Shown here piece by piece: positions 1 to 64,000 of a stretch of DNA of 64,000 nucleotides (position 1 is its first letter; every line of letters starts with the position of its first letter). The position numbers were made by a program, and so were the translations under genes. Under the pieces are notes generated by a model, which was not told where the DNA came from, searched no databases, and saw only the letters and a program-made list of their open reading frames with translations. This stretch comes from an uncultured Acidobacteriota bacterium (GTDB taxonomy: Bacteria > Acidobacteriota > Thermoanaerobaculia > Multivoradales > UBA5704): positions 5,024,001 through 5,088,000 of the forward strand of contig OY969474.1 of NCBI GenBank assembly GCA_963700145.1, in the 5' to 3' direction.

Positions 1-824
1 TGGCCGACCCGGAGCTGATCGCCCGCCTCTACCGCGAAGGGCGGGTGCCGCGCGCCGAGCTGCTGCCCGAGCGGCCGGTCGCCAACCAGTACTTCATCCT
101 GCGCGCCGACGGCAGCTCGGCGCTGGCCTGCTTCAACCCGCGCACCGACCAGGTCGAGCACGTCCCCAAGGCCGGCGCCTACGGTGTCATGCCGCGCAAC
201 GCCGAGCAGACCTTCGCCGTCCACGCGGTGCTCAACGCCGAGGTGCCGCTGGTGACGATCACCGGCGCCGCCGGCACCGGCAAGACGCTCCTGGCGCTGG
301 CCGGGGCGCTCGAGCAGCGGCGCCTCTTCCGCCAGGTCTACCTGGCGCGCCCGATCGTGCCGCTGGCCAACCGCGACATCGGCTTCCTGCCCGGGGACGT
401 GAAGTCGAAGATCGACCCCTACATGCAGCCGCTGTGGGACAACCTGGGGATCATCAAGAACCAGTACGGCGAGCGCGACCGCGAGTACAAGCGGCTGGAG
501 GAGATGGTCGAGCAGGAGAAGCTGCACATCGTGCCGCTGGCCTACATCCGCGGCCGCAGCTTCGCCAACGTCATCTTCATCGTCGACGAGGCGCAGAACC
601 TGACGCCGCACGAGGTCAAGACGATCATCACCCGCGCCGGCGAGAAGACTAAGATCGTCATGACCGGCGACATCTTCCAGATCGACACCCCGTATCTCGA
701 CGCCCAGTCCAACGGCCTCTCCTACCTGATCGACCGCCTCAAAGGCTCCCCCCTCTACGCCCACGTCAACCTCGACAAGGGGGAGCGCTCGGAGCTGGCG
801 AACCTGGCGAGCCTGCTGCTGTAA
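1..824 (+). CDS. PhoH-family ATPase (probably PIN-PhoH/PhoH2 type), 5'-truncated by the window edge
   Basis: Frame is open from position 3. Walker A GAAGTGKT, plus PhoH motifs IGFLPG, YIRGRS, IVDEAQN, GDIFQID and ERSELA. Confidence 0.9.
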
Positions 825-835
825 CGTCGGCACCC

Positions 836-1063
836 ATGCGCCGACTCCCGCGCCTCGCGGTCGCCGCTCTCCTGCCGGCGCTGGCCGCCGCCGGCGCCGT
901 TGCGGCCCAGGACGACCCCCACGCCGGCTGCGTCCTGCAATACCGGGGAGACGCCGCCGGAGCGGAGCGGGAGCTGGCGGAGGCCCGCCGCCTCTGGCGC
1001 GAAGCCGACCCCGATCTCGCGGAGCTGCGGCTGATGGAGGCGACCGCCGCGCCGGCGCCCTAG
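836..1063 (+). CDS. small exported protein, possibly an internally deleted remnant
   Basis: Signal-peptide-like N-terminus (MRRLPRLAVAALLPALAAAGAVAA) followed by a single TPR-like helix. Codon usage matches the host. Confidence 0.45.
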   Translation: MRRLPRLAVAALLPALAAAGAVAAQDDPHAGCVLQYRGDAAGAERELAEARRLWREADPDLAELRLMEATAAPAP

Positions 1064-1208
1064 CGCGGGAGTCCTCTCCGGAGGACGAAAAGCCGGTATC
1101 AGAGCTTGCTACCTCGGTCTCGAGCCTTGATACCTCCGTATCAGCCGCTGATACCCCTGGAGTTGCCCCGCTTTGGTGGACACCTCATCCTTCGGGAGAA
1201 AGGAGTCC

Positions 1209-1529
1209 ATGATGGGGAGTCACCGCGGCAAGCCCTACCCGGCGGAGTTTCGTCGGCGGATGGTTGAGTTGGTGCGGGCCGGGCGGACGGCCGAGGAGCT
1301 GAGTCGGGAGTTCGAGCCCTCGGCCGAGTCGATTCACGACTGGGCACGCCAAGCCGACCGGGACGAGGGCCGGCGCGACGACGGGCTGACGACGGCCGAG
1401 CGCGAGGAGCTGCGCCGGCTGCGGCGGGAGAATCGCCAGTTGCGTGAGGACCGGGAGATTCTGGCAAAAGCCGCGGCCTGGTTTGCTCGGGAGACCGAGT
1501 CGAGCCCACGGAAGGGTTCGGATTCGTGA
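1209..1529 (+). CDS. IS3 transposase OrfA (HTH + leucine zipper)
   Basis: RBS aaggag before ATG 1209; motifs YPAEFRRRMVELV and EELRRLRRENRQLREDREILAKAAAWF. AAAAG at 1466-1470 is a candidate -1 frameshift site, and the -1 frame is open into orfB. Confidence 0.92.
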   Translation: MMGSHRGKPYPAEFRRRMVELVRAGRTAEELSREFEPSAESIHDWARQADRDEGRRDDGLTTAEREELRRLRRENRQLREDREILAKAAAWFARETESSPRKGSDS

Positions 1530-2371
1530 GGGCGCACCAGGCCTGCTACAGGGTAGTGAGGATGTGCCGACTGCTGGGTGTCTCCTCCAGCGGGTATTAC
1601 GCCTGGTGTCGGCGTCAGGCCGGTGCGCGAGCCCGAGCCGACGCGGCGCTCGGCGCGCAGATCCGGGCGATCCACGCGCGGTCGTGGGGGACTTATGGGG
1701 CGCCCCGGATCCACGCCGAGCTGGCGGCGCAGGGCGTACGGGTGGGGCGCAAGCGTGTGGGGCGGCTGATGCGCGAGGCCGGGCTTGGGGGCGTCAGTCG
1801 GCGGAAGTGGCCCCGGACGACGGTGCGAGACGGCCAAGCCCGCCCGGCGCCGGATCTGGTCGGCCGTCACTTCACGGTCGACGCTCCGGATCGGCTCTGG
1901 GTGGCCGACATCACCTACATCCCGACCACGGCAGGGTTTCTGTACCTGGCCGTGGTCGTCGACGCCTGGAGTCGGCGCGTGGTGGGCTGGTCGATGGCGA
2001 CGCATCTGCAGACCGAGCTCGTGGTGGCGGCACTGGAGATGGCGCTTGGACAGCGGCGGCCGCAGGGCGTGATCCATCATTCCGACCAGGGGACGCAGTA
2101 CACCTCGTTGGCCTTCGGCCAGCGCTGCCGACGAGCCGGTGTGCGGCCGTCGATGGGGTCGGTCGGGGACTGCTACGACAACGCGCTGTGCGAGAGCTTC
2201 TTTGCCACGCTCGAGTGCGAGCTGCTCGACCGGCGGCGCTTCGGGACCCAGACCGAGGCCCGGATGGCGGTGTTCGAGTTCCTCGAGGGCTGGTACAACC
2301 CGCATCGCCGGCACTCGGCCCTGGGCTATCTCAGCCCGGCGGAATTCGAGCGCCGGCGACGGGCAGCCTGA
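1526..2371 (+). CDS. IS3 transposase OrfB (DDE integrase core)
   Basis: Motifs WVADITYI, HHSDQGTQY, DNALCESFF and YNPHRRHSALGYLSP. GTGA overlap with orfA. Confidence 0.95.
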   Translation: MRAHQACYRVVRMCRLLGVSSSGYYAWCRRQAGARARADAALGAQIRAIHARSWGTYGAPRIHAELAAQGVRVGRKRVGRLMREAGLGGVSRRKWPRTTVRDGQARPAPDLVGRHFTVDAPDRLWVADITYIPTTAGFLYLAVVVDAWSRRVVGWSMATHLQTELVVAALEMALGQRRPQGVIHHSDQGTQYTSLAFGQRCRRAGVRPSMGSVGDCYDNALCESFFATLECELLDRRRFGTQTEARMAVFEFLEGWYNPHRRHSALGYLSPAEFERRRRAA

Positions 2372-2574
2372 GATGCACGTCACTCCTGGCGTTTTCGTCG
2401 GATCGTGGGACGGGCAGCTGCCCGCCTCACGCAGGGGAGGAGACCCCAAACTTCAACTGTCCACCAAACCGGGGTAAGTCCAGTCCACCCCTGTATCAGC
2501 CGTCGATACCTCCGGATCGGGCGCTGCTACCGAGGTATCTGGCGCCGTTACCTAGGTATCGGGCGCCGCTCCCC

Positions 2575-4033
2575 GGGGTTGTCCCTCCCGCTGTTGAAAG
2601 AGCAATGAGGTGAAGGCGGCTCCTCGGCCCACCTGATCGAGAATCGGGTTGGTCGAATAACCGGCCCCGCCAGGGGGCCAAGGAGCCGTGATGAAGACGA
2701 GAGCAGAAAGGCGGGTGGTGTGGCAAGGGGGCCGTGCGGCGCGCATCAGCCACGGGCTACAAGCGCTGCTGCGGCCGATGGTCGAGGGCATCGAGGCCAG
2801 CCGCCAGGGGCTGCTGGAGCTGTTTCACGCCGCGGGCGTCGAGGCCCTGGGGCGGCAGCTCGCGGACGAGGTCGAGGCCGTCGTCGGTCCGAAGCGTCGG
2901 CGCAATCCGACCCGCGAGGCGTACCGCTGGGGCTCGACGGCGAGCGAGTTCGTGCTGGGTGGCCGCCAGGTGGCGCTGCCGCGACCGCGCGTCCGGCGAC
3001 GCGACGGTGGCGAGATGAGCTTGCCTTCGGTGCGCGCCTTTCAGGACGAAGATCCCTTCACGGAGCGGGTGATCGAGCAGGCGCTGGTCGGCGTCTCGTA
3101 GCGCCGCTACGGTCGGAGCTTGGAGCCGCTCGCAGAGTCGGTGCCGGAGCGCGCGACGAGCAAGAGTGCGGTCCAGCGCCGGCTGGTGGCGGGGACGCGT
3201 CGTCTGCTGGACGCGTGGCTGCGCCGAGACCTGTCGGACTTCCAGCCCCTGATCCTGATGATCGACGGGCTGGAGGTGGCCGGCCACACCCTGGTGGTGG
3301 CACTCGGCATCGCGCGCGACGGGACCAAGCGGGTGCTCGGCCTGCGTGAAGGCGCGACGGAGAACGCGGCGCTCTGTACCGGCCTGCTCCAGGAGCTGTT
3401 GGAGCGAGGCCTCGCGATGCCGCCGCGCTTCTTGGCGGTGCTCGACGGCGGCAAGGGGCTGCGCAAGGCCGTGCGCGCCGTCTTCGGGGACGCAACCCAC
3501 GTCCAGCGCTGCCAGCTCCACAAGCGCCGCAACGTCCGCGACCACCTGCCCAAGCAGCTCCAAGCCCGGGTCGACCGCCTGATGGTCGAGGCCTACCAGA
3601 GCGCTCGCTTCGACCTCGCCAAGCGTCGCCTCGAGCAGCTTGCCCGCTGGCTCGAGCACGCAGGCCACGCGGGCGCCGCGGGCAGCCTGCGCGAGGGCCT
3701 CGACGAGACCCTCACCGCCTTGCGGCTGAAGCTGCCCGACGCTCTGCGCCGGTTGCTCGCCTCGACCAACGCGATCGAGAACACGATCGGCTCGATCCGT
3801 ACGACGACGCGCAACGTCAAGCGCTGGCGCGGCGGCGACATGGTGCTGCGCTGGGTCGCCCTGGCGCTGTGTGACGCGGAGGCTGGCTTCCGGCGTGTCA
3901 AGGGACATCGGCACCTCGGGGCTCTCGAGCTCGCGCTCGCGGCGATCGAGGAACCGACGAACACCAAGGCCGTGGCATGATCAACCGAGCCGCTTTCCCT
4001 CTTTCGGCTTTCAACAGGGAACGGGGCATCCCC
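2575..4033 (+). mobile_element. IS256-family insertion sequence
   Basis: Long imperfect IRs: left ggggttgtccctcccgctgttgaaag...gcggctc; right gagccgc...ctttcaacagggaacggggcatcccc. No target duplication is visible. Confidence 0.88.
2688..3980 (+). pseudogene. IS256 (mutator-type) transposase interrupted by one in-frame TAG at 3099-3101
   Basis: ORFs 2688-3101 and 3120-3980 share a frame and read GVS*RRY across the stop. Motifs LMIDG, LDGGKGLRKAV, QRCQLHK and STNAIEN. Confidence 0.88.
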
Positions 4034-4182
4034 CAGAGGCGCCGCGCGTTCGATCAGGCGCGCGATATCCGGAGGGAGGTTCTCGAAGCTGGTCACCCTC
4101 TTTCATTGTACTTCGAGACTCCGCTGGGCTTGGTATTGAGGGAGCGGCCGCTGCCCGGCACTATGAACGCCTTCAGCCGAAG

Positions 4183-5862
4183 TCAGAACCTCTCACTCGT
4201 CGACACCAGCCACTGCACCCCCTCGATCGTGTCGTCGCCGTCGAGGGGGAAGGCGACGTCGAGGTGGATCATCGAGCCGCCGGAGGAGCGGCCGGAGCCG
4301 ATGCGCAGGCCGATGCCGACGTCGCGCAGCACCTCGGGGTCGTCGAGGGAGCTGCGGAACCAGGCGCTGCCGGCGTCGAAGAAGATCGCGGCGCCGAGGT
4401 GGAAGAGGCGGAAGAGCTCGCGCTGGCTGAAGAAGCGCTGCTCGACTGTCGCCAGCAGCCGCCGGTCGCCGCGCAGGAAGCGGAGCGGGTAGCCGCGCAG
4501 GCCGCTGTCGCCGCCGAGCAGGAGCTGGCGCTCGACGTCGAGGTCCTGCGCGTAGTCGGCCTCGAGCCCGAAGTAGAAGACCTGGTCCCCCCAGTGCCGC
4601 AGGTAATAGCGGGCGCGCCCGGAGAGCAGGAGGTTCTCGGCCGCGTCGCGGTAGCGGCCGCCGCCGCGCAGCGACGTGAGGAGAAGCTGGCGCGGCCCGG
4701 GGCGCCAGCCGGCGTCCGCCGAGGCGATCATCATCAGCCGCTCTTGGTCGGCCCCGAGGTCGGGGGAGGACCAGCCGAGGCGCACGCGGAGCTGGGTGCC
4801 GAGGTTGAGGTCCTCGGTGCGGCGGATCTGGTCGAGGTTGCGCTCGGTGACGAAGCCGTCCTCGACGTACTCGTAGCCCAGCCAGGGCCAGCGCAGGTCG
4901 CGGTTCGGCGGCACCAGCGACGTCGAGTCGCCGCCGGGCTGGAAGTCGAAGCGGTCGCGCTCGACGTCGACGCCGAGGAGGAAGCGGTGCGCCCGGCCCT
5001 CCGCCCGGCCGCGCGAGAGGCCGCCGTAGAGCTGCGCGAAGTCGTGGTGGTGGCGGAAGCGCTCGAAGACGAGGCCGCGGTCGTAGAGGGGATCGAGCCG
5101 CTCGTAGGACCAGAGCTTGATCCCCAGCGACCACCGGGTGTCGAGCGAGAACCAGGGGCGCTCGAGCTCGAAGCGTTGGGCGTCGCCGTCGCTGTTCTCG
5201 GCCACCGACAGGTGCAGCTCGCCGCGCTTGCCGAAGAGGTTGGGGTCGCGGTAGCGGAAGAGGGTCGAGTCGCGATCGACGTCGCTGCTGCGCCAGACCG
5301 TCACGTCCTTGCCGGTGCCCAGGAAGTTGGCGTCCTGCAGGCTGAAGTTGGTGCTGTTCTCGCCGCCGGCGCGGTTGACGGAGACGCCGCCGCGCAGGGT
5401 CCAGACGTCGCGCGTCACCACCTCCAGGTCCACCCGCTCGGGGGTCTGCCGCACGGCGTTGATCTCGGCGTCGTAGAGGTAGCGGTTGGCGCGCAGCAGG
5501 CGCTCGGACTCCTCGATCGTGGCCTCCTCGTAGGGGTCGCCCGGCGCGAAGAGGAGCTGGCGGCGGATGACCTGCGGGCGGGTCGTGCGGTGCAGGCGGT
5601 CGGCGAGGCGGAAGGCGAGCTTGTCCTCCCCCTGGCGGTCGGGGTTGAAGATCCCCTGGGTGACGATCCGCACCTCGCCGATGACCGGGCGCCCCGGCTC
5701 CTCCGCGGCGCCGGGGCTCTGCTGCTCCGGCCGCGCGGCGGCCGTGAGGTCGGGCAGGTAGCGGGGCGACCAGGCCTGGGCCGGGCGAGGCAGCGCGACA
5801 GCCGCGGCGAGGGCGAGGAGCGCACCGCAGCGGTGGACGGCGCGAAGGCGGAAAGGGATCAC
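4183..5862 (-). CDS. Omp85/BamA-TamA family outer-membrane protein with POTRA domain
   Basis: Signal peptide; POTRA-like segment (TTRPQVIRRQLLF...ESERLLR); LRGY loop-6 motif; DVGIGLR; C-terminal Phe. The GTG start at 5862 is uncertain. Confidence 0.82.
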   Translation of the reverse strand: MIPFRLRAVHRCGALLALAAAVALPRPAQAWSPRYLPDLTAAARPEQQSPGAAEEPGRPVIGEVRIVTQGIFNPDRQGEDKLAFRLADRLHRTTRPQVIRRQLLFAPGDPYEEATIEESERLLRANRYLYDAEINAVRQTPERVDLEVVTRDVWTLRGGVSVNRAGGENSTNFSLQDANFLGTGKDVTVWRSSDVDRDSTLFRYRDPNLFGKRGELHLSVAENSDGDAQRFELERPWFSLDTRWSLGIKLWSYERLDPLYDRGLVFERFRHHHDFAQLYGGLSRGRAEGRAHRFLLGVDVERDRFDFQPGGDSTSLVPPNRDLRWPWLGYEYVEDGFVTERNLDQIRRTEDLNLGTQLRVRLGWSSPDLGADQERLMMIASADAGWRPGPRQLLLTSLRGGGRYRDAAENLLLSGRARYYLRHWGDQVFYFGLEADYAQDLDVERQLLLGGDSGLRGYPLRFLRGDRRLLATVEQRFFSQRELFRLFHLGAAIFFDAGSAWFRSSLDDPEVLRDVGIGLRIGSGRSSGGSMIHLDVAFPLDGDDTIEGVQWLVSTSERF

Positions 5863-5921
5863 GTCGAGACCGGCGGACAGGGCGAGAGGACCGGCCGGGA
5901 TTGTACTACGGCCCGCGGCCG

Positions 5922-7106
5922 TCACCCTTCGCGCGGCCACCGGCGCTGCAGCGCGAGCGTGGCCGCGAAGTGCGCCTCGACCTCGGCCATCGAGTCGCCG
6001 CCGAGCTTCTCGAGCAGGGCGTCGGCCAGGACCAGCGCCACCATCGCCTCTGCGATGACCCCGGCGGCGGGCAGCGCCGTGACGTCGCTCCTCTCGTACT
6101 GCGAGGCGTGCGGCTCGAGAGTGTCGAGGTCGACGCTCGGCAGCCCCTTGCGCAGGGTGGAGATCGGCTTCTTATAGGCGGTCACCACGACGTCCTCGCC
6201 GTTGGTCACCCCGCCTTCGAGCCCGCCAGCGCGGTTCGTCGGGCGGCGCCAGCCTTGCTCGTCGCGCTCGATCGCGTCGTGCGCCGCGCTGCCGAAGCCG
6301 CGGCTGGCGGCGACAGCGGCGCCGATCTCGACCGCCTTGACCGCCGGCACCGACATCACCGCCTGCGCGAGACGTCCGTCGAGCTTCTCGTTCCAGGCGA
6401 CGTGCGAGCCGAGCCCGGCGGGCACGCCGTGCGCGACGACCGTCACTGACCCGCCGAGCGTCTCCCCCTCGTCGCGCGCTTGCTCGACGAGGCGCACCAT
6501 CTCGGGCTCCAGGCCGCGGTCGATGGCGCGCAGCGGCGACTCGTCGTCGACTTGCAGGAGCTCTTCCCAGGACGGCACCGGCCGGTCGGTGCCGAGCGGC
6601 CCGAGCGAGCGCACGCCGCTGCGTATTTCCACGCCGACGGCGGCGAGGAGCATCTTGGCGAAGGCGCCGGCGGCGACGCGCGCCGCCGACTCGCGCGCCG
6701 AGGCCCGCTCCAGCACGTCGCGCAGGTCGCGGCGCAGGTACTTGAGGCCGCCGGCCAAGTCGGCGTGCCCGGGCCGCGGCGCCTTGAGCCGCCGCAGCTC
6801 GGCGGCGCGCGGCTCCAGCTCCAGCGGGTCCATGACACCGCGCCAATTGGCGTAGTCGCGGTTCTCGATCCAGAGGACGACGGGGGAGCCGAGGGTCTCG
6901 CCGCCGCGCACGCCGCCGCGGATCTCCGCCCGGTCGTGCTCGATCTGCATCCGCCGGCCGCGCCCGAAGCCGTGCTGGCGGCGCGCCATCTCGCGCTCCA
7001 GGAGCGCCAGGTCCACGCGCAGGCCGGCGGGCAGGCCGCTCAAGATCGCGGTGAGCCCGGGGCCGTGGCTCTCCCCGCCCGTGGTCAGGCCGAGGCGGCG
7101 CAGCAT
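5922..7106 (-). CDS. aroC: chorismate synthase
   Basis: Motifs TGGESHG, PRPGHAD, ERASARE, NRAGGLEGG and ERSDV. Start placed at MLRRL. Confidence 0.97.
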   Translation of the reverse strand: MLRRLGLTTGGESHGPGLTAILSGLPAGLRVDLALLEREMARRQHGFGRGRRMQIEHDRAEIRGGVRGGETLGSPVVLWIENRDYANWRGVMDPLELEPRAAELRRLKAPRPGHADLAGGLKYLRRDLRDVLERASARESAARVAAGAFAKMLLAAVGVEIRSGVRSLGPLGTDRPVPSWEELLQVDDESPLRAIDRGLEPEMVRLVEQARDEGETLGGSVTVVAHGVPAGLGSHVAWNEKLDGRLAQAVMSVPAVKAVEIGAAVAASRGFGSAAHDAIERDEQGWRRPTNRAGGLEGGVTNGEDVVVTAYKKPISTLRKGLPSVDLDTLEPHASQYERSDVTALPAAGVIAEAMVALVLADALLEKLGGDSMAEVEAHFAATLALQRRWPREG

Positions 7107-7119
7107 GGGGACGAGCGTA

Positions 7120-8592
7120 TCAGCGGGTGAAGTCGAGGAAGCCGCGCTCGGGGTCGGCGGCGGCGAGCCGCACCTCGACGCGGTCGCCGACGTCAAGCCC
7201 GGCGGCGCCGTGCGCCAGCTTCCCCTCGACCGGCGGCTCGACGATGCGCACGTAGGTGCCGTGCGGCGTGACGCCGGTCACCACGGCCGCGAACGTCTCG
7301 CCGATGCGCGGCGCGAGGTAGAGCGCCGCCGCCGCTTTCGCGACCTGCCGCTCGACGCGCCGGCCCTGGTCCTCGCGCTCGGTGCAGCGACGGGCGAGGT
7401 CGAGCAGCTCGTCGTCCGTGTAGGGGCAGCAGCGGCCGGCGAGCGCCGCCTGCAGGACGCGCTGCGTCACGAGGTCGGGGAGGCGGCGGTTGGGGGCGGT
7501 CGAGTGGGTATAGGCGGGGACGGCGAGGCCGAAGTGGCCGGGGGCGTCCTTCCCCGGCAGGTCCACCGCGTACTCGCCGCCGCCCAGGAGCTTGCGCACC
7601 GCCAGGCAGACCTCGACGTAGCCGTCGCGGTCGGCGGCGCGGCGGCGGGCGAGGAACTCGGCGAGTGCGCGGGCGTCCGGCGCCTCCGGCAGCCGGTCGC
7701 CCGCCGCGGCCGCCAGCGCGACGAGGCGGTCCCAGCGCGCCGGGGCGCGGACGACGCGGCGCAGCGCCGGCAGGCCGCGGGCGTCGAGGAAGGCGGCGGT
7801 GGAGCTGTTGGCGGCGATCATGACGTCCTCGATCAGCTTCTGCGCCCGGTTGGTGCGCTCGACGGCGAGGCCGACGATCGTGCCGCCGGCGAACACCGGC
7901 CGCGCCGTCGAGTCTTCGAGGTCGAGCGCGCCGCGCTCGTGGCGCCGGCGGCGGAGGCGGCGCGCCACCTCGTCCTGGAGGCGGACCTGCGCGTCGAGCC
8001 CGGGCACGCTGGCGAGCGCCGGCGGCGGCCCGGCGGCGCCGTCGAGCCAGGCGGCGACGTCGGGGTAGGCGAGCTTGGCGCGCGAGCGGACGCGGGCGCG
8101 CACGAAATCGACACCGTCGATACCGCCCTCGCCGTCCACCGTCATCGCGACGACGACCGCCAGCCGCTCCTCGCCGGCGACCAGCGAGGTCAGCTCGGTC
8201 GAGAGGCGCGGGGGGAGCATGTGGAAGGTCTTGCCGGCGGTGTAGACCGAGGTGGTGTTGCGGCCGGCGTGGGCGTCGATCGCGCCGCCCTGGGCGACGC
8301 GCGAGGCGACGTCCGCCACCGCCACCGAGAGCCGGACGGCGCCGCCGTCGCCCCCGAGCGGCTCGGCGACGGTGAGCTGGTCGAGGTCGCGGCTGTCGGC
8401 GTTGTCGATCGAGAACCAGGGCAGGTGCGTGAGGTCGCCGACCGCCGCCTCCCCCTCCCGCGGCGCCGGCGGCGCCACCGGCAGCCGCGCCGCCTCCGAC
8501 TGCACCGGGGGTGGGAACCCGGTCGCCATTTCCCGCTCTTCCATCGCCCGCTGCGCGAGGGAGCGGAGGATTTTCCGGTGGCTCGGGGGCAT
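7120..8592 (-). CDS. RNB-domain exoribonuclease (RNase II/R family)
   Basis: SIDNADSRDLDQ catalytic-Asp region, TTSVY, IEDVMIAAN, HFGLAVPAYTHSTAPNRRLPD, and a C-terminal S1-like domain. Confidence 0.92.
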   Translation of the reverse strand: MPPSHRKILRSLAQRAMEEREMATGFPPPVQSEAARLPVAPPAPREGEAAVGDLTHLPWFSIDNADSRDLDQLTVAEPLGGDGGAVRLSVAVADVASRVAQGGAIDAHAGRNTTSVYTAGKTFHMLPPRLSTELTSLVAGEERLAVVVAMTVDGEGGIDGVDFVRARVRSRAKLAYPDVAAWLDGAAGPPPALASVPGLDAQVRLQDEVARRLRRRRHERGALDLEDSTARPVFAGGTIVGLAVERTNRAQKLIEDVMIAANSSTAAFLDARGLPALRRVVRAPARWDRLVALAAAAGDRLPEAPDARALAEFLARRRAADRDGYVEVCLAVRKLLGGGEYAVDLPGKDAPGHFGLAVPAYTHSTAPNRRLPDLVTQRVLQAALAGRCCPYTDDELLDLARRCTEREDQGRRVERQVAKAAAALYLAPRIGETFAAVVTGVTPHGTYVRIVEPPVEGKLAHGAAGLDVGDRVEVRLAAADPERGFLDFTR

Positions 8593-8603
8593 CGCGCGCG
8601 GCC

Positions 8604-8999
8604 TCAGACCTGGCGGCAGTGCGCCGTCAGCCAGCCGGCGAGCTCGGCTTCCGAGAGGCTTCCGCTCGCCAGCTCGGTCATCGTGCGGAACGTCTCCTGC
8701 TTAGGCGCGGCGAGCCGCAGGCCGTGCAGCTCGAGGAAGGTGAGCGCGGCGGCGAGGGCGATCCGCTTGTTGCCGTCGACGAAGCAGTGGTTGCGCGCCA
8801 GCCCGTAGGCGTAGCTCGCGGCGAGCTCGCAGAGGGTCGGCTCGCGCTCGCCGTAGGCGGCGAGGTTCTGCGGCCGGGCCAGCGTGGAGCGCAGGAGCCC
8901 GAGGTCACTCACCCCTTCCGCTCCGCCGTGCTCGGCGATCAACAGCCGATGGATGGCGAGGACCGTCTCCTCGAGGAGCCATTCCGGCTCCGGCGTCAC
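8604..8999 (-). CDS. doc: Doc/Fic family type II toxin (death-on-curing)
   Basis: Doc motif NHCFVDGNKR. GTGA-coupled to the upstream antitoxin. Confidence 0.93.
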   Translation of the reverse strand: MTPEPEWLLEETVLAIHRLLIAEHGGAEGVSDLGLLRSTLARPQNLAAYGEREPTLCELAASYAYGLARNHCFVDGNKRIALAAALTFLELHGLRLAAPKQETFRTMTELASGSLSEAELAGWLTAHCRQV

Positions 9000-9220
9000 C
9001 GCGCCAGCTCACGCAGCACGTCCCGCTGGTCCTTGAGCACCCGCTCGGCCGCCCGGACCTGCCGGACGAAGGCCTCGTCGTACGGCGTGAGGGAGTAGCC
9101 GTCCGGGGTCTCCACCAAGTAAAGCACGTCCCCCTTCTGCACCTTGAGCCGCGCCATGACCTCCTTCGGCAGCACGACGCCCGCGGAGTTCCCGACCGTG
9201 GTGATCTTGAGCTCGACCAT
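8996..9220 (-). CDS. AbrB/MazE-family antitoxin
   Basis: KITTVGNSAGVVLPKE swapped-hairpin motif; 74 aa; lies upstream of doc. Confidence 0.92.
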   Translation of the reverse strand: MVELKITTVGNSAGVVLPKEVMARLKVQKGDVLYLVETPDGYSLTPYDEAFVRQVRAAERVLKDQRDVLRELAR

Positions 9221-9241
9221 GGGGTTCTCTCCCTCGGGCCG

Positions 9242-9263
9242 GATTATAACAATCGTTAGAATC
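9242..9263 (-). promoter_or_regulatory. promoter/operator of the abrB-doc operon
   Basis: Perfect TATAAT on the minus strand (9243-9248), embedded in the imperfect palindrome gattataacaatcgttagaatc. Confidence 0.7.
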
Positions 9264-9547
9264 GTGACGCGACCGAACCGGGGCAGGAAGCTTCCTCGCC
9301 AGCTCGGGAACCTTCCGTTCCACCCCCGGAGGCTTCCGCACCCCGCCAGGAAGCTTCCCGTTTGCCTCCGGAGGCTTCCGCATCCCGTCGGGAAGCTTCC
9401 GCTCCGCCTCCGGAAGCTTCCGGACCTCGCGGGGAAGCTTCCGTCCGCCTCCGGAAGCTTCCGCTTTACGTCCGGAAGCTTCCCCTTTGCCTCCGGTGGA
9501 GTTGCCCCGCTTTGGTGGACACCTCATCCTTCGGGAGAAAGGAGTCC

Positions 9548-9868
9548 ATGATGGGGAGTCACCGCGGCAAGCCCTACCCGGCGGAGTTTCGTCGGCGGAT
9601 GGTTGAGTTGGTGCGGGCCGGGCGGACGGCCGAGGAGCTGAGTCGGGAGTTCGAGCCCTCGGCCGAGTCGATTCGCGACTGGGCACGCCAAGCCGACCGG
9701 GACGAGGGCCGGCGCGACGACGGGCTGACGACGGCCGAGCGCGAGGAGCTGCGCCGGCTGCGGCGGGAGAATCGCCAGTTGCGTGAGGACCGGGAGATTC
9801 TGGCAAAAGCCGCGGCCTGGTTTGCTCGGGAGACCGAGTCGAGCCCACGGAAGGGTTCGGATTCGTGA
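9548..9868 (+). CDS. IS3 transposase OrfA
   Basis: Identical to 1209-1529 except SIRDW versus SIHDW. Confidence 0.92.
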   Translation: MMGSHRGKPYPAEFRRRMVELVRAGRTAEELSREFEPSAESIRDWARQADRDEGRRDDGLTTAEREELRRLRRENRQLREDREILAKAAAWFARETESSPRKGSDS

Positions 9869-10710
9869 GGGCGCACCAGGCCTGCTACAGGGTAGTGAGG
9901 ATGTGCCGACTGCTGGGTGTCTCCTCCAGCGGGTATTACGCCTGGTGTCGGCGTCAGGCCGGTGCGCGAGCCCGAGCCGACGCGGCGCTCGGCGCGCAGA
10001 TCCGGGCGATCCACGCGCGGTCGTGGGGGACTTATGGGGCGCCCCGGATCCACGCCGAGCTGGCGGCGCAGGGCGTACGGGTGGGGCGCAAGCGTGTGGG
10101 GCGGCTGATGCGCGAGGCCGGGCTTGGGGGCGTCAGTCGGCGGAAGTGGCCCCGGACGACGGTGCGAGACGGCCAAGCCCGCCCGGCGCCGGATCTGGTC
10201 GGCCGTCACTTCACGGTCGACGCTCCGGATCGGCTCTGGGTGGCCGACATCACCTACATCCCGACCACGGCAGGGTTTCTGTACCTGGCCGTGGTCGTCG
10301 ACGCCTGGAGTCGGCGCGTGGTGGGCTGGTCGATGGCGACGCATCTGCAGACCGAGCTCGTGGTGGCGGCACTGGAGATGGCGCTTGGACAGCGGCGGCC
10401 GCAGGGCGTGATCCATCATTCCGACCAGGGGACGCAGTACACCTCGTTGGCCTTCGGCCAGCGCTGCCGACGAGCCGGTGTGCGGCCGTCGATGGGGTCG
10501 GTCGGGGACTGCTACGACAACGCGCTGTGCGAGAGCTTCTTTGCCACGCTCGAGTGCGAGCTGCTCGACCGGCGGCGCTTCGGGACCCAGACCGAGGCCC
10601 GGATGGCGGTGTTCGAGTTCCTCGAGGGCTGGTACAACCCGCATCGCCGGCACTCGGCCCTGGGCTATCTCAGCCCGGCGGAATTCGAGCGCCGGCGACG
10701 GGCAGCCTGA
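9865..10710 (+). CDS. IS3 transposase OrfB
   Basis: Protein identical to 1526-2371. Confidence 0.95.
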   Translation: MRAHQACYRVVRMCRLLGVSSSGYYAWCRRQAGARARADAALGAQIRAIHARSWGTYGAPRIHAELAAQGVRVGRKRVGRLMREAGLGGVSRRKWPRTTVRDGQARPAPDLVGRHFTVDAPDRLWVADITYIPTTAGFLYLAVVVDAWSRRVVGWSMATHLQTELVVAALEMALGQRRPQGVIHHSDQGTQYTSLAFGQRCRRAGVRPSMGSVGDCYDNALCESFFATLECELLDRRRFGTQTEARMAVFEFLEGWYNPHRRHSALGYLSPAEFERRRRAA

Positions 10711-10927
10711 GATGCACGTCACTCCTGGCGTTTTCGTCGGATCGTGGGACGGGCAGCTGCCCGCCTCACGCAGGGGAGGAGACCCCAAACTTCAACTGTC
10801 CACCAAACCGGGGTAAGTCCACCGGAAGCTTCCGCCTCAGGTCCGGAAGCTTCCGCAGCCCCTCGGGAAGCTTCCTACGCGCCTCGGGAGGCTTCCGGGC
10901 CGCGCGGTCATAGCGAAGCGCGAGTAA

Positions 10928-10967
10928 TTGACGTGTCCAAGCATACGATTTAGCCTTCAGCGTATGC
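10928..10967 (+). promoter_or_regulatory. sigma70-type promoter and operator of vapBC
   Basis: TTGACG(10928-10933)-N17-TAGCCT(10951-10956). Inverted repeat gcatacg(10941-10947)/cgtatgc(10961-10967) brackets the -10 box and overlaps the ATG. Confidence 0.75.
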
Positions 10968-11170
10968 GCACGACCCTCGATCTCCCGGATGAGCTGCTGG
11001 AGGAGGCCCGGCGCCTGCTGGGCTTCAAGTCGAAGACCGATACCGTCGTCCTCTCGCTGCGCGAGCTGGTGCGCAAGCGGCGCGTCGAGGAGCTCAAAGA
11101 CCTCCTCGGCTCGATCGAGCTGGACATCGACGTGTCGGAGTCCCGCCGGCGGCCGCCGGGGAACGGATGA
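10964..11170 (+). CDS. vapB: VapB-family antitoxin
   Basis: MRTTLDLPDELLEEARRLLGFKSKTDTV (RHH-type); ATGA overlap with the PIN gene. Confidence 0.9.
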   Translation: MRTTLDLPDELLEEARRLLGFKSKTDTVVLSLRELVRKRRVEELKDLLGSIELDIDVSESRRRPPGNG

Positions 11171-11553
11171 TCTTCGTCGACACCTCGATCTGGGTCGAGG
11201 CGTTGCGCCGGGGAGAGTCGCCGGAGGCGCGGCACCTTTCCGCGCTCCTGGACGACGGGACCGTCGCGCTCGCCGTCCCCGTGCGTATCGAGATCCTGGC
11301 CGGCGCCTCGGCCCGAGACCGCGTGACATTGCGCCGCACCCTCTCGGCGCTGCCGCTCTTCCACCCCGCGGGGAGCACCTGGCGGCTCGTCGAGAGCTGG
11401 CTCGATCTTGCCTCCGCGGCGGGCGAGCGCTTCGGCTTCGCCGACCTCTTGATCGGCGCCATCGCCGCCGAGCAGGAAGGGGAGCTGTGGTCTCGCGACG
11501 CCGACTTCCAGCGCATGGCGCGGGTCGGCCTGGTGCGGCTGCACGCCGCCTGA
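11167..11553 (+). CDS. vapC: VapC PIN-domain toxin
   Basis: Motifs IFVDTSIW, EILAG, FADLLIGA and LWSRDADF. Confidence 0.93.
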   Translation: MIFVDTSIWVEALRRGESPEARHLSALLDDGTVALAVPVRIEILAGASARDRVTLRRTLSALPLFHPAGSTWRLVESWLDLASAAGERFGFADLLIGAIAAEQEGELWSRDADFQRMARVGLVRLHAA

Positions 11554-11565
11554 GAGGGACCGGGG

Positions 11566-11967
11566 ATGGTGCGAACCCACGGCCTGACGCACGTCGCCCT
11601 CGCAGTGCGGGACGCCGAGCGGGCGTTCCGCTTCTACGAGGCGGTCTTCGGGGCGGTGGCGGTGTACCGGCAGGAGGGGTTCATCCAGGCGCAGACGCCG
11701 GGGAGCCGCGACGTGCTGGTGTTCGAGGAGGACGCCAAGCGCGCCGGCAAGGCCGGCGGCGTGGCGCACTTCGGCTTCCGGCTCCTCGACCCCGCCGACA
11801 TCGACGCCGCCGCGGCGGCCGTGCGCGAGGCCGGCGGCAGCATCCGCGAGCAGGGCGAGTTCTGCCCCGGCGAGCCCTACCTCTTCTGCGCCGACCCGGA
11901 CGGCTACGAAGTAGAGATCTGGTACGAGCTGCCGACGCCGGTCGATCCGGCGGCGGGCGACGGCTAG
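11566..11967 (+). CDS. VOC/glyoxalase family protein
   Basis: Motifs LTHVALAVRD, HFGF and DPDGYEVEI. Confidence 0.9.
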   Translation: MVRTHGLTHVALAVRDAERAFRFYEAVFGAVAVYRQEGFIQAQTPGSRDVLVFEEDAKRAGKAGGVAHFGFRLLDPADIDAAAAAVREAGGSIREQGEFCPGEPYLFCADPDGYEVEIWYELPTPVDPAAGDG

Positions 11968-12112
11968 CGTATGCCTTGTGCCGAGATTCGGGGGAGCGGG
12001 GCGTCCAGTTGAGGCGACCAAACGCAAATGGTCTGCAGAAGGCGAAGGCGCATTCAAAGGTGGAATATCATACCTCCTCCACGAAACCTATCCGAGCACG
12101 CATGAGGCTACG

Positions 12113-13300
12113 ATGAAAATCCTGATGCTCAGCGCTGCCTATACAGGAAGTGCAGGAGGAGTTGCTCGTCATGTAGTGACCCTCGCTCGTGGGCTCGTAC
12201 GGCACAGGGACGTGAAGGTTCATGTGCTCGCTCTTGCAAAAGAAGGCGCGGAGGGGAAACGACAAAGGCGCGGCCGCCTCACCGAGTGGAAGTTGAAACG
12301 TGAGTTGGTGGAAGAGTTTTCGGGTCGGCGAGTCGTCTTCGGTCGGCTGTTTGAGCTGCTAGGGGGAGACTGGTTTAGCATCGAACCGGATGCGATTCAC
12401 GCTCACGACTTCGACTCAATGATTCTCGGAGTGATGTTACGGTGCGCTTACGGTTGCCCTCTCGTAATTACGGTGCACAGAGCGCCAACAGAATGGCGTA
12501 GCGGTCGGTTCAAGGAGAATGCTAAGGATTGCCTTCTGGAGCTCGTACGCTGCCAATCACTTGTTGATAGCATAGTGGTCCCAAGCGAAGCAAGCGCTCG
12601 AATTCTGCGTAGCCAAGGCTTCACGAACATCGATGTAATTCCTCATGCGATTGGGAAACACTTATTGTCACACCAGACACTGCCGGATCTATTGAGGGAG
12701 CGTGGTGTCCCTGAGGACCGACGACTCGTTTTCAGTCCTGTCCGCCCAGACGAGCACAAAGACCCGCAGATCGTCATCCGTGCAGCTGCGCGCGTTATCA
12801 GCTCATGGGCTGAAGGTGATAGGCCGTTATTCTTGCTGCTTGACGACCTACAGAATGCATCGTTGAGCCAGGAGTTGCGTGCGGTCGCAAGCAGCTGGGG
12901 GCTTGTTGAAGGTCAAGACATCGTATTTACCCGGCCATTTGCTTATGGAGGCGAGCTTGCGACGGTTCTGCGTAGGTCGGAATTAATCGTAATCCCATCG
13001 GTACGTGAGTCGTTTGGTCAGAGTGTCTTAGATGCATTCATGTTCGCCAAGCCGGTGACCGCTCGAAACAGCATGGCTCTAAGCGAGCTAGTTCGCCATG
13101 GGGAGAATGGCCTGCTTTTCAGTACGTACGAGGAGTTGGCTGCGACGATTCGCAGGCTCCTGCTTGATGGTCACTTGGCAAGCCGACTGGGACAAGCGGG
13201 AAGAGAGGATAACGAGAGCCGCTTTAGGTTAGATGAGATGGTGGCCCGTTACCGCGAGCTTTATGGCCGGCTGCTTCGCGGCGGTGTTCCGAGGACATGA
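12113..13300 (+). CDS. glycosyltransferase family 4 (GT-B), in a lower-GC islet
   Basis: MKILMLS...GGVARHV, IHAHD, IPSVRESFGQSVLDA and ELVRHGENGLL. Many A/T-ending codons, unlike the flanking genes. Confidence 0.88.
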   Translation: MKILMLSAAYTGSAGGVARHVVTLARGLVRHRDVKVHVLALAKEGAEGKRQRRGRLTEWKLKRELVEEFSGRRVVFGRLFELLGGDWFSIEPDAIHAHDFDSMILGVMLRCAYGCPLVITVHRAPTEWRSGRFKENAKDCLLELVRCQSLVDSIVVPSEASARILRSQGFTNIDVIPHAIGKHLLSHQTLPDLLRERGVPEDRRLVFSPVRPDEHKDPQIVIRAAARVISSWAEGDRPLFLLLDDLQNASLSQELRAVASSWGLVEGQDIVFTRPFAYGGELATVLRRSELIVIPSVRESFGQSVLDAFMFAKPVTARNSMALSELVRHGENGLLFSTYEELAATIRRLLLDGHLASRLGQAGREDNESRFRLDEMVARYRELYGRLLRGGVPRT

Positions 13301-13323
13301 AAAAAGGCCGCTTTCCGCGGCCT
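13300..13323 (-). terminator. intrinsic terminator (minus strand)
   Basis: Minus strand reads aggccgc-ggaaa-gcggcct-ttttt. Confidence 0.8.
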
Positions 13324-13373
13324 CCGTTCCAGAGTGGGTCTAGGAGAGGACACCACCCCGGAAACTTTACTGT
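13300..13373 (-). ncRNA. candidate ~72-nt small RNA with two hairpins
   Basis: Minus-strand promoter upstream. Hairpin ttccggggtgg...ccactctggaa with a CUCUCCU loop, followed by an intrinsic terminator. Confidence 0.6.
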
Positions 13374-13378
13374 GCGGA

Positions 13379-13407
13379 AGTGTAGCGCAGGGCCGGCGCC
13401 TAGTCAA
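13379..13407 (-). promoter_or_regulatory. sigma70-type promoter of the sRNA candidate
   Basis: TTGACT(13407-13402)-N17-TACACT(13384-13379). Confidence 0.7.
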
Positions 13408-13490
13408 ATCCTGCCAGGGAAGGTATGGCGAGGGTCGGAGGCGCTCGGGCGTGCGCTCCTGAAGGTTCTGCCCGCGTTTGGTTTGTCCCG

Positions 13491-16400
13491 CTAGGTCGCC
13501 TCGGCGGCCTCGCGCCGCGCCTGGGCGCGCGCGCTCCGCCGCGCCGCCCGGCGGTCCTGCCATTCGGAGATCGTCGTGTAGACGACCGGCACCAGCAGCA
13601 GGGTGATGAGGGTCGAGACGGTCATGCCGCCGATGACGACGCGCGCCATCGACGCCTGCACCTCGGCGCCTTCGCCGATGCCCAGCGCCAGCGGGATGAG
13701 GCCCAGCACCGTCGCCGCCGTGGTCATCAGGATCGGCCGCAGCCGCCGCCGGCCGCCTTCGACGACCGCCTCGTGCAGCTCCATGCCGTCACGCCGGCGC
13801 AGGAGGTTGACGTAGTCGATGAGCACGATGGCGTTGTTGGTGACGATGCCGATCAGCAGGATCATCCCGATGTAGCTCTGGATGTTGAAGGTGGTCTGGG
13901 TCAGCCACATGGTGAAGAAGACGCCGATCGCCGCCATCGGCACCGAGAACATGACCACGAACGGGTCGAGCAGGTTCTCGAACTCCGCCGCCATCACCAT
14001 GTAGACCAGGAGGAGCGCCAGCGCCAGGGCCATGAGCAGCTGGCGCGAGGCCTTCTGCTGCTCCTCGTACTCGCCGCCGAGAATGACCGCGTGGCCGTCG
14101 GGCACCGGCACCTCGCGCAGCGCCGCCCGCGCCGCCTCCGCCGCCGTCCCCAGGTCCTCACCGGCGACCAGCGTCGCGGTCACCGGGATCACCCGCTCCT
14201 GGTCCTCGCGGTCGATGATCACCGGTCCGCGCGACACGCCCACCTCGACGACGGTGCGCAGCGGCACCGACTCGCCGCCGGCGGCGACCAGCGACACCTG
14301 GTCGATGTCGGCGAGGCGGACGCGGTCGGGCTCGGCCAGGCGGACGACGATGTCCACCTCGCGCCCGGCCTCGCGCAGCACGGTGGCGCGGCTGCCGGCC
14401 AGGTTGGTCTCGATGACCTCGGCGACCTGCTGCATCGAGAGCCCGAGCTGCGCCAGCTTGTCGCGGTTGATCCGCATCACCCGCTCGGGCCGCCCGGGGT
14501 CGCGGGCGATGCGCACGTCGGTCAGGATCGGGATCGTCTGCAGCGCCGCACGCGTCCGCTCGGCGAGCTCGAAGCCGGCCTCCAAGTCCTCGCCGCGCAC
14601 CTCGACCGTCAGCCCCTCGTCACCGCCGCCGAAGGCCATGTTGAGGATGAAGAGCCCGGAACCCTCGCGCGCCCGCACCTTGACGCCGGGCAGCCCCGAG
14701 AGGCGCTCGCGCAGGGCGTCGGCGATCTCGGTCGAGGAGCGCTCGCGCTCGCCCTTCGGCGCCAGCGTCACCCGCAGGTCGCCGCTGTGCTGGCCGCTCG
14801 CCCGCCAGCCGCCGCCGCCGATCGAGGTCAGCATCTTGCGTGCCTCCGGCACCTCGGCGGCGACGACGCGCTCGATCTCGCGGAAGGTCTTGTCCATCAC
14901 CTCGAGCTTCGTGCCCACCGACATCTCGGCGTTGATCCGCACCTCGCCCTCGTCGGTCTGCGGCATCAGCTCCGAGCCGATGAAGGGCACGACGAGGAGG
15001 CTGGCCGCGAACAGAGCGGCGGCGCCGCCCACGACCTGCGCGCGGTGCGCCAGCGCCCAGGCGACGCCGCGGCGGTAGCGCTCCTCGAGCGCGGCGAGGA
15101 AGGCCTCGCTGCGGGCGTAGAAGCGGCGGAGGAGCGGGCCGTGCGGCGTCGGGTGGGCCTCGCCGCGGGCGAGCAGGCGCGCGGCGAGCACCGGGATGAG
15201 CGTCAGGCCGACGACCAGCGAGGCCGCCTGCGAGAAGGCGACGACGATGGCGAGCTGCCGGTACATGACCCCGGCCATGCCGCGCATGAAGACGATGGGC
15301 AAAAAGACCACCATGGTGGTGATCGTCGTGGCGATGAGCGGCGCCGCCACCTCCTGCGTCCCCTCGACCGCGGCGCGCAGGATCGGCAGCCCCTCCTCGC
15401 GCTTGCGGAAGATGTTCTCGAGCACCACGACCGCGTTGTCGAGCAGCATGCCGACGCCGAGCGCCAGGCCGCCGAAGGTCATGATGTTGAGGGTGTAGCC
15501 GTTGAAGTAGACGAGCGCCAGGGTGGCGAGCACCGAGATCGGCGTCACCACGGCGATGACCAGCGTCGAGCGGAAGGAACGCAGGAAGAAGAAGAGAACG
15601 ATGGTGGCGAGGACACCGCCGATCAGCGCGTTCGAGCCGACGTTGGACATCGCTTGGCGGATGTACTGGCTGGTGTCGATGATCGGCTGGACGCGCACCT
15701 CGGGGAAGTCGAGGTTGAGGCGCTCCACCTCGGCGAGGATGCCGTCGGCCACCTCGACGGTGTTCGAGCCGGCCTGCTTGTTGATCGCCAGGCGGACGCC
15801 TGGCTCGCCGTTGATGCGGGTCAGCGTCGTGATCTCCTCGACGCCGGCCTTGACCTCGGCGACGTCGCGCAGGTAGATCGGCGTGCCGTCGCGCACGGTG
15901 ACGACGGTCGAGCCGATCTCCTCGGGCGTGCGGTACTCGCCGACGGTGCGCAGGTAGAGGTCGAGGTTCCCCTCCTCGACCTTGCCGGCCGGGCGGTTCA
16001 GGTTCTCCTCGCGCAGCAGGCGCGTGATGCGGTCGGCGGAGAGGCCGAGGGCGAGCATGCGGTCGCGGTCGAGGTTGACCTGCACCTGCCGCCGCAGGCC
16101 GCCGCGGATGTCCACCGAGGCGACGCCGGGCACGCGCTCGAGCCGGCGCTGGATGCGCTCCTCGGTGAACTGCCGCAGCTCGGTTGCCTCCAGGGTGGGG
16201 GAGGCGACGCCGAGGAAGACGATGGGGAAGGCGGCGAGGTCGAACTTGAAGACCGACGGCGTGTCCGCCTCCTCGGGCAGGGTGCCGCGGATGCGGTCGA
16301 CGCGGCTGCGCACCTCCTCGGCGGCGGCGTCGAGGTCGGTGCCCCAGGTGAAGGAGACGCGCACCGAAGAGTCCCCCTCGGCGGAGGTCGAGGTGATCGT

Positions 16401-16634
16401 CTCGACGCCGGCGATGGCGGCGACGGCGTTCTCGATCGGCCGCGTGACCAGGTCCTCGACCTCCTGCGGCCCGACGTTCGGGTAGCTGGTGCGGACGGTG
16501 AGCGTGGGGTAGCTCACCTCGGGCATGAGGTCCACCGGGAGCTGCAGGGCGGCCACCGTGCCCAGGAGGACGACGATGAGCGTCCCCATGATCGTAGTGA
16601 CGGGGCGGTGGACGGCGCCGGCGATCATGCTCAT
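13491..16634 (-). CDS. RND efflux transporter permease subunit (AcrB/AcrD/AcrF family)
   Basis: Start MSMIAGAVHRPVTT; LPVDLMPEV, GMLLDNAVVVLENI, NNAIVLID and RRLRPILMTT. Confidence 0.95.
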   Translation of the reverse strand: MSMIAGAVHRPVTTIMGTLIVVLLGTVAALQLPVDLMPEVSYPTLTVRTSYPNVGPQEVEDLVTRPIENAVAAIAGVETITSTSAEGDSSVRVSFTWGTDLDAAAEEVRSRVDRIRGTLPEEADTPSVFKFDLAAFPIVFLGVASPTLEATELRQFTEERIQRRLERVPGVASVDIRGGLRRQVQVNLDRDRMLALGLSADRITRLLREENLNRPAGKVEEGNLDLYLRTVGEYRTPEEIGSTVVTVRDGTPIYLRDVAEVKAGVEEITTLTRINGEPGVRLAINKQAGSNTVEVADGILAEVERLNLDFPEVRVQPIIDTSQYIRQAMSNVGSNALIGGVLATIVLFFFLRSFRSTLVIAVVTPISVLATLALVYFNGYTLNIMTFGGLALGVGMLLDNAVVVLENIFRKREEGLPILRAAVEGTQEVAAPLIATTITTMVVFLPIVFMRGMAGVMYRQLAIVVAFSQAASLVVGLTLIPVLAARLLARGEAHPTPHGPLLRRFYARSEAFLAALEERYRRGVAWALAHRAQVVGGAAALFAASLLVVPFIGSELMPQTDEGEVRINAEMSVGTKLEVMDKTFREIERVVAAEVPEARKMLTSIGGGGWRASGQHSGDLRVTLAPKGERERSSTEIADALRERLSGLPGVKVRAREGSGLFILNMAFGGGDEGLTVEVRGEDLEAGFELAERTRAALQTIPILTDVRIARDPGRPERVMRINRDKLAQLGLSMQQVAEVIETNLAGSRATVLREAGREVDIVVRLAEPDRVRLADIDQVSLVAAGGESVPLRTVVEVGVSRGPVIIDREDQERVIPVTATLVAGEDLGTAAEAARAALREVPVPDGHAVILGGEYEEQQKASRQLLMALALALLLVYMVMAAEFENLLDPFVVMFSVPMAAIGVFFTMWLTQTTFNIQSYIGMILLIGIVTNNAIVLIDYVNLLRRRDGMELHEAVVEGGRRRLRPILMTTAATVLGLIPLALGIGEGAEVQASMARVVIGGMTVSTLITLLLVPVVYTTISEWQDRRAARRSARAQARREAAEAT

Positions 16635-17983
16635 GGCGAAGGCCTCCGCGCGGGCGGCTTGGCGGTGCCGGCCGCGGCGAGCACGACCGGCGAGCCGTCG
16701 CGCAGCTCCTGCTGGCCGAGGGTGATGACGGGCTGGCCTTTCCGCAGCGTCCCTTCGACCGCCGCCAGCGGCCGCCCGCCGCCGCCGCCGGTGCCGAGCA
16801 CCTCGACCTGCACGCGCTTGGCGGCCCAGCTCGGGCCGCCGGCGCCCGGCGCGCCCGCCGCGCGGTCGCCCCCGTTGCGGTCGTTGCCGCCGTTGCGCCC
16901 GCCAGCGCCTTCGGGCCGCGGCGCGGCGCGCTCGACGGTGAAGACGTAGGTGGCCCGCTCCTCCTCGACCAGCGCCGCGCGCGGCACGAGGAGGGCGTCG
17001 GGGGCGGTCGAGAGCGCCACGGCGACGCTGGCGAACATGCCGGGCTTGAGGCGGCCGTCGGGGTTGGCGATCTCCACCTCCGCCTCGGCGGTGTTGGTGC
17101 GCGGGTCGAAGAGCGAGGCGATGCGCGCCACTCTGCCTTGAAACTCGGCGCCGCGCAGGGCCTCGACGGTCACCACCGCCGGCTGCCCGACGCGCACCCG
17201 CGCGGCGTCCTTCTCGGAGAGCGGCAGCGTCGTCTCGATCGTCGAGACGTCGATCAGGGTGAAGACCGGCTGGTCGCCGGCGGCGAAGGCGCCCAGGTCG
17301 AGGTGGCGCTTGCCGACCGAGCCGGAGAAGGGCGCCCGGATGAGCGTCTGCTCGAGCTCGACACGGCCGGCCGAGAGGTTCGCCTGCGCCTGCTCGACGG
17401 CGGCGCGCGCCACCTGCACCTGCGCCTCGGCCCCCTTGAGCTCGGCCTGCGCGGCCTCCTGCTGCTGCAGGGCCACGAGCTGCTGCTCGTAGAGGCTCTG
17501 CGTGCGGGCGGCGTTGCCGTGCGCGATCTCCTGCGCGGCGCGGCGCTGGGCGAGGGTGGCCCGCGCCATCTCGACCGCGGCGGCGAGCTGGTCGATCTGC
17601 TCGCGCTGCTCGGCGGCGTCGATGCGGGCGAGCACCTGCCCCTGCCCCACGCGGTCGCCGGTGTCGACCAGCACCTGCACGATCTGCCCCGCGGTCTTGG
17701 CGTAGAGGTCGGCCTGGGAGCGCGCCTCGAGCGTCCCCACCCACTCACCCCAGATCTCGAACGGCCCGCGGCCGACCGGCGCGGTCTCGACGACCGCCGG
17801 GCCGAAGGCGCCGCCCATGCCGCCGGCCATGCCGCCGAAGCCGCCGGGGCCCTCCGCCGCCTTGGGATCGCGGGCGCAGACGAGGAACCAGAGCAGCGCC
17901 AGCCCGGCGGCGGCGAGGCCGCCGCGGATCAGGAGCTTCTGCGTCTGCCGGCGCTCCGGCTGGGAGGTCGCTTCGACTTGCAT
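16631..17983 (-). CDS. RND efflux periplasmic adaptor (membrane fusion protein)
   Basis: N-terminal TM segment, VDTGDRVGQGQVLARID, coiled coil, IRAPFSG and LKPGMFA. Confidence 0.93.
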   Translation of the reverse strand: MQVEATSQPERRQTQKLLIRGGLAAAGLALLWFLVCARDPKAAEGPGGFGGMAGGMGGAFGPAVVETAPVGRGPFEIWGEWVGTLEARSQADLYAKTAGQIVQVLVDTGDRVGQGQVLARIDAAEQREQIDQLAAAVEMARATLAQRRAAQEIAHGNAARTQSLYEQQLVALQQQEAAQAELKGAEAQVQVARAAVEQAQANLSAGRVELEQTLIRAPFSGSVGKRHLDLGAFAAGDQPVFTLIDVSTIETTLPLSEKDAARVRVGQPAVVTVEALRGAEFQGRVARIASLFDPRTNTAEAEVEIANPDGRLKPGMFASVAVALSTAPDALLVPRAALVEEERATYVFTVERAAPRPEGAGGRNGGNDRNGGDRAAGAPGAGGPSWAAKRVQVEVLGTGGGGGRPLAAVEGTLRKGQPVITLGQQELRDGSPVVLAAAGTAKPPARRPSP

Positions 17984-17994
17984 CCGGGGGTTTT

Positions 17995-18020
17995 AACGCG
18001 CGCAGGCCGTTGAGGTTTCC
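17995..18020 (-). promoter_or_regulatory. ECF-sigma-like promoter of the RND operon
   Basis: Minus strand GGAAAC-N16-CGTT, just upstream of ATG 17983. Confidence 0.5.
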
Positions 18021-18113
18021 CGCCGCCGGCCGCGACTCGCGGCACTGTAACACGCGCTGCCGCAGCGGCTTGTAATGCCGGTGTAAAACTTCCTCGAGTC
18101 GCCGGCGCGCGGC

Positions 18114-18530
18114 TCACCCGCCCGCCAGCCGCCGGAACGGCTCGCGCAGCGGCTCGGGGGTGAGGCAGGGCTTGCCGGTGGCGCGGGCGATCCAGACGTG
18201 CTCGGTGGCGCCGCTGACCAGGAGCTCGCCCTCGCGCCGCACCTCGTAGGCGAAGCGGAGGCCGCGGCTCCCCAGACGCTCGATCCAGCAGGCGACGCGC
18301 GGGGTCTCGCCGTAGCGCGCCGACTTGCGGTACCGCACCTCGACCGCCGTCACCATCAGCAGCCAGCCCATCTTCTCGATGTCGGCGTAGCTGAGCCCCG
18401 AGAGCGCGCAGAGGTGCGTGCGCGCCAGCTCGAACCAGACCACGTACTGCGAGTGGTGGACGACCGCCATCTGGTCGGTCTCGGCGTAGCGGACCTCGAC
18501 GTCCATCTCGTGGCGCACCGGCTCAGCCAT
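18114..18530 (-). CDS. acyl-CoA thioesterase (YbgC/FadM, 4HBT family)
   Basis: VRYAETDQMAVVHHSQYVVWFELAR. Confidence 0.9.
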   Translation of the reverse strand: MAEPVRHEMDVEVRYAETDQMAVVHHSQYVVWFELARTHLCALSGLSYADIEKMGWLLMVTAVEVRYRKSARYGETPRVACWIERLGSRGLRFAYEVRREGELLVSGATEHVWIARATGKPCLTPEPLREPFRRLAGG

Positions 18531-19251
18531 CGTTTCCTCCCGCGCTTCCCACGCTGTGGCGCAGCACCGTCCAGAGGATCTTGTGGCCGGCGCGCAGGGT
18601 GCCGGCGACGGTGCCGGTGATCTTCGAGACGCCCACCCGCCGGCGGTAGGAGACCGGCACCTCGGCGACGCGCAGCCCGCGGCGCAGCGCCTTGACCTGC
18701 ATCTCGGCCGTCCAGCCGAAGTCGGGGTCGGACATGCCGAGCCGCTCGAGCGCCGCCCAACGCACGGCGCGGAAGGGCCCGAGGTCGGTGTAGCGGTGGC
18801 CGTAGAGCAGCCGGATCAGCGCGCAGGCAACGAGGTTCCCGGCCCGCGCCTGCGGCAGCAGCGCCCCCGGCTCCCGCTCGCCGAGGATCCGCGAGCCGAC
18901 GACCAGGTCCGCCGCGCCGGCCAGGATCGGCGCCACCAGGCGCGGCAGCTCGTCGGGGTGGTCGGAGTAGTCGGCGTCCACGAAGACCACGACCTCCGGC
19001 GGGTCGTTGGCGCGCAGCCAAGCGAGCGCCGCGAGACACGCGCTGCCGTAGCCGCGCCGGCGGGCCTCCACCACGACCGCGCCGCCGCGCCGCGCCGCCT
19101 CGGCGGTGCCGTCGCGCGAGCCGTTGTCGGCCACCACCACCCGCCGCACCGGCGGCCGCGGCAGGTCGGCGAGGACGAGCGGCAGCGAGCGCTCCTCGTT
19201 GAGTGCGGGGATCACCACGTCGATCGCCGCCTCCGCCTCGGGCCGGGACAC
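18523..19251 (-). CDS. glycosyltransferase family 2
   Basis: Motifs VVIPALNEE, DNGSRDGT, FVDADYSD, TDLGPFRA and WTAEMQ. Confidence 0.92.
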   Translation of the reverse strand: MSRPEAEAAIDVVIPALNEERSLPLVLADLPRPPVRRVVVADNGSRDGTAEAARRGGAVVVEARRRGYGSACLAALAWLRANDPPEVVVFVDADYSDHPDELPRLVAPILAGAADLVVGSRILGEREPGALLPQARAGNLVACALIRLLYGHRYTDLGPFRAVRWAALERLGMSDPDFGWTAEMQVKALRRGLRVAEVPVSYRRRVGVSKITGTVAGTLRAGHKILWTVLRHSVGSAGGNDG

Positions 19252-19302
19252 CGGCGGATCTTACTTGGGAGCCGCGCGCGTCCTGTGCGATGCTGTGCCG
19301 GC

Positions 19303-19887
19303 ATGCAGACCCGCATTGCCCTCCTGGCCTTGGCCGCCTCGATTCTGCTCCCCGCCGCCGGCACGGCGACGGCCGCGGCCGCGGAGCCGCCGCCTCCGGC
19401 GGTCGCCGCAACCCGCCGTCTGACCCTGCCGAAGGTGACGGACAGGGCGTTCCCTTACACCGTCGAGGTCCCCACCGACTGGGGGGTGCGCGACGTGCCG
19501 AACAGCCCCGGCGGCGTGTGGATCGGCCGCCCCGGCGCGGAGCCGGACAAGGACCCGCACATGCTCTACGTGCGCTGGTCGCCCGCGAGCCTCGCGGACC
19601 CGCAGAAGGTCGTCGCCTCGATCCGCGCCGGCGACGAGAAGGCGAGTGCCTGGACGGCGCCGGTGCTCGAGGTGCGCGAGGTGGGGGGGGTCCGCGGCGT
19701 CCTGGTGCAGCTCGACAGCGGCGAAGGGGAGGCGGCGCGCAGCACGCTCGCGTTGAAGCTCCCCGCGGACCAAGGGAGCGTCGACTTCCTGGTGTCGGCC
19801 CGCCGCGCCGACTTCGTGCGCCTGCGGCCGCTCTTCACGCAGCTCCTGGACTCGGTGCGGCGGGCGGAGACGCCCGCCGGCCGCTGA
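19303..19887 (+). CDS. hypothetical exported protein
   Basis: Signal peptide MQTRIALLALAASILLP. YTVEVPTDW and the terminal LLDSVR resemble PsbP/DcrB-like folds (tentative). Confidence 0.65.
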   Translation: MQTRIALLALAASILLPAAGTATAAAAEPPPPAVAATRRLTLPKVTDRAFPYTVEVPTDWGVRDVPNSPGGVWIGRPGAEPDKDPHMLYVRWSPASLADPQKVVASIRAGDEKASAWTAPVLEVREVGGVRGVLVQLDSGEGEAARSTLALKLPADQGSVDFLVSARRADFVRLRPLFTQLLDSVRRAETPAGR

Positions 19888-19890
19888 CGC

Positions 19891-20418
19891 TTGCCCCTCC
19901 ACCCCTACAACGGCGTCCGGCCGCGCCTGGGCCAGCGGGTCTTCCTGGCCCCCGGGGCGCACGTCGCCGGCGACGTCGAGGTGGGCGACGACGTCTCCTT
20001 CTGGTTCCACACCGTGGCGCGCGGCGACGTCAACTCGATCCGCATCGGCGCGCGCACCAACGTCCAGGACGGCAGCGTCCTGCACGTCACCCACGAGCGG
20101 CACGCCCTGGCGCTCGGCGCCGGCGTGGTCGTCGGCCACCAGGCGGTCCTCCACGGCTGCACCGTCGAGGACGGGGCGCTGATCGGCATCGGCGCGCGGG
20201 TGCTGGACGGCGCGGTCGTCGAGGCCGGCGCGCAGGTGGGGGCCGGCGCCGTGGTGGCGCCGGGAGCGCGCGTGCCGGCCGGGCACCTCGCTCTTGGGGT
20301 GCCGGCGCGGGTGGCGCGGCCGCTGACCGACGAGGAGCGCCGCGCGATCGGCGACATCGCCGAGCGCTACGTGGCGCTCAAGGACCGCTACCTCGCGGCG
20401 CTGGGGGAGGAGCGGTGA
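19891..20418 (+). CDS. gamma carbonic anhydrase family protein
   Basis: RGDVNSIRIGARTNVQDGSVLH, GHQAVLHGC and hexapeptide repeats. Confidence 0.92.
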   Translation: MPLHPYNGVRPRLGQRVFLAPGAHVAGDVEVGDDVSFWFHTVARGDVNSIRIGARTNVQDGSVLHVTHERHALALGAGVVVGHQAVLHGCTVEDGALIGIGARVLDGAVVEAGAQVGAGAVVAPGARVPAGHLALGVPARVARPLTDEERRAIGDIAERYVALKDRYLAALGEER

Positions 20419-21776
20419 GCGACGGCAAGGTGCGCAGCGTCAAGGGGACGCGCGACCTGCTGCCGCCGGAGACGGCGGTCTGGGCGGCGGTCGAGGCGGT
20501 GGCGCGGCGCGTCTTCACCGCCTACGGCTACGGCGAGGTGCGCACGCCGGTGCTCGAGGAGACCGAGCTCTTCGTGCGCAGCGTCGGCGAGACGACCGAC
20601 ATCGTCGGCAAGGAGATGTACACCTTCCCCGACAAGAAGGGGCGGAGCCTGACGCTGCGGCCGGAGAACACGGCGCCGGTGGTGCGCGCCTTCGTCGAGC
20701 ACGGCCTGCACCAGCTGCCGGCGCCGGTCAAGCTCTTCTACATCGGGCCGCAGTTCCGCTACGAGCGGCCGCAGGCGGGGCGCTACCGGCAGTTCCACCA
20801 GATCGGCGCCGAGCTGCTCGGCGACCCGGGGCCGCTCTCCGACGCCGAGCTGCTCCTGATGCTCGTCCGCTTCCTCGAGGAGCTGGGGTTCGGCTCGCTC
20901 GTCGTGCTGCTCAACACGGTGGGTGACGAGGCCTCGCGCGCCGCCTACCGGCAGGCGCTGCGCGACTACCTCGAGCCGCGGCGCGCGGCGCTCGGCGAGG
21001 ACAGCCGCCGCCGGCTCGACACCAACCCGCTGCGCATCCTCGACAGCAAGGACCCGGCGGAGCGCGAGCTGCTGGCCGGCGCGCCGGCGCTCGCCGACCA
21101 CCTGAGCGAGGAGGCCCGCGCCCACTTCGCCGCAGTCGTGGCGATGCTCGACCGCTTCGGCGTCCGCTACCGGATCGAAGACCGCCTGGTGCGCGGGCTC
21201 GACTACTACACGCGCACGGTCTTCGAGATCGTCGCCGAGGGCCTGGGGGCGCAGGACGCGATCGTCGGCGGCGGGCGCTACGACCGGCTCGTCGCCGAGC
21301 TGGGCGGCCCCGAGGTGCCGGGGATCGGCTTCGCGATCGGCGAGGACCGGTTGATCGACGTGCTGCCGCAGGCGTTCCGCGACGCGCACGCCCCGCCGGC
21401 GCCTGTCCTCGTCACGGCGGTGGGCGGGGTGGGAGCGGAGGAGGTCCTGGCGCTGGCGGAGGAGCTACGGCGCGCTGGCGTCGCGGCCCTCGCCGAGCTC
21501 TCCGGCCGCGCGCTCAAGAACGCGCTCAAGCGGGCGGACCGGCTGGGCGTGCGCCGGGTGGCGATCCTGGGCGACGAGGAGCTGGCGGCCGGCAAGGTGA
21601 CGCTCAAGAATCTCGCGAGCGGCGAGCAGGTGAGGTTGCCACGCGCAGAGCTCCCCACCCAGATCCTTCGCTACGCTCAGGATGACGAGGGAGGTTGGAT
21701 GCCGAGCACGAGCCCGATACGTCATCCTGAGCGAAGCGAAGGATCTGGGCGGGGGAATGAGCAGAGGAAACCATGA
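20415..21776 (+). CDS. hisS: histidine--tRNA ligase, with a REP-derived C-terminal extension
   Basis: VKGTRD, LRPENTA, FRYERPQAGRYRQFHQ, LVRGLDYY and GGGRYD. GTG start at 20415. Confidence 0.97.
   Translation: MSDGKVRSVKGTRDLLPPETAVWAAVEAVARRVFTAYGYGEVRTPVLEETELFVRSVGETTDIVGKEMYTFPDKKGRSLTLRPENTAPVVRAFVEHGLHQLPAPVKLFYIGPQFRYERPQAGRYRQFHQIGAELLGDPGPLSDAELLLMLVRFLEELGFGSLVVLLNTVGDEASRAAYRQALRDYLEPRRAALGEDSRRRLDTNPLRILDSKDPAERELLAGAPALADHLSEEARAHFAAVVAMLDRFGVRYRIEDRLVRGLDYYTRTVFEIVAEGLGAQDAIVGGGRYDRLVAELGGPEVPGIGFAIGEDRLIDVLPQAFRDAHAPPAPVLVTAVGGVGAEEVLALAEELRRAGVAALAELSGRALKNALKRADRLGVRRVAILGDEELAAGKVTLKNLASGEQVRLPRAELPTQILRYAQDDEGGWMPSTSPIRHPERSEGSGRGNEQRKP
21652..21756. repeat. REP-like inverted pair inside the hisS 3' end
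   Basis: cccagatccttcgctacgctcaggatgacg (21658-21687) and cgtcatcctgagcgaagcgaaggatctggg (21720-21749). Confidence 0.9.
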
Positions 21777-23557
21777 AGCGTAGAGGCGCAGGGACGCTAA
21801 GGAGCGAAGACGTCGGCCACAAGGTCCTGCTCCAGGCCTGGGTGCAGCGCCGGCGCGACCACGGCGGGGTCATGTTCCTCGACCTCCGCGACCGCAGCGG
21901 CATCGCGCAGGTGGTCGTCAAGCCGGAGGAGCAAGCGGCGGCCGCCGCGGCCCTGGCCGACGTGCGCGCCGAATGGGTCGTGGAGATCGAGGGCCAGGTC
22001 GTCGAGCGCGCGCCGGAGAACGTCAACCCGCAGCTCCCGACCGGCGCCTTCGAGGTGCTGGCCGAGCGCGCCGCCGTGCTCGCGCAGTCCGAGCCGCTGC
22101 CCTTCGCCGTCGACGCCCGCGCCGGCACCGAGGCCGCCGAGGAGACCCGCCTCCGCCACCGCTACCTCGACCTCCGCCGCCCCGAGCTGCAGCAGAACTT
22201 CGTGCTCCGCGACCGGGTGGCGCTCGAGGTGCGCAACTACTTCCACGAGCGCGGCTTCCTCGACGTCGAGACGCCGATCCTGACGCGCTCGACGCCCGAG
22301 GGGGCGCGCGACTACCTGGTGCCGAGCCGCGTCCACCGCGGCAGCTTCTACGCCCTGCCGCAGTCGCCGCAGCTCTTCAAGCAGATCCTGCAGGTCGCCG
22401 GCTTCGAGCGCTACGTGCAGATCGCGCGCTGCTTCCGCGACGAGGACCTGCGCGCCGACCGCCAGCCGGAGTTCACGCAGATCGACCTCGAGATGTCCTT
22501 CGCCACGGAAGAGGACGTCTTCGAGCTGGTCGAGGGGCTCTTCGCGCGGGTCTTCCCGCTCGCCGGCATCACCCCGCCCGAGCGCTTTCGCCGCCTGACC
22601 TACGCCGAGGCGGTGGCGCGCTACGGCAGCGACCGCCCCGACCTGCGCTTCGAGCTGCCGATCGCCGACCTGACGACGCGGCTCGGCGAGAGCGGCTTCC
22701 GCGGCTTCCGCGAGGCGGCGGCGGCGGGCGGCGTGGTGCGCGGCTTCGCGGTGCCGGGGGCGGCGGGGGCGAGCAGGAAGGACGTGGACGGCTGGGCCGA
22801 GGCGGCGCGGCGGCGCGGCGCCGCGGGCGTCCTGACGCTGCGGCGGAAGGACGGCGAGCTGGCGTTCCAGGTCAAGGGCGCGCTCACGGAGGACGAGCTG
22901 GTCGGTGCCGCCGAGGCGCTCGGGCTCGAGGAGGGCGGGCTGGCGCTCCTCGCCGCCGGGCCGGAGCAGACCGTCGCCGCGGCGCTCGGCGCCCTCCGCC
23001 TCGACCTCGCCAGGACCTACGGCCTGGTGCCGGAGAAGCGCTACGAGTTCCTCTGGGTGACCGGCTTCCCGCTCGTCGAGTGGAACCCGGACGAGAAGCG
23101 CTGGGACTCGATGCACCACCCCTTCACCAGCCCCGACCCGGCGGACCTGCCGCTCCTCGACAGCGACCCCGGAGCGGTGCGCGCCCGCGCCTACGACGTG
23201 GTGCTCAACGGCACGGAGCTGGGCGGCGGCTCGATCCGCATCCACGACCCGCGCCTGCAGCGGCGGGTCTTCGAGCTGCTGGGCATCGGCGCGGAGGAGG
23301 CGCAGGCGCGCTTCGGGTTCTTCCTCGAGGCGTTGCGCTACGGCGCACCGCCCCACGGCGGCATCGCGCTCGGGCTCGACCGCATCGTGATGCTCCTCGC
23401 CGGCGCCACCTCCCTGCGCGAGGTCATCGCCTTCCCCAAGACGGCGCTCGCTAGCGACCTGATGACCGCGGCGCCCTCCACGGTCGACGAGCGGCAGCTC
23501 AAGGAGCTCGGGATCCAGAGCGTCCCGCCCCCAGATCCTTCGCTGCGCTCAGGATGA
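21773..23557 (+). CDS. aspS: aspartate--tRNA ligase
   Basis: RRRDHGG, TPEGARDYLVPSR, LPQSPQLFKQ, CFRDEDLRADRQPEFTQ and GAPPHGGIALGLDR. Confidence 0.97.
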   Translation: MKRRGAGTLRSEDVGHKVLLQAWVQRRRDHGGVMFLDLRDRSGIAQVVVKPEEQAAAAAALADVRAEWVVEIEGQVVERAPENVNPQLPTGAFEVLAERAAVLAQSEPLPFAVDARAGTEAAEETRLRHRYLDLRRPELQQNFVLRDRVALEVRNYFHERGFLDVETPILTRSTPEGARDYLVPSRVHRGSFYALPQSPQLFKQILQVAGFERYVQIARCFRDEDLRADRQPEFTQIDLEMSFATEEDVFELVEGLFARVFPLAGITPPERFRRLTYAEAVARYGSDRPDLRFELPIADLTTRLGESGFRGFREAAAAGGVVRGFAVPGAAGASRKDVDGWAEAARRRGAAGVLTLRRKDGELAFQVKGALTEDELVGAAEALGLEEGGLALLAAGPEQTVAAALGALRLDLARTYGLVPEKRYEFLWVTGFPLVEWNPDEKRWDSMHHPFTSPDPADLPLLDSDPGAVRARAYDVVLNGTELGGGSIRIHDPRLQRRVFELLGIGAEEAQARFGFFLEALRYGAPPHGGIALGLDRIVMLLAGATSLREVIAFPKTALASDLMTAAPSTVDERQLKELGIQSVPPPDPSLRSG

Positions 23558-23614
23558 CGTCGGGGGGGTGTACCACCGTTCAGCTGTCATCCTGAGCGAA
23601 GCGAAGGATCTGGG
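23530..23614. repeat. REP-like inverted pair supplying the stop codons of aspS and glpD
   Basis: cccagatccttcgctgcgctcaggatgac (23530-23558) and gtcatcctgagcgaagcgaaggatctggg (23586-23614). Confidence 0.9.
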
Positions 23615-25083
23615 CGGGGGAGCCCTGCGGCTGCGAACTCGGCTTCCGCGAGCATCCTGAAGCCCTCCACCTGCGCTTTTCTTTCCTCCTCGCTCCACCC
23701 GAGCTTCCCCCCCAACTCCGCCGCCGCCCCCGGCGCCGCCGCGAGGCAGGCCGGCAGGTCGAGCGGCCCCGGCTCGCGCCGCCGCAGCAGCAGGTCGTCG
23801 AGCGCCAGCGCCCAGTCGTCGTCCGCCTCCGGCGCCGCGAGCGGCAGTCGGTCCGTCACGCACGGCCCCGGCGCCCGCTCCAGCCGCGGGCCGATCTCCC
23901 GCAGCACGGCGTCCACGCAGTCCTCGGCCATGCGCCGGTGGCTGGTCAGCTTGCCGCCGGCGAGGACCCACACCCCCGGCGCCGCCCGCGCCACGACGTG
24001 CTTGCGCGACACGGCGCTGGGATGGACCCGCCCGTCGCGCGAGCGCTTCGCCACCAGCGGGCGAAGCCCCGCCCAGACACCGGTCACGTCGGCCGCGGCA
24101 AGGCCCTGCTCGGGGAACGCGTGATTGGCCATGCGCAGCAGGTAGTCGACATCGTTCCGGGTAGGGAGCACCGCTTCCGGCGGCGTGGTGTCGTCGTCGT
24201 CGGTGGTTCCGACGATCGTGTGCGCGCCCGCCGGCATGGCGAAGGCGAGCCGGCCGTCGTCGGGCGAGCGGAGCGCGACGTGGCAGGGCACGGGAAGACA
24301 GTTGCGGGGTAGAGCGACATGGGTGCCGCGCGTGGGCCGGAGGCGGACCGGCGTTCCGTCCAGCAGCTCGCGCCAGGGCCCGCAGCAGAGGACGATCGCG
24401 CGCGCCCCGACTCCGAAGCGGCGCCCGCCGATCGTGTCCTCCACCTCCAGCTCGCCGCTCCTTACCCGATCCCCGCCGCAGCGCGTCACCACCACCGCCC
24501 CGGCCGCCGCCGCGGAGCGCGCCAGCGCCACGACCAGCCGCGCGTCGTGGCACGCCGCGTCCTGGTAGACGGCGGCGCCGCGCAGCCCCGCGCGCCGCAG
24601 CCCGGGCGTCAGCGCGATCGCCTCCGCCGCGGAGAGCCGCCGGTGGCGCCCCAGCGAGTGCCCAGCCGCCAGGAGGTCGTAGAGATGGAGCCCCAGGCCC
24701 AGCCGCCAGAGCGGGTCGGGATCGCCCGTGTAGACCGGGTAGAGGAACTGGACCGGCCGCACCAGCTCCGGCGCCGTCGCCAGGAGCCGCCCGCGCTCCA
24801 CCAGCCCCTCGCGCACCAGCGCCAGGTCGCCGTGCGCCAGGTAGCGCAGGCCGCCATGGATCAGGCGCGACGAGCGGCTGGAGGCGCCGAAGGCGAGGTC
24901 GTGCCGCTCGACCAGCGCCACCCCGAGGCCGCGCAGCGCGGCGTCGCGCGCCACCGCCGCCCCGGAGGCGCCGCCGCCGACGACCAGGAGGTCCCAGCGC
25001 CGCCCGGCGAGCGCCGCGAGGTCGGCCTCGCGGGCGGGCGTCGAGCGGGGTGGCGCCAGCGGCGGCGGGGGAGAGTGCGGCAT
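23587..25083 (-). CDS. glpD: FAD-dependent glycerol-3-phosphate dehydrogenase/oxidase family protein
   Basis: DLLVVGGGASG, SSRSSRLIHGGLRYL, GTTD, WAGLRPL and GGKLTSHR. Start placed at MPHS. Confidence 0.88.
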   Translation of the reverse strand: MPHSPPPPLAPPRSTPAREADLAALAGRRWDLLVVGGGASGAAVARDAALRGLGVALVERHDLAFGASSRSSRLIHGGLRYLAHGDLALVREGLVERGRLLATAPELVRPVQFLYPVYTGDPDPLWRLGLGLHLYDLLAAGHSLGRHRRLSAAEAIALTPGLRRAGLRGAAVYQDAACHDARLVVALARSAAAAGAVVVTRCGGDRVRSGELEVEDTIGGRRFGVGARAIVLCCGPWRELLDGTPVRLRPTRGTHVALPRNCLPVPCHVALRSPDDGRLAFAMPAGAHTIVGTTDDDDTTPPEAVLPTRNDVDYLLRMANHAFPEQGLAAADVTGVWAGLRPLVAKRSRDGRVHPSAVSRKHVVARAAPGVWVLAGGKLTSHRRMAEDCVDAVLREIGPRLERAPGPCVTDRLPLAAPEADDDWALALDDLLLRRREPGPLDLPACLAAAPGAAAELGGKLGWSEEERKAQVEGFRMLAEAEFAAAGLPRPDPSLRSG

Positions 25084-25128
25084 CCGGATTGCAGCGCTTT
25101 CGCTCTCAGGAGGGGGAGAAAGGCCGCA

Positions 25129-25530
25129 ATGTATCCGCTCGAGGCCTCGCTCTCCTACACGCTGCCCGTGATCGCCCCCCAATCCGCTCCACCGGAACCC
25201 CCGGCCTTCGAGGAGGGGGACACGGTGATCGTCGGCCCCGAAGGGGTCCGCTTCGTCGCGCGCTCGGCGCCCGACGAGGGGCGGCCCGCCGGCGCCATCG
25301 CCCGCCAAAACGGCCGGAACGGCAAGCCGCTCGAGCTCCAGTGCCTCTACTGCGGCGGCCTGCTCCGCCGCGGTCAGGCGCCGGTGCGCGTCGTCCGCGA
25401 GGGCTACCGGCTGGAGTGCTCGCTCCCCGCCTGGGTCTGCAAGCGCTGCGACGAGCCCTACTTCGAGCCGCCCGAGGTGGCGCGCGTGCGGGAAGCCCTG
25501 CGCTTCGTCCGCCGCCGCGCCCGAACCTGA
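25129..25530 (+). CDS. YgiT-type zinc-finger protein
   Basis: CLYC...[13 protein letters not shown]; purine-rich RBS upstream. The start is uncertain. Confidence 0.65.
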
Positions 25531-25534
25531 CCGC

Positions 25535-27355
25535 TTGCCCCTCCACGACGATCTAGCGGAGCCCGTCACCGGGCTCCGCAACCTCGCGATCATCGCCCAC
25601 GTCGACCACGGGAAGACCACCCTGGTCGACGCGATGCTCTGGCAGAGCGGCGTCTTCCGCGCCAACGAGTCGGTTGCCGAGCGGGTCATGGACTCGATCG
25701 ACCTCGAGCGCGAGAAGGGGATCACGATCATGGCCAAGAACACGGCCGTGATCTACCACGGCACCCGCATCAACATCGTCGACACGCCGGGGCACGCCGA
25801 CTTCGGCGGCGAGGTGGAGCGGACGCTCAAGATGGTGGACGGCGTCCTGCTCCTGGTCGACGCCAGCGAGGGGCCGCTGCCGCAGACCCGCTTCGTGCTG
25901 CGCAAGGCGCTGGAGGCGCGGCTGGCGCCGATCGTGGTGATCAACAAGATCGACCGCCCCGACGCCCGTCCGGCCGAGGTGCTCGACGAGATCTACGACC
26001 TCTTCATCGACCTCGACGCCGCCGAGGAGCTGCTCGACTTCCCGGTGCTCTACGCCAACGCCCGCGCCGGCACCTGCCGCCGCACGCCGGACGGCCCGGA
26101 CGAGCTCTTGGTGCCGCTCTTCGAGGAGATCCTGCGCACCGTGCCGCCGCCGCGCTTCGACCCGGCGGCGCCGCTGCAGATGCTGGTCACCACCCTCGAC
26201 TACGACGACTACGTCGGGCGGCTGGCGATCGGGCGGATGGTCAACGGCCGCCTCCGCCGCGGCCAGCCGATCGTCCTCTGCCGGCTGGACGGCACGACCG
26301 CCGCCGCCAAGGCGGCGATCCTCTACGGCTGGGACGGGCTCACGCGCGTCGAGATCGAGGAGGCCGGACCGGGCGACATCCTCGCCCTCGCCGGCCTGGC
26401 CGAGGTGTCGATCGGCGAGACCGTGGCCGATCCCGAGGACCCGCGGCCGCTGCCGACGATCCAGGTCGACGAGCCGACGATCGCCATGGTCTTCTCGGCC
26501 AACGACTCGCCGTTCTCGGGGCGCGACGGCAGGCACGTCACTTCGCGCAAGCTAAGGGAGCGGCTGGACAAGGAGACCCTGACCAACGTCTCCATCCGCG
26601 TCGAGCCCACCGGCTCGCCCGACGCCTTCCAGGTCTCCGGCCGCGGCGAGCTGCAGCTCGCGATCCTCATCGAGATGATGCGGCGCGAGGGCTACGAGCT
26701 GGCGGTGGGGAAGCCCGAGGCGCTCACCCGCCGCGTGGACGGCAAGCTCCTCGAGCCGATGGAGATGCTGACCGTCGACTGCCCGGAGGAGTTCATCGGC
26801 GCCGTCACCCAGCAGATGGGGGGGCGGCGCGGGCGGATGATGAAGATGGTCAACCACGGCTCGGGCCGCGTGCGCATGGAGTTCCGCGTCCCTTCGCGCG
26901 GCCTGATCGGCTTCCGCGGCGAGCTCCTCACCGACACCAAGGGCACCGGCATCATGAACCACCTCTTCGACGGCTGGGAGGAGTGGCAGGGGGAGATCGC
27001 CGGCCGCGAGACCGGCGCCCTGGTCGCCGACCGCGCCGGCCGCACCACCGCCTACGCCATCGAGCACCTGCAGCCGCGCGGCACGCTCTTCGTGGCACCG
27101 GGCGACGAGGTCTACGCCGGCATGGTCGTCGGCGAGCACAACCGCGAGAACGACCTCGACGTCAACATCGTGCGCGAGAAGAAGCTCACCAACATGCGCG
27201 CCTCGGGATCCGAGGAGCTGGTGCGGCTGGTGCCGCCGCGGCTCTTCAATCTGGAGCAGGCGCTCGAGTTCCTGCGCGACGACGAGCTGGTCGAAGCCAC
27301 GCCCGGCAGCCTCCGCCTGCGCAAGCGGGCATTGGCTGCAAACCTGCGCAAATAG
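25535..27355 (+). CDS. typA: translational GTPase TypA/BipA
   Basis: [39 protein letters not shown] and KKLTNMRA. Confidence 0.97.
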
Positions 27356-27371
27356 CTTTAACCCCACAAAC

Positions 27372-27387
27372 TGGCCTGGGGCTTGCA
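27372..27387 (+). promoter_or_regulatory. sigma54-type -24/-12 promoter
   Basis: tGGcctggggcttGCa = GG-N10-GC with TTGCA. Confidence 0.55.
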
Positions 27388-27513
27388 GAAATGGCCCTTC
27401 CGCCGGCGGCGCGGCCGCTCGTACGACCCCATCGCGGGGTCACCGCGCATCCGGCCCAACGGCGGGAGGGTGTGCTTCCCTCCCTGGACGAAGCGACTTC
27501 GGAGGTTTGTGTC

Positions 27514-28071
27514 ATGAGAAAGCACCTGTGGCTCTTCGCGCTCGTCGCGCTGCTCGCCGCGAGCCCCGCTGCGGCGGACAACAGCTTCGGTCTGTTCGGG
27601 ACCTTCTACGACACCGAGGACGTGGACTCTTCGGCGGGCGGCGGCATCCGCACCCGCCTGGGCTGGTTCGACCTGCGCGCCTCGTTCCTGAACGACCTCA
27701 CCCGCGACACCTCGCCCGAGCGGCTGGACTTCGAGCTCCAGGCCGTGCCGCTCGAGGCCGGCGTGGCGTTCAGCTTCATGGAGAACGGCTCCTGGTCGCC
27801 CTACGCGGGCGGCGGCTTCTCGTACATGATGCTCGACAGCGACGAGGTCGAGATCGACGACGAGGCCGGCTTCTATGCCGTGCTGGGCAGCGACTTCGGC
27901 ATGCGCGACAACCTCAACTTCATGGTCGAGGCGATCTACCGCAACATGGAGGCGACGGTGGACCGCGACCCGCGGAACCTGAGCGGGGTCGACGACATCA
28001 CCCTCGAGGAGGAGTCGACGGTCGAGCTGGGCGGCCTCGGCGTCAACGCCGGGCTCTCCTGGCGGTTCTAG
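27514..28071 (+). CDS. small outer-membrane beta-barrel protein (OmpW/porin-like)
   Basis: RBS ggagg, signal peptide, SPYAGGG, and C-terminal GVNAGLSWRF. Confidence 0.85.
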   Translation: MRKHLWLFALVALLAASPAAADNSFGLFGTFYDTEDVDSSAGGGIRTRLGWFDLRASFLNDLTRDTSPERLDFELQAVPLEAGVAFSFMENGSWSPYAGGGFSYMMLDSDEVEIDDEAGFYAVLGSDFGMRDNLNFMVEAIYRNMEATVDRDPRNLSGVDDITLEEESTVELGGLGVNAGLSWRF

Positions 28072-28092
28072 TCTCCCCCCTCGACACCCGTA

Positions 28093-28125
28093 GCGCCCGG
28101 CCTACGTGCCGGGCGTTTTTCTTTT
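28093..28125 (+). terminator. intrinsic terminator
   Basis: gcgcccggc-ctacgt-gccgggcgt followed by ttttctttt. Confidence 0.8.
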
Positions 28126-29716
28126 AATCGTAGATCCCGTCGGCGAACCAGTCGCCGCTCCGCCGGTCGCGGAAGATGCGCACCATCCCCCCTTCGCCCA
28201 GCTCGACGTCCCAGTAGTCGCGCTCGACCGGCGTCTCCCCCCACCAGCCGTCCTCCAGCCCCCAGGGCCCGGCGGCCGCGCGCACGCTGCCCTGGAGCTT
28301 CGGCCGCGCCGCGCCGCCGTTCGACACGACCGGCCGGATCTCGCGCGGGCGGAGGAGGGCGGCGGAGATCGCGCCGTCTCTATCGGATGCCGCCTCGCCG
28401 GCGGCGGAATCCTCGGTGATCACCTCCAGCTCGACCGGCGGCCGCAGCACCCGCACCGCCAGGAGACCGCGCCCCTGCGGCGGCTCGCGCCGCACCTCGG
28501 GGGGCGGCGGCGGCGCGTAGCCGACCAAAGCGCAGCGCTCGGGGAGATGGCCGTCCACCGGCTCGGGCGAGCCGACCCGGCCCGGGCCGAGGAGGGCGAA
28601 GAGCCGTCCCAGCGTCGTCGCCAGCTTGTCCGGCGAGAGCGCCGCCGGGCCGAAGAGGGAGAGCTGCGCCTCGCGCGGCCGGTCGGGGAGGGCGAGGAAG
28701 CCGAAGCCGACGACCGCCGCGCCCGGCGGCCGGGCCTCCAGCTCCAGGCGGACGAGCGTCAGCAGCGTCTTGGGGTCGCGCGTCGGCGCCGGCAGGTCGA
28801 GCGAGCGCTCGTGCCAGCCGTCGGGATCGAGGTGGAGCGCCACGGTCAGGCGGATGCAGGCCAGGCCGCGCACCTCCAGCCGCCGGCAGAGCCGCTCGAG
28901 CGCCGCCCGCCCGAGGAAGAGGAAGGGCTCGAGCGAGACAAGCGGCCACTCGAGGGTCATCCGCTCCTCGAAGGCCGGCGGCGGCTCGCGCGGAGTGAGC
29001 GGCCGCGGATCGACGCCCAGCGCCGTCGCGTGGAGGTCGCGTCCGGCGCGCCCCAGGCGGCTCGCCACCCGCGCGCCGGGGAGGCGGGCGAAGTCGCCGA
29101 TCGAGCGCAGCCCCCAGCGCTCCAGGGTGGCGGCGATCTCGGCCTCCGGGCTGAGGCGGGCGAGCGGCAGCGGCGCCAGGAAGGCGGCCTCCTCGCCGGC
29201 GGGGACGACGGTGGGGGAGCCGGGCAGGCCGGCGGCGATCCGCGCCGCCAGCTTGCTGCCGGCGATGCCGACGCGGGCCGGCAGGCCGACCGCCTGGGCG
29301 GCGGCGGCGAGCGCCCGGCCCAGCGCCTCCTCGCCGGCGCGCCCGGCGCCGAAGCGGCGCTCCAGTCCCATGAGGTCGACGTAGGCCACACCGTCGCCGG
29401 CGTCCTCGATGCGCGGCGAGAAGCGCTCGGCGGCCTCGAGCAGCGCCTCCTGCGCCGAGCGCTCGAGCTCCTCGTCGCGCGGCCGCGGCACCAGGTTGGG
29501 GCAGAGGGCGCGCGCCTGCGGCAGGGTCTGCCCGGGCACGATGCCGGCGTCGCGCGCCGAGCGGGTGGCGGCGGTCACCTCCGCGACCTGGCCGTTCCCC
29601 TCGACCACCACCAGCGCCTCGCGCGCCAGCCCCGGCTCGCTGCGCAGCCGCGCCGCGAGCGGAAAGAGCGGCACCGCGAGGCAGGCAAGGCGCGGCGGCG
29701 GGGCGTCGGGCTCCAT
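28124..29716 (-). CDS. imuB: ImuB-like Y-family DNA polymerase homolog
   Basis: ACLAVPLFPL, AERFSPRIE, FLAPLPLARL, QLSLF clamp-binding motif, GPWGLEDGWW, RDYWDV and WFADGIYD. Confidence 0.9.
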   Translation of the reverse strand: MEPDAPPPRLACLAVPLFPLAARLRSEPGLAREALVVVEGNGQVAEVTAATRSARDAGIVPGQTLPQARALCPNLVPRPRDEELERSAQEALLEAAERFSPRIEDAGDGVAYVDLMGLERRFGAGRAGEEALGRALAAAAQAVGLPARVGIAGSKLAARIAAGLPGSPTVVPAGEEAAFLAPLPLARLSPEAEIAATLERWGLRSIGDFARLPGARVASRLGRAGRDLHATALGVDPRPLTPREPPPAFEERMTLEWPLVSLEPFLFLGRAALERLCRRLEVRGLACIRLTVALHLDPDGWHERSLDLPAPTRDPKTLLTLVRLELEARPPGAAVVGFGFLALPDRPREAQLSLFGPAALSPDKLATTLGRLFALLGPGRVGSPEPVDGHLPERCALVGYAPPPPPEVRREPPQGRGLLAVRVLRPPVELEVITEDSAAGEAASDRDGAISAALLRPREIRPVVSNGGAARPKLQGSVRAAAGPWGLEDGWWGETPVERDYWDVELGEGGMVRIFRDRRSGDWFADGIYD

Positions 29717-29719
29717 CGC

Positions 29720-30550
29720 CTACCTCCGCCCGCCCATCGCCGCACGGCGCCGCTCGCCGATGACGTCGCGCTCGTCATCCTGAGCGAAGCGAAGGATCTG
29801 GGCGGGGGGGGCTGCCATCTTCGCGTTAGCGATCGACTCGATCGCCTCGCCCACCCGCAACCCGATCCTCTCCCGCCGCCCCGCCGGGTTCGTCCCGCGC
29901 AGCTTCTCGAGCGCCGCCTCGCCGGCGACGCCGCCGAGGAGCGCCGTCGCCCCTGCGCCGCGCCAGACGCCGCGCCCGCGCTCCAGGCGCAGGACGGCGG
30001 CGGCCGCCGTGCCGCTCACCCGGTAGGGCGTGGAGACCAGGAGCGTCCCGCCGTGCGTCTCGGCGGCGCGCGCCAGCCGCACCCAGAAGGGCTCGGCGCC
30101 GCGGCCGCCGCGCAGCGGCGGCACGCCCAGGTCGAGCGCCACCAGCGCGAAGCCGCCGGTCACCGCCATCTCGGCCGCCGCCAGCGCGTCGGCGGTGCGC
30201 TCCGGGCGCAGCCAGAGGAGACGCGGCAGCTCCACGCCGGCCGCCGCCGCGGCCTGCGGATCGAGCTGGTCGCCGAGGTCGACGAGCGCCGCCGCCTCGC
30301 CGGCCGCGGTGGCGGCGGCGAGGGTGGCGAGGAGGAGCGAGAAGCGCCCGCCGCTCCTGCCGCCGAGGAGCTCGACCAGCCGCCCGCGCGGCAACCCGCC
30401 GCCGAGCAGGCGGTCGAGCGCCGGCACCGCGGTCGGCAGCGGCGACGCCTCCCCGGCCTCCCGCCGCGCCTGCACCAGCTCCGCCGCGCTGCGCAGCGCC
30501 CCGCGCGGGAAATCGACCAGGCTCAGCGGTTTCCGCAGCGGCTCGCTCAT
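29720..30550 (-). CDS. imuA: ImuA/RecA-like protein
   Basis: LPTAVPALDRLLGGGLPRGRLVEL with a degenerate Walker A, AALVD and LDPQAAAAAGVEL; lies upstream of imuB. Confidence 0.82.
   Translation of the reverse strand: MSEPLRKPLSLVDFPRGALRSAAELVQARREAGEASPLPTAVPALDRLLGGGLPRGRLVELLGGRSGGRFSLLLATLAAATAAGEAAALVDLGDQLDPQAAAAAGVELPRLLWLRPERTADALAAAEMAVTGGFALVALDLGVPPLRGGRGAEPFWVRLARAAETHGGTLLVSTPYRVSGTAAAAVLRLERGRGVWRGAGATALLGGVAGEAALEKLRGTNPAGRRERIGLRVGEAIESIANAKMAAPPAQILRFAQDDERDVIGERRRAAMGGRR
29773..29809. repeat. single REP-like element, in frame within the imuA 3' end
   Basis: cgtcatcctgagcgaagcgaaggatctgggcgggg. Confidence 0.88.
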
Positions 30551-30556
30551 CGCTCC

Positions 30557-30600
30557 TCCCGCGATCAAGATAGGGCGGTGAAGAAGCGTAAGTCAATGCC
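30557..30600 (-). promoter_or_regulatory. sigma70-type promoter of imuAB
   Basis: Minus strand TTGACT-N18-TATCTT, then RBS ggagga before the ATG. Confidence 0.55.
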
Positions 30601-30695
30601 GGAGAAACGCGACTAACTTGCTGACTCCCAAGCTTTTCTACGGGAAACGGGAACAAGTGCGGGCGGAGCGCAACCGCCGCTACAATCCCGCTTCC

Positions 30696-31328
30696 ATGAA
30701 CCTCGCCGACCTGCGCCGCGAGTTCGAGGGCCACGGCCTCGAGGCCGGCGACCTCGCGGCCGACCCGGTCGAGCAGTTCCGCGTCTGGTTCGAGCAGGCG
30801 GCGGCGGCCGGGGTGCCCGACGTCACGGCGATGACCCTGGCGACCGCCGACGCCCGCGGGCGTCCTTCGGCGCGCGTCGTCCTGCTCAAGGGCTACGACG
30901 CGCGCGGCTTCGTCTTCTTCACCAACTACGAGAGCCGCAAGGCGCGCGAGCTGGCCGAAAACCCCGAGGCCGCGCTGGTCTTCTACTGGGGGCCGCTCAA
31001 CCGGCAGGTGCGGATCGCCGGCGGCGCCGAGCGCACGACGCGCGCGGAGTCGGAGGCCTACTTCGCCACGCGCCCGCTCGGCGCCCGCCTCGGCGCCTGG
31101 GTCTCGCGGCAGAGCCGGCCGCTCGCCGGCCGCGAGGAGCTGGAGCGCGAGTTCCTGGCCCTCGCCGAGAAGCTCGGCGACGAGGTGCCGCTCCCGGACT
31201 GGTGGGGCGGGTTCCGCGTGACGCCGCGCGAGGTCGAGTTCTGGCAGGGCCGCCCCAGCCGCCTCCACGACCGCTTCCTCTACCGCCGCGCCGGCGACGG
31301 CTGGACGATCGACCGGCTGGCGCCCTGA
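30696..31328 (+). CDS. pdxH: pyridoxamine 5'-phosphate oxidase
   Basis: [23 protein letters not shown] and [13 protein letters not shown]. Confidence 0.96.
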
Positions 31329-31379
31329 CCGCCCGCCGGCGACGGGTCTCGGAGCGCGGCGAGGGATGCGGAGGCCGCC

Positions 31380-31591
31380 GTTACGGAGATCGAGCGCCCG
31401 TTACGGAGATTGCGCGCCCGTCACGGAGATGGAGCATCCATCTCGGAGATCGAGCGCCCATCTCCGAGATCGGGCGCCCATCTCGGTGACGGCGCTTCCG
31501 TCACGGTGACGCAGCCTCCCATCTCGGAGATCGCGCGCCGGTCACGGAGATCGCGCGCCGATTACGGAGATGGAGCTTCCATCTCCGAGAC
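31380..31591. repeat. 20-bp-period palindromic tandem array 3 (11 units, core ATCTCgGAGAT / GTCACgGTGAC)
   Basis: Units at 31380, 31400, 31420, 31440, 31460, 31480, 31500, 31521, 31541, 31561 and 31581, between convergent genes. Confidence 0.92.
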
Positions 31592-31639
31592 GGAGCGATT
31601 TGCGCGCCGTTTTGGCAGCGCGCAGCACCGGGGCCTCGT

Positions 31640-32119
31640 CTAACCGCCCGCGGCGGGGGTGTAGCCGGTGACGTGGATCTCGCGGCGGGCGAGGTCGGCG
31701 GTGCCGGTCGTCCAGACCGGGAGGCCGTTGACCCAGGCGTAGCGCGGGTCGGAGCTGTGGAGGGTGACGTTGATGTAGAGGCGGAGGAGCCCGGTCGCGG
31801 GATCGGGGACGGCGACGCCGCCGCCGAAGAAGGCGACCGCGGCGCCGTCCGGGGTGGCGATGCGCAGGTGGATGTGGAGGTCCATGCGGCCGTCGCCGCG
31901 CACGCGGGCGTAGTCGGTGCCGGCGGCGGTGCCGCTCAGGCGCGGGCCTTCGAGCGCGCCTTCGAAGACGACGTCGAAGCGCGCGCCGCCGGGCGGCGGC
32001 GGCACCGTTCCCGAGAAGAGCGTCTCCAGCGAGTAGCCGTACTCGCCGATGCCGGTGATGGCGAAGCGCGCCTCGTAGAGGGGCTCGCCGGGGGTAAAGC
32101 TTTGCGGTGCCGTCACCAT
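31640..32119 (-). CDS. DUF3237-like beta-barrel protein
   Basis: FEGALEGPRLSGTAAGTDYARVRGDG and DPRYAWVN. Confidence 0.65.
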   Translation of the reverse strand: MVTAPQSFTPGEPLYEARFAITGIGEYGYSLETLFSGTVPPPPGGARFDVVFEGALEGPRLSGTAAGTDYARVRGDGRMDLHIHLRIATPDGAAVAFFGGGVAVPDPATGLLRLYINVTLHSSDPRYAWVNGLPVWTTGTADLARREIHVTGYTPAAGG

Positions 32120-32128
32120 CGCGCGCGC

Positions 32129-33463
32129 CTAGGGGCAGCCGACCGTCTGGATCGAGTCGCTGCCGGTGAATGGATCGCCGCCCAGGGTCGCGCCGACGAG
32201 GGTCGCCGTCGTGTCGCCGCACTGGATGCCGGTCGCCTGCGTCCGGAAGTGCAGCACGAGGTCGAGGTCGCCGTCGCCGTCCACGTCGGCGGGGTGGCCC
32301 TTGCCGTGGGCCTCCGGCGCGCCGGCCGGGCCGGAGAAGCGCACTGTCGCGACGTCGATCGTCAGGGCGTCGAACCCCGCGTCGCTGAGCACGGCGACGG
32401 GGATCACCCCGTGGCTGTTCGGGTTGACGCTGTTGGGGAAGCTCCCGGGCTTGACGTCGATCGCCACCACCGCCGGCGGCTCCGGCTCGTCCAGGGGATC
32501 GAACTCGAGGAAGTTGTAGTTGCGGCCCGCCGGCAGGAAGGGGTTGCCGATCAAGGCGCCGGTGGCGAGGTCGAGCCCGAAGATCCGCCGCGTGTTCGGG
32601 TCCTCGGCCTGGAAGACGCCGGCGAAGTAGAAGACGTCGTTGTTGGGGTCCAGCGCCGAGACGCCGCTCGAGACCAGGCAGCAGCCGGCGACGCCGGCGC
32701 CGACCGGGGTCAGCGCCCCGGTCGCCGGGTCGATCGTGGCCAGCAGCTCGGTCGTCGTGGCGGTGTCGAAGGCGACGGTGTAGAGGGTCCCCGGGCTGCG
32801 GTCGAAGCCCAGGAAGTTGTAGTTGAAGCCGGCTGGAAGCAAGGGGTTCGAGAGCACCGCCCCGGTCGCGACGTCGAGGGCGAAGATGCGCATGTCGTTC
32901 GGCCCGTCGGCCATGAAGCGGCCGAAGAAGTAGGCCACGTCGCCGGCAGCGTCGAGCGCCGAGGTGCCGCTCGGCACCAGGCAGCAGCCGGCGGCGCCGG
33001 CGCCGATCGGCGTCACGGCGCCGGTCACCGGGTCGATCTCGGCCAGCACCTCGGCGGTCGCGCCGAGGTCGTGAATGATGCCGTAGAGCGTGCCGGTGCC
33101 GGGGTGGAAGTCGATGAAGTTGTAGTTGAAGCCGGCCGGCAGGACCGGCTGCGAGAGCACCGCGCCGGTCGCCGCGTCGAGCGCGAAGATGCGCTGGGTG
33201 CCCGGCGGGTCGGCCTGGAAGAGGCCGACGAAGTAGAAGACGTTGGCCGCCGGGTCGAAGGCGGAGACGCCGCCCGGCACCAGGCAGCAGCCGGCGATGC
33301 CGAAGGCGGCGTCGGTCAGCGCGCCGGTCGCGGGATCGACGACCGCCAGCCGCTCGACCGTCGTCGCCGTGTCGAAGGCCACCGTGTAGAGGGTGTCCGA
33401 GGCCTGCAGCCCCGCCGCCGTCAAGAGCCCTGCGCCCAGCACCGCCGCGGTCATCGCGCGCAT
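32129..33463 (-). CDS. secreted protein with three ~100-aa tandem repeats (probable beta-propeller) and a C-terminal Ca-binding-like domain
   Basis: Signal peptide; three copies of TLY...DPATG...AGCCLV...RIFALD...PAGxNYNF; C-terminal IDVKPG...DVDGDGDLDLVLHF. Confidence 0.85.
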   Translation of the reverse strand: MRAMTAAVLGAGLLTAAGLQASDTLYTVAFDTATTVERLAVVDPATGALTDAAFGIAGCCLVPGGVSAFDPAANVFYFVGLFQADPPGTQRIFALDAATGAVLSQPVLPAGFNYNFIDFHPGTGTLYGIIHDLGATAEVLAEIDPVTGAVTPIGAGAAGCCLVPSGTSALDAAGDVAYFFGRFMADGPNDMRIFALDVATGAVLSNPLLPAGFNYNFLGFDRSPGTLYTVAFDTATTTELLATIDPATGALTPVGAGVAGCCLVSSGVSALDPNNDVFYFAGVFQAEDPNTRRIFGLDLATGALIGNPFLPAGRNYNFLEFDPLDEPEPPAVVAIDVKPGSFPNSVNPNSHGVIPVAVLSDAGFDALTIDVATVRFSGPAGAPEAHGKGHPADVDGDGDLDLVLHFRTQATGIQCGDTTATLVGATLGGDPFTGSDSIQTVGCP

Positions 33464-33549
33464 CGCCGTTCCTCCTCGAGGGTCGAGCCGGAGGGCAGTG
33501 TACGGAGCGGCGCGGGCCGTCTGCAACCGGCGCCCGCGCGTTTGCTCGA

Positions 33550-34011
33550 TCAGTCGAGCGCTTGTGCGATCTGCGGCAGGAGCGTCGCCGGCATGCTGAT
33601 CTCGACCTCGTCGCCGTGCCCCTCGACGTGCACCTGCAGGGTGTCGCCGCGCTTGGCGATCTGCACCCACTCGCCGTGGTCGCGCACGTCGACCAGCACC
33701 ATGTCCGGCGCCTCGGCCAGCTCTTCGAACGCGGCGGCCGCCGCCGGCGCCCAGGCGTCGAGGTGGCAGGCCTTGCCGTCGACGTCCCAGGCGACGTGCG
33801 GCCCGAGCCGCACGCCGAGGAGCGCCAGCGAGACCAGCGCCGCCGGCACCGGCAGGTCGAGGTCCACCGAGCCGTCGGGGCCGGAGGAGCGGACCTGCAC
33901 GTTGACGACCCCGGCGCGCGCCACCGCCGCGGCCAGGAGCACGCCCGAGCCGACGAAGATCACCATCAGCACGACGAAGACGACGAGGACGACCTTGACT
34001 CCCTGGCTCAT
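33550..34011 (-). CDS. hypothetical membrane-anchored protein
   Basis: RBS aaggag, N-terminal TM segment, and repeated VxxxxPxxL motif. Confidence 0.7.
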   Translation of the reverse strand: MSQGVKVVLVVFVVLMVIFVGSGVLLAAAVARAGVVNVQVRSSGPDGSVDLDLPVPAALVSLALLGVRLGPHVAWDVDGKACHLDAWAPAAAAAFEELAEAPDMVLVDVRDHGEWVQIAKRGDTLQVHVEGHGDEVEISMPATLLPQIAQALD

Positions 34012-34022
34012 GGCCTACTCCT

Positions 34023-34595
34023 TCACCGCGCCTCGGGCGCGTCGTCGATCCAAATCCGCACCCGGTCGCCGTCCCCGGAGGCGGCGACCAGCTCGCCGGC
34101 GCCGTGCCGCGCCAGTGCCGTGAAGGCGGCGGCGAGGTCGAGCTGCTCGCCGCGCCCGGAGAGCAGGGCCTCGACGACCGGCGCCGGCACCCGCACGTGC
34201 ACGTCCTCGGGGTCGTCGTCGCCCCAGCCTTCGTGGCGCACCCGCAGGTGGAGGTAGCCGCCGTGGCGCCAGGCCCAGACGGTGTCGTCGGGGTCGTCGA
34301 CGGGGATGACCCGCGCGTTTGCGCCGTCGGCGAGCGAGCGCCAGATGGCGCGCAGCTCGGCGGCGGAGAGCTCCTCGTCGCCGACCACCAGCCGTCCCGA
34401 GCGCCGCGCATCCGGCGGCACCCGCTCGGCGACGCGGGCGACGAGGGCCAGCGGCAGGTTGATCCGCACCTGCGCGCCGCCGTGCGCCTCGTCCACCCGC
34501 AGGTGGATCCAGCGGCCGGCGGTCTCCGCGCCGGCCGGCGCGGCGGCGACGCCGGCGGCGAGCGCCAGGGCCAAAAGGGTCGTCTTGCTGTGCAT
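34023..34595 (-). CDS. hypothetical exported protein
   Basis: Signal peptide MHSKTTLLALALAA; internal repeat WIHLRV...VRINLPLALV / YLHLRV...VHVRVPAPVV. Confidence 0.72.
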   Translation of the reverse strand: MHSKTTLLALALAAGVAAAPAGAETAGRWIHLRVDEAHGGAQVRINLPLALVARVAERVPPDARRSGRLVVGDEELSAAELRAIWRSLADGANARVIPVDDPDDTVWAWRHGGYLHLRVRHEGWGDDDPEDVHVRVPAPVVEALLSGRGEQLDLAAAFTALARHGAGELVAASGDGDRVRIWIDDAPEAR

Positions 34596-34616
34596 CAGCG
34601 GTTCCCTCCGAGAGAC

Positions 34617-34645
34617 TAGACGAGCGGGAGTGGCCCCGGGTTTCA
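34617..34645 (-). promoter_or_regulatory. ECF-sigma-like promoter
   Basis: Minus strand TGAAAC-N17-CGTCTA, upstream of RBS ggagg. Confidence 0.55.
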
Positions 34646-34653
34646 CGTTCCCG

Positions 34654-34741
34654 TGTCATTCCGAGCGCAGCGAGGAATCTGGGGGCGGGCCGGTGAGGCG
34701 GAGCGCCCCCGCCCAGATCCCTCGCTACGCTCGGGATGACA
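34654..34741. repeat. REP-like inverted pair (variant subtype), intergenic
   Basis: tgtcattccgagcgcagcgaggaatct ... agatccctcgctacgctcgggatgaca; arranged in the opposite orientation to the pairs at 21652 and 23530. Confidence 0.85.
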
Positions 34742-34759
34742 TAGCTAGAATCCCTCGCG

Positions 34760-36472
34760 ATGCTCGACAGGAGGCGGTTTCTCACCGGCTCGGCCCTCGG
34801 GCTGGGCGCGGCCGCGCTGCCGGCCTGGGCGAACGGCAACGGCGGCGCGGCGGACCCGGCGGCGATCGCCCGCGGTGACCTGGCGGCGGTGGAGAAGCTG
34901 GCCGGCCTCGCCTTCGCCGACGCCGACCGCGACCTGATGCTCGAGGACGTCGCCGAGCTGCGCGCCGACTACGAGGCGCTGCGCGGCGTCCGGCTCGACA
35001 ACGCCGTCCCCCCCGCGATCCGCTTCGACCCGGCCCTCCCCGGCGCGCCGCCGCCGGCCGGCGCCTCCTCCTTCCGCCTCCTGCCGGCGCCGCCGCCCGT
35101 CCGCCCCGCCGACCCCGAGGCGTTGGCCTTCCTGCCGGCGGTGACGCTAGGGCGGCTGATCGCCTCCGGGCAGATCAGCTCGGTCGAGCTGACGCGCCTC
35201 TACCTCGAGCGCCTGAAGCGCTACGACCCGCTCCTCCTGGCGGTCGTCACCCTGACCGAGGAGCGGGCGCTCGAAGAAGCCGAGCGGATGGACCGCGAGC
35301 TGGCCGAAGGCCGCCCGCGCGGTCCGCTCCACGGCGTCCCCTGGGCTGCGAAGGACCTGCTCGCCGCCCGCGGCTACCCGACGACCTGGGGCGCCGGCCC
35401 GTTCAAGGAGCAGGTGCTCGACTACGACGCCACGGTCGTCGAGCGGCTGGGAAGGGCGGGGGCGGTGCTGGTGGCCAAGACGACGCTCGGCGAGCTGGCC
35501 TGGGGCGACGTCTGGTTCGGCGGCACGACCAAGAACCCCTGGAACCTGGAGCAGGGGTCGAGCGGCTCCTCGGCGGGGTCGGCGGCGACGACCGCGGCCG
35601 GGCTCGTCGGCTTCGCCGTCGGCAGCGAGACGCTGGGCTCGATCGTCTCCCCCTGCACCCGCACCGGCGCCACCGGCCTGCGGCCGACCTTCGGGCGCGT
35701 CCCCCGCCACGGCGCCATGGCGCTCTCCTGGACGATGGACAAGCTGGGGCCGATCTGCCGCAGCGTCGAGGACTGCGCCGCCGTCTTCGCCGCCGTCGCC
35801 GGCCCCGACGGCCGCGACCCGACGGCGACCGACGCGCCGTTCGTCTGGGGCCCGGAGCGCGACCCGCGCCGCCTGCGCGTGGGGTACACGAAGGCGCTCT
35901 TCGAGGCCGAGCCGGAAGAGGAACAGAAAGAGTGGCACGCCTTCGACCTCCAGAGCCTGGAGACGCTGCGCGGCCTCGGCGTCGAGCTCCTGCCCATCGA
36001 GCTGCCGGCGCTGCCGATCCAGGCGATGGGGCTGATCCTCTCGGTCGAGGCGGCCGCCGCCTTCGACGAGCTGACGCGCAGCGGCGCCGACGACCGCCTG
36101 GTGCGCCAGATCCGGCGCGCCTGGCCGAACGTCTTCCGCGTCGCCCGCACCGTGCCGGCGGTCGAGTACGTGCAGGCCAACCGCGTGCGGACGCTGCTGA
36201 TGGAGGAGATGGCGAAGCGCTTCGCCGCCGTGGACCTCTACGTCGCCCCCACCTACGGCGGCGACAACCTCCTGATCACCAACCTCACCGGCCACCCGGC
36301 GGTCGTCCTCCCCAACGGCTTTCGGAAAGACGGCACGCCGACCTCCATCACCTTCACCGGCGGCCTCTGGCTCGAAGCCGACCTCCTGGCCTTCGCCAAG
36401 CTCTACCAGGACGCGACCGACTTCCACCTGCGGCGGCCGCGCCTCGCGCCGCCCGCCCCGGCGCCGGCATGA
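34760..36472 (+). CDS. amidase-signature family enzyme with Tat signal
   Basis: DRRRFL twin-arginine motif; GPLHGVPWAAKDL, SSGSSAGS and GSETLGSIVSP. Confidence 0.92.
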   Translation: MLDRRRFLTGSALGLGAAALPAWANGNGGAADPAAIARGDLAAVEKLAGLAFADADRDLMLEDVAELRADYEALRGVRLDNAVPPAIRFDPALPGAPPPAGASSFRLLPAPPPVRPADPEALAFLPAVTLGRLIASGQISSVELTRLYLERLKRYDPLLLAVVTLTEERALEEAERMDRELAEGRPRGPLHGVPWAAKDLLAARGYPTTWGAGPFKEQVLDYDATVVERLGRAGAVLVAKTTLGELAWGDVWFGGTTKNPWNLEQGSSGSSAGSAATTAAGLVGFAVGSETLGSIVSPCTRTGATGLRPTFGRVPRHGAMALSWTMDKLGPICRSVEDCAAVFAAVAGPDGRDPTATDAPFVWGPERDPRRLRVGYTKALFEAEPEEEQKEWHAFDLQSLETLRGLGVELLPIELPALPIQAMGLILSVEAAAAFDELTRSGADDRLVRQIRRAWPNVFRVARTVPAVEYVQANRVRTLLMEEMAKRFAAVDLYVAPTYGGDNLLITNLTGHPAVVLPNGFRKDGTPTSITFTGGLWLEADLLAFAKLYQDATDFHLRRPRLAPPAPAPA

Positions 36473-37401
36473 GCCCGCGCGCCAAGCGCGCGCCCCGCGG
36501 CGGCGGCGAGCTCCTCTTCGGGGTGCACACCGTCGACAACGGCGGCATCGACATGGCGGCCCGGCGCGCAGCCGCCGCCGGCGCCCGCGCGCTGCAGGTG
36601 TTCACCGCGCCGCCGCGCTTCTACGGCGACCGCTCCAACATCCAGGCGGCGCGCGTGGCGCGGTTCCACGCCGCGCTCACCGAGGTCGGCATCGAGCGCC
36701 GGCACGTCATGGTGCACGCCGCCTACGTCCTCAACACCGCCAGCCCCGAAGAGGAGAAGCGGGAGCGCTCGGCGGCCGGCTTGGCGAAGGAGCTGGAGCG
36801 CTCGACGGCGCTGGAGGCCGGGATGGTCTGCTTCCACCCCGGCTCGGCGGGGAGCGGCGGCGACCTCGCGGCGGCGCTCGGCCGGGTGGCGGGGGCGATC
36901 GTCGCCGCCCTGCGCGCCGTCCCGGGTCCGACGCGGCTGCTGGTCGAGAACACCGCCGGCGCCGGGGCCACCGTCGGGCGCACGGCCGCCGAGGTGGCGA
37001 CGATCCTCGCCGTCGTGCCGAAGGCGCTGCGCCCGCGTACCGGCTACGGCCTCGACACCTGCCATCTCTTCGCCTCGGGGTACGACATCCGCCGCTCGCC
37101 CGCCGCGCTCGCCGCTCTCCTCGACGAGTTCGAGGCCGCCACCGGCGAGCCGCCGGCGTTCTTCCACCTCAACGATAGCGAAGGGGACTTGGGGAGCAAC
37201 CGCGACCGCCACACGCTGCTCGGCAAGGGGCGGATCGGCGTCGAGCCGTTCCGCTGGCTGCTCGCCGACCGCCGCGCCCGCGGCGTGCCGCTGATCCTCG
37301 AGACGCCGGAGAAGAACAACGAGGCGGCGGACGACGACCCGTCGCCGGACCCCTGGGACGCCGAGATGTTCGCGCTGCTGCGTGAGCTGGCGCCGGCATA
37401 G
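36469..37401 (+). CDS. nfo: endonuclease IV
   Basis: HAAYVLN, FHPGS, LVENTAG, LDTCHLFASG, HLNDS, DRH and ILETP. Confidence 0.93.
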   Translation: MSPRAKRAPRGGGELLFGVHTVDNGGIDMAARRAAAAGARALQVFTAPPRFYGDRSNIQAARVARFHAALTEVGIERRHVMVHAAYVLNTASPEEEKRERSAAGLAKELERSTALEAGMVCFHPGSAGSGGDLAAALGRVAGAIVAALRAVPGPTRLLVENTAGAGATVGRTAAEVATILAVVPKALRPRTGYGLDTCHLFASGYDIRRSPAALAALLDEFEAATGEPPAFFHLNDSEGDLGSNRDRHTLLGKGRIGVEPFRWLLADRRARGVPLILETPEKNNEAADDDPSPDPWDAEMFALLRELAPA

Positions 37402-37402
37402 A

Positions 37403-38269
37403 ATGACCGTCATCCCGACGCGCATCCCGTTCACCGGCCTCCTGCTGCTCCTCGCGCTCGCGGCGCCCACGGCCGCCGACGTCGAGGACACGCTCAACGC
37501 CCGCTGGCGCGGCGCCTGGGTGGTGGTCAAGGTGCCGCTGCAGTCCGACTGCGCCGGCATCTACACCGACAACGATGTCGCCGGCACGCGGGTGTCGAGC
37601 CGCGGCGCCCGCCGCTTCGCCGCCGGCGAGCTGGCGCGCGTCGAGCGGATCGGCGCCAAGCGCGCCCGGCTCGACCTTTTCCTCGACGTCGCCGAGCCGG
37701 TGCTCGAGCCGCACCGGGAGGGGCCGTTCACGCTCTACGAGGAGAAGCGCTGCAAGGCGCAGCTCAAGGTCGAGCTGCCGCCCGAGGTGGTGCGCGACGC
37801 GGCGCGCGCCGAGGCGGCGGTGAGCGCGCTCCTCGAGCTGCATCCGACGCCCGAAGCGGCGGAGGCCGCCGAAGGCTGGAACCGCCGCCGGCGCGAGCCT
37901 TACCCAGAGGACTACGAGCGCACCCTCGCCGAGCACGCCGCCTGGAAGGTGGAGCAGGTCAACGCCGAGGTGCAGGAGAAGCTCGACCGGGCGAGCGAGG
38001 AGGGCATCCACGTCGCCGACCGCATCGACGACGACCCCGAGTACCTGCAGGGATTCGCGGCGGGCGTCGAGCGGGCGCGCGACAAGTACCTGAGCGACGA
38101 CTGCGAGTCGCTCCTCGACGGCAGCTTCAACAGCTTCTCCGGCTCGCCGCCCGGCGGCAAGGACCGCGACTGGGAGCGCGGCTTCGAAGACGGCCAGCGC
38201 TTGGTCTACTCGCTGGAGCTGCTGCGCCGCCTGCCGCGCTGCTTCGTCCCCGTGCCGCCGGCGCCGTGA
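37403..38269 (+). CDS. hypothetical exported protein
   Basis: Signal peptide, host-like codon usage, four Cys, and position within an operon. Confidence 0.7.
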   Translation: MTVIPTRIPFTGLLLLLALAAPTAADVEDTLNARWRGAWVVVKVPLQSDCAGIYTDNDVAGTRVSSRGARRFAAGELARVERIGAKRARLDLFLDVAEPVLEPHREGPFTLYEEKRCKAQLKVELPPEVVRDAARAEAAVSALLELHPTPEAAEAAEGWNRRRREPYPEDYERTLAEHAAWKVEQVNAEVQEKLDRASEEGIHVADRIDDDPEYLQGFAAGVERARDKYLSDDCESLLDGSFNSFSGSPPGGKDRDWERGFEDGQRLVYSLELLRRLPRCFVPVPPAP

Positions 38270-39822
38270 GCCGCGGGCGCGGCGCGGCGGCGCTCGCGGT
38301 CGCGGCGATCGGGCTCGTCTATCTCTGGTTCCCCAACCTCTACCCGGCGTTCCTCTCGCCCAACGAGCTGTCGCGGGCGCTCCTGACCCGCGCCATCGTC
38401 GAGGAGCGGAGCTTCCGGCTCGACGCCGGCGTCGCGCGCACCGGCGAGTTCAGCGACCTCGCGCGCTTCGGCGGGCACTACTACTCGGACAAGGCGCCGG
38501 GAGTGTCCTTCGCCGCGGCGCCCGCTTGGGCCGCCTGGCGATGGCTCGCCGGGCCTGGCGGTCCGGACGACGACGCGCGGGCGGTGCGCGCCGGCCGCCT
38601 CGCGGTCGTGACGCTCCCGGCCCTCCTCTTCCTCGCCTGGCTGGCCCGCCGCTGGAGCGCCGCGGCCGGCGGCTTCGGCCTGCTCATGGTGCTGGGGCTC
38701 GGCCTCGGCTCGGCGTTTTTCGCCCAGGCCCTGGCGCTGACCGGACACGTTCCCGCGGCGATCCTGCTCTTCCTTGCCGCCTGGTGCGTCGCGGCGCCCG
38801 AGGCTGGGGCGGAGGCGCGGGCGGGGCGCTGGGCCGCGGCGGGGCTGCTCGGCGGCACGGCGGTGCTCGTGGACTACACCTCGGCGCTCTTCCTGGGGAT
38901 CCTGGGTGTCGTCCTGGTGGTGGAGGCGCTGCCGGCTTCAGCCGCCGGGCGGCGGGCCGGCTTGCGCGCCGTCCTCGCCTTTGCGGGTGCCGCCGCGCTG
39001 CCGATCGGCGTTCTGCTCGTCTACCACGCGGTCTGCTTCGGCGGGCCGTTCGAGCTGGCCTACGAACACATGGCGCAGCCGGCGGACCGCCTGCACCGCG
39101 GCACGGGCTTCTTCGGCCTCGGCGCGCCGCGGCCGGAGGCGCTGTGGGGTTTGACCTTCGGCACCCTGCGCGGCCTCTTCGTCCACTCGCCGTTCCTGCT
39201 CCTCGCCGCGCCCGCGGTCGTCCATCTCCGGCGGGCGGGGCGCTGGGGGCGCTGGCACACCCTGCTGGCCGCCGGCGCCCTGGCCTTCTTCGCGGCCAAC
39301 GCCTGCCTGATCGACTGGGAGGGCGGCTGGAGCCTCGGCCCGCGCTACCTGGTGCCGATCTACCCCTTCCTGCTGGAGCTGATCGTCGACGGCTACCGCG
39401 CCGCCGGCAGCGAGCGAGCGCGCGGCTTCTATCGTCTCTTCGGCGCCGCCGCGGTCACGTGGGCGATCCTCCTCCACCTCCTGGCCGTCGCCACCTGGTC
39501 CCTGCCGCCGCACTGGAGCGTCTTCCGCTTCCCGGCCCTCGAGCTCTCCTGGCACCTCCTCCGCCACGGCGCCCTCGCCCCGAACCTCGGGCTCGCCCTG
39601 GGCCTCCCGGGTTGGCTGTCTCTCCTGCCGGTCCTGTTGATGGTGCTGGCGGCGCTGGCGGTGGCGCTGCCTCGCCCCCGCCGGGCCGGCCTCGCCGCGG
39701 CCACCCTCGGCGCCGCGCTCCTCGTCGTCGCCGCCCTCGGGGCGGAAACCGGCTGGACCGCGCGCAAGAACCAGGCGGCCCGAGAGATCGCCGCCTACAT
39801 GGGCTACGCGCCGAAGCGCTAG
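38266..39822 (+). CDS. polytopic membrane protein, possible GT-C glycosyltransferase
   Basis: Many TM segments; NELSR, YYSDKAPG and GGWSLGPRYLVP. Confidence 0.65.
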   Translation: MSRGRGAAALAVAAIGLVYLWFPNLYPAFLSPNELSRALLTRAIVEERSFRLDAGVARTGEFSDLARFGGHYYSDKAPGVSFAAAPAWAAWRWLAGPGGPDDDARAVRAGRLAVVTLPALLFLAWLARRWSAAAGGFGLLMVLGLGLGSAFFAQALALTGHVPAAILLFLAAWCVAAPEAGAEARAGRWAAAGLLGGTAVLVDYTSALFLGILGVVLVVEALPASAAGRRAGLRAVLAFAGAAALPIGVLLVYHAVCFGGPFELAYEHMAQPADRLHRGTGFFGLGAPRPEALWGLTFGTLRGLFVHSPFLLLAAPAVVHLRRAGRWGRWHTLLAAGALAFFAANACLIDWEGGWSLGPRYLVPIYPFLLELIVDGYRAAGSERARGFYRLFGAAAVTWAILLHLLAVATWSLPPHWSVFRFPALELSWHLLRHGALAPNLGLALGLPGWLSLLPVLLMVLAALAVALPRPRRAGLAAATLGAALLVVAALGAETGWTARKNQAAREIAAYMGYAPKR

Positions 39823-41603
39823 ATCGCCTCCAGCTCCTCGATCATCCCGCGCACCAGGTCGAAGCCGCCCTGCCAGAAGGCGCGGTCGGTGACGTCGATG
39901 CCGGCCTCGGCGAGGATCTCCTGGGGGCGCGCCGAGCCGCCGTAGGTGAGGAGCTTCATGTAGACCGGCTTGAAGGCGTCGCCCTGCTCGCGGTAGCGGC
40001 GGTAGAGGGAGAGCACCAGGAGCTGGCCGAAGCTGTAGGCGTAGCAGTAGAAGGGCGTGTGGTAGATGTGCGGGATCGACAGCCACTCGTGCTGGAACTC
40101 GGGGGCGATGTCGAGGCTGTCGCCGAACTGCTGGTCGAGCGTCCGCCGATAGAGCGCCGAGAGGTCGTCGAGCGAGCTGCCGCCGAGGACGGCGGCGTGG
40201 GCGTCGAGCTCGAAGCGCACGAAGCTGGCCTGCCGCAGGACCGTGGCGTAGACGTCGTCGATCGCCGCGGCCAGGAGCTCGCGGCGCGCCAGCGGGTCGT
40301 CCACCTCGCGCAGCAGCCGGTCGGTCATCAGCATCTCGGCGAAGACCGAGGCGGTCTCGGCCAATGGCAGCGAGGAGTGTTGGGTGAGGATCGAATGCCC
40401 CTCGGCCAGCATGCTGTGGATGGCGTGCCCCAGCTCGTGCGCCAGGGTCGCCACGTCGCGCACCTTGCCGGCGTAGTTGACCAGCACCCACGGCGTCAGG
40501 CGCGGCAGGATCGTCGAGCAGAACGCTCCGGCCCGCTTCCCCTTGCGGATCTCGCTGTCCACGTGCCCCTCGTGGAAGACGCGCTCGGCCTGCGCCGCGA
40601 AGAGCGGGTGGAAGTCACGGAAGGTCTCGAGCACCGACTCGACCGCCTGGGCGTAGGGGATCTCGCGGTCGGAGCCGGTCAGCGGCGCGTAGAGGTCGTA
40701 GCGGCGGAGGCGCTCGACGCCGAGCCAGGCGGCCTTCAAGCCGAAGTAGCGCTGGAAGAGCGGCGCGTTCGAGAGCGCCACGTCGAGCAGCACCTCGACC
40801 GCGCGGTCGGGCACGTCGTTGTCGATGTTGCGCACGGCGATGGGGGAAGGGTAGCCGCGCAGCCCCACCTGCTCCTCGTGCCAGTCGCGCACCCGGTTGA
40901 TGTAGATCTGCCCCAGGACCGTCGCCTCCTGGCCGTAGACCCGGTAGAGCTCCTGGTAGGCGGCGGCGCGCAGCTCGGCGCGCGGCGAGAAGGCGTAGCT
41001 CATCAGCGCGTCGCGGGTCAGCGTCTTCTCCTCGCCGTCCACCGCCAGCCGGAACTCCAGCCGGTTGGTGAGCATCGAGTAGATCGTCAGCACCGCGCCG
41101 ATGCCGTTGTCGTCCTTGAGGTTGATGAGCTGCTCGGAGCGCTCGTCGAGGGTGTGGGGCTTGAGCCGCCGCAGGTCGAGGAGCCAGTGCCGGTAGTCGG
41201 GGTTCTCCTGCGGCGTCGGCAGGAGCTTCTCGGCGTCGGCGTCGTCGAGCCCCTTCCACCCCAGGGTGAAGAAGAGGATGCGGTTGTAGGCGGCGGTCAG
41301 CGCCTGCTGCACCCGGTTCTTGAGCGCCAGCGCCTCGCGGCTGCCGGTGTCCTCGGCGAAGCGGAGGGAGGCGTAGCCGCCGACGGCGGTCATCCGCTCG
41401 ATCAACCGCTCGTACTCGGCGAGGAGGGAGAGGAAGAGGCCGCGGTCGATGTCGGGGCCGAGGCTGGCGCGATGGGCCTCGAAGGCGGCCACCTCCCGCT
41501 CGAGGGCGGCGAGCCGCTCGCCCACGGCGGCCTCGCCGGCGTCCGGCAGCAGCTCGGAGAGGTCCCACCCGGAGAGCCGGTACTGCACGTCGGTGTCGCT
41601 CAT
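39819..41603 (-). CDS. pepF: oligoendopeptidase F (M3B)
   Basis: WDLSELL, GKRAGAFC, TLAHELGHAIH, AETASVFAE and HIYHTPFYCYAY. Confidence 0.92.
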   Translation of the reverse strand: MSDTDVQYRLSGWDLSELLPDAGEAAVGERLAALEREVAAFEAHRASLGPDIDRGLFLSLLAEYERLIERMTAVGGYASLRFAEDTGSREALALKNRVQQALTAAYNRILFFTLGWKGLDDADAEKLLPTPQENPDYRHWLLDLRRLKPHTLDERSEQLINLKDDNGIGAVLTIYSMLTNRLEFRLAVDGEEKTLTRDALMSYAFSPRAELRAAAYQELYRVYGQEATVLGQIYINRVRDWHEEQVGLRGYPSPIAVRNIDNDVPDRAVEVLLDVALSNAPLFQRYFGLKAAWLGVERLRRYDLYAPLTGSDREIPYAQAVESVLETFRDFHPLFAAQAERVFHEGHVDSEIRKGKRAGAFCSTILPRLTPWVLVNYAGKVRDVATLAHELGHAIHSMLAEGHSILTQHSSLPLAETASVFAEMLMTDRLLREVDDPLARRELLAAAIDDVYATVLRQASFVRFELDAHAAVLGGSSLDDLSALYRRTLDQQFGDSLDIAPEFQHEWLSIPHIYHTPFYCYAYSFGQLLVLSLYRRYREQGDAFKPVYMKLLTYGGSARPQEILAEAGIDVTDRAFWQGGFDLVRGMIEELEAI

Positions 41604-41698
41604 CACAGTCATGGTGCACCGAAAGCTGGAAGATGTTCCGGGAAACGGGAAAGCCGGGCCGGTGGCAGGGCCCGGCACTGCGCGTCGAAAGGCCGATT

Positions 41699-43252
41699 CT
41701 AAACCAGAGGACGGGTCTCGCCGAGCCCGAGGGGGAGCCGGACGGTCACCGCGGTCCCGGAGGCGGGCGCGCTCTCGACGGCGATCGAGCCTCCCAGCCC
41801 CTCGACCAGCCGCTTGCAGATCGAGAGGCCGAGCCCCGAGCCGCCGCCGCGCCCGCCCGGCGCGCCCTCGGCCTGCACGAAGCGCTCGAAGAGCCGTCCC
41901 TTGACCTCCTCGGCGATGCCCGGTCCGCGGTCGCGCACCACGAACTCCACCTCGCCCTCGAGGCTGCGGGCCGCGAGCACGACCTCGTCGCCGGGGGCCG
42001 AGAACTTGATGGCGTTGGAGAGCAGGTTGTAGAGCACCTGGGCCAGCCGGTTGCGGTCGGTGACCAGGCTGCGCGCCGCCATCATCGTCGCCGCGCGCAC
42101 CCGCACGCCGTGCAGGGCGGCGAAGCCCTGGATGCCGAGCACCGCCTCCTCGACCAGCACGGCGAGCGCCACCGGCGAGCGCTGGAAGCGCAGCTCGCCG
42201 GCCTCCAGGCGCTCGAGGTCGAGCAGGTCCTCGATCAGCCGCTGCAGCCGCTCGCCGTTGCGCTCGGCGACTTCGAGGAGCTCGCGCGCCCGCTCCCCGC
42301 CCGCCTGCAGGCCGCCGCCGCGCAGCAGCTCCACCGCCCCGAGGACCGAGGTGAGCGGGGTGCGCAGCTCGTGGCTGACGGTGGCCAGGAACTCCCGCTT
42401 GCGGCGCTCCACCTGCGCCAGCTCCGCCTGCACCTGGCGGCGCTGCAGCGCGGTGCCGAGCATGCGGGCGGTGGCCTGCAGCGCCTCGAGCTCGCTCGGC
42501 CGCCACTCGCGCTCCTCGTCCTCGGCGATGAAGACGAGCGCGCCGCGCGGCGCGCCGTCGATCTCGATCGGCACCACCGCCAGCGACCCGCCCGCCGGCA
42601 GGCGCCGCCGCACCTCCGGCGGCAGACCGCTCGCCGGCCCGTGGTAGATCCCGGCCAGGACCGGGTCGTCCGGCGCCAGCGGCGGCAGCGGCAGGCTGCC
42701 GGCGGCGCGCCGCCACGACCAGGAGATGGCCTCGACCCCCAGGCCGCCCGGTAGCTCCAGCCGCAGCTCGTCGGCCCCCGCGGCGTGGCTCAGCGACGCG
42801 AGGACGGCCGGCACCTCCTGCTCCCAGCCCTCGGTGTCGAGGAAGCGCTCGGCGGCGAAGGCGAGCGCCGCGAGCACCTTCTCGCGCCGCTCGACGGCCT
42901 CGAGCGCCCGCCGCACCTCGGTGATGTCCTCGCAGAGGGTGACGCGCGCCTGCACCCTGCCGTCCTCGTCGAGCACCGCGTCGGAGAGCAGGCGGACGGG
43001 GAACGTCCGCCCGTCCTTGGCGCGGTTGATCCCTTCACGCCGCCAGCAGGTGGGCGAGGCCGGCGGCTCGCCGCCGGCGCCGGCGACGCCGAGGGTCCCG
43101 GCCGGCTGGCCGAGCAGCTCCTCCGGCGCGTAGCCGTGCATGGCCGCCTCGGCGGGGTTCAAGTAGAGGATGCGCCCTGCGGCGTCGGCGATCGTCACCC
43201 CGATCGTCGAGCGCTCGAGCGCCAGGAGCACCAGCTCCAGCTGGCTACGCAC
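41699..43252 (-). CDS. PAS-domain sensor histidine kinase
   Basis: PAS (YLNPAEAAMHGY), VSHELRTPL, NLLSNAIKF, DRGPGI and GSGLGL. GTG start estimated. Confidence 0.88.
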   Translation of the reverse strand: MRSQLELVLLALERSTIGVTIADAAGRILYLNPAEAAMHGYAPEELLGQPAGTLGVAGAGGEPPASPTCWRREGINRAKDGRTFPVRLLSDAVLDEDGRVQARVTLCEDITEVRRALEAVERREKVLAALAFAAERFLDTEGWEQEVPAVLASLSHAAGADELRLELPGGLGVEAISWSWRRAAGSLPLPPLAPDDPVLAGIYHGPASGLPPEVRRRLPAGGSLAVVPIEIDGAPRGALVFIAEDEEREWRPSELEALQATARMLGTALQRRQVQAELAQVERRKREFLATVSHELRTPLTSVLGAVELLRGGGLQAGGERARELLEVAERNGERLQRLIEDLLDLERLEAGELRFQRSPVALAVLVEEAVLGIQGFAALHGVRVRAATMMAARSLVTDRNRLAQVLYNLLSNAIKFSAPGDEVVLAARSLEGEVEFVVRDRGPGIAEEVKGRLFERFVQAEGAPGGRGGGSGLGLSICKRLVEGLGGSIAVESAPASGTAVTVRLPLGLGETRPLV

Positions 43253-43301
43253 GTTGCTCCGAGAGTACCGCGTTCTTGTACAGTACGCCGACCAGAGCCA
43301 G

Positions 43302-44255
43302 ATGGCGCGCATCCTGGTCGTCGACGACGACCCCGACATCCTCCACCTCGTGGCCCTCGCCTTCGAGGGCGCCGGGCACGACGTGCGCGCCGTCGCCGAC
43401 CCCACCACCGCCGCGCCGCTCGCCCGCTCCGGCGCTTTCGACGCCGTCGTCCTCGACGTGCTGATGCAGCGGCGCTCGGGCTGGGAGGTGCTCGAGGAGC
43501 TGCGGCAGGACCGCGGCACCGAGCGGCTGCCGGTGCTCATGCTGTCGGCGATCGGCGACGCCCAGACCCGCGTCCGCGGCCTGCGGCTCGGCGCCGACGA
43601 CTTCCTCGCCAAGCCGTTCCACCCGGACGAGCTGGTGGCGCGCGTCGAGGGGCTGGTCGCCCGCCACGCCGCCGAGCGGCGCGGCCTGGGCGGGGACTTC
43701 GCCACCCTCACCGTCGGCGACCTGCTGCAGTCGCTGGAGGGCGCGGCGGCCTCGGGCGAGCTGGCGGTCGTGACGCCCGCGGGCGACGGGGAGCTGCGCT
43801 TCACCGGCGGGCGCTGCGTCGGCGCCGCCTTCGGCGGGCTCGAGGGGGTCGAGGCGGTCGTGGCACTCCTCGAAGAGCGCAGCGGCAGCTTCCGGCTCTA
43901 CCCGGACCGGCCGGTCGCCCCGGGCCCCGACGGACCGCTGCCGATGACCGCCATGCTGCTCGAGGCGGGGTGGATCCAGGACGCGCTGCACAGCCGCCTC
44001 GAGAGCCTCCCGCCGGAGGACCGCGCGCTGACCGTGGTGCCGGACCTCGCCGCGCCCGAGATGCAGACCGGCCTGCCGGCGCTGCCGGTCGAGACCGTCC
44101 TCGCCTGCCTCGCCGCCCGCCCCGGCACCTCGCTCGGCGAGCTCCTGGCGACGCGGCTGGCCTCCCCGGCGCGGGTCAAGCTGACCGTCGCCTGGCTGGC
44201 CGGGGAGGGGATCGTACGGGCGGCGGACGGGGAGGACGGCGCTACGGCGCGGTGA
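43302..44255 (+). CDS. response regulator with a DUF4388-like output domain
   Basis: ILVVDDD, LDVLM and GADDFLAKPF, then LGGDFATLTVGDLLQSL...SGEL. Confidence 0.85.
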   Translation: MARILVVDDDPDILHLVALAFEGAGHDVRAVADPTTAAPLARSGAFDAVVLDVLMQRRSGWEVLEELRQDRGTERLPVLMLSAIGDAQTRVRGLRLGADDFLAKPFHPDELVARVEGLVARHAAERRGLGGDFATLTVGDLLQSLEGAAASGELAVVTPAGDGELRFTGGRCVGAAFGGLEGVEAVVALLEERSGSFRLYPDRPVAPGPDGPLPMTAMLLEAGWIQDALHSRLESLPPEDRALTVVPDLAAPEMQTGLPALPVETVLACLAARPGTSLGELLATRLASPARVKLTVAWLAGEGIVRAADGEDGATAR

Positions 44256-45327
44256 GCGAGCCCGAGGCCGCCACCCGCGCTGCCTGGCGGCCGAGGGCGC
44301 GGATCGCCGGCAGCAGCTCGGCGAAGCGCGGGTCGCGGGTCAGACCCTGGCGCCAGCGGTAGTAGATCTGCTGCGCGATGACCGCGATCTTGAAGAGGCC
44401 GAAGGCGTAGTAGAAGGGGAGGCGCGCGAGGTCGCGCCCGCTCGCCGCGGCGTAGAGGTCGGCCAGCTCGGCGCGCGAGGGCGTCCCCGGCAGCGCCGTC
44501 GGCCCGAAGGCCAGCCGCCGCAGCGCCTCGGGATCGCCCGCCTCCACCCAGTAGCCGAGCGTCGTCCCCAGGTCCATCAGCGGGTCGCCGATCGTCGCCA
44601 TCTCCCAGTCGAGGACGGCGCGGATGCGGGTGGGGTCGGCGGGGTCGAGCACCAAGTTGTCGTGCTTGTAGTCGTTGTGCACCAGGGCGGCCCCAGCGTC
44701 GGGCGGGACGTTCGCCTGCAGCCAGGCGGCCGCCTCGTCCATCTCCGGCAGCTCGTCGGTCTGCGAGCCGCGGTAGCGTTCCGCCCAGCCGCGCGCCTGC
44801 CGGGCGGCGTAGCCCTCGGGACGGCCCAGCTCGCCGAGCCCGGCGGCCCGCCAGTCGAGGGCGTGGAGGCGCGCGAGGTTCCCGATCAGCGCCTCGGCCA
44901 GGCCGCGCGCCGCCGGCGGCGGCAGCGCGACCCCGGCCGGCAGGCGGCGGCGCAGGACGACGCCCGGGACGCGCTCCATGAGATAGAACGGGAAGCCGAG
45001 GACCGCGGGGTCGGCGCAGGCGGCGAGCGGCCGCGGCGCCAGCTCGTAGACCGGCGCCAGGCGCGAGAGGATCAGGTGCTCGCGCCCCATGTCGTGCGCC
45101 GTCTTGACCTTGCTGCCGACCGGCGGGCGGCGGAGCACCAGCTCGCGCCCGCCGCAGCGGACGAGGTAGGTCAGGTTCGAGTAGCCGCTCGGGAACTGCC
45201 GCACCTCGAGCCCGCCGGCGAGGCCCAGCGCTTCGCGCAGGAAGGCGGCGAGGCGCGCCGCGTCCAGCTCCTCGCCGGGGCGCACCGGGCCCGGCGCGTC
45301 GGCGGTATCGGCCGGCGGCCCGCTCAT
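44242..45327 (-). CDS. phosphotransferase (APH/ACAD10-11 kinase-like)
   Basis: QFPSGYSNLTY, VLRRPP, AHDMGRE, HNDYKHDN and VLDWEMATIGDP. Confidence 0.9.
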   Translation of the reverse strand: MSGPPADTADAPGPVRPGEELDAARLAAFLREALGLAGGLEVRQFPSGYSNLTYLVRCGGRELVLRRPPVGSKVKTAHDMGREHLILSRLAPVYELAPRPLAACADPAVLGFPFYLMERVPGVVLRRRLPAGVALPPPAARGLAEALIGNLARLHALDWRAAGLGELGRPEGYAARQARGWAERYRGSQTDELPEMDEAAAWLQANVPPDAGAALVHNDYKHDNLVLDPADPTRIRAVLDWEMATIGDPLMDLGTTLGYWVEAGDPEALRRLAFGPTALPGTPSRAELADLYAAASGRDLARLPFYYAFGLFKIAVIAQQIYYRWRQGLTRDPRFAELLPAIRALGRQAARVAASGSLTAP

Positions 45328-46538
45328 CGCGGCGGGTCGAAGCCGTGGCGCGCCAGCTCGGCGCGCGCCACGACCCCCTGGTGCACCTCGTCGGGGCCGT
45401 CGTAGATGCGGGCGGCCCGCTCGGAGCGCCAGAACCAGGCGAGCGGGGTGTCGTCGGTCAACCCGAGCGCGCCGTGCGCCTGGATCGCGCGGTCGAGCAC
45501 CCGTCCCAGGACGCGCGCCACGTAGAACTTGATCAGCGACACCTCGCCGCGGGCGGCGCGGGCGCCGGCGGTGTCGATCGCCCAGGCGGCGCGCAGCACG
45601 AGGAGGGTGGCGGCGTCGATCTCGGCGCGGCTGTCGGCGATCCAGGCCTGGACGAGCTGCTTGCCGGCGAGCGGCTCGCCGGGCGCCAGCTCGCGCGTCG
45701 CGGCGCGCCGGCAGAGCATCTCCAGCGCCCGCTCGCAGATCCCCAGCCAGCGCATGCAGTGGTGGATGCGCCCGGGTCCCAGCCGCGCCTGGGCGAGGGC
45801 GAAGCCGCGGCCGACGCCCGCCGCGCCGCCGAGGACGGCGGCCGCCGGCACGCGGCAGCCCGCCAGCTCCACCTCGCCGTGGCTCGGCCACCCCTCGCCG
45901 GCGTGCCCCATGACCGGGACGTTGCGCAGCAGGCGGAAGCCCGGAGTGTCGGTGGGCACCAGGAAGAGGGTGGCGCGGCCGTGCGGCGGCGCCTCGGGGT
46001 CGGTCACCGCCACGACGACGGCCAGGGCCGCGCCGTCGGCCGAGGAGGCGAACCACTTGCGGCCGTCGAGCACCCAGCCGTCGCCGTCGCGGCGGGCGGT
46101 CGTCCCGAGCCAGGCCGGGTTGGAGCCCGGCCGCTCCGGCTCGGTCATGGCGAAGCAGCTCCGCACCGCGCCGCGCGCCAGCGGCCCGAGCCAGCGCTCG
46201 CGCTGCTCCTCGCTGCCGTGCTCGAGGAGCAGCTCCATGTTGCCGGCGTCGGGAGCCTGGCAGTTGCAGGCGAAATGGCCGAGCGGGCTCCGCCCCAGCT
46301 CGCGCCCGACGAGGGCGAAGTCGCGCAGCGGCAGGCCCATGCCGCCCCAGGCGCCGGGGAGCTGCGGCGCCCAGAACCCGAGCGCCCGCGCCCGCTCGCG
46401 CGCCGCTTCCAGGGGCGGCAGGACGGCGCGCCAGCCCGCGCCCAGGAAGGTGGGCTCGAGGGGGACGATCTCCTCCTCCACGAAGGCGCGCACGCGGTCA
46501 CAGAGGGCGCGGGTGGCGTCGGGGACCGAGAAATCCAT
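45324..46538 (-). CDS. acyl-CoA dehydrogenase (ACAD10/11-like)
   Basis: NCQAPDAGNME, SCFAMTEP, QARLGPGRIHHCMR and RIYDGPDEVH. Confidence 0.92.
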   Translation of the reverse strand: MDFSVPDATRALCDRVRAFVEEEIVPLEPTFLGAGWRAVLPPLEAARERARALGFWAPQLPGAWGGMGLPLRDFALVGRELGRSPLGHFACNCQAPDAGNMELLLEHGSEEQRERWLGPLARGAVRSCFAMTEPERPGSNPAWLGTTARRDGDGWVLDGRKWFASSADGAALAVVVAVTDPEAPPHGRATLFLVPTDTPGFRLLRNVPVMGHAGEGWPSHGEVELAGCRVPAAAVLGGAAGVGRGFALAQARLGPGRIHHCMRWLGICERALEMLCRRAATRELAPGEPLAGKQLVQAWIADSRAEIDAATLLVLRAAWAIDTAGARAARGEVSLIKFYVARVLGRVLDRAIQAHGALGLTDDTPLAWFWRSERAARIYDGPDEVHQGVVARAELARHGFDPPR

Positions 46539-46568
46539 AAGGGGAGGCAGGAAGGGTAGCATTGGGGG

Positions 46569-48473
46569 ATGGTGACCGAGGCCCCGAGGACCTCCGAGGA
46601 GCGCTTCCGCCTGCTGGTCGAGGGGGTGGTGGACTACGCCATCTTCATGCTCGACCCCGAGGGGCGGGTGACGACCTGGAACGCCGGCGCGCAGCGCATC
46701 AAGGGCTACACCGCCGAGGAGATCCTGGGACACCACTTCTCGCGTTTCTACCCGCCGGACGCGATCGCCACCGGCTGGCCGGACCACGAGCTGGAGGTCG
46801 CCCGCACCGTCGGCCGCTTCGAGGATGAAGGGTGGCGGCTGCGCAAGGACGGCACCCGCTTCTGGGCCAACGTCGTCATCACCGCTCTGCGCGACGAGAC
46901 CGGCACCCTCCTCGGCTTCTCCAAGATCACCCGCGACCTGACCGATCGGCGCATGCAGGAGGAGATCCTGCGCCAGAGCGAAGAGCGCTTCCGCCTGCTC
47001 GTCGAGGGGGTCCAGGACTACGCCATCTTCCTCCTCGACGACGACGGGCGGGTGGCGAGCTGGAACGCCGGCGCCGAGCGCATCAAGGGGTACGCGGCCG
47101 AGGAGATCATGGGCGAGCACTTCTCCCGCTTCTATCCGCAGCAGAAGATCGCGGCGGGGTGGCCGGAGCACGAGCTCGAGGTCGCCCGCGCCGAGGGCCG
47201 GTTCGAGGACGAGGGGTGGCGGCTGCGCAAGGACGGCACCCGCTTCTGGGCCAACGTCGTCATCACCGCCCTCCACGACCGCGAGGGGCGGCCGCGCGGC
47301 TTCGCCAAGCTGACGCGGGACCTGAGCGAGCGCAAGCGGGTCGAGGAGCTGGAGAGCGGCGAGCGGCAGATGACCGAGTTCCTGGCCATGCTGGCCCACG
47401 AGCTGCGCAACCCGCTGGCGCCGATCCGCAACGCCGTCCTCGCCCTGCAGGCCGGCTCGGCCGCGGGCCCGAGCCCGGAGTGGGCGACGCAGGTGATCGA
47501 CCGCCAGGTGACGCACCTGACGCGCCTGGTCGACGACCTGCTCGACATCAGCCGCATCACCAGCGGCAAGATCGAGCTTCAGCTCGAGCCCGTCGAGGTC
47601 GCCGACATCGTGGCCCGCGCCGTCGAGTCCAGCCGGCAGCTCATCGAGGACCGCGGCCACAGCCTCGAGGTCGCGCTGCCGGAGCAGCCGTTGTGGGTCC
47701 AGGGAGACGCCGTCCGGCTCTCCCAGGTCTTCCTCAACCTCCTCAACAACGCGGCGAAGTACACCCCGGAGGGGGGCCGCATCGAGATCGGCGCGGAGCG
47801 CGACCGCGGCCAGGTGGCGATCCGCGTGCGCGACTCCGGCGACGGCATCGCGAGGGACCTGCTGCCGCGGGTCTTCGACCTCTTCACGCAGGGGGAGCGG
47901 GCGCTCGACCGCGCGGAGGCCGGGCTGGGCGTCGGCCTGACCCTGGTGGAACGGCTGGTGCGGTGCCACGGCGGCTCGGTGGCGGCGGCGAGCGAAGGGC
48001 CCGGCCGCGGCAGCGAGTTCGTCGTCCGCCTGCCGCTGCTCGAGCGGGCGCCGGCGCGCCCGGCGGTCCCAGCGCCGGAAGCGCAGGCCCAGCCGGCCGG
48101 CGGGCGGCGGGTCCTGGTCGTGGACGACAACCGCGACTCGGCGGAGACGATGGCGGTCCTGCTGCGCCTGTGGGGGCACGAGGCGCGGAGCGCCGAGCAC
48201 GGCGCGGCGGCGCTGGCGGTGGCCCAGGAGTTCCGGCCGGAGGCCGTGCTGCTGGACATCGGGCTGCCGCAGATGGACGGCTACGAGGTGGCGCGGCGCC
48301 TGCGCGCGCTCCCGGGCCTCGACGGCGTGCTGCTGATCGCGATGACCGGCTACGGCCAAGACCAGGACCGCCGCCGCGCCCGCCGGGCGGGCTTCGACCA
48401 CCACTTGGTCAAGCCGGTCGACCCCGAGGATCTGCGGCGGCTGCTGGCTCTCGCCCCGACGCTCTCTGGTTAA
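46569..48473 (+). CDS. hybrid sensor kinase (PAS-PAS-HisKA-HATPase-REC)
   Basis: Two near-identical PAS domains (DYAIF...WNAGA...LRKDGTRFWA), LAHELRNPL, NNAAKY and LLDIGLP. Confidence 0.93.
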   Translation: MVTEAPRTSEERFRLLVEGVVDYAIFMLDPEGRVTTWNAGAQRIKGYTAEEILGHHFSRFYPPDAIATGWPDHELEVARTVGRFEDEGWRLRKDGTRFWANVVITALRDETGTLLGFSKITRDLTDRRMQEEILRQSEERFRLLVEGVQDYAIFLLDDDGRVASWNAGAERIKGYAAEEIMGEHFSRFYPQQKIAAGWPEHELEVARAEGRFEDEGWRLRKDGTRFWANVVITALHDREGRPRGFAKLTRDLSERKRVEELESGERQMTEFLAMLAHELRNPLAPIRNAVLALQAGSAAGPSPEWATQVIDRQVTHLTRLVDDLLDISRITSGKIELQLEPVEVADIVARAVESSRQLIEDRGHSLEVALPEQPLWVQGDAVRLSQVFLNLLNNAAKYTPEGGRIEIGAERDRGQVAIRVRDSGDGIARDLLPRVFDLFTQGERALDRAEAGLGVGLTLVERLVRCHGGSVAAASEGPGRGSEFVVRLPLLERAPARPAVPAPEAQAQPAGGRRVLVVDDNRDSAETMAVLLRLWGHEARSAEHGAAALAVAQEFRPEAVLLDIGLPQMDGYEVARRLRALPGLDGVLLIAMTGYGQDQDRRRARRAGFDHHLVKPVDPEDLRRLLALAPTLSG

Positions 48474-51400
48474 CCCGGCGGCGGCGCCGCCGCCGCGGGC
48501 TTGGCCTCACCCTCCAGCGGCGGTAGAGGAACGGCGGGGACCTCCCGCTCGCGTACCAGCTTGTTGAGCGCCGGCAGGTCGACGGTCCAGACCTGCTGCA
48601 GGCGCGCCAGCTCCTTGTCGATCGCCGCGACCAGCCCGTCGCGCACCGCCACCGCCTGGGCGGTCGGCGCGTTGTCGCCGGCGGCCACGGTGTCGCCGAG
48701 CGCGGCGAGCTTGTCGTTGAGGCGGATCGGGAAGTTGAGCGGATCCTGCGGGCTGCGGTTCTTGGTCTGGTAGAGCGCTTCCTCGACCGACTTCATCGTC
48801 TCGCGGATCGCCTCGACGGCCTTGGTCACCGCCTCGTCCTCCGGCTGGTCGTCGCCGAGCTGCTCCTCCAGCTCGTCGAGCTCGGCGCGCACGGCGCGGA
48901 TGCGGCCGATCTCGCGGTGGACCTGCGAGAGCTTGTCGCGGATGCCGAGGAGGAAGGCGAGCTGCGCCTCCAGGTCGGCCTGGGTGGCCGCGCCGCGCGG
49001 GTCGGCCTTCACCTCGAACGGGACGGTCACCACTTCCTTGCCGGCGGTCAGGCGCGCCTGGTAGCTGCCGGGCACGGCGCGCGGGCCGTAGATGCCGCCC
49101 CCCCAGAGGATCATCCCCTCGAAGTCCGCCGCGTCCGGGTAGCGCCCGTCCCAGACGAAGCGGTTCATGCCGGGGCTCGCCACCAGCTCGCCGACCGTCT
49201 TGTCCTTCTTCTTCTCCTTCTCTTTATTCTTCTCCGCCTCCGCAGCCTTCTCGGCCTCTTCCGGCTTCTTCTCCTCGCCCACCTCGGCCGGGGTGGTGGC
49301 GCCGGTCGCCTGCGGCGTCTGCTTCGCGCCGGGCGCGGCCGCTTCCGGCCCCTGGCTGGCCTCGGCCGGCGCGATGCCCTCGCCGGCCGGCGCCGCGGCG
49401 GGCTCCTCCCCCTTCTCCCAGGGCTTCTGTTTCCGCGCCACCACCTTCCCCTCGAAGGCGCGCACCAGCCGCCCCTGGCCGTCGAGGAACTCCAGCTTCA
49501 CTTCCGTGTCCACGGGCTGGTCGAGCCAGTAGTGGAGGAGGACACCGTTCGGCGGGTTCGTCCCCTGGTTGGGTCCGGGAGGAGGTTCCCCCTCCGCCCC
49601 GCGCATGCGCAGGCTGGGGCGCGGCGGATAGACGTGCACCGTCTTCTTCGGCGCCTCGCCCGCCAGCTGGTGCAGCGGCGTCAGGTCGTCGAGGATCCAG
49701 AAGCCGCGCCCCTGGGTGGCGGCGGCGAGGTCGCCGTCCTTCCACGCCAGGTCGGTGATCGGCACGATCGGCAGGTTGAGCTGCAGCGGCTGCCAGGCGC
49801 CGCCGTCGTCGAAGGAGACGTAGACCCCGCGCTCGGTGCCCGAGTAGAGGAGGCCGCGCCGCACCGGGTCGGCGCGCACGACGCGCGTGAAGTGGTCGGC
49901 CGGGATGCCGCGGTCGATGCGTGTCCAGCTCTTGCCGTAGTCGGCGGTCTTCCAGAGGTAGGGGCGGAAGTCGTCCGACTTGTACATCGTCGCCGCGACG
50001 TAGAGCCCGCCCTTCTCGTGCGGGCTCGCTTCGACGCTGTTGACCTGGATCCACTCCGGCATCCCCTTGGGGGTCACGGTCTGCCAGCTCGCGCCGCCGT
50101 CGCGCGAGAGGTGGACGAGGCCGTCGTCCGAGCCCGCCCAGAGGACGCCGGGCTCGAGCGGCGACTCGGCGGCGGCGAAGATCGTGCCGTAGTACTCGAC
50201 GCTGGTGTTGTCCTTGGTGATCGGCCCGCCCGAGGGGCCCATCTTGCTCTTGTCGTTGCGCGTCAGGTCGGGGCTGATGGCCTGCCAGCTCGCCCCCTCG
50301 TCGGTCGTCTTGAAGAGGACGTTGGCCGCGGCGTAGAGGGTGTCCGGGTCGTGCGGCGAGAAGAAGATCGGGTAGTTCCACTGGAAGCGGTACTTGAGGT
50401 CGGCGGCGCCGCCGCCCATCGGGTTGTCGGGCCAGGGGTCGACCGAGCGGAACGACGACGTCTCGTGGTCGTAGCGCTCGAGGTAGCCGCCGTAGGAGCC
50501 GCCGTAGACGACGTCGGGGTTCTCGAGGTCGGCGGCGATCCAGCCGCTCTCGCCGCCGGCCGTGGGCTCCCAGTCGCGCGGCCCGACGCCGCGGAAGGTG
50601 CCGCGGCTCCTGATGCGCACCGCCGAGTTGTCCTGCTGGCCGCCGAGCAGGCGGTAGGGGAAGTCGTTGTCGGTCGAGACGCGGTAGAACTGCGCCGTCG
50701 GCTGGTTGTCCTGCGGCGTCCAGGTCTCGCCGCCGTCGGTCGAGACGTTGGCGCCGCCGTCGTTGGACTCGATCATCCGCCGCGGGTCGCCGGGGTCGAT
50801 CCAGAGGTCGTGGTTGTCGCCGTGCGGGGTGCGGATGGTGGTGAAGGTCTTGCCGCCGTCCTTCGACTTGTGGAACTGGACGTTGACGACGTAGACCGTG
50901 TCGGCGTCCTTGGGGTCGGCGTAGATGCGGGTGTAGTACCAGGCGCGCTGCCGCAGGTCGCGCGACTCGTTGGTCTTGGTCCAGGTCTCGCCGCCGTCGC
51001 GCGAGCGGAAGACGCCCCCCTCGTCGGCCTCGACGATGGCGTAGACGTTCTGCGGGTCGGCGGCGGAGACGCTGACGCCGATGATGCCGAGCGTCCCCTT
51101 CGGCAGGCCGGGCTTGCGCGACAGCTCGCGCCAGGTGTCGCCGCCGTCGGTGGACTTCCAGAGCCCGGAGCCGGGGCCGCCGCTCTCGAGCGTCCAGGGG
51201 CGGCGGCGCACCCGCCAGGTCGAGGCGTAGAGGACGCGCGGGTTGACGGGGTCGAGGGCGAGGTCGACGGCGCCGGCGTCGGCGTTGACGAAGAGGACGC
51301 GCTCCCAGCTCTTGCCGCCGTTCCGGCTGCGGTAGACGCCGCGCATGTCGCTGGGGCCGAAGAGGTGGCCCAGGACGGCGGCGTAGACCAGGTCGGGGTC

Positions 51401-51874
51401 GCGCGGGTGGATGCGGAGGCGCGGCACGTGGCGCGAGTCGCCGAGCCCGACGTGGCGCCAGCTCTTGCCCGCGTCGGTCGACTTCCACACCCCGTCGCCG
51501 TGGGAGACGTTGCCGCGCACGGTCTTCTCGCCGCCGCCGACGTAGACGACGTTGGGGTCCCACTCCGACACCGCGACGGCGCCGATCGAGCCGCCGAAGT
51601 AGCCGTCCGAGACGTTCTTCCAGCTCCGCCCGCCGTCGGTCGTCTTCCACACCCCGCCGCCGGTCGAGCCGAAGTAGTAGGTCTCGCGCTGCTGCGGGAT
51701 CCCGGTCACCGCCGCGCACCGCCCGCCGCGGTACGGCCCCACCTCGCGCCAGCGCAGGGACTCGAAGAGGCGCGGGTCGGCGGGGGGCTTGGGGGCGGGG
51801 GCGGCGGCCGCCGGGACGGCAAAGGTGACGGCGGCGAGCAGAGGGAGCAGGGCGCGGCGGACGAGCGTCGGCAT
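48470..51874 (-). CDS. secreted BNR/Asp-box (VPS10/sortilin-like) glycosyl hydrolase-like protein
   Basis: Signal peptide, WREVGPYRGGR, and many SxDGGxTW repeats. Confidence 0.88.
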   Translation of the reverse strand: MPTLVRRALLPLLAAVTFAVPAAAAPAPKPPADPRLFESLRWREVGPYRGGRCAAVTGIPQQRETYYFGSTGGGVWKTTDGGRSWKNVSDGYFGGSIGAVAVSEWDPNVVYVGGGEKTVRGNVSHGDGVWKSTDAGKSWRHVGLGDSRHVPRLRIHPRDPDLVYAAVLGHLFGPSDMRGVYRSRNGGKSWERVLFVNADAGAVDLALDPVNPRVLYASTWRVRRRPWTLESGGPGSGLWKSTDGGDTWRELSRKPGLPKGTLGIIGVSVSAADPQNVYAIVEADEGGVFRSRDGGETWTKTNESRDLRQRAWYYTRIYADPKDADTVYVVNVQFHKSKDGGKTFTTIRTPHGDNHDLWIDPGDPRRMIESNDGGANVSTDGGETWTPQDNQPTAQFYRVSTDNDFPYRLLGGQQDNSAVRIRSRGTFRGVGPRDWEPTAGGESGWIAADLENPDVVYGGSYGGYLERYDHETSSFRSVDPWPDNPMGGGAADLKYRFQWNYPIFFSPHDPDTLYAAANVLFKTTDEGASWQAISPDLTRNDKSKMGPSGGPITKDNTSVEYYGTIFAAAESPLEPGVLWAGSDDGLVHLSRDGGASWQTVTPKGMPEWIQVNSVEASPHEKGGLYVAATMYKSDDFRPYLWKTADYGKSWTRIDRGIPADHFTRVVRADPVRRGLLYSGTERGVYVSFDDGGAWQPLQLNLPIVPITDLAWKDGDLAAATQGRGFWILDDLTPLHQLAGEAPKKTVHVYPPRPSLRMRGAEGEPPPGPNQGTNPPNGVLLHYWLDQPVDTEVKLEFLDGQGRLVRAFEGKVVARKQKPWEKGEEPAAAPAGEGIAPAEASQGPEAAAPGAKQTPQATGATTPAEVGEEKKPEEAEKAAEAEKNKEKEKKKDKTVGELVASPGMNRFVWDGRYPDAADFEGMILWGGGIYGPRAVPGSYQARLTAGKEVVTVPFEVKADPRGAATQADLEAQLAFLLGIRDKLSQVHREIGRIRAVRAELDELEEQLGDDQPEDEAVTKAVEAIRETMKSVEEALYQTKNRSPQDPLNFPIRLNDKLAALGDTVAAGDNAPTAQAVAVRDGLVAAIDKELARLQQVWTVDLPALNKLVREREVPAVPLPPLEGEAKPAAAAPPPG

Positions 51875-51923
51875 GAGTCCTCCAGTTCGGATGCGGGTTC
51901 TAGCACAGCCGGCGCGAGCGGGC

Positions 51924-53342
51924 CTACTCGCTGGCGGGGAGGATCTGCAGGGACTTCAGGAACTCGATGACCGCCGCCCGGTCGCCTTCGGGCAGCGCGA
52001 AGTAGGCTTCGCGGGCGGCGCGCGCCTCGCCGCCGTGAAAGTGGATCGCCTGGGTCAGCGTGGTGAGGTCGCCGCGATGGCCGTAGGGGTCGGTGTTGCC
52101 CACGTCCCACAGGCGGCGGGTCAGGAACTGGCTGCGCGGCCGGGCCTTCGGCACCTCGGTGAAAGCGGAGCTCTGGAGCACGCCGGCGAGCGTCCCCTGC
52201 GCCACCTGCTCGTTGGCGAAGTGCTGCAGCTCCGCGTCGTTCAGCTCGTGGCGCTTGAGGTCGGTGAAGGCGCGCACCAGGACGCGGCCGTCCGGCTGCC
52301 GCTCCGGGCGGGGGCCGATGCCGTCGCGCGCGAGATCGAGCACCGCCGGGCGCCGCACCTCCTCGCGGCGCAGGTTGCCGCGCGGGTTGTAGGGACCGGG
52401 CTCGGCGAAGCGCGGGTCGGCGAGCTCCAGCGCCGGCAGGTGGCAGCCGGCGCAGCCGACGCTCGCGAAGAGCCGCTCGCCGCGCGCGGCGGCCTCGCGC
52501 CGCACCGGGTGGCTGGGGAGGAGGCGGCCGGGGGTGTCGAGCGCCGCCTGGAAGAAGACCAGCGCGGTGACGTCGCCGACGGTCAGCTCGTCGCGCACGC
52601 CGTCGCCGTCGAGGTCGATCCCGGCGCCGGCGCGCTCGACGGTCTGGATGCCGTGGTGGTGGTTAAGGGCGGTGTTGGTGAAGTCGCGCAGCGAGGCGGC
52701 CGCCCCTTTCTGGTGGAAAGGGCGGACCACGAGGTCCCAATCCACGCCCTCGATCTCGCGCGGATCGACGCGGCCGTCGGGCAGCACGGTGACGGCGCCG
52801 AAGGAGACGCCTTTGGCGCGCAGCTCCCGCCGCGCCGGGGCGCCGCTCGCCTGCGCCTCGGCGCGGGCCGCTTCGCGGGCGGCGGCGAGCTCGCCGCTCA
52901 TCTCGCGCGCCAGGAGCTCGATCAGCCCCACCCCCATGAGCGACGGCGTGTTCCGCTCGTTGCTCTGGCGCGCGTCGAGCGTCTCGAGCACCGGGTCGCG
53001 CTCCTGGGCGAGCACGAAGACGTTGGCCGCGAACTCCCCGGCGCCCCCGACGCGCGGCTGGAAGTGGCAGCCGGCGCAGGAGTTGGCGTCTGGGCCGGAG
53101 GTGCGAATGAACGGCGGCTGGGTGGGGGCGCGGGGGACGCCGTGGCCGGTCGTCGCCGGGCGCCCCTGGCCGTCGAGGGCATTGAAGCGGGCCTCGAAGA
53201 GGCGGCGGCCGTGCGCCAGGAGCGCCTCGACCGCCACCTCGCCGGCCTCGATCTTCGCCTGGTCGAGGTGCTCCTCGACCGCCGGCCGCTCGCCCAGGGC
53301 GACCGCGACGACGGAGGCGAGCACCGCCGGCCGGAGCCGCAT
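51924..53342 (-). CDS. di-heme c-type cytochrome (DHOR/thiol oxidoreductase-like)
   Basis: Two CAGCH motifs, RNTPSLMGVG, FTDLKRH, LWDVG..PYGHRG, AIHFHGGEA and EFLKSL. Confidence 0.85.
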   Translation of the reverse strand: MRLRPAVLASVVAVALGERPAVEEHLDQAKIEAGEVAVEALLAHGRRLFEARFNALDGQGRPATTGHGVPRAPTQPPFIRTSGPDANSCAGCHFQPRVGGAGEFAANVFVLAQERDPVLETLDARQSNERNTPSLMGVGLIELLAREMSGELAAAREAARAEAQASGAPARRELRAKGVSFGAVTVLPDGRVDPREIEGVDWDLVVRPFHQKGAAASLRDFTNTALNHHHGIQTVERAGAGIDLDGDGVRDELTVGDVTALVFFQAALDTPGRLLPSHPVRREAAARGERLFASVGCAGCHLPALELADPRFAEPGPYNPRGNLRREEVRRPAVLDLARDGIGPRPERQPDGRVLVRAFTDLKRHELNDAELQHFANEQVAQGTLAGVLQSSAFTEVPKARPRSQFLTRRLWDVGNTDPYGHRGDLTTLTQAIHFHGGEARAAREAYFALPEGDRAAVIEFLKSLQILPASE

Positions 53343-53349
53343 TGCGCCC

Positions 53350-55071
53350 CTACCGCTCCTGCTTGCGGATCACGTTGACCACGCAGTCGGCGGTCAGCGC
53401 GGTCTTGTCGATCCCCACCGTCACCAGGTGGAGGCCCGGTGTCGTGTCGCGCGGGATCTCGAGCTCGATCGTGCCTCCCCCTTCGCGGTCGGTCTCGCCG
53501 CGGTAGACGAGCCGCGGGCCGAGGAGGGCGTGGATCGGGGCGTCCGGCTTCAGCCCTTCGAGCCGCACGCTCACCCGCTCGCCGGGGCCGACGTCGTCGG
53601 CGGGGAAGCAGTGCGGAAAGGACGGGCGCTCGAGGAAGAAGGTCGGCCCCTCGCCCCGGTCGTCGAGGAGGTCGGTTGCGCCCCGGCGGCGGTCGCCGGC
53701 GACCGCCTGGACGCGCAGCGAGCCACCCATTTGGATGCCGACGAGCTGATTCGCCAGGGTGAGGCCGATCAGGTTGTGCACCGGGACCGGACCCTGGAGC
53801 TTGCCGTCCCGCGGGCGCGTGACGTACAGCGGGTGCATCACCAGCGTCTGCAGCTCGAAGCGGAACCCGTCGCGCAGCCGGACCAGCCGCCCCTCGCGGA
53901 CGGCCCAGACAGCCCCCACGACCCGCTGCCCGCGCACCTCGGCGCGCGCCACCAGGTCGACGCCGGCGAGGTTCACGTCGCCCAGGCCGAGCTTCTCCAG
54001 CGACTGCGGGTCGGCGCCGCCGTTCTTGCCGTCGGTGTCAATGAGGAACCAGTAGAGGAGGCCCCTCGCCCGCCTGGGCAGGAGGCCGAAGAGCTGACTG
54101 GTGAGCCCGACCTCCTGCTTCTTCTCGTCGAAGGTCACGCGCACCGAGGCGAGGTCGAGGTAGGCGGGCCCGTAGGAGCTCTCGCGGACGCGGTCGGGGA
54201 TGCGGTGGGCCACCACGCTGGCGGGCACGATGACCCCCGGCGGGTCCTGCTCGAGACCGGGGACGTTGAGCGCGTTGGCGCGCAGCGCCGTCACCTCGGC
54301 GGCGTTGAGGAGGATGTTGTCGAGGTCGCCGTTGCCGTCGTTGTCGGACAGGATCGGGTTCATCAGGGCGGTGTTGTCGTTGCGATGGTTCAACGACAGG
54401 GAGTGCCCCATCTCGTGGCCGGCGTCGATGTCCAGCGAGTCGGTGACCCCGAAGGGGCCGCCGCCGTTCGGCCAGACGCGGCTGGGGGAGCCGGGATGGA
54501 GGTAGCGGTTGTCGATCACCACGACACGGCCGTCGAAGGGGGTGACGCAGTTGCCGCCGATCTCGGCGCAACCCCCCCAGCCGACGATCCCGATGTAGTT
54601 CCCGGCGGCGTCGTGAAACATGTTCGCGTTGACCATGGTGATGCCGATGCCGGCCCGCCCGATGCCGTTGTAGGCGGTGTCGCAGTTGTTCACCAAGGCG
54701 TTGAACTCGACGCCCGCGACGTTGACGTCCTCGCCGCGCATGTCGCCCGGCACGCCGAGCGTCGTGTCGGGGTCGGCGATCTCCGGGAAGTCGAGGACCG
54801 TCCAGGCGTTGTTGATCGAGGAGCGGAAGGTGATGCCGGCCTGGTTCACGTAGATGGCGTCGGTGGGCCGCTCGTGACGGCGCCAGAGGATGTCGTCGGT
54901 CGCGGTATCGCCGGCGATGTTCGGCGTCGCCTCCGCCGGGCTGCCGGTGACGACGCACCAGGAGGTCGGAACGTGGAGCGTGTTCTGGCCGTTCCAGGTG
55001 CCTACGGCTTCGGCGGGGGCCGAGGCCAGGGTGACGAGGGTGAGGACGATGACCGCGGAGCGGTGTCGCAT
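53350..55071 (-). CDS. secreted zinc-metalloprotease-like protein
   Basis: RBS ggagg, signal peptide, HEMGHSLSLNH followed by ALM (Met-turn-like), and beta-rich C-terminal domains. Confidence 0.72.
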   Translation of the reverse strand: MRHRSAVIVLTLVTLASAPAEAVGTWNGQNTLHVPTSWCVVTGSPAEATPNIAGDTATDDILWRRHERPTDAIYVNQAGITFRSSINNAWTVLDFPEIADPDTTLGVPGDMRGEDVNVAGVEFNALVNNCDTAYNGIGRAGIGITMVNANMFHDAAGNYIGIVGWGGCAEIGGNCVTPFDGRVVVIDNRYLHPGSPSRVWPNGGGPFGVTDSLDIDAGHEMGHSLSLNHRNDNTALMNPILSDNDGNGDLDNILLNAAEVTALRANALNVPGLEQDPPGVIVPASVVAHRIPDRVRESSYGPAYLDLASVRVTFDEKKQEVGLTSQLFGLLPRRARGLLYWFLIDTDGKNGGADPQSLEKLGLGDVNLAGVDLVARAEVRGQRVVGAVWAVREGRLVRLRDGFRFELQTLVMHPLYVTRPRDGKLQGPVPVHNLIGLTLANQLVGIQMGGSLRVQAVAGDRRRGATDLLDDRGEGPTFFLERPSFPHCFPADDVGPGERVSVRLEGLKPDAPIHALLGPRLVYRGETDREGGGTIELEIPRDTTPGLHLVTVGIDKTALTADCVVNVIRKQER

Positions 55072-55127
55072 GGGTTGCCTCCCTTTCGCGTGATGCTGCG
55101 AAGAGAGAGGCGACCGGCCGGCAGGAA

Positions 55128-55149
55128 CGTTACAGCGCGCGCTGCAACG
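55128..55149. promoter_or_regulatory. 22-bp near-perfect palindrome, candidate operator
   Basis: cgttacagcgcgcgctgcaacg, between the dual-HTH gene and the protease gene. Confidence 0.4.
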
Positions 55150-55159
55150 CGCGTAAACG

Positions 55160-55621
55160 CTACGGGTAGTCGTCGAGCGTGTCGAAGGGCAAGCCGCAGG
55201 GGTAGAAGAGGTTGAAGACCGGCTGCTCGATCAGCTCGGCGAAGCGCAGGAGGAGAGGGCCCTGCTCCTCCAGCGGAGTCGCGCCCTCTTCGATCGCGCG
55301 GTACTCGTCGGCGGAGACCTCCATCGCGGCGGCCATCTCCTCGACGGTCTTGCCGCGGCGCTCGCGGTGCTGCCGGATCAGCCGCCCGGCCTGGCCGGGG
55401 CGGCAGTCGGCGGCGCGGCCGCTCTCGGCGAGGAGACGCGAGGTGGGCGTCTCGAGGGCGATCGCGATCTTGCCGAGGCGCGGCCCCCAGACCTCGGCCG
55501 GCGAGGCTCCCGCCTCCATCTCGGCGTAGCGCTCCTCGGGGATGCCGAGCGCCTCCGCCACCCTCTCGGGCGCCAGCTTCTTCTTCTCCCGCTCCTTGCG
55601 CAGCACGTCGCCCAGCTTCAT
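55160..55621 (-). CDS. XRE-family regulator with two tandem HTH domains
   Basis: LGDVLRKERE...YAEMEAG and AGRLIRQHRE...YRAIEEG; RBS gaggag. Confidence 0.82.
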   Translation of the reverse strand: MKLGDVLRKEREKKKLAPERVAEALGIPEERYAEMEAGASPAEVWGPRLGKIAIALETPTSRLLAESGRAADCRPGQAGRLIRQHRERRGKTVEEMAAAMEVSADEYRAIEEGATPLEEQGPLLLRFAELIEQPVFNLFYPCGLPFDTLDDYP

Positions 55622-55711
55622 GGTCTCGCCCTCCTCGTCCGATGGCTACGTGCGGGGCGGCACGGGTAGGGGGACAGTACCGCACGTATGATCTCCCCGA
55701 GGAGCCCAGCC

Positions 55712-57199
55712 ATGCTCGACCGCCGGGAGTTCCTGAAGGCCGCCGCGCTCGCCGCGCTCGCCCCGGCCGCCTGCCGCCGCGCGCCGGAGGCGGGCGAGAC
55801 CCTGGTCAACGACGTCCACTCGCAGCTCAACCCGACGCGGGTCGCGGAGGTGGTGCCGGTGGGGTCGCTGGCCGACCTGCGCGCCCTGGTACGGCGCGCC
55901 GCCGCCGCCGGGCTGCCCGTCGCGGTCGCCGGCGGCCGCCACGCCATGGGCGGGCAGCAGTTCGCCGGTGGCGCGCTCCTCGCCGACACCCGCGGCATGG
56001 CGCGGGTCCTCGGCTTCGACCGCGAGCGCGGCCTCCTGGAGGTCGAGGCCGGGATCCAGTGGCCGGAGCTGATCGCCGCCTACGAGCGGCTGCAGCGCGG
56101 CGCGCCGCGCCCCTGGGGGATCGCGCAGAAGCAGACCGGCGCCGACAAGATGTCGGTGGGCGGTGCCCTGGCCTCGAACGTCCACGGCCGCGGGCTCACC
56201 TTGAAGCCCTTCGTCGGGGACGTCGAGGCCTTCACGCTGGTGGACGCGGCCGGCGAGGTGCGCCGCTGCAGCCGCACCGAGGAGCCGGAGCTCTTCCGGC
56301 TGGCGGCCGGCGGCTACGGCCTCTTCGGCCTGGTGCACGCGGTGACGCTGCGCCTGGTGCCGCGGCGGAAGCTCGAGCGGGTGGTGGAGGTGATCGACCG
56401 CGACGCCCTGGCCGGCGCCTTCGCGCGGCGGGTCGCCGACGGGTACCTCTACGGCGACTTCCAGTTCGCGGTCGATCCGCGCTCGCCCGACTTCCTCCGC
56501 CGCGGCGTCTTCTCCTGCTACCGCCCGGCGCCGCCGGACGCCCGCGAGCCGAAGCGCCAGCGCCGGCTCTCCAACGCCGCCTGGATCGAGCTGCTGCGCA
56601 TGGTGCACGAGGAGCCGTCGCGCGCCTTCGAGCGCTACGCCGACTACTACCTCTCGACGACCGGCCAGCTCTACTGGTCGGACACGCAGCAGCTCGGCTT
56701 CTACCCCGAGGGCTACCACCGGCGGCTCGACCGGCGCACCGGCGCCGACGTGCCGGCGACCGAGATCATCAGCGAGGTCTACGTGCCGCGCGCCGAGATC
56801 GCGCCCTTCCTCGCCGAGGCGGCCGACGACCTGCGCGCCAGCGGCACGCAGGTCATCTACGGCACGATCCGCCTGATCGAGCGCGACGACGAGACCTTCC
56901 TGCCCTGGGCGAAGCAGCCCTACGCCTGCATCGTCGTCAACTACCACACGCCGCACAACCGCGAGGGGATCGCCGGCGTCGCGGCGTCGTTCCGCCAGCT
57001 CATCGACCGCGCCGCCGCCCGCGGCGGCTCCTACTACCTCACCTACCACCGCTACGCGGCGCGCCGCCAGGTCGAGGCCGCCTACCCCCAGTTCCCCGAC
57101 TTCCTCCGCGCCAAGCTCGCGCACGACCCCGAGGAGCGCTTCCAGAGCGACTGGTACCGGCACTACCGGGCGATGTTCGCGGACGCGGTGCAGGCTTAA
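55712..57199 (+). CDS. FAD-binding oxidoreductase (VAO/ALO/DprE1-like) with Tat-lipoprotein signal
   Basis: DRREFLK...AAC, AGGRHAMGGQ, SVGGALASNVHGRG and GGSYYL. Confidence 0.85.
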   Translation: MLDRREFLKAAALAALAPAACRRAPEAGETLVNDVHSQLNPTRVAEVVPVGSLADLRALVRRAAAAGLPVAVAGGRHAMGGQQFAGGALLADTRGMARVLGFDRERGLLEVEAGIQWPELIAAYERLQRGAPRPWGIAQKQTGADKMSVGGALASNVHGRGLTLKPFVGDVEAFTLVDAAGEVRRCSRTEEPELFRLAAGGYGLFGLVHAVTLRLVPRRKLERVVEVIDRDALAGAFARRVADGYLYGDFQFAVDPRSPDFLRRGVFSCYRPAPPDAREPKRQRRLSNAAWIELLRMVHEEPSRAFERYADYYLSTTGQLYWSDTQQLGFYPEGYHRRLDRRTGADVPATEIISEVYVPRAEIAPFLAEAADDLRASGTQVIYGTIRLIERDDETFLPWAKQPYACIVVNYHTPHNREGIAGVAASFRQLIDRAAARGGSYYLTYHRYAARRQVEAAYPQFPDFLRAKLAHDPEERFQSDWYRHYRAMFADAVQA

Positions 57200-58746
57200 G
57201 ACTTCACGACGACCCGGCGGAAGTTGCCCACCGTCACCTGGCCGGATTGGTTCCCCGCGGCGGGGAAGTAGAAGATGTAGAACCACAGGTCGAAGAAGGG
57301 GACGTTGGTCGCGTCGGCGGCCAGGGTCAGCGAGTAGGTCTTGAACGGGCGCGACTTGCCGTCCAGCACCACGGTCACCTCCTGGATCCGCTCCCCGCCG
57401 TGTTCGGCGGTGATCACCAGATAGTCGCCGTCGGTGGCACCGGCCCAGGCGACGTCGAAGGCCAGGCCGTAGCCGTGGGAGTCCCCGCCGTTGAGGTAGC
57501 CGCCCTTGAACATCGAGTAGGTCTGCGGGCTCTGGGGCGCGCCGAAGACCAGGCCGCTCGCCGGCGTGCCGGAGACGTTGCCCTGGGTCCCCAAGGTGTC
57601 GATGGGGAGAGTGGGCGCCGAGTAGAGGAAGAGGTAGGGGGGCGACCCCGGCTGCAGGGGCCACTGGTTCTCTTGGGACGTGCCGCCCACCCACCCTTGG
57701 AGCAACGCCGGCTGGAAGGTCTTCGGCGGCGGCGGCCAGGCGAAGCCGAGGGGGGGCAGCCCGAAGGCTCGGGCCGCCGCCGCCGCGGCGCCGTACCAGG
57801 CCGCGGCGTAGGTGTGTCGGCCGCCGGGGTCGTTCCAGTCGTAGAGCTTCGAGGGATCGAGCACCGCGTCCACGACGTTCGCGAGCCGCTTCGCGCCGCC
57901 GTAGGCGACGCCGAAGTAGGAGGGGTAGTTGTCGACGAAGGTGCCGGCGGAGCCGGGGTTCGTCGGGTCGGCGATCTTCATCTGCTCGAGGAAGAAGCCC
58001 AGGAAGTTGGCGCCGTTGCCGATCTCCGTGCCCTTGCTCTCCGGCGCGTCGAGGATCGTCAGCTGGGCCACCGGGAGCCCGAGGTTCTGCAGCGTCAGCG
58101 CCGCCACGGTGACCACCTTCGAGCCGTGGCTGTGGCCGATCAGGTGCAGCCGGTTCGCTGGGTTGGTCCAGAACTGCGGCACCAGGAGGCGCAGCAGGGC
58201 GTTGGCCAGACGGATGCCGTTGATCTGCGTGTAGGCCTCGGACTGGTAGACCTCCACCAGGTCGGCGTAGGAGCCGCCGGTGGCCGAATCGTCGATCCAG
58301 GAGTAGGCGAAGACCCAGGACTTGGGATCGAACGCCTTGATCGATTGCAGCAAGCCGGTCGGGTTGACGGGCAGCGCCGGGTCGTAGCCGGAGACCGGGG
58401 TCCAGGCCCAGTCGGAGGTCCAGATGCCGCCGCTGTGGGCGTCGTCGTCCCACCACCTGAGCCGCCCCCCGTGGGCGTCGACGACCGTGCGGTAGCCCGG
58501 CGCCCAACCGTGCGCCAGGACGTAGACGTGAAATGGGCCCTCCGGGTCCGCGCCCAGCTGCCCGTCGGCCATCGCCTGGAAGTAACGGCTCGGCGACTCG
58601 CCGCTCTTGAGCGGCAGGGTGGCGCCGACCCAGAGCCCCAGCCGGGCCAGGTTGTCGAAGCAGTTGGGGTGCACCGCGGCGCCCCAGTCCGTGGAGCCCT
58701 CGCTGGGAACGGGTGGAGGTGGGGTGCAGCCCGGGGCGGCGATCAA
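57196..58746 (-). CDS. alpha/beta-hydrolase (lipase-like), paralog 2
   Basis: VLAHGW, HLIGHSHG and TILDAPE. TTG start overlaps the upstream stop (TTGA). Confidence 0.8.
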   Translation of the reverse strand: MIAAPGCTPPPPVPSEGSTDWGAAVHPNCFDNLARLGLWVGATLPLKSGESPSRYFQAMADGQLGADPEGPFHVYVLAHGWAPGYRTVVDAHGGRLRWWDDDAHSGGIWTSDWAWTPVSGYDPALPVNPTGLLQSIKAFDPKSWVFAYSWIDDSATGGSYADLVEVYQSEAYTQINGIRLANALLRLLVPQFWTNPANRLHLIGHSHGSKVVTVAALTLQNLGLPVAQLTILDAPESKGTEIGNGANFLGFFLEQMKIADPTNPGSAGTFVDNYPSYFGVAYGGAKRLANVVDAVLDPSKLYDWNDPGGRHTYAAAWYGAAAAAARAFGLPPLGFAWPPPPKTFQPALLQGWVGGTSQENQWPLQPGSPPYLFLYSAPTLPIDTLGTQGNVSGTPASGLVFGAPQSPQTYSMFKGGYLNGGDSHGYGLAFDVAWAGATDGDYLVITAEHGGERIQEVTVVLDGKSRPFKTYSLTLAADATNVPFFDLWFYIFYFPAAGNQSGQVTVGNFRRVVVKS

Positions 58747-60287
58747 TACGTCACCACCACCCGGCGGAAGTTGCCCACGGTCACCTTTCCGGTCTGGTTC
58801 CCCGCGGCGGGGAAGTAGAAGATGTAGAACGCGAGGTCGGAGAAGGCGCTGGACACGTTGGCGGCCAGGGTCAGCGTATAGGTCTTGAACGGACCCGACT
58901 TGCCGTCCAGTACCAGGGTCACCTCCTGTCTGCGCTCCACGCCGGACTCGGCGGTGAAGACCAGGTAGTCGCCGTCGGCGGCGCCGGTCCAGGCGACGTC
59001 GAAGGCCAGGCCGTAGCCGTCGGAGAGCACGCTGTTCTTGTAGCCGCCCTTGAACATCGAGTAGGTCTGCGGGCTCGCGGGCGCGCCGAAGACCAGGCCG
59101 CTCGCCGGCGTGCCGGAGACGTTGCCCTGATGCCCCAACGTGTCGATGGGGAGAGTCGGCGCCGAGAAGACGAAGAGGTGGGGGGGCGACCCCGCGTGCA
59201 AGGGCCACTGGTTCCTCTGGGACGTGCCGCCCGCCCACTTCTGGAGCAGCGCCGGCTGGAAGGGCCTCGGCGGCGGCGGCCAGGCGAGGCCGACGGGGGA
59301 GAGCCCGTACTTCCGGGCCTCCGCCGCCGCGGCGCCGTACCAGGCCGCGGCGTAGCTGTGTTGGTCGCCGGGGTCGGTCGGGTTGTAGAGCTTCGAGGGA
59401 TCGAGCACGGCGTTGACGACGTTCGCGAGCCGCGGCGAGCCGTAGGCGACGCCGAAGTAGGAAGGGTAGTTGTCGACGACGGTGCCGGCCGAGGCGGGGT
59501 TCGTCGGGTCGGCGATCTTCATCTGCTCGAGGAAGAAGCCCAGGAAGTTGGCGCCGTTGACGCCCAGGGTGCCCTCGCTCTCCGGCGCGTCGAGGAGCGT
59601 CAGGTGGGCGAGCGGCAGCCCGAGGCTCTGCAGCGCCAGCGCCGCGACGGTGACCACCTTCGAGCCATGGCTGTGGCCGATCAGGTGCAGCCGGTTCGCC
59701 GGGTTGGTCCAGAACTGGGGCACCAGGACGCGCAGCAGGGCATTGACCAGACGGATGCCGTTGATCTGCGTGTAGGCCTCCGACTCGTAGACCTCTTCCA
59801 GCTCGCTGTAGGAGCCGTCGGTGGCCGAGTCGTCGAGCCAGGAGTAGGCGAAGACCCAGGAGGTGGGATCGAACGCCTTGACCGCTTGCAGCAGGCCGGT
59901 CGGGTTGACGGGCAGCGCCGGGTCGTAGCCGGAGACCGGGGTCCATGCCCAGTCGGCGGCCCAGACGCCGCCGGCGTGGGCGGCGTCGTCCCACCAGAGG
60001 AGCTTGCCTCCGTTGGCGTCGACGACCGAACGCCAGCCGGGCGCCCAGCCGTGCGCCACGACGTAGACGTGATACGGGCCGTCCTGCTCCGCGCCCAGCT
60101 CCCCCTCGCCCATCGCTGCGAAGTAACGGCCCGGCGGCTCGCCGCTCGTGAGCGTCTTGGTGCCGCCGACCCAAAGCCCCAGCCGGGCCCGGTTGTCGAA
60201 GCAGTTGGGATGCACTACGTCGGCCCAATCCGTGGAGCCCTCCTTCGGAACGGGTGGAGGAGGGGTACAGCCCGAGGCGGTGGTCAT
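58743..60287 (-). CDS. alpha/beta-hydrolase (lipase-like), paralog 1
   Basis: VVAHGW, HLIGHSHG and TLLDAPE; collinear with paralog 2 over its full length. Confidence 0.82.
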   Translation of the reverse strand: MTTASGCTPPPPVPKEGSTDWADVVHPNCFDNRARLGLWVGGTKTLTSGEPPGRYFAAMGEGELGAEQDGPYHVYVVAHGWAPGWRSVVDANGGKLLWWDDAAHAGGVWAADWAWTPVSGYDPALPVNPTGLLQAVKAFDPTSWVFAYSWLDDSATDGSYSELEEVYESEAYTQINGIRLVNALLRVLVPQFWTNPANRLHLIGHSHGSKVVTVAALALQSLGLPLAHLTLLDAPESEGTLGVNGANFLGFFLEQMKIADPTNPASAGTVVDNYPSYFGVAYGSPRLANVVNAVLDPSKLYNPTDPGDQHSYAAAWYGAAAAEARKYGLSPVGLAWPPPPRPFQPALLQKWAGGTSQRNQWPLHAGSPPHLFVFSAPTLPIDTLGHQGNVSGTPASGLVFGAPASPQTYSMFKGGYKNSVLSDGYGLAFDVAWTGAADGDYLVFTAESGVERRQEVTLVLDGKSGPFKTYTLTLAANVSSAFSDLAFYIFYFPAAGNQTGKVTVGNFRRVVVTY

Positions 60288-60787
60288 GTTTTGGCCCTTT
60301 CGTTTGAATCCTCGAAGGATCCTTCGGTTTCGTACTTCACACCGGCGAAGACGATCCACAGGAAGAGGAAGCAGCCGAGCGCGTAGAGGGTCAGGAAGGC
60401 GCCGTCGATCGACAGCCAGAGCTGCAGCGTCTCCACCTTGGGCTCGTAGTAGAAGCTCGGCGCGATCGAGTCGAGGTAGCGGTAGCCGAAGGTCCCGTTC
60501 ACGAAGACGCCGAGGATCGCGACGATCGACACCCAAAGGTGCGCGGCGGCGAGCTTGACCGCGCGCGGGCTCACCGCGCCCCACTCCGGCAGCGCGCGGT
60601 ACACCAGCCCGAAGAGCGTCAGGCCGACCCAGCCGAGGAGGACGACGTGCCCGTGGACGGGCGCCCACGGGCAGGCCACCTCGACGCCGCCGTGGATGTA
60701 GTGGTGCAGCGGGCCGTAGCCCGTCCAGACTCCGAGGACGAGGAGCCCCGTCCCCCAGCGCACGAAGCGCAGCGAGATCTTTTTCAT
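60284..60787 (-). CDS. 4-TM membrane protein resembling a heme-copper oxidase (cbb3 subunit I) fragment
   Basis: RBS ggagg; VHGHVVLLGWVGLTLFGLVYRALP. Confidence 0.65.
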   Translation of the reverse strand: MKKISLRFVRWGTGLLVLGVWTGYGPLHHYIHGGVEVACPWAPVHGHVVLLGWVGLTLFGLVYRALPEWGAVSPRAVKLAAAHLWVSIVAILGVFVNGTFGYRYLDSIAPSFYYEPKVETLQLWLSIDGAFLTLYALGCFLFLWIVFAGVKYETEGSFEDSNERAKT

Positions 60788-60881
60788 TGGCGCCCCCTCC
60801 TTCCTCCGAGTTTGACCCACCGTGCGCCGCATGGTAAGGTCCGCCGTCCCTTTTTTGGGACGAAACTCCTGGAGCAATCCC

Positions 60882-61226
60882 ATGTTCGCAGTGATCGAGA
60901 CCGGAGGGAAGCAGTACCGGGTCCAGGCCGGGGACGTGATTGAAGTGGAGCGGGTGGCGCGAGAGGAGGGGAAGAGCGTGCGCTTCGAGCGCGTTCTCCT
61001 GGTGACGGGCGACGGCGTCAACGAAGTGGGCAACCCCCTCGTCGCCGGCGCGGTCGTCAGCGCCTCGCCGGTGGCCGAGACCCGCGGTCCCAAGATCCGG
61101 ATCTTCAAGAAGAAGCGCCGCAAGGGCTACCGCCGGACCGCCGGGCACCGGCAGGACCTGCTGCGGCTCAAGATCGACGACATCCAGCTCCCCTCGCAGG
61201 CTCCGAGCCGCGAGGACGAGCGTTAG
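60882..61226 (+). CDS. rplU: 50S ribosomal protein L21
   Basis: [14 protein letters not shown] and [14 protein letters not shown]. Confidence 0.97.
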
Positions 61227-61249
61227 GCGAAAGCAGCAGGAGACCGACC

Positions 61250-61507
61250 ATGGCTCACAAGAAGGGACAGGGCTCCAGCCGCAACGGCCGCGACTCGCAG
61301 CCCCAGAACCTGGGCGTCAAGCGCTTCGGCGGCGAGACGGTCAGCGGCGGCTCCATCCTGGTGCGCCAGCGCGGCACCAAGTTCCTCCCCGGCACCAACG
61401 TCGGCCGCGGCAAGGACGACACCCTCTTCGCCAAGGTGGGCGGCGTGGTGCGGTTCCAGGACAAGGGCCGCCACGGCAAGTTCATCCACGTCGTCCCCGC
61501 CGAGTAG
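61250..61507 (+). CDS. rpmA: 50S ribosomal protein L27
   Basis: [16 protein letters not shown] and ILVRQRGT. Confidence 0.98.
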
Positions 61508-61519
61508 CCGCCCCCCGCA

Positions 61520-62542
61520 GTGATCTTCCTCGACGAGGCCGTCCTCCACGTCCGCGGCGGACGGGGCGGGAACGGCTGTGTCGCCTTCCGGCGCGAGAAG
61601 TACGTGCCGCGCGGCGGTCCCTCGGGCGGCGACGGCGGCCACGGCGGCGCCGTCTACCTGGCCGGCGAGGCGCCGCGCAACACCCTCTACCACCTACAGT
61701 TCCAGTCCCTCTACGCCGCCGAGCGCGGGCGCCACGGCGAGGGCTCGAACTGCACCGGCCGCTCGGGCGAGGACCTGGTCGTCCCGGTGCCCCTGGGCAC
61801 CCGCGTCCACGACGCGGCGAGCGGCGAGCTCCTGGGCGAGCTGCTGCACGACGGCGAGCGCCTCCTGGTCGCCAAGGGCGGCCGCGGTGGCCGCGGCAAC
61901 GCCCGCTTCGCCACCGCCACCGACCAGGCGCCGCGCCGCCACGAGCCGGGGACGGAGGGGGAGGAGCGGCGGCTGCGGCTCGAGCTCAAGCTCCTGGCCG
62001 ACGTCGGCATCGTGGGGCTGCCGAACGCCGGCAAGTCGACACTCATCAGCGTCATCTCCCAGGCCCGGCCAAAGATCGCCGACTACCCGTTTACGACGCT
62101 CGTGCCGCAGCTCGGCGTCGTCGCCGAGGGACCGCTCGCCGAGCCCTTCGTCGTCGCCGACCTGCCGGGGCTGATCGCCGGCGCGGCGCAGGGAGCGGGG
62201 CTGGGCGTCCAGTTCCTGCGCCACGTCGAGCGCTGCCGCGTCCTGGTGCAGCTCGTCGACCTGTCGCAGCCGGAAGGGAGCGCGCGCGAGGACTTCGAGA
62301 CCGTGGAGCGCGAGCTCGCGGCCTTCAACCCGGAGCTCCTGGAGCGGCCGCGGCTGGTCGTCGGCAGCAAGCTCGATGCGGCGCTCCCCGAGCGGCGCCG
62401 AGAGCTGGCGGCGCTCGCCGCCGAGCACGGCCTGCCGCATCTGGAGCTGAGCGCCGCGACCGGGGAGGGGGTGCCACGCCTGGTTTCCGAGCTGTCGCGG
62501 CGGCTGCAGGCGGCGCGCGGCCTCGCCGGGGTGACGCGATGA
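61520..62542 (+). CDS. obgE: GTPase ObgE/CgtA
   Basis: FRREKYVPRGGPSGGDGG, GLPNAGKST, IADYPFTTL and DLPG. Confidence 0.97.
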   Translation: MIFLDEAVLHVRGGRGGNGCVAFRREKYVPRGGPSGGDGGHGGAVYLAGEAPRNTLYHLQFQSLYAAERGRHGEGSNCTGRSGEDLVVPVPLGTRVHDAASGELLGELLHDGERLLVAKGGRGGRGNARFATATDQAPRRHEPGTEGEERRLRLELKLLADVGIVGLPNAGKSTLISVISQARPKIADYPFTTLVPQLGVVAEGPLAEPFVVADLPGLIAGAAQGAGLGVQFLRHVERCRVLVQLVDLSQPEGSAREDFETVERELAAFNPELLERPRLVVGSKLDAALPERRRELAALAAEHGLPHLELSAATGEGVPRLVSELSRRLQAARGLAGVTR

Positions 62543-63165
62543 AGCTCGGCCTCTTCGGCGGCACCTTCGACCCGATCCACCGCGGCCACGTCGAGCCGGT
62601 GAAGGCGGCGCGCCGGGCGCTGGGGCTCGACCGCGTCGTCTACCTGCCGACCGCCCTGCCGCCGCACAAGCCGAAGGCGGAGCTCGCGCCGGCCTACGCG
62701 CGCTACGCGATGGTCGAGCTGGCGCTGCTCGGCGAGGAGGGGCTCTACGCGGACCCTTACGAGCTGACGCTCGACCGGCCGGCCTACACGGTCGAGACCC
62801 TCGAACGCTTCCGGCGCGAGCAGCCGGACACCGAGCTTTTCCTGCTGCTCGGCGCCGACTCGTACCTGGAGCTGCCGACCTGGAAGCGGTGGGAGGAGAT
62901 CCTGCAGCTGGCGGAGGTCGTCGTCCTGGCGCGGCCGGGCTGGGACGTCGAGGCGGCGCTCGCCGGCGCCGGTATCGAGGACCGCGACCGGCGCGAGCTG
63001 GCGGGCTACCTCGACGAGCGCGCCGCGCTCCTCCTCGCGCAGTCGCCCGTGGACGTCTCGGCGAGCGAGATCCGCGCCCGCCTCGCCGCCGGTGAGGCGC
63101 CGCCGTCCGGGGCGCTCCACCCCCTGGTGTTAGACTACGTCCGCAAGTACAACCTCTATCGATGA
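62539..63165 (+). CDS. nadD: nicotinate-nucleotide adenylyltransferase
   Basis: GGTFDPIHRGH, PPHK, GADS and SASEIR. Confidence 0.96.
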   Translation: MKLGLFGGTFDPIHRGHVEPVKAARRALGLDRVVYLPTALPPHKPKAELAPAYARYAMVELALLGEEGLYADPYELTLDRPAYTVETLERFRREQPDTELFLLLGADSYLELPTWKRWEEILQLAEVVVLARPGWDVEAALAGAGIEDRDRRELAGYLDERAALLLAQSPVDVSASEIRARLAAGEAPPSGALHPLVLDYVRKYNLYR

Positions 63166-63548
63166 CGGCCGGCGCGGAAGCAATCCCAGACACCGACTCC
63201 CGAGCTCGCGACGCCGTCTCCGCGGCCCTCGACCGCAAGGCGCAGGACCTGCGCGTCCTCCACCTCGGGCGCGTCACCGACTTCACCGACTACTTCCTGA
63301 TCTGCAGCGGCACCAGCGACCGCCAGGTGCAGGCGATCGCCGACGCCATCCAGGAGCGGCTGCGCGCCGAGAAGGTCCGGCCGCTGCACGTCGAGGGCTA
63401 CAACCGCGCCCAGTGGGTGCTGCTCGACTACGGCGACCTGGTCGTGCACGTCTTCCAGGAGGAGCCGCGCCGCTTCTACGCCCTCGAGCGCCTCTGGGGA
63501 GACGCCCCCGACGTGACCGACACCTTCCGCCCCGCCGCGACCGCCTGA
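63162..63548 (+). CDS. rsfS: ribosome silencing factor
   Basis: DYFLICSG, WVLLDYGDLVVHVF and FYALERLW. Confidence 0.96.
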   Translation: MTAGAEAIPDTDSRARDAVSAALDRKAQDLRVLHLGRVTDFTDYFLICSGTSDRQVQAIADAIQERLRAEKVRPLHVEGYNRAQWVLLDYGDLVVHVFQEEPRRFYALERLWGDAPDVTDTFRPAATA

Positions 63549-63574
63549 GGGCGGGCGCCGCCGCCGGACCTCCG

Positions 63575-64000
63575 ATGCCCCCGGCCGCCCCCGGCCTCGC
63601 GCTGCCCGAGCTCCTCGCCGGCGCTCCGGCGCTCGCCGCCGCGCTCCCCGGCGTCGAGCGCGCCGCTGCGACCGACCTGCCCGTGCTCCTCCTGGGCGAG
63701 CCGGGGAGCGGCCGCTCGACCCTGGCCCGCGCCCTCCACGCCGCCGGCCCGCGCGCCGCGGGGCCGCTCGTCGAGGTCGACCCCGGCGCCTTTCCGAGCG
63801 CGCTCTTCGAGAGCGAGCTCTTCGGCTACCGCCCCGGCGCCTTCACCGGCGCCGAGCGCGAGAGCGAGGGGCGCGTGGCGCGCGCCGCGGGCGGGACGCT
63901 GGTGCTCGACCACGTCGAGGAGCTGCCGCTGGCCGCCCAGCCGAAGCTCCTCCGCCTCCTCGCCGAGCGCCGCTACGCCCCGCTCGGCGGCCGCGAAGAG
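63575..64000 (+). CDS. sigma54-interaction AAA+ domain protein, 3'-truncated by the window edge (absent from the ORF track)
   Basis: Manual translation gives DLPVLLLGEPGSGRS, ESELFGYRPGAFTGA, GGTLVLDHV and QPKLLR. Confidence 0.88.
   Translation, partial: MPPAAPGLALPELLAGAPALAAALPGVERAAATDLPVLLLGEPGSGRSTLARALHAAGPRAAGPLVEVDPGAFPSALFESELFGYRPGAFTGAERESEGRVARAAGGTLVLDHVEELPLAAQPKLLRLLAERRYAPLGGREE

What the first reader, a model, noticed from the sequence alone, without database searches (positions are those of the whole stretch)
1087..31591. Candidate undescribed element class: dispersed 20-21 bp periodic palindrome arrays with variable linkers
Seen: three intergenic arrays share one architecture (a 10-14 bp palindrome plus a short variable linker, repeating about every two helical turns) but have different cores: GATACCnnGGTATC, GGAAGCTTCC and ATCTCgGAGAT. 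Period is kept almost exactly while linkers diverge, unlike slippage-driven VNTRs, where neighbouring units are near-identical. Some sequence is shared between arrays: array 1 unit gttacctaggtatcgggcgcc resembles array 3 unit gttacggagatcgagcgccc, and array 3 linkers ggagcttcc/ggagcatcc resemble the array 2 core. No cas, HUH/RAYT or reverse-transcriptase gene is adjacent. Inference: phased protein-binding platforms, hairpin-chain RNAs, or products of a trans-acting repeat-generating enzyme.
Basis: partly seen in the sequence, partly recalled or inferred. Interest (0 to 1): 0.8.

Follow-up and report, generated by a model that had tools for sequence, protein, structure and literature searches.

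The report
Phased palindrome arrays tied to small protein
The three repeat arrays are real copies of a genome-wide class of about a hundred non-coding rows of 20/21-bp units that goes together with a multi-copy gene for a small uncharacterised protein in one family of soil Acidobacteriota, and they most likely act as docking rows on double-stranded DNA.

Summary
All three arrays exist. An uninterrupted copy in a sister genome shows the empty site.

They are not isolated. The genome holds 96 arrays of period 20/21 with 5 or more units, median 10.2 units. They fall into about 30 sequence families.

- Core positions are conserved within arrays and between strains. Linkers drift and whole units come and go.
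- Tests for RNA or hairpin selection were negative. No RAYT gene and no Rfam family was found.
- A 16-member family of small coiled-coil proteins with arginine-rich tails, of no known family, has an array directly upstream of every member (16 of 16).
- 57 further arrays, among them window arrays 1 and 2, belong to those 16 families.
- Protein similarity does not track array similarity.

Best reading: phased double-stranded-DNA docking rows of an array-plus-gene module, with the window copies as gene-less orphans.

No paper describing this was found. Earlier agents of this scan reported the same kind of element on other DNA.

The parts
1087..1157 (.). Array 1, left part: about 3 units of 21 bp built from GGTATC/GATACC half-sites
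   Evidence: Sequence read. Unit register checked by eye. Continues at 2488 after the IS.
1158..2482 (+). IS3-family insertion sequence, copy 1 (TGGAG...GTCCA ends; orfA 1209-1529, orfB 1526-2371), followed by a 5-bp repeat of its end (2483-2487)
   Evidence: Pfam HTH_Tnp_1 (1.3e-09) and rve (1.4e-26). Five copies at 99.9-100% identity in the genome. Flanks.
2488..2574 (.). Array 1, right part: about 4 units of 21 bp
   Evidence: TRF 2516-2570, period 21. Sequence. Nearest gene-linked family is the array upstream of the small gene at genome position 3387754 (similarity 0.76).
2575..4033 (+). IS256-family element abutting array 1; its transposase reading frame is broken in this copy (ORFs 2691-3101 and 3120-3980)
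   Evidence: Pfam Transposase_mut 1e-28. 21 copies in the genome, this one included, at 99.5-100% identity.
9286..9496 (.). Array 2, left part: 10 units of 21 bp, GGAAGCTTCC core plus C-rich linker
   Evidence: TRF 9286-9496, period 21, 10.1 copies, with 42- and 84-bp higher-order periods. Sequence.
9497..10821 (+). IS3-family insertion sequence, copy 2, flanked by a 4-bp target duplication CCGG (9493-9496 and 10822-10825)
   Evidence: The uninterrupted orthologous array in G004 shows the empty site ...cctCCGGaagc....
10822..10897 (.). Array 2, right part: about 4 units
   Evidence: TRF 10824-10897, period 21, 3.5 copies. Same family as the array upstream of the small gene at genome position 215618 (similarity 0.81).
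31378..31590 (.). Array 3: about 10 units of 20 bp; half-sites ATCTC/GTCAC/GTTAC and GAGAT/GTGAC around a central S, then a GC-rich 9-bp linker
   Evidence: TRF period 20, 9.6 copies. Sequence. The orthologs differ by whole units (G004 one fewer, G001 about two more) and G003 has no array.
31577..31616 (.). Conserved flank ('arm') at the right edge of array 3, holding a GC-rich inverted repeat
   Evidence: 92.5% identical over 40 nt, in inverted orientation, to the left flank of the array at genome position 2526997. Conserved in G004 and G001.
8607..9220 (-). Toxin-antitoxin pair left of array 2: MazE/AbrB-type antitoxin (8999-9220) and Fic/Doc toxin (8607-8999), transcribed away from the array
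   Evidence: Pfam MazE_antitoxin 1.6e-08 and Fic 8.3e-20.
10964..11553 (+). vapB-vapC pair right of array 2
   Evidence: Pfam VapB_antitoxin 2.1e-13 and PIN 8.9e-14.
30618..31328 (+). pdxH-like gene ending 50 bp before array 3. With the DUF3237 gene on the other strand (31640-32119) it forms a convergent pair around the array.
   Evidence: Pfam PNPOx_N 3.1e-28 and DUF3237 8.5e-09.

Best explanation
The arrays are the cis-acting half of a lineage-specific two-part module.

The module consists of a phased row of about ten 20/21-bp units followed by a gene. Each unit usually carries two inverted 5-8-bp half-sites, so that dyad axes fall one helical turn apart. The gene encodes a roughly 125-residue protein with a long coiled-coil-like helical hairpin and an arginine-rich, proline-rich tail. 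In intact modules the row lies between a promoter (or the preceding gene) and the ribosome-binding site of this small gene.

I infer the following.
- The protein, as a dimer or higher oligomer, docks along one face of the double helix, unit by unit.
- It thereby controls its own operon as a roadblock or operator array.
- Modules duplicate and disperse, and most copies then lose the gene.
- The three window arrays are such gene-less orphans. They are still constrained at core positions and may titrate the protein.

Arrays change length by gain and loss of whole units and are favoured landing sites for insertion sequences.

Shown: the anatomy, abundance, conservation pattern, strand symmetry, strict gene linkage and taxonomic co-restriction.

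Inferred: that the small protein is the binder, and what binding achieves.
For: 1. Abundance and a sharp period.
- 96 arrays of period 20/21 have 5 or more units.
- TRF rows with 3.5 or more copies: 125 at period 21 and 23 at period 20, against 1 each at 19 and 22.
- Median size is 10.2 units, and 64 of 96 arrays have 8-13 units.
- Few arrays have 2-6 units when cores are traced directly.

2. Constraint.
- 45 of 73 arrays have uneven conservation along the unit.
- In 5 orthologous G000/G004 pairs, substitutions are 28/483 at conserved phases, 32/221 at intermediate phases and 44/226 at variable phases.

3. Double-stranded rather than hairpin logic.
- G-T 167 against A-C 165 in the arms of 43 arrays. 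Only 1 of 24 arrays is strand-asymmetric.
- Watson-Crick pairs: 1938 observed against 1926.3 expected after shuffling arms.
- In the family of array 3, 14 symmetric units against 16.0 expected of 39.

4. Gene linkage.
- tblastn finds 13 paralogs of the small protein and a profile search 16.
- 16 of 16 have a 20/21-type array within 450 bp upstream.
- A Shine-Dalgarno sequence precedes each start by eye, and the gap from array to start is 0-166 bp.
- At one locus a promoter-like site (TTGACT-18-TAAAGT) lies 54 bp upstream of the array.

5. Families.
- Of 111 arrays, 13 are gene-linked, 57 orphans match one of the 16 gene-linked families at 0.76 or more, and 41 do not.
- Orphans of one family keep the module's flanks as far as the ribosome-binding site, or the first codons of the gene.

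6. Module swap.
- At one orthologous locus G004 carries another array family together with a diverged paralog.

7. Taxonomic range.
- The protein family was found in 4 of 4 sampled genomes of this bacterial family and in 0 of 147 other genomes of the class.
- Within the family it was found in 51 of 61 genomes, at 3-42 copies each.
- Arrays were seen in samples of four further genomes of the family, and at most one doubtful array outside it.
- In other genera, TRF finds an upstream array at 6 of 8 loci in G012, 2 of 7 in G008 and 0 of 7 in G006.

8. The protein model is confident (mean pLDDT 86.6): helix 6-21, a 60-residue helix 28-87, then a disordered basic tail. Two arginines are invariant.
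Against: - Protein similarity does not predict array similarity. Spearman is -0.147, and 1759 of 2000 permutations reach it. Paralogs 70-75% identical have arrays alike only at chance level.
- The protein has no recognised DNA-binding fold or family (Pfam, NCBIfam, PHROGs, PADLOC).
- The fold searches gave only generic helical matches.
- G006 has 7 gene copies and none of the 7 examined has an array upstream. So the gene does not need an array.
- 41 of 111 arrays fit no gene-linked family, and array 3 is just under the threshold at 0.75.
- 15 of 96 arrays have strand symmetry below 0.45, within the range of the random-segment control.
- Arrays lie in transcribed positions (leader or intercistronic), so an RNA role is not excluded.
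- IS insertions in arrays are tolerated.
- The core-versus-linker contrast between strains may be inflated by alignment of non-orthologous units. Without the worst-aligned pair it is 15/372 against 26/176 (from the per-pair counts).
- No binding, expression or oligomer data exist.
Confidence: 0.4

Rival explanations
1. Selfish or neutral satellite. The array-plus-gene module, or a larger cassette that carries it, is a proliferating mobile or duplicative element. The arrays are its rapidly turning-over repeat tract, expanded and homogenised by unequal recombination. They have no host function and no dedicated binder. Orphans are decay products.
For: - Whole-unit indels and presence/absence among congeners.
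- Higher-order 42/63/84-bp periods.
- Dispersed copies share flanks but lack terminal inverted repeats.
- There is no bias for promoter or terminator context: 42 tandem, 22 convergent and 22 divergent, against a background of 2134/669/669.
- IS elements sit in the arrays: 3 of 5 copies of the IS3 element, and 2 of 4 copies of a 1366-bp IS.
- Proteins and arrays do not covary.
- One locus carries different array families in two strains.
Against: - Position-specific conservation within arrays and between strains is not expected from neutral turnover.
- The size distribution peaks at 8-13 units with few short arrays, unlike a slippage equilibrium.
- The period is fixed at 20/21 across unrelated unit sequences.
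- No transposase, RAYT gene or other mobility gene belongs to the module.
Confidence: 0.25
2. Generic structural DNA element. The in-phase AT-richer cores make intrinsically bent or easily wrapped DNA. This DNA would be used by a general factor (a nucleoid protein, gyrase or the like), as proposed for REP/BIME clusters, independently of the small protein.
For: - The period equals two helical turns, with dyads about 10-10.5 bp apart.
- Arrays are less GC-rich than the genome: median 0.66 against 0.715.
- Arrays occur in every intergenic context.
- Many different core sequences share one geometry.
- IS elements of the IS3 and IS256 families target the arrays, as is described for REPs (PMC1525189, passages read).
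Against: - It does not explain why each array keeps its own specific core.
- It does not explain why 16 of 16 paralogs of one small gene have an array upstream.
- Curvature was not computed and no candidate factor was identified.
Confidence: 0.15
3. RNA element. The arrays are transcribed as leaders, intercistronic spacers or 3' tails. They would act as rows of short hairpins or single-stranded motifs that bind an RNA-binding protein, possibly the arginine-rich small protein, in the manner of CsrB-type sponges.
For: - In gene-linked loci the array lies between a promoter-like site or the preceding gene and the start codon.
- Many units can be drawn as a 5-7-bp stem with a 4-nt loop.
- Arginine-rich tails are common in RNA binders (my own knowledge, not from a call).
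Against: - There is no excess of G-U-compatible mismatches on either strand (167 against 165). In gene-linked arrays the counts are sense 12 and antisense 25.
- The arms do not covary, and half-sites are independent.
- No Rfam match falls on the arrays.
- Arrays lie in all orientations, also between convergent genes.
- A fixed 20/21 period across families has no obvious RNA reason.
Confidence: 0.08
4. Ordinary known repeats: REP/BIME elements moved by a RAYT transposase, miniature CRISPR-like arrays, or decayed heptad-repeat coding sequence.
For: The arrays are palindromic, intergenic, high in copy number and targeted by IS elements, like REPs. The 21-bp period equals seven codons.
Against: - No Y1 transposase was found in the genome, which is estimated 95.4% complete; the control found it in 6 of 14 genomes.
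- The variable part of a unit is only about 3-9 nt.
- Period-20 arrays cannot be coding.
- 80 of 96 arrays overlap called ORFs by less than 20% (a crude gene caller).
- Unit indels of 20 bp occur.
Confidence: 0.03

Closest known systems
Plasmid centromere and iteron arrays with the gene of their small binding protein next to them (parC-ParR of pSK41/R1, parH-ParG, sopC-SopB, P1 incA)
   Same: - Rows of roughly ten short units lie directly upstream of the operon of a small protein. [quoted passage not shown]
- sopC/OB sites are inverted repeats inside longer iterons, 'at a single locus or scattered across the genome' (same source).
- The 20-bp unit of pSK41 is recalled, not seen in a call.
   Different: - The elements here are chromosomal, with about 100 arrays and 16 paralogous genes per genome.
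- No ParA/ParM/TubZ-type partner was seen in the one full cassette scanned.
- The protein model shows neither a ribbon-helix-helix nor a helix-turn-helix.
- The protein family has no match in the plasmid or phage collections.
- Most arrays are orphans.
REP / BIME clusters of enterobacteria and pseudomonads
   Same: - Both are abundant intergenic palindromic units set regularly in alternating orientation.
- REPs are binding sites for general DNA proteins (abstract of PMC2817692, seen; passages of PMC1525189 read name DNA polymerase I, gyrase and IHF).
- REPs are targets of IS elements of the IS3, IS110, IS4, IS256 and IS5 families (passages of PMC1525189).
   Different: - No RAYT/Y1 transposase gene is present.
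- Units are 20/21 bp rather than about 35-40 bp REPs with variable linkers.
- There are dozens of unrelated core sequences in one genome.
- No hairpin signature was found.
- The arrays are tightly linked to a small non-transposase gene.
Slippage-type minisatellites (VNTRs, MIRUs)
   Same: Strains differ by whole units, and higher-order periods occur.
   Different: - Neighbouring units are only about 72% alike (median), with fixed cores and free linkers.
- Array size is peaked.
- The period is the same across unrelated sequences.
CsrB/RsmZ-type sponge RNAs
   Same: Both have about ten to twenty short repeated motifs at roughly 20-nt spacing. Several cores here contain GGA.
   Different: No Rfam hit on the arrays, no strand-specific signal, and many cores lack GGA.

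Membership tests
REP/BIME with RAYT | A Y1 HUH transposase (RAYT, Pfam Y1_Tnp) encoded in the genome | tested here: not met
   0 matches in the window's genome, which is estimated 95.4% complete. The same search found the family in 6 of 14 control genomes.
REP/BIME with RAYT | Units that form hairpins, with arms kept complementary | tested here: inconclusive
   - 43 arrays have arms of 5 or more.
- Watson-Crick pairs are 1938 against 1926.3 expected after shuffling arms.
- 98 of 179 double changes stay paired.
- G-T and A-C mismatches are equal.
REP/BIME with RAYT | Conserved GTAG or CGTC tetranucleotide at the REP 5' end (title and abstract of PMC3733652 seen) | not tested
   Not examined.
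Partition centromere or iteron with adjacent binding-protein gene | Tandem repeat row directly upstream of the gene of a small DNA-binding protein | tested here: inconclusive
   The position is met for 16 of 16 members of the small-protein family. That the protein binds DNA is not shown.
Partition centromere or iteron with adjacent binding-protein gene | Binding protein with a ribbon-helix-helix or helix-turn-helix fold | tested here: inconclusive
   The AlphaFold model has three helices and no strand. Foldseek gave no match at E of 0.001 or better. VIA-align gave only generic helical rows with Z under 7.
Partition centromere or iteron with adjacent binding-protein gene | Partner NTPase (ParA, ParM or TubZ) in the same operon | tested here: not met
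   The four proteins downstream of the small gene in the one full cassette scanned have no Pfam family above cut-off. Other loci have unrelated neighbours. Only one cassette was scanned.
Partition centromere or iteron with adjacent binding-protein gene | Located on a plasmid or phage replicon | tested here: not met
   The arrays lie on a single 5.46-Mb contig. The protein has no tblastn match in 72,556 plasmid or 50,697 phage records.
CRISPR | Repeats of 21 bp or more separated by unique spacers of similar length | tested here: not met
   The whole unit is 20/21 bp and the variable part about 3-9 nt. True CRISPR arrays of period 78-83 lie elsewhere in the genome. The repeat-length criterion is recalled.
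Slippage VNTR / minisatellite | Copy-number change by whole units between strains | tested here: met
   Indels of 20 or 21 bp in 4 of 5 orthologous pairs. G001 has about two more units at array 3.
Slippage VNTR / minisatellite | Neighbouring units near-identical, with divergence even along the unit | tested here: not met
   Median identity at one-period lag is 0.72. 45 of 73 arrays are uneven along the unit at p<0.01.
Heptad-repeat coding sequence | Array lies in a reading frame with a period that is a multiple of three | tested here: not met
   - 17 merged arrays have period 20.
- 80 of 96 arrays overlap GC3-called ORFs by less than 20%; 10 of 96 by more than 80%, and those were not examined further.
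- Array 3 lies between two stop codons.
Known RNA families (Rfam) | Match to a covariance model | tested here: not met
   In window 1-33000 at E of 1 or better there were two weak matches, neither on an array.

The most novel reading that the evidence does not exclude
A previously unrecognised protein-DNA system confined to one family of Thermoanaerobaculia. It would consist of a radiating family of small coiled-coil, arginine-tailed proteins (3-42 genes per genome). Each would be born with a private 'satellite' of phased 20/21-bp docking rows, which spread to about a hundred intergenic sites. That would be a bacterial counterpart of satellite DNA with dedicated binders. It could work in local chromosome organisation, in titration-based gene control, or as a new kind of selfish module that moves without a transposase of its own.
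Probability: 0.3. Interest if true: 0.9.

Novelty: new variant of a known kind. Interest (0 to 1): 0.72.

Why it matters
If the small proteins do dock on these rows, this lineage has a modular way of writing protein landing pads into intergenic DNA. It would use dozens of sequence variants that share one geometry.

That would bear on three questions:
- how sequence specificity and repeat architecture evolve together;
- how non-coding repeats are born and spread in bacteria without RAYT-type enzymes;
- why insertion sequences prefer such DNA.

It also gives a concrete, cheap experiment: 16 protein/array pairs from one genome. And it assigns a first context to a protein family of more than a thousand sequence clusters that has no annotation.

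For genome annotation, it explains about 30 kb of otherwise unexplained intergenic DNA per genome. It also flags array length as a strain marker.

Tried and rejected
- RNA evidence: no RNA holder was listed for window 27000-36000.
- Homodimer prediction for the small protein: the job was never queued, because the queue was full. There is no result of any kind.
- The search for related loci with the protein alignment failed because the alignment has no stretch conserved enough. The genome search was used instead.
- Fold searches gave nothing informative. The protein atlas gave only unnamed Acidobacteriota clusters.
- Restriction-site avoidance: only AAGCTT is concentrated in arrays (149 of 368 sites). 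Other 6-bp palindromes are not. Idea dropped.
- Clustering of all six-frame ORFs next to arrays was swamped by low-complexity off-frame ORFs. It gave no second array-linked gene family.
- Natural control in the genus without the protein family: 200 kb of G182 was scanned with the repeat finder. The same settings recovered only 2 of the 5 TRF arrays in the G015 positive control. TRF on one 20-kb piece showed only 4.4 x 20 bp and 3.3 x 21 bp repeats. Inconclusive. The second 200 kb that was fetched was not scanned.
That question stays open. The within-genome version was negative.
- Terminal inverted repeats or target duplications of whole array elements: none was evident in the seven-copy family. 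No clean filled/empty pair with exact borders was found.
- The 10 of 96 arrays that fall inside long called ORFs were not examined one by one.
- DNA curvature was not computed.

Full report
**The observation**

The window is 70-77% G+C and lies at 5,024,001-5,088,000 of a single 5.46-Mb contig. Earlier notes of this scan, and one database name, place the organism in the Thermoanaerobaculia, Acidobacteriota.

TRF finds period-21 arrays at 2516-2570, 9286-9496 and 10824-10897, and a period-20 array at 31383-31590. Reading the sequence shows that arrays 1 and 2 are each one array cut in two by the same 1325-bp element (1158-2482 and 9497-10821).

- The element encodes an HTH_Tnp_1 OrfA and an rve-domain OrfB, so it is an IS3-family insertion sequence.
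- In array 2 it is flanked by a CCGG duplication.
- The orthologous locus of congener G004 carries an uninterrupted GGAAGCTTCC array with the empty site.
- Array 1 also abuts an IS256-family element at 2575-4033.
- Array 2 lies between a mazE/doc pair and a vapBC pair. Array 3 lies between convergent pdxH and DUF3237 genes.

**A genome-wide class**

TRF on the whole genome gives 1930 rows, of which 554 have period 21. Among rows with 3.5 or more copies, period 21 has 125 and period 20 has 23, while periods 19 and 22 have one each.

- After merging there are 96 arrays of period 20/21 with 5 or more units. The median is 10.2 units, the interquartile range 8.85-11.7, and 64 of 96 arrays have 8-13 units.
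- When individual cores are traced with one mismatch allowed, chains of 2-6 sites are rare and chains of 7-13 common. The size distribution is therefore peaked, not geometric.
- A crude GC3-based gene caller puts 80 of 96 arrays outside ORFs and 10 inside. The latter were not checked one by one.
- Flanking-gene arrangement is 42 tandem, 22 convergent and 22 divergent, against a background of 2134/669/669. There is thus no preference for promoter or terminator settings.
- Arrays cover about 29.8 kb, or 0.55% of the genome.

**Anatomy**

Units usually hold two inverted half-sites of 5-8 bp. Dyad axes therefore recur every half period, that is every 10-10.5 bp. Strand symmetry is graded: 36 of 96 arrays reach 0.6 or more, and 15 of 96 are below 0.45. 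The 95th percentile of random segments is 0.46.

Within arrays some unit positions are nearly invariant and others free. 45 of 73 arrays are uneven at p<0.01. Arrays have a median of 66% G+C, against 71.5% for the genome.

**Dynamics**

- At array 3, G004 has one unit fewer, G001 about two more, and G003 none at all between the same two genes.
- In five G000/G004 orthologous pairs, four differ by one whole unit.
- Substitutions are 28/483 at conserved phases, 32/221 at intermediate phases and 44/226 at variable phases.
- Alignment of non-orthologous units could inflate this contrast. Without the worst-aligned pair it is 15/372 against 26/176.

**DNA or RNA?**

- In 43 arrays with arms of 5 or more, arm mismatches are G-T 167, A-C 165 and other 318. 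Only 1 of 24 testable arrays is strand-asymmetric.
- In arrays whose downstream gene gives an orientation, sense G-U is 12 and antisense 25.
- Watson-Crick pairing within units equals the expectation after shuffling arms among units: 1938 against 1926.3. However, 98 of 179 double changes remain paired.
- In the family of array 3 the two half-sites vary independently: 14 symmetric units against 16.0 expected of 39.
- No Rfam family matches the arrays.

Together this argues for recognition of half-sites on duplex DNA rather than selection for hairpins.

**What it is not**

No Y1/RAYT transposase is present; the control search found the family in 6 of 14 genomes. Period-20 arrays and 20-bp indels exclude coding heptads. 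True CRISPR arrays lie elsewhere in the genome.

**The gene link**

Flank comparison showed that seven arrays of one family (core GGATNTATCCGGA) share about 85 bp on one side and about 120 bp on the other. The longer flank ends in a ribosome-binding site. At one copy a 141-residue ORF follows.

- tblastn finds 13 paralogs of this ORF, and a profile search 16. Iteration converges at 16.
- Every one has a 20/21-type array within 450 bp upstream, 16 of 16.
- The gap from array to start codon is 0-166 bp, and a Shine-Dalgarno motif precedes each start by eye.
- At one locus a promoter-like site lies 54 bp upstream of the array, and two more look alike by eye. At five loci the array follows the stop of a small gene. 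In the one case scanned, that gene resembles pterin-4a-carbinolamine dehydratase below the curated cut-offs.
- The protein has no Pfam, NCBIfam, PADLOC or meaningful PHROG match.
- Its model is confident (pLDDT 86.6): helix 6-21, a 60-residue helix 28-87, a short helix, then a disordered basic and proline-rich tail.
- Fold searches are uninformative.
- The family has 1090 clusters at E of 0.001 or better among 1.84 billion representatives. The named ones are 'hypothetical protein'.

**Families and orphans**

- Consensus units cluster into about 30 families: 98 arrays, 13 singletons, and a shuffle 99th percentile of 0.62.
- Of 111 arrays, 13 are gene-linked, 57 orphans match one of the 16 gene-linked families at 0.76 or more, and 41 match none.
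- Window array 2 matches the family upstream of the gene at 215618 (0.81). Array 1 matches that at 3387754 (0.76). Array 3 is borderline (0.75).
- No member of the protein family lies in the window. All three window arrays are therefore orphans.
- Some orphans keep the module's flank as far as the ribosome-binding site or the first codons of the gene. This suggests descent from intact modules.
- At one orthologous locus G004 has a different array family together with a diverged paralog.

**Against a simple 'cognate binder' model**

Protein identity and array similarity are uncorrelated. Spearman is -0.147, and 1759 of 2000 permutations are at least as high. In G006, 0 of 7 genes have an upstream array. 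The figures are 6 of 8 in G012 and 2 of 7 in G008 by TRF, with one more degenerate array seen by eye in each.

**Range**

- In a sample of the class, the protein occurs in 4 of 4 genomes of this bacterial family and in 0 of 147 others.
- Within the family it occurs in 51 of 61 genomes and 10 of 11 genera, at 3-42 copies. One genus has 0 of 10 genomes positive.
- Array counts in samples:

| Genome | Arrays | Sample |
|---|---|---|
| G004 | about 13 | 400 kb |
| G015 | 5 | 200 kb |
| G010 | 3 | 200 kb |
| G006 | 1 | 400 kb |
| G025 (another family) | 1, possibly coding | 400 kb |

- A test in the genus that lacks the protein was inconclusive.

**Insertion sequences**

- Of five copies of the IS3 element, three lie inside arrays and one lies about 60 bp from the first recognisable unit of an array.
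- The binomial probability of three or more in arrays is 1.6e-6 on genome share. It is 9e-4 if arrays are taken as 4.6% of intergenic DNA, which is my assumption.
- A 1366-bp IS has 2 of 4 copies in array elements. One of these is the case an earlier agent reported.
- Of the 21 copies of the 1459-bp IS256-family element, TRF shows a 20/21-type repeat next to two: the window copy beside array 1, and one at 1826491 that lies between two short repeats. A third copy lies about 170 bp from an array.
- REPs are known targets of IS3 and IS256 elements (PMC1525189, passages read).

**Verdict**

The arrays are a real, abundant, lineage-specific repeat class coupled to a small-protein gene. The most likely reading is phased duplex-DNA docking rows of an array-plus-gene module, with the window copies as orphans (confidence 0.4). 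A selfish-satellite reading (0.25), a generic structural-DNA reading (0.15) and an RNA reading (0.08) remain open.

I found no paper on this. The supplements of the papers I cite were not consulted. Earlier agents of this scan reached similar readings on other genomes and elsewhere in this genome.

Noticed in passing
G000 positions 2032990-2036000, 3101201-3107400 (L130), 3387000-3393000 (L131) and three further loci: Downstream of the small gene, up to six loci share parts of a cassette of proteins of about 137, 315, 247 and 204 residues. These have no Pfam, PHROG, NCBIfam or PADLOC family. In the one case scanned the cassette is preceded by a pterin-4a-carbinolamine-dehydratase-like gene. 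In L130 a DUF6119 gene lies beside it.
   Followed up: partly
window 2575-4033: A 1459-bp IS256-family element with 21 near-identical copies in the genome. The window copy has a broken transposase frame. Two other copies sit inside the CRISPR region.
   Followed up: partly
G000 3948806-3950173 and 4650489-4651854: A different 1366-bp IS with 4 copies and what looks like an 8-bp duplication (by eye). Two copies are inserted in array elements, one of them inside the conserved flank of an array.
   Followed up: partly
G000 1078565-1088171: CRISPR arrays (period 78-83, about 37-nt repeat) interrupted by two IS copies.
   Followed up: no
window 32252-32295: A stretch of about 40 bp inside the 760-residue DUF6923-repeat gene. 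It matches at 82-100% identity at many places in many genomes of the order, far better than its surroundings. Unexplained.
   Followed up: no
window 32499-33376 and 46595-47329: Long tandem repeats, 303 bp x 2.9 and 384 bp x 1.9. The first lies within the DUF6923-repeat ORF 32132-34411 on the minus strand.
   Followed up: no
window 12001-14000: G+C drops to 59% against 70-77% around it. Possibly foreign DNA next to the toxin-antitoxin cluster.
   Followed up: no
G000 3499478-3500158 and 3583310-3583753: Two arrays of different families lie side by side in one intergenic region.
   Followed up: no
L133, L137, L141, L149 (G006): In the genus whose small genes lack arrays, the genes have promoter-like sites 150-250 bp upstream (by eye). 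Three of them share a conserved leader sequence.
   Followed up: no

Follow-up and report, generated by a model that had tools for sequence, protein, structure and literature searches.

Copies of an IS3-family insertion sequence lie preferentially in phased 20/21-bp intergenic arrays of an uncultured Thermoanaerobaculia bacterium

The targeting of repeated extragenic palindromes by insertion sequences (IS) has been known since IS1397, whose insertions fall within the loop of its palindromic target and produce duplications of 3-4 bp. BIMEs are intergenic clusters of short palindromic REP units which can fold and which act as transposition hot spots, and to our knowledge the targets described so far are REP or BIME units with RAYT transposases, where the insertion point is fixed. 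For IS911, Loot et al. (2002) reportedly found insertion beside sequences resembling the ends of the element itself when OrfA was lacking. In PMC1525189, members of the IS3, IS110, IS4, IS256 and IS5 families are described as targeting REP palindromes, and for IS1397 and ISKpn1 the choice of target is ascribed to the transposase itself. The same paper describes ISPsy8 of Pseudomonas syringae, an IS3-family element with PF01527 in OrfA and a 3-bp direct repeat, as lying within REP clusters at a single insertion position, the symmetry axis of the predicted REP hairpin, and ISRm5 of the IS256 family as preferring extragenic spaces which hold REP sequences (PMC1525189).

The element described here resembles IS1397 and ISKpn1 in belonging to the IS3 family (orfA/orfB, rve) and in landing in clustered repeated extragenic palindromes. 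It differs from them in that it targets rigid tandem arrays of 20/21-bp period, whose many cores are unrelated, rather than the REP units of approximately 35-40 bp found in enterobacteria, and in that there is neither a Y1/RAYT gene nor a fixed insertion point.

Arrays and insertion sequences in the window

The window is a 64-kb stretch of a genome of 5,455,767 bp (5.46 Mb) which is assembled as one contig. The arrays and IS copies located within it were as follows.

1087-1157, no strand: array 1 (left part), whose 21-bp units carry GATAC/GTATC palindromes
1154-1157: CCCC, left IS3 target duplication, the final four bases of the left part of array 1
1158-2482, + strand: IS3-family element copy 1, 1325 bp, TG..CA ends
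2483-2487: extra GTCCA, a repeat of the last five bases of IS3 copy 1
2488-2491: CCCC, right IS3 duplication copy, directly after the extra GTCCA
2492-2574, no strand: array 1, right part, four units that keep the register of the left part
2566-2574: CCGCTCCCC, left copy of the 9-bp IS256 duplication, at the end of the right part of array 1
2575-4033, + strand: IS256-family element, 1459 bp, adjoining array 1 at 2574
9286-9496, no strand: array 2, left part, ten units, core GGAAGCTTCC
9493-9496: CCGG, left duplication copy of IS3 copy 2
9497-10821, + strand: IS3-family element copy 2, 1325 bp
10822-10897, no strand: array 2, right part, four further units that keep the register of the left part
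10822-10825: CCGG, right duplication copy of IS3 copy 2
31383-31590: third array of the window, without an IS, 20-bp period, about ten units

Reading of the sequence confirmed the first-pass annotation that both 1325-bp copies split 21-bp arrays, with target duplications of CCCC (copy 1) and CCGG (copy 2). When the IS and one copy of its duplication (in the case of copy 1 also the extra GTCCA) were excised, the 21-bp register was restored exactly in both arrays, again as first described; before the IS3 junction, on its upstream side, array 2 contains a single native unit of 20 bp. No further multi-copy repeats of at least 400 bp were found in the window, where single-copy transposases were covered for the rve type, and an Rfam search of positions 1-34000 returned no match. 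Among public sequencing runs, the best contained 27% of the words sampled from window positions 8900-9700, which is about the share of the IS part.

The 1325-bp element has the traits of the IS3 family, namely two overlapping frames, HTH and rve domains, 5'-TG..CA-3' ends and 3-4 bp target duplications. In copy 1, orfA occupies 1209-1529 and orfB, in the -1 frame, ends at 2371; this frame is open from an A AAA G motif (AAAAG at approximately 1466-1470), the predicted frameshift entry to orfB. Profile matches were obtained for OrfA with HTH_Tnp_1 (PF01527, 1.3e-9) and for OrfB with HTH_21 (PF13276, 1.5e-20) and the DDE domain rve (PF00665, 1.4e-26). The element begins with TGGAGTTGCC and ends with GGTAAGTCCA, which form imperfect terminal inverted repeats, and its observed duplications are GGG, GGA, GATG, CCGG, CCCC and CCCA. 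Five copies are present in the genome, of which copy 1 differs from the other four by a single base (1 in 1324) and copy 2 is identical to three others. As mutual identity is thus 100% or 99.9%, the insertions are recent and selection has had little time to sort them.

Intergenic 20/21-bp arrays number 161 in the complete genome and amount to 28,982 bp, or 0.53% of the DNA. Each unit consists of a 10-14 bp core and a semi-conserved spacer of 7-11 bp, with an overall period of 20/21 bp. The cores are of dozens of kinds unrelated to one another, and 24 of 52 unit consensuses were clearly self-complementary, so that non-palindromic units make up about half. The arrays have been gained or lost between relatives and their abundance is specific to the lineage (109 pattern hits here, whereas none of 300 further genomes from the class had more than 5). 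As a single strand, array 2 folds at -58.8 kcal/mol compared with -38.5 +/- 3.35 for shuffled sequences (z = -6.06), while the fold of array 1 is weak (z = -2.43). The arrays resemble BIMEs in being intergenic clusters of short units, in being able to fold and in being IS hot spots, but differ in their strict period, their dozens of cores, the non-palindromic half of their units, their lineage-specific abundance and the lack of a RAYT gene; PF01797, the Y1 (RAYT) profile, had no match in the complete genome and matched in 6 of 14 control genomes. CRISPR loci have repeats of 23-47 bp with unique spacers of similar size between them. The arrays are not CRISPR, since their whole period is only 20/21 bp and their spacers are semi-conserved. 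A CRISPR array is present elsewhere in the genome and holds three IS copies. A limited literature search (21-bp or palindromic intergenic repeats, Acidobacteria, Thermoanaerobaculia) found no published description of such arrays.

Insertion sites of the 1325-bp element in two genomes

Three of the five IS3 copies lie inside arrays, one lies approximately 20-40 bp from an array's degenerate edge and one is 484 bp away, so that all five are within 500 bp of an array versus 9% expected. TRF run permissively (minimum score 30) listed many false arrays, some of them inside the IS, and a test of flank autocorrelation was used instead; under stricter settings TRF passes over degenerate arrays such as that at genome 85-86 kb. 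By the flank test 4.9% of 30,000 random non-coding positions had a periodic flank, a null which rests on our own crude gene calls with 82% of the genome coding (a first caller, which gave 70%, was replaced). The probability of three or more array insertions among five is 1.1e-3 at p = 0.049 and 8.6e-3 at p = 0.10. The enrichment shrinks if truly neutral non-coding DNA is much scarcer than the gene calls imply. A check of the flanks of every genomic copy had been put forward with the first-pass annotation, and its outcome is array enrichment (3/5 against the 4.9% null).

A second genome, a related Thermoanaerobaculia MAG (G301), is 84%-90% identical in nucleotide sequence in syntenic stretches and carries an IS end which is 95% identical. 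Three left-end and four right-end junction contigs gave six sites after one pairing by a CCCA duplication, and none of these was orthologous to a site in the first genome (G000). Periodic flanks were present at three of the six (0.53, 0.72 and 0.65 at lag 21); one further site begins with a single array-type unit and two are ordinary DNA. Arrays made up 0.47% of a 212,883-bp sample of this genome. Taken together, six of 11 independent sites lie in arrays (P = 5.2e-6 at p = 0.049; 3e-4 at p = 0.10), in a small sample from two related genomes. With the addition of one edge site and one probable site, eight of the 11 are associated with arrays. The preference is not obligatory, since the remaining three sites are ordinary DNA. 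Like REP-targeting IS, the element thus has most of its copies in repeated extragenic palindromes.

The two window copies are nearly identical and only 8.3 kb apart, as would be expected if one arose from the other by local hopping, with the hits in arrays being coincidental. This is extremely unlikely, as three more copies are found at distances of 0.2 to 4.3 Mb, two of them in or at arrays, and the same pattern was found in the second genome, with a combined P of approximately 5e-6.

More distant relatives were also surveyed. Thirty loci of relatives from the class, 70%-75% identical to the IS, were fetched; after one from G000 itself and six with one end missing were left out, none of the 23 others had periodic flanks. 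The exact 27-base left end was found at 15 metagenome loci and one Gemmatimonadaceae locus, which provided 13 distinct flanks (two duplicates and one locus lacking a flank were set aside), none of them periodic. In two genomes of the class, sampled over 200 kb each, there were zero arrays and one array of at least 100 bp, compared with three in an equivalent sampling of G000. Since the two sampled genomes are nearly array-free, the absence of periodic flanks among them counts neither for nor against a preference.

Other insertion sequences in the same genome

The first-pass annotation had associated all three IS of the window with arrays. This was correct for both IS3 copies and for the individual IS256 copy, which did insert in array 1, but not for its type, as the 1459-bp IS256 element has no general preference: two of its 21 copies had periodic flanks, with 4.9% expected (P(>=2) = 0.28), and these trace to the one array 1 insertion and to one G-rich flank. 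None of the eight copies of an IS5-family element had periodic flanks. For nearly all IS256 and IS5 copies, no plausible reading frame runs across the insertion site. The difference between IS3 (3/5) and IS256 plus IS5 (2/29) gave P = 0.015 in a Fisher test. Two further types behaved like the 1325-bp element, with three of three copies of a 1367-bp IS256-family element in or at arrays and two of three copies of a 1658-bp IS3-family element in arrays. The 1367-bp element parallels ISRm5, which represents a looser kind of preference, and the abundant 1459-bp element does not.

Selection alone could in principle yield such a distribution if insertion were random and copies survived mainly in arrays, where dispensable DNA occurs in its largest blocks. 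In favour of this, array DNA is non-coding and comes and goes between relatives, three IS types occur in it, the CRISPR array likewise carries IS copies, and arrays hold 0.35 IS per kb, whereas non-coding DNA elsewhere holds no more than 0.033 per kb. We nevertheless regard this explanation as improbable. The IS256 and IS5 copies lie almost entirely in non-coding DNA outside arrays, so dispensable sites of that kind are plentiful; the IS3 copies are identical or one base apart, which leaves little time for sorting, and the same bias recurs in the second genome. As the preference varies by element under the same selection, selection alone does not explain the pattern. A bias towards arrays therefore exists, it is not tied to one core and it is specific to some IS types.

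The IS256 copy of the window has its own history. Its transposase frame (2688-3980) is broken by a TAG at 3099-3101 where 18 of the 21 copies read CAG, and the part past the stop codon matches PF00872 (Mutator-type, 1e-28). Nine-bp target duplications are intact in 11 of the 21 copies and 8-bp duplications in three more, while five others have exchanged pairs. The flanks of the window copy mismatch in place and do not form a duplication pair. On the right side of another copy, that at genome 1826499-1827957, CCGCTCCCC occurs again and array 1 goes on in phase for approximately four more units. The IS256 therefore inserted inside array 1 and not, as had been stated, in its last unit. The window copy has swapped flanks with two other copies, those at genome 1826499 and 4944181, and the rest of array 1 is now 3.2 Mb away through IS256-mediated flank exchange. 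We propose that the array 1 insertion was one of 21 mostly array-independent IS256 insertions.

What the transposase may recognise

The arrays hit by IS3 have at least five different cores, and recognition is therefore not of one fixed sequence. The insertion point is not fixed within the unit either, as the duplication ranges from the outer core arm to next to the dyad; unlike ISPsy8, only the array 1 site falls at a dyad. The sites do not establish the original suggestion that structure or a bound protein is recognised rather than sequence, and GGAR-N2-4-YTCC cores are present at six of the eight array-associated sites.

A bias towards GGAR..YTCC cores is possible. In a stronger, sequence-driven form, the transposase would favour GGAR-N2-4-YTCC palindromic cores and arrays would be hit because they hold many such sites, rather than for their phasing or a protein. 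The cores at the hit sites are GGAAGCTTCC, GGAAAGCTTTCC, GGAGGCTTCC, GGGGAACGCTCCCC and GGAACTGTTCC, one of the six occurrences being inferred with only its right part visible. In G000, the genome to which the comparison refers, this class accounts for 17 arrays out of 161 and for 10% of the array DNA, and at two sites outside arrays GGAGGAAGCC or GGAGGCTT lies at most 15 bp from the insertion on its right side. However, the pattern was picked after the sites had been seen, it fits neither array 1 (GATAC/GTATC) nor the TCCATGG-type array edge, the offset of the duplication varies, and the hit arrays are no more like the IS ends than other arrays are. We consider the sequence-driven form rather unlikely. 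The IS911-type route, in which arrays would mimic IS ends, was rejected, since 12-, 16- and 20-base tips matched the hit arrays no better than all 161; IS911 remains an IS3-family precedent for non-random target capture.

On balance we favour the view that the 1325-bp element is an active IS3-family IS whose integration is biased towards the non-coding phased 20/21-bp arrays of this lineage. The transposase complex, or a host factor which it uses, would recognise a property common to the arrays other than one sequence word. Many phased dyad-symmetric sites able to pair, with hairpin or cruciform potential, are a candidate for this property, and a putative array-bound protein is an alternative candidate; insertion would then occur in or beside a core, the offset varying between sites. 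Insertions into such numerous non-coding arrays would cost little, which would make the arrays in effect landing pads, and the safe-harbour role first suggested for them is a reasonable consequence. Much more tentatively, the arrays may be a distinct, undescribed class of genomic element which captures several unrelated IS types (two IS3-family, one IS256-family) whatever the core, via a putative array-bound host protein or non-B DNA structure. They might then serve as a host-level transposon sink steering insertions away from genes, a broader proposal which we think doubtful.

The IS habit is thus a known one, while the target is of a new kind, a lineage-specific set of approximately 160 phased 20/21-bp arrays without a RAYT gene. 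For assembly and for rearrangement by IS alike, the arrays and their resident IS copies are break points, and one such rearrangement crosses the window. IS targeting provides the first functional handle on the arrays. With three IS types which strike arrays and two abundant types which ignore them, this one genome constitutes a natural experiment on what a DDE transposase reads in its target, be it sequence, phasing, structure or a bound protein.

Insertion sites of the 1325-bp IS3-family element

Both copies of the 1325-bp element in the window were found to have TG..CA ends and to split an array of 21-bp units. The element encodes orfA (PF01527) and, in the -1 frame, orfB (PF13276, PF00665), with an A AAA G motif in the overlap of the two frames; based on these domains, this motif and target duplications of 3-4 bp it is a member of the IS3 family. 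Copy 1 bears an additional GTCCA (window 2483-2487) before the right-hand CCCC, a repeat of its own last 5 bases (right tip) which was not present in any other copy. Deletion of the IS, one copy of the duplication and GTCCA restored the exact register of both arrays, as had been read in the first-pass annotation. The genes neighbouring the arrays are ordinary and include those for a PhoH-like protein, an Omp85/POTRA protein, chorismate synthase, an RNB exonuclease and a glyoxalase, together with a Doc/MazE-type pair and a VapBC pair.

The source genome, a single contig of 5,455,767 bp with 71.5% G+C, contains five copies of the element, four identical and one with a one-base difference. Each of the five has its own duplication and the flanks are all different:

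Window 1158-2482, copy 1: in array 1; CCCC on both sides
Window 9497-10821, copy 2: in array 2; CCGG on both sides
Genome 2,946,139: in a GGAAAGCTTTCC array; duplication GGA
Genome 748,331: near an array of the TCCATGG type, approximately 20-40 bp beyond its degenerate edge; duplication GGG
Genome 4,825,741: ordinary DNA with an array 484 bp away; duplication GATG

Periodicity at these sites was scored by a flank test chosen for its independence from any repeat catalogue, in which 126 bp on each side of the IS was matched to itself at lags of 20-22 and 41-43 and a score of at least 0.5 was taken as periodic. The null pass rate was 4.9% for non-coding positions (30,000 random draws) and 2.0% for any position. 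The results for each element type in the genome are presented in the table below.

Periodic flanks of IS types in the source genome
1325-bp IS, IS3 family: 3/5; fourth flank scored 0.48
1459-bp IS256-family element (the type in the window): 2/21
IS5-family element, about 1290 bp: 0/8
Second IS256-family element, 1367 bp: 3/3
Second IS3-family element, 1658 bp: 2/3; third copy in a CRISPR-like array

The first-pass annotation had proposed that the flanks of every genomic copy be compared with other non-coding DNA, and this comparison did reveal array enrichment for the 1325-bp IS, with a probability of three or more periodic sites in five of 1.1e-3 at p = 0.049 and 8.6e-3 at p = 0.10. A Fisher test against the combined 1459-bp IS256 and IS5 copies (2/29) gave P = 0.015. 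In nearly all of those copies the restored site is not spanned by a plausible reading frame, indicating that they have passed the same gene-disruption filter and yet avoided the arrays. Array preference was therefore supported for the 1325-bp IS and, incidentally, for the 1367-bp IS256-family and 1658-bp IS3-family types, while it was not supported for the 1459-bp IS256 type.

The 20/21-bp arrays

Tandem Repeats Finder was run on the whole genome and rows with at least 3.5 copies were retained, giving 123 rows at period 21 and 22 at period 20; the count at any other period was 41 rows or fewer, the maximum of 41 being at period 42. Merging gave a catalogue of 161 intergenic arrays which cover 28,982 bp (0.53%) of the genome, and a further 106 short repeat matches overlapped coding DNA. 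Arrays of at least 100 bp (n = 123) were distributed evenly along the chromosome and occupied all intergenic contexts, with enrichment in gaps between convergent genes (32% vs 15%). The cores are highly diverse, including GGAAGCTTCC, GGATGTATCC, GAGATCTATCTC, GTATCAG..CTGATAC, CGGGCGCTCCCGCACCGAAA and many more. In 52 rigid-register arrays the ten best columns were 90% conserved and the other columns 75%. The arrays had initially been described as palindromic, a label which holds for about half of them and not for the rest, since the unit consensus was self-complementary at 14 or more positions in 24/52 rigid-register arrays vs 147/1040 shuffles.

No Y1/RAYT transposase was found in the complete genome, no Rfam match was obtained for window 1-34000, and no published description of such arrays was found in the literature searched. 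The source genome contains 109 matches to GGAAGCTTCC-N11-GGAAGCTTCC with up to 2 mismatches, and none of 300 other genomes of the class has more than 5; several of those genomes do have 21-bp arrays with other cores.

Other repeats were also observed. A third window array (31383-31590) has a 20-bp period and approximately 10 units of the ACGGAGATCGAGCGCCCATC type, and contains no IS. Long tandem repeats at window 32499-33376 (303 bp, 2.9 copies) and 46595-47329 (384 bp, 1.9 copies) are probably repeated protein domains. A three-member family of 1-2 kb repeats (genome 3107038-3108017, 3385354-3387312 and 3887520-3889617) has arrays 36-211 bp away from each member. The reading frames of the family matched no Pfam family, and the repeats may represent either a gene family or an array-associated mobile element.

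The IS256-family element and exchange of flanks

A further IS in the window abuts array 1:

Window 2575-4033: IS256-family element; its two flanks are mismatched

The transposase gene of this copy has TAG at window 3099-3101 where 18/21 copies have CAG; two others, at genome 4944181 and 2200419, likewise have T at this position. The left 9 bp of the window copy, CCGCTCCCC, are found again on the right side of the 1,826,499 copy (1826499-1827957), where array 1 resumes in register. The right flank of the window copy is an 8-bp match to the left flank of a third copy, at 4,944,181 (4944181-4945639), whose own right flank is in turn a 9-bp match to the left flank of the 1,826,499 copy. IS256 thus did insert inside array 1, and the cyclic matches of 9, 9 and 8 bp show that the three copies exchanged flanks afterwards. 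The cycle implies at least two IS256-mediated rearrangements, with one break point within the window. The earlier view that all three window IS belong with the arrays thus stands for the site of the IS256 insertion, but does not extend to a preference of the IS256 type (2/21).

Elsewhere, two IS256 copies in inverted orientation (genome 3573030 and 3609311) have traded duplications with each other, the pattern that a 36-kb inversion would leave. A 37-bp repeat, GTCGCAATCCCTCCGTGCTGATCAGGTCGTTTCCGCC, with spacers of approximately 35 bp flanks two IS256 copies and one 1658-bp IS3-family copy at genome ~1,078,900-1,092,800, and this locus looks like a CRISPR array holding three IS insertions.

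Sites in a related genome and recognition of the target

The exact 27-base left end of the 1325-bp IS was matched in three contigs of Thermoanaerobaculia bacterium SMAG_U1604, the nearest public relative found, which is 84-90% identical to the source genome over syntenic stretches, with the IS end 95% identical. A whole-MAG search gave three left-end and four right-end junction contigs; one left-right pair had a common duplication, CCCA, leaving six sites, none of which matched an insertion site in the source genome. Three of the six were periodic, with cores GGGGAACGCTCCCC (twice) and GGAGGCTTCC and scores of 0.53, 0.65 and 0.72; one opened with a single GGAACTGTTCC / CCGGACCGTCCGG type unit and the remaining two were ordinary DNA. 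In a sample of 212,883 bp from this genome, arrays accounted for 0.47%. Across the two genomes 6/11 sites passed the flank test (P = 5.2e-6 at p = 0.049; 3e-4 at p = 0.10). At one SMAG_U1604 locus (L063, 141-250) a 21-bp array with the 1325-bp IS inside lies 5' of a gene whose orthologue in the source genome (region compared, 5350063-5350335) has no array upstream, and therefore arrays come and go between genomes that are ~90% identical. Periodic flanks were found at 0/23 loci of more distant IS relatives (70-75% identity) in other class genomes and in 0/13 distinct metagenome/Gemmatimonadaceae flanks, counts which are not informative on preference as two of the class genomes with IS relatives were essentially without such arrays in 200-kb samples.

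The first-pass annotation had favoured recognition of a structure or a bound protein rather than sequence. A single recognized word is excluded, as the arrays entered by the element have at least five different cores. The duplication falls on the outer arm of the core at some sites and beside the dyad at others, and in array 1 either at the dyad or between palindromes. The offset within the unit is not fixed, a difference from ISPsy8, for which a fixed offset is given in PMC1525189. Single-strand folding relative to shuffles was strong for array 2 (z = -6.06), whereas array 1 reached only z = -2.43. Counting against a purely structural reading, GGAR-N2-4-YTCC cores were found at 6/8 array-associated sites, a class which makes up only 10% of array DNA in the source genome; since the pattern was picked after the sites had been seen and one of the six cores was inferred, this possible bias is a lead. 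The idea that arrays imitate the tips of the IS was not supported, since the arrays entered by the element were no more similar to those tips than other arrays were. A structure common to the arrays, a bound protein and a loose sequence class are the candidate mechanisms.

Repeated extragenic palindromes are established targets of members of the IS3, IS110, IS4, IS256 and IS5 families (PMC1525189). What is new here is the architecture of that target, the promiscuity across cores and the specificity of particular elements inside one genome.
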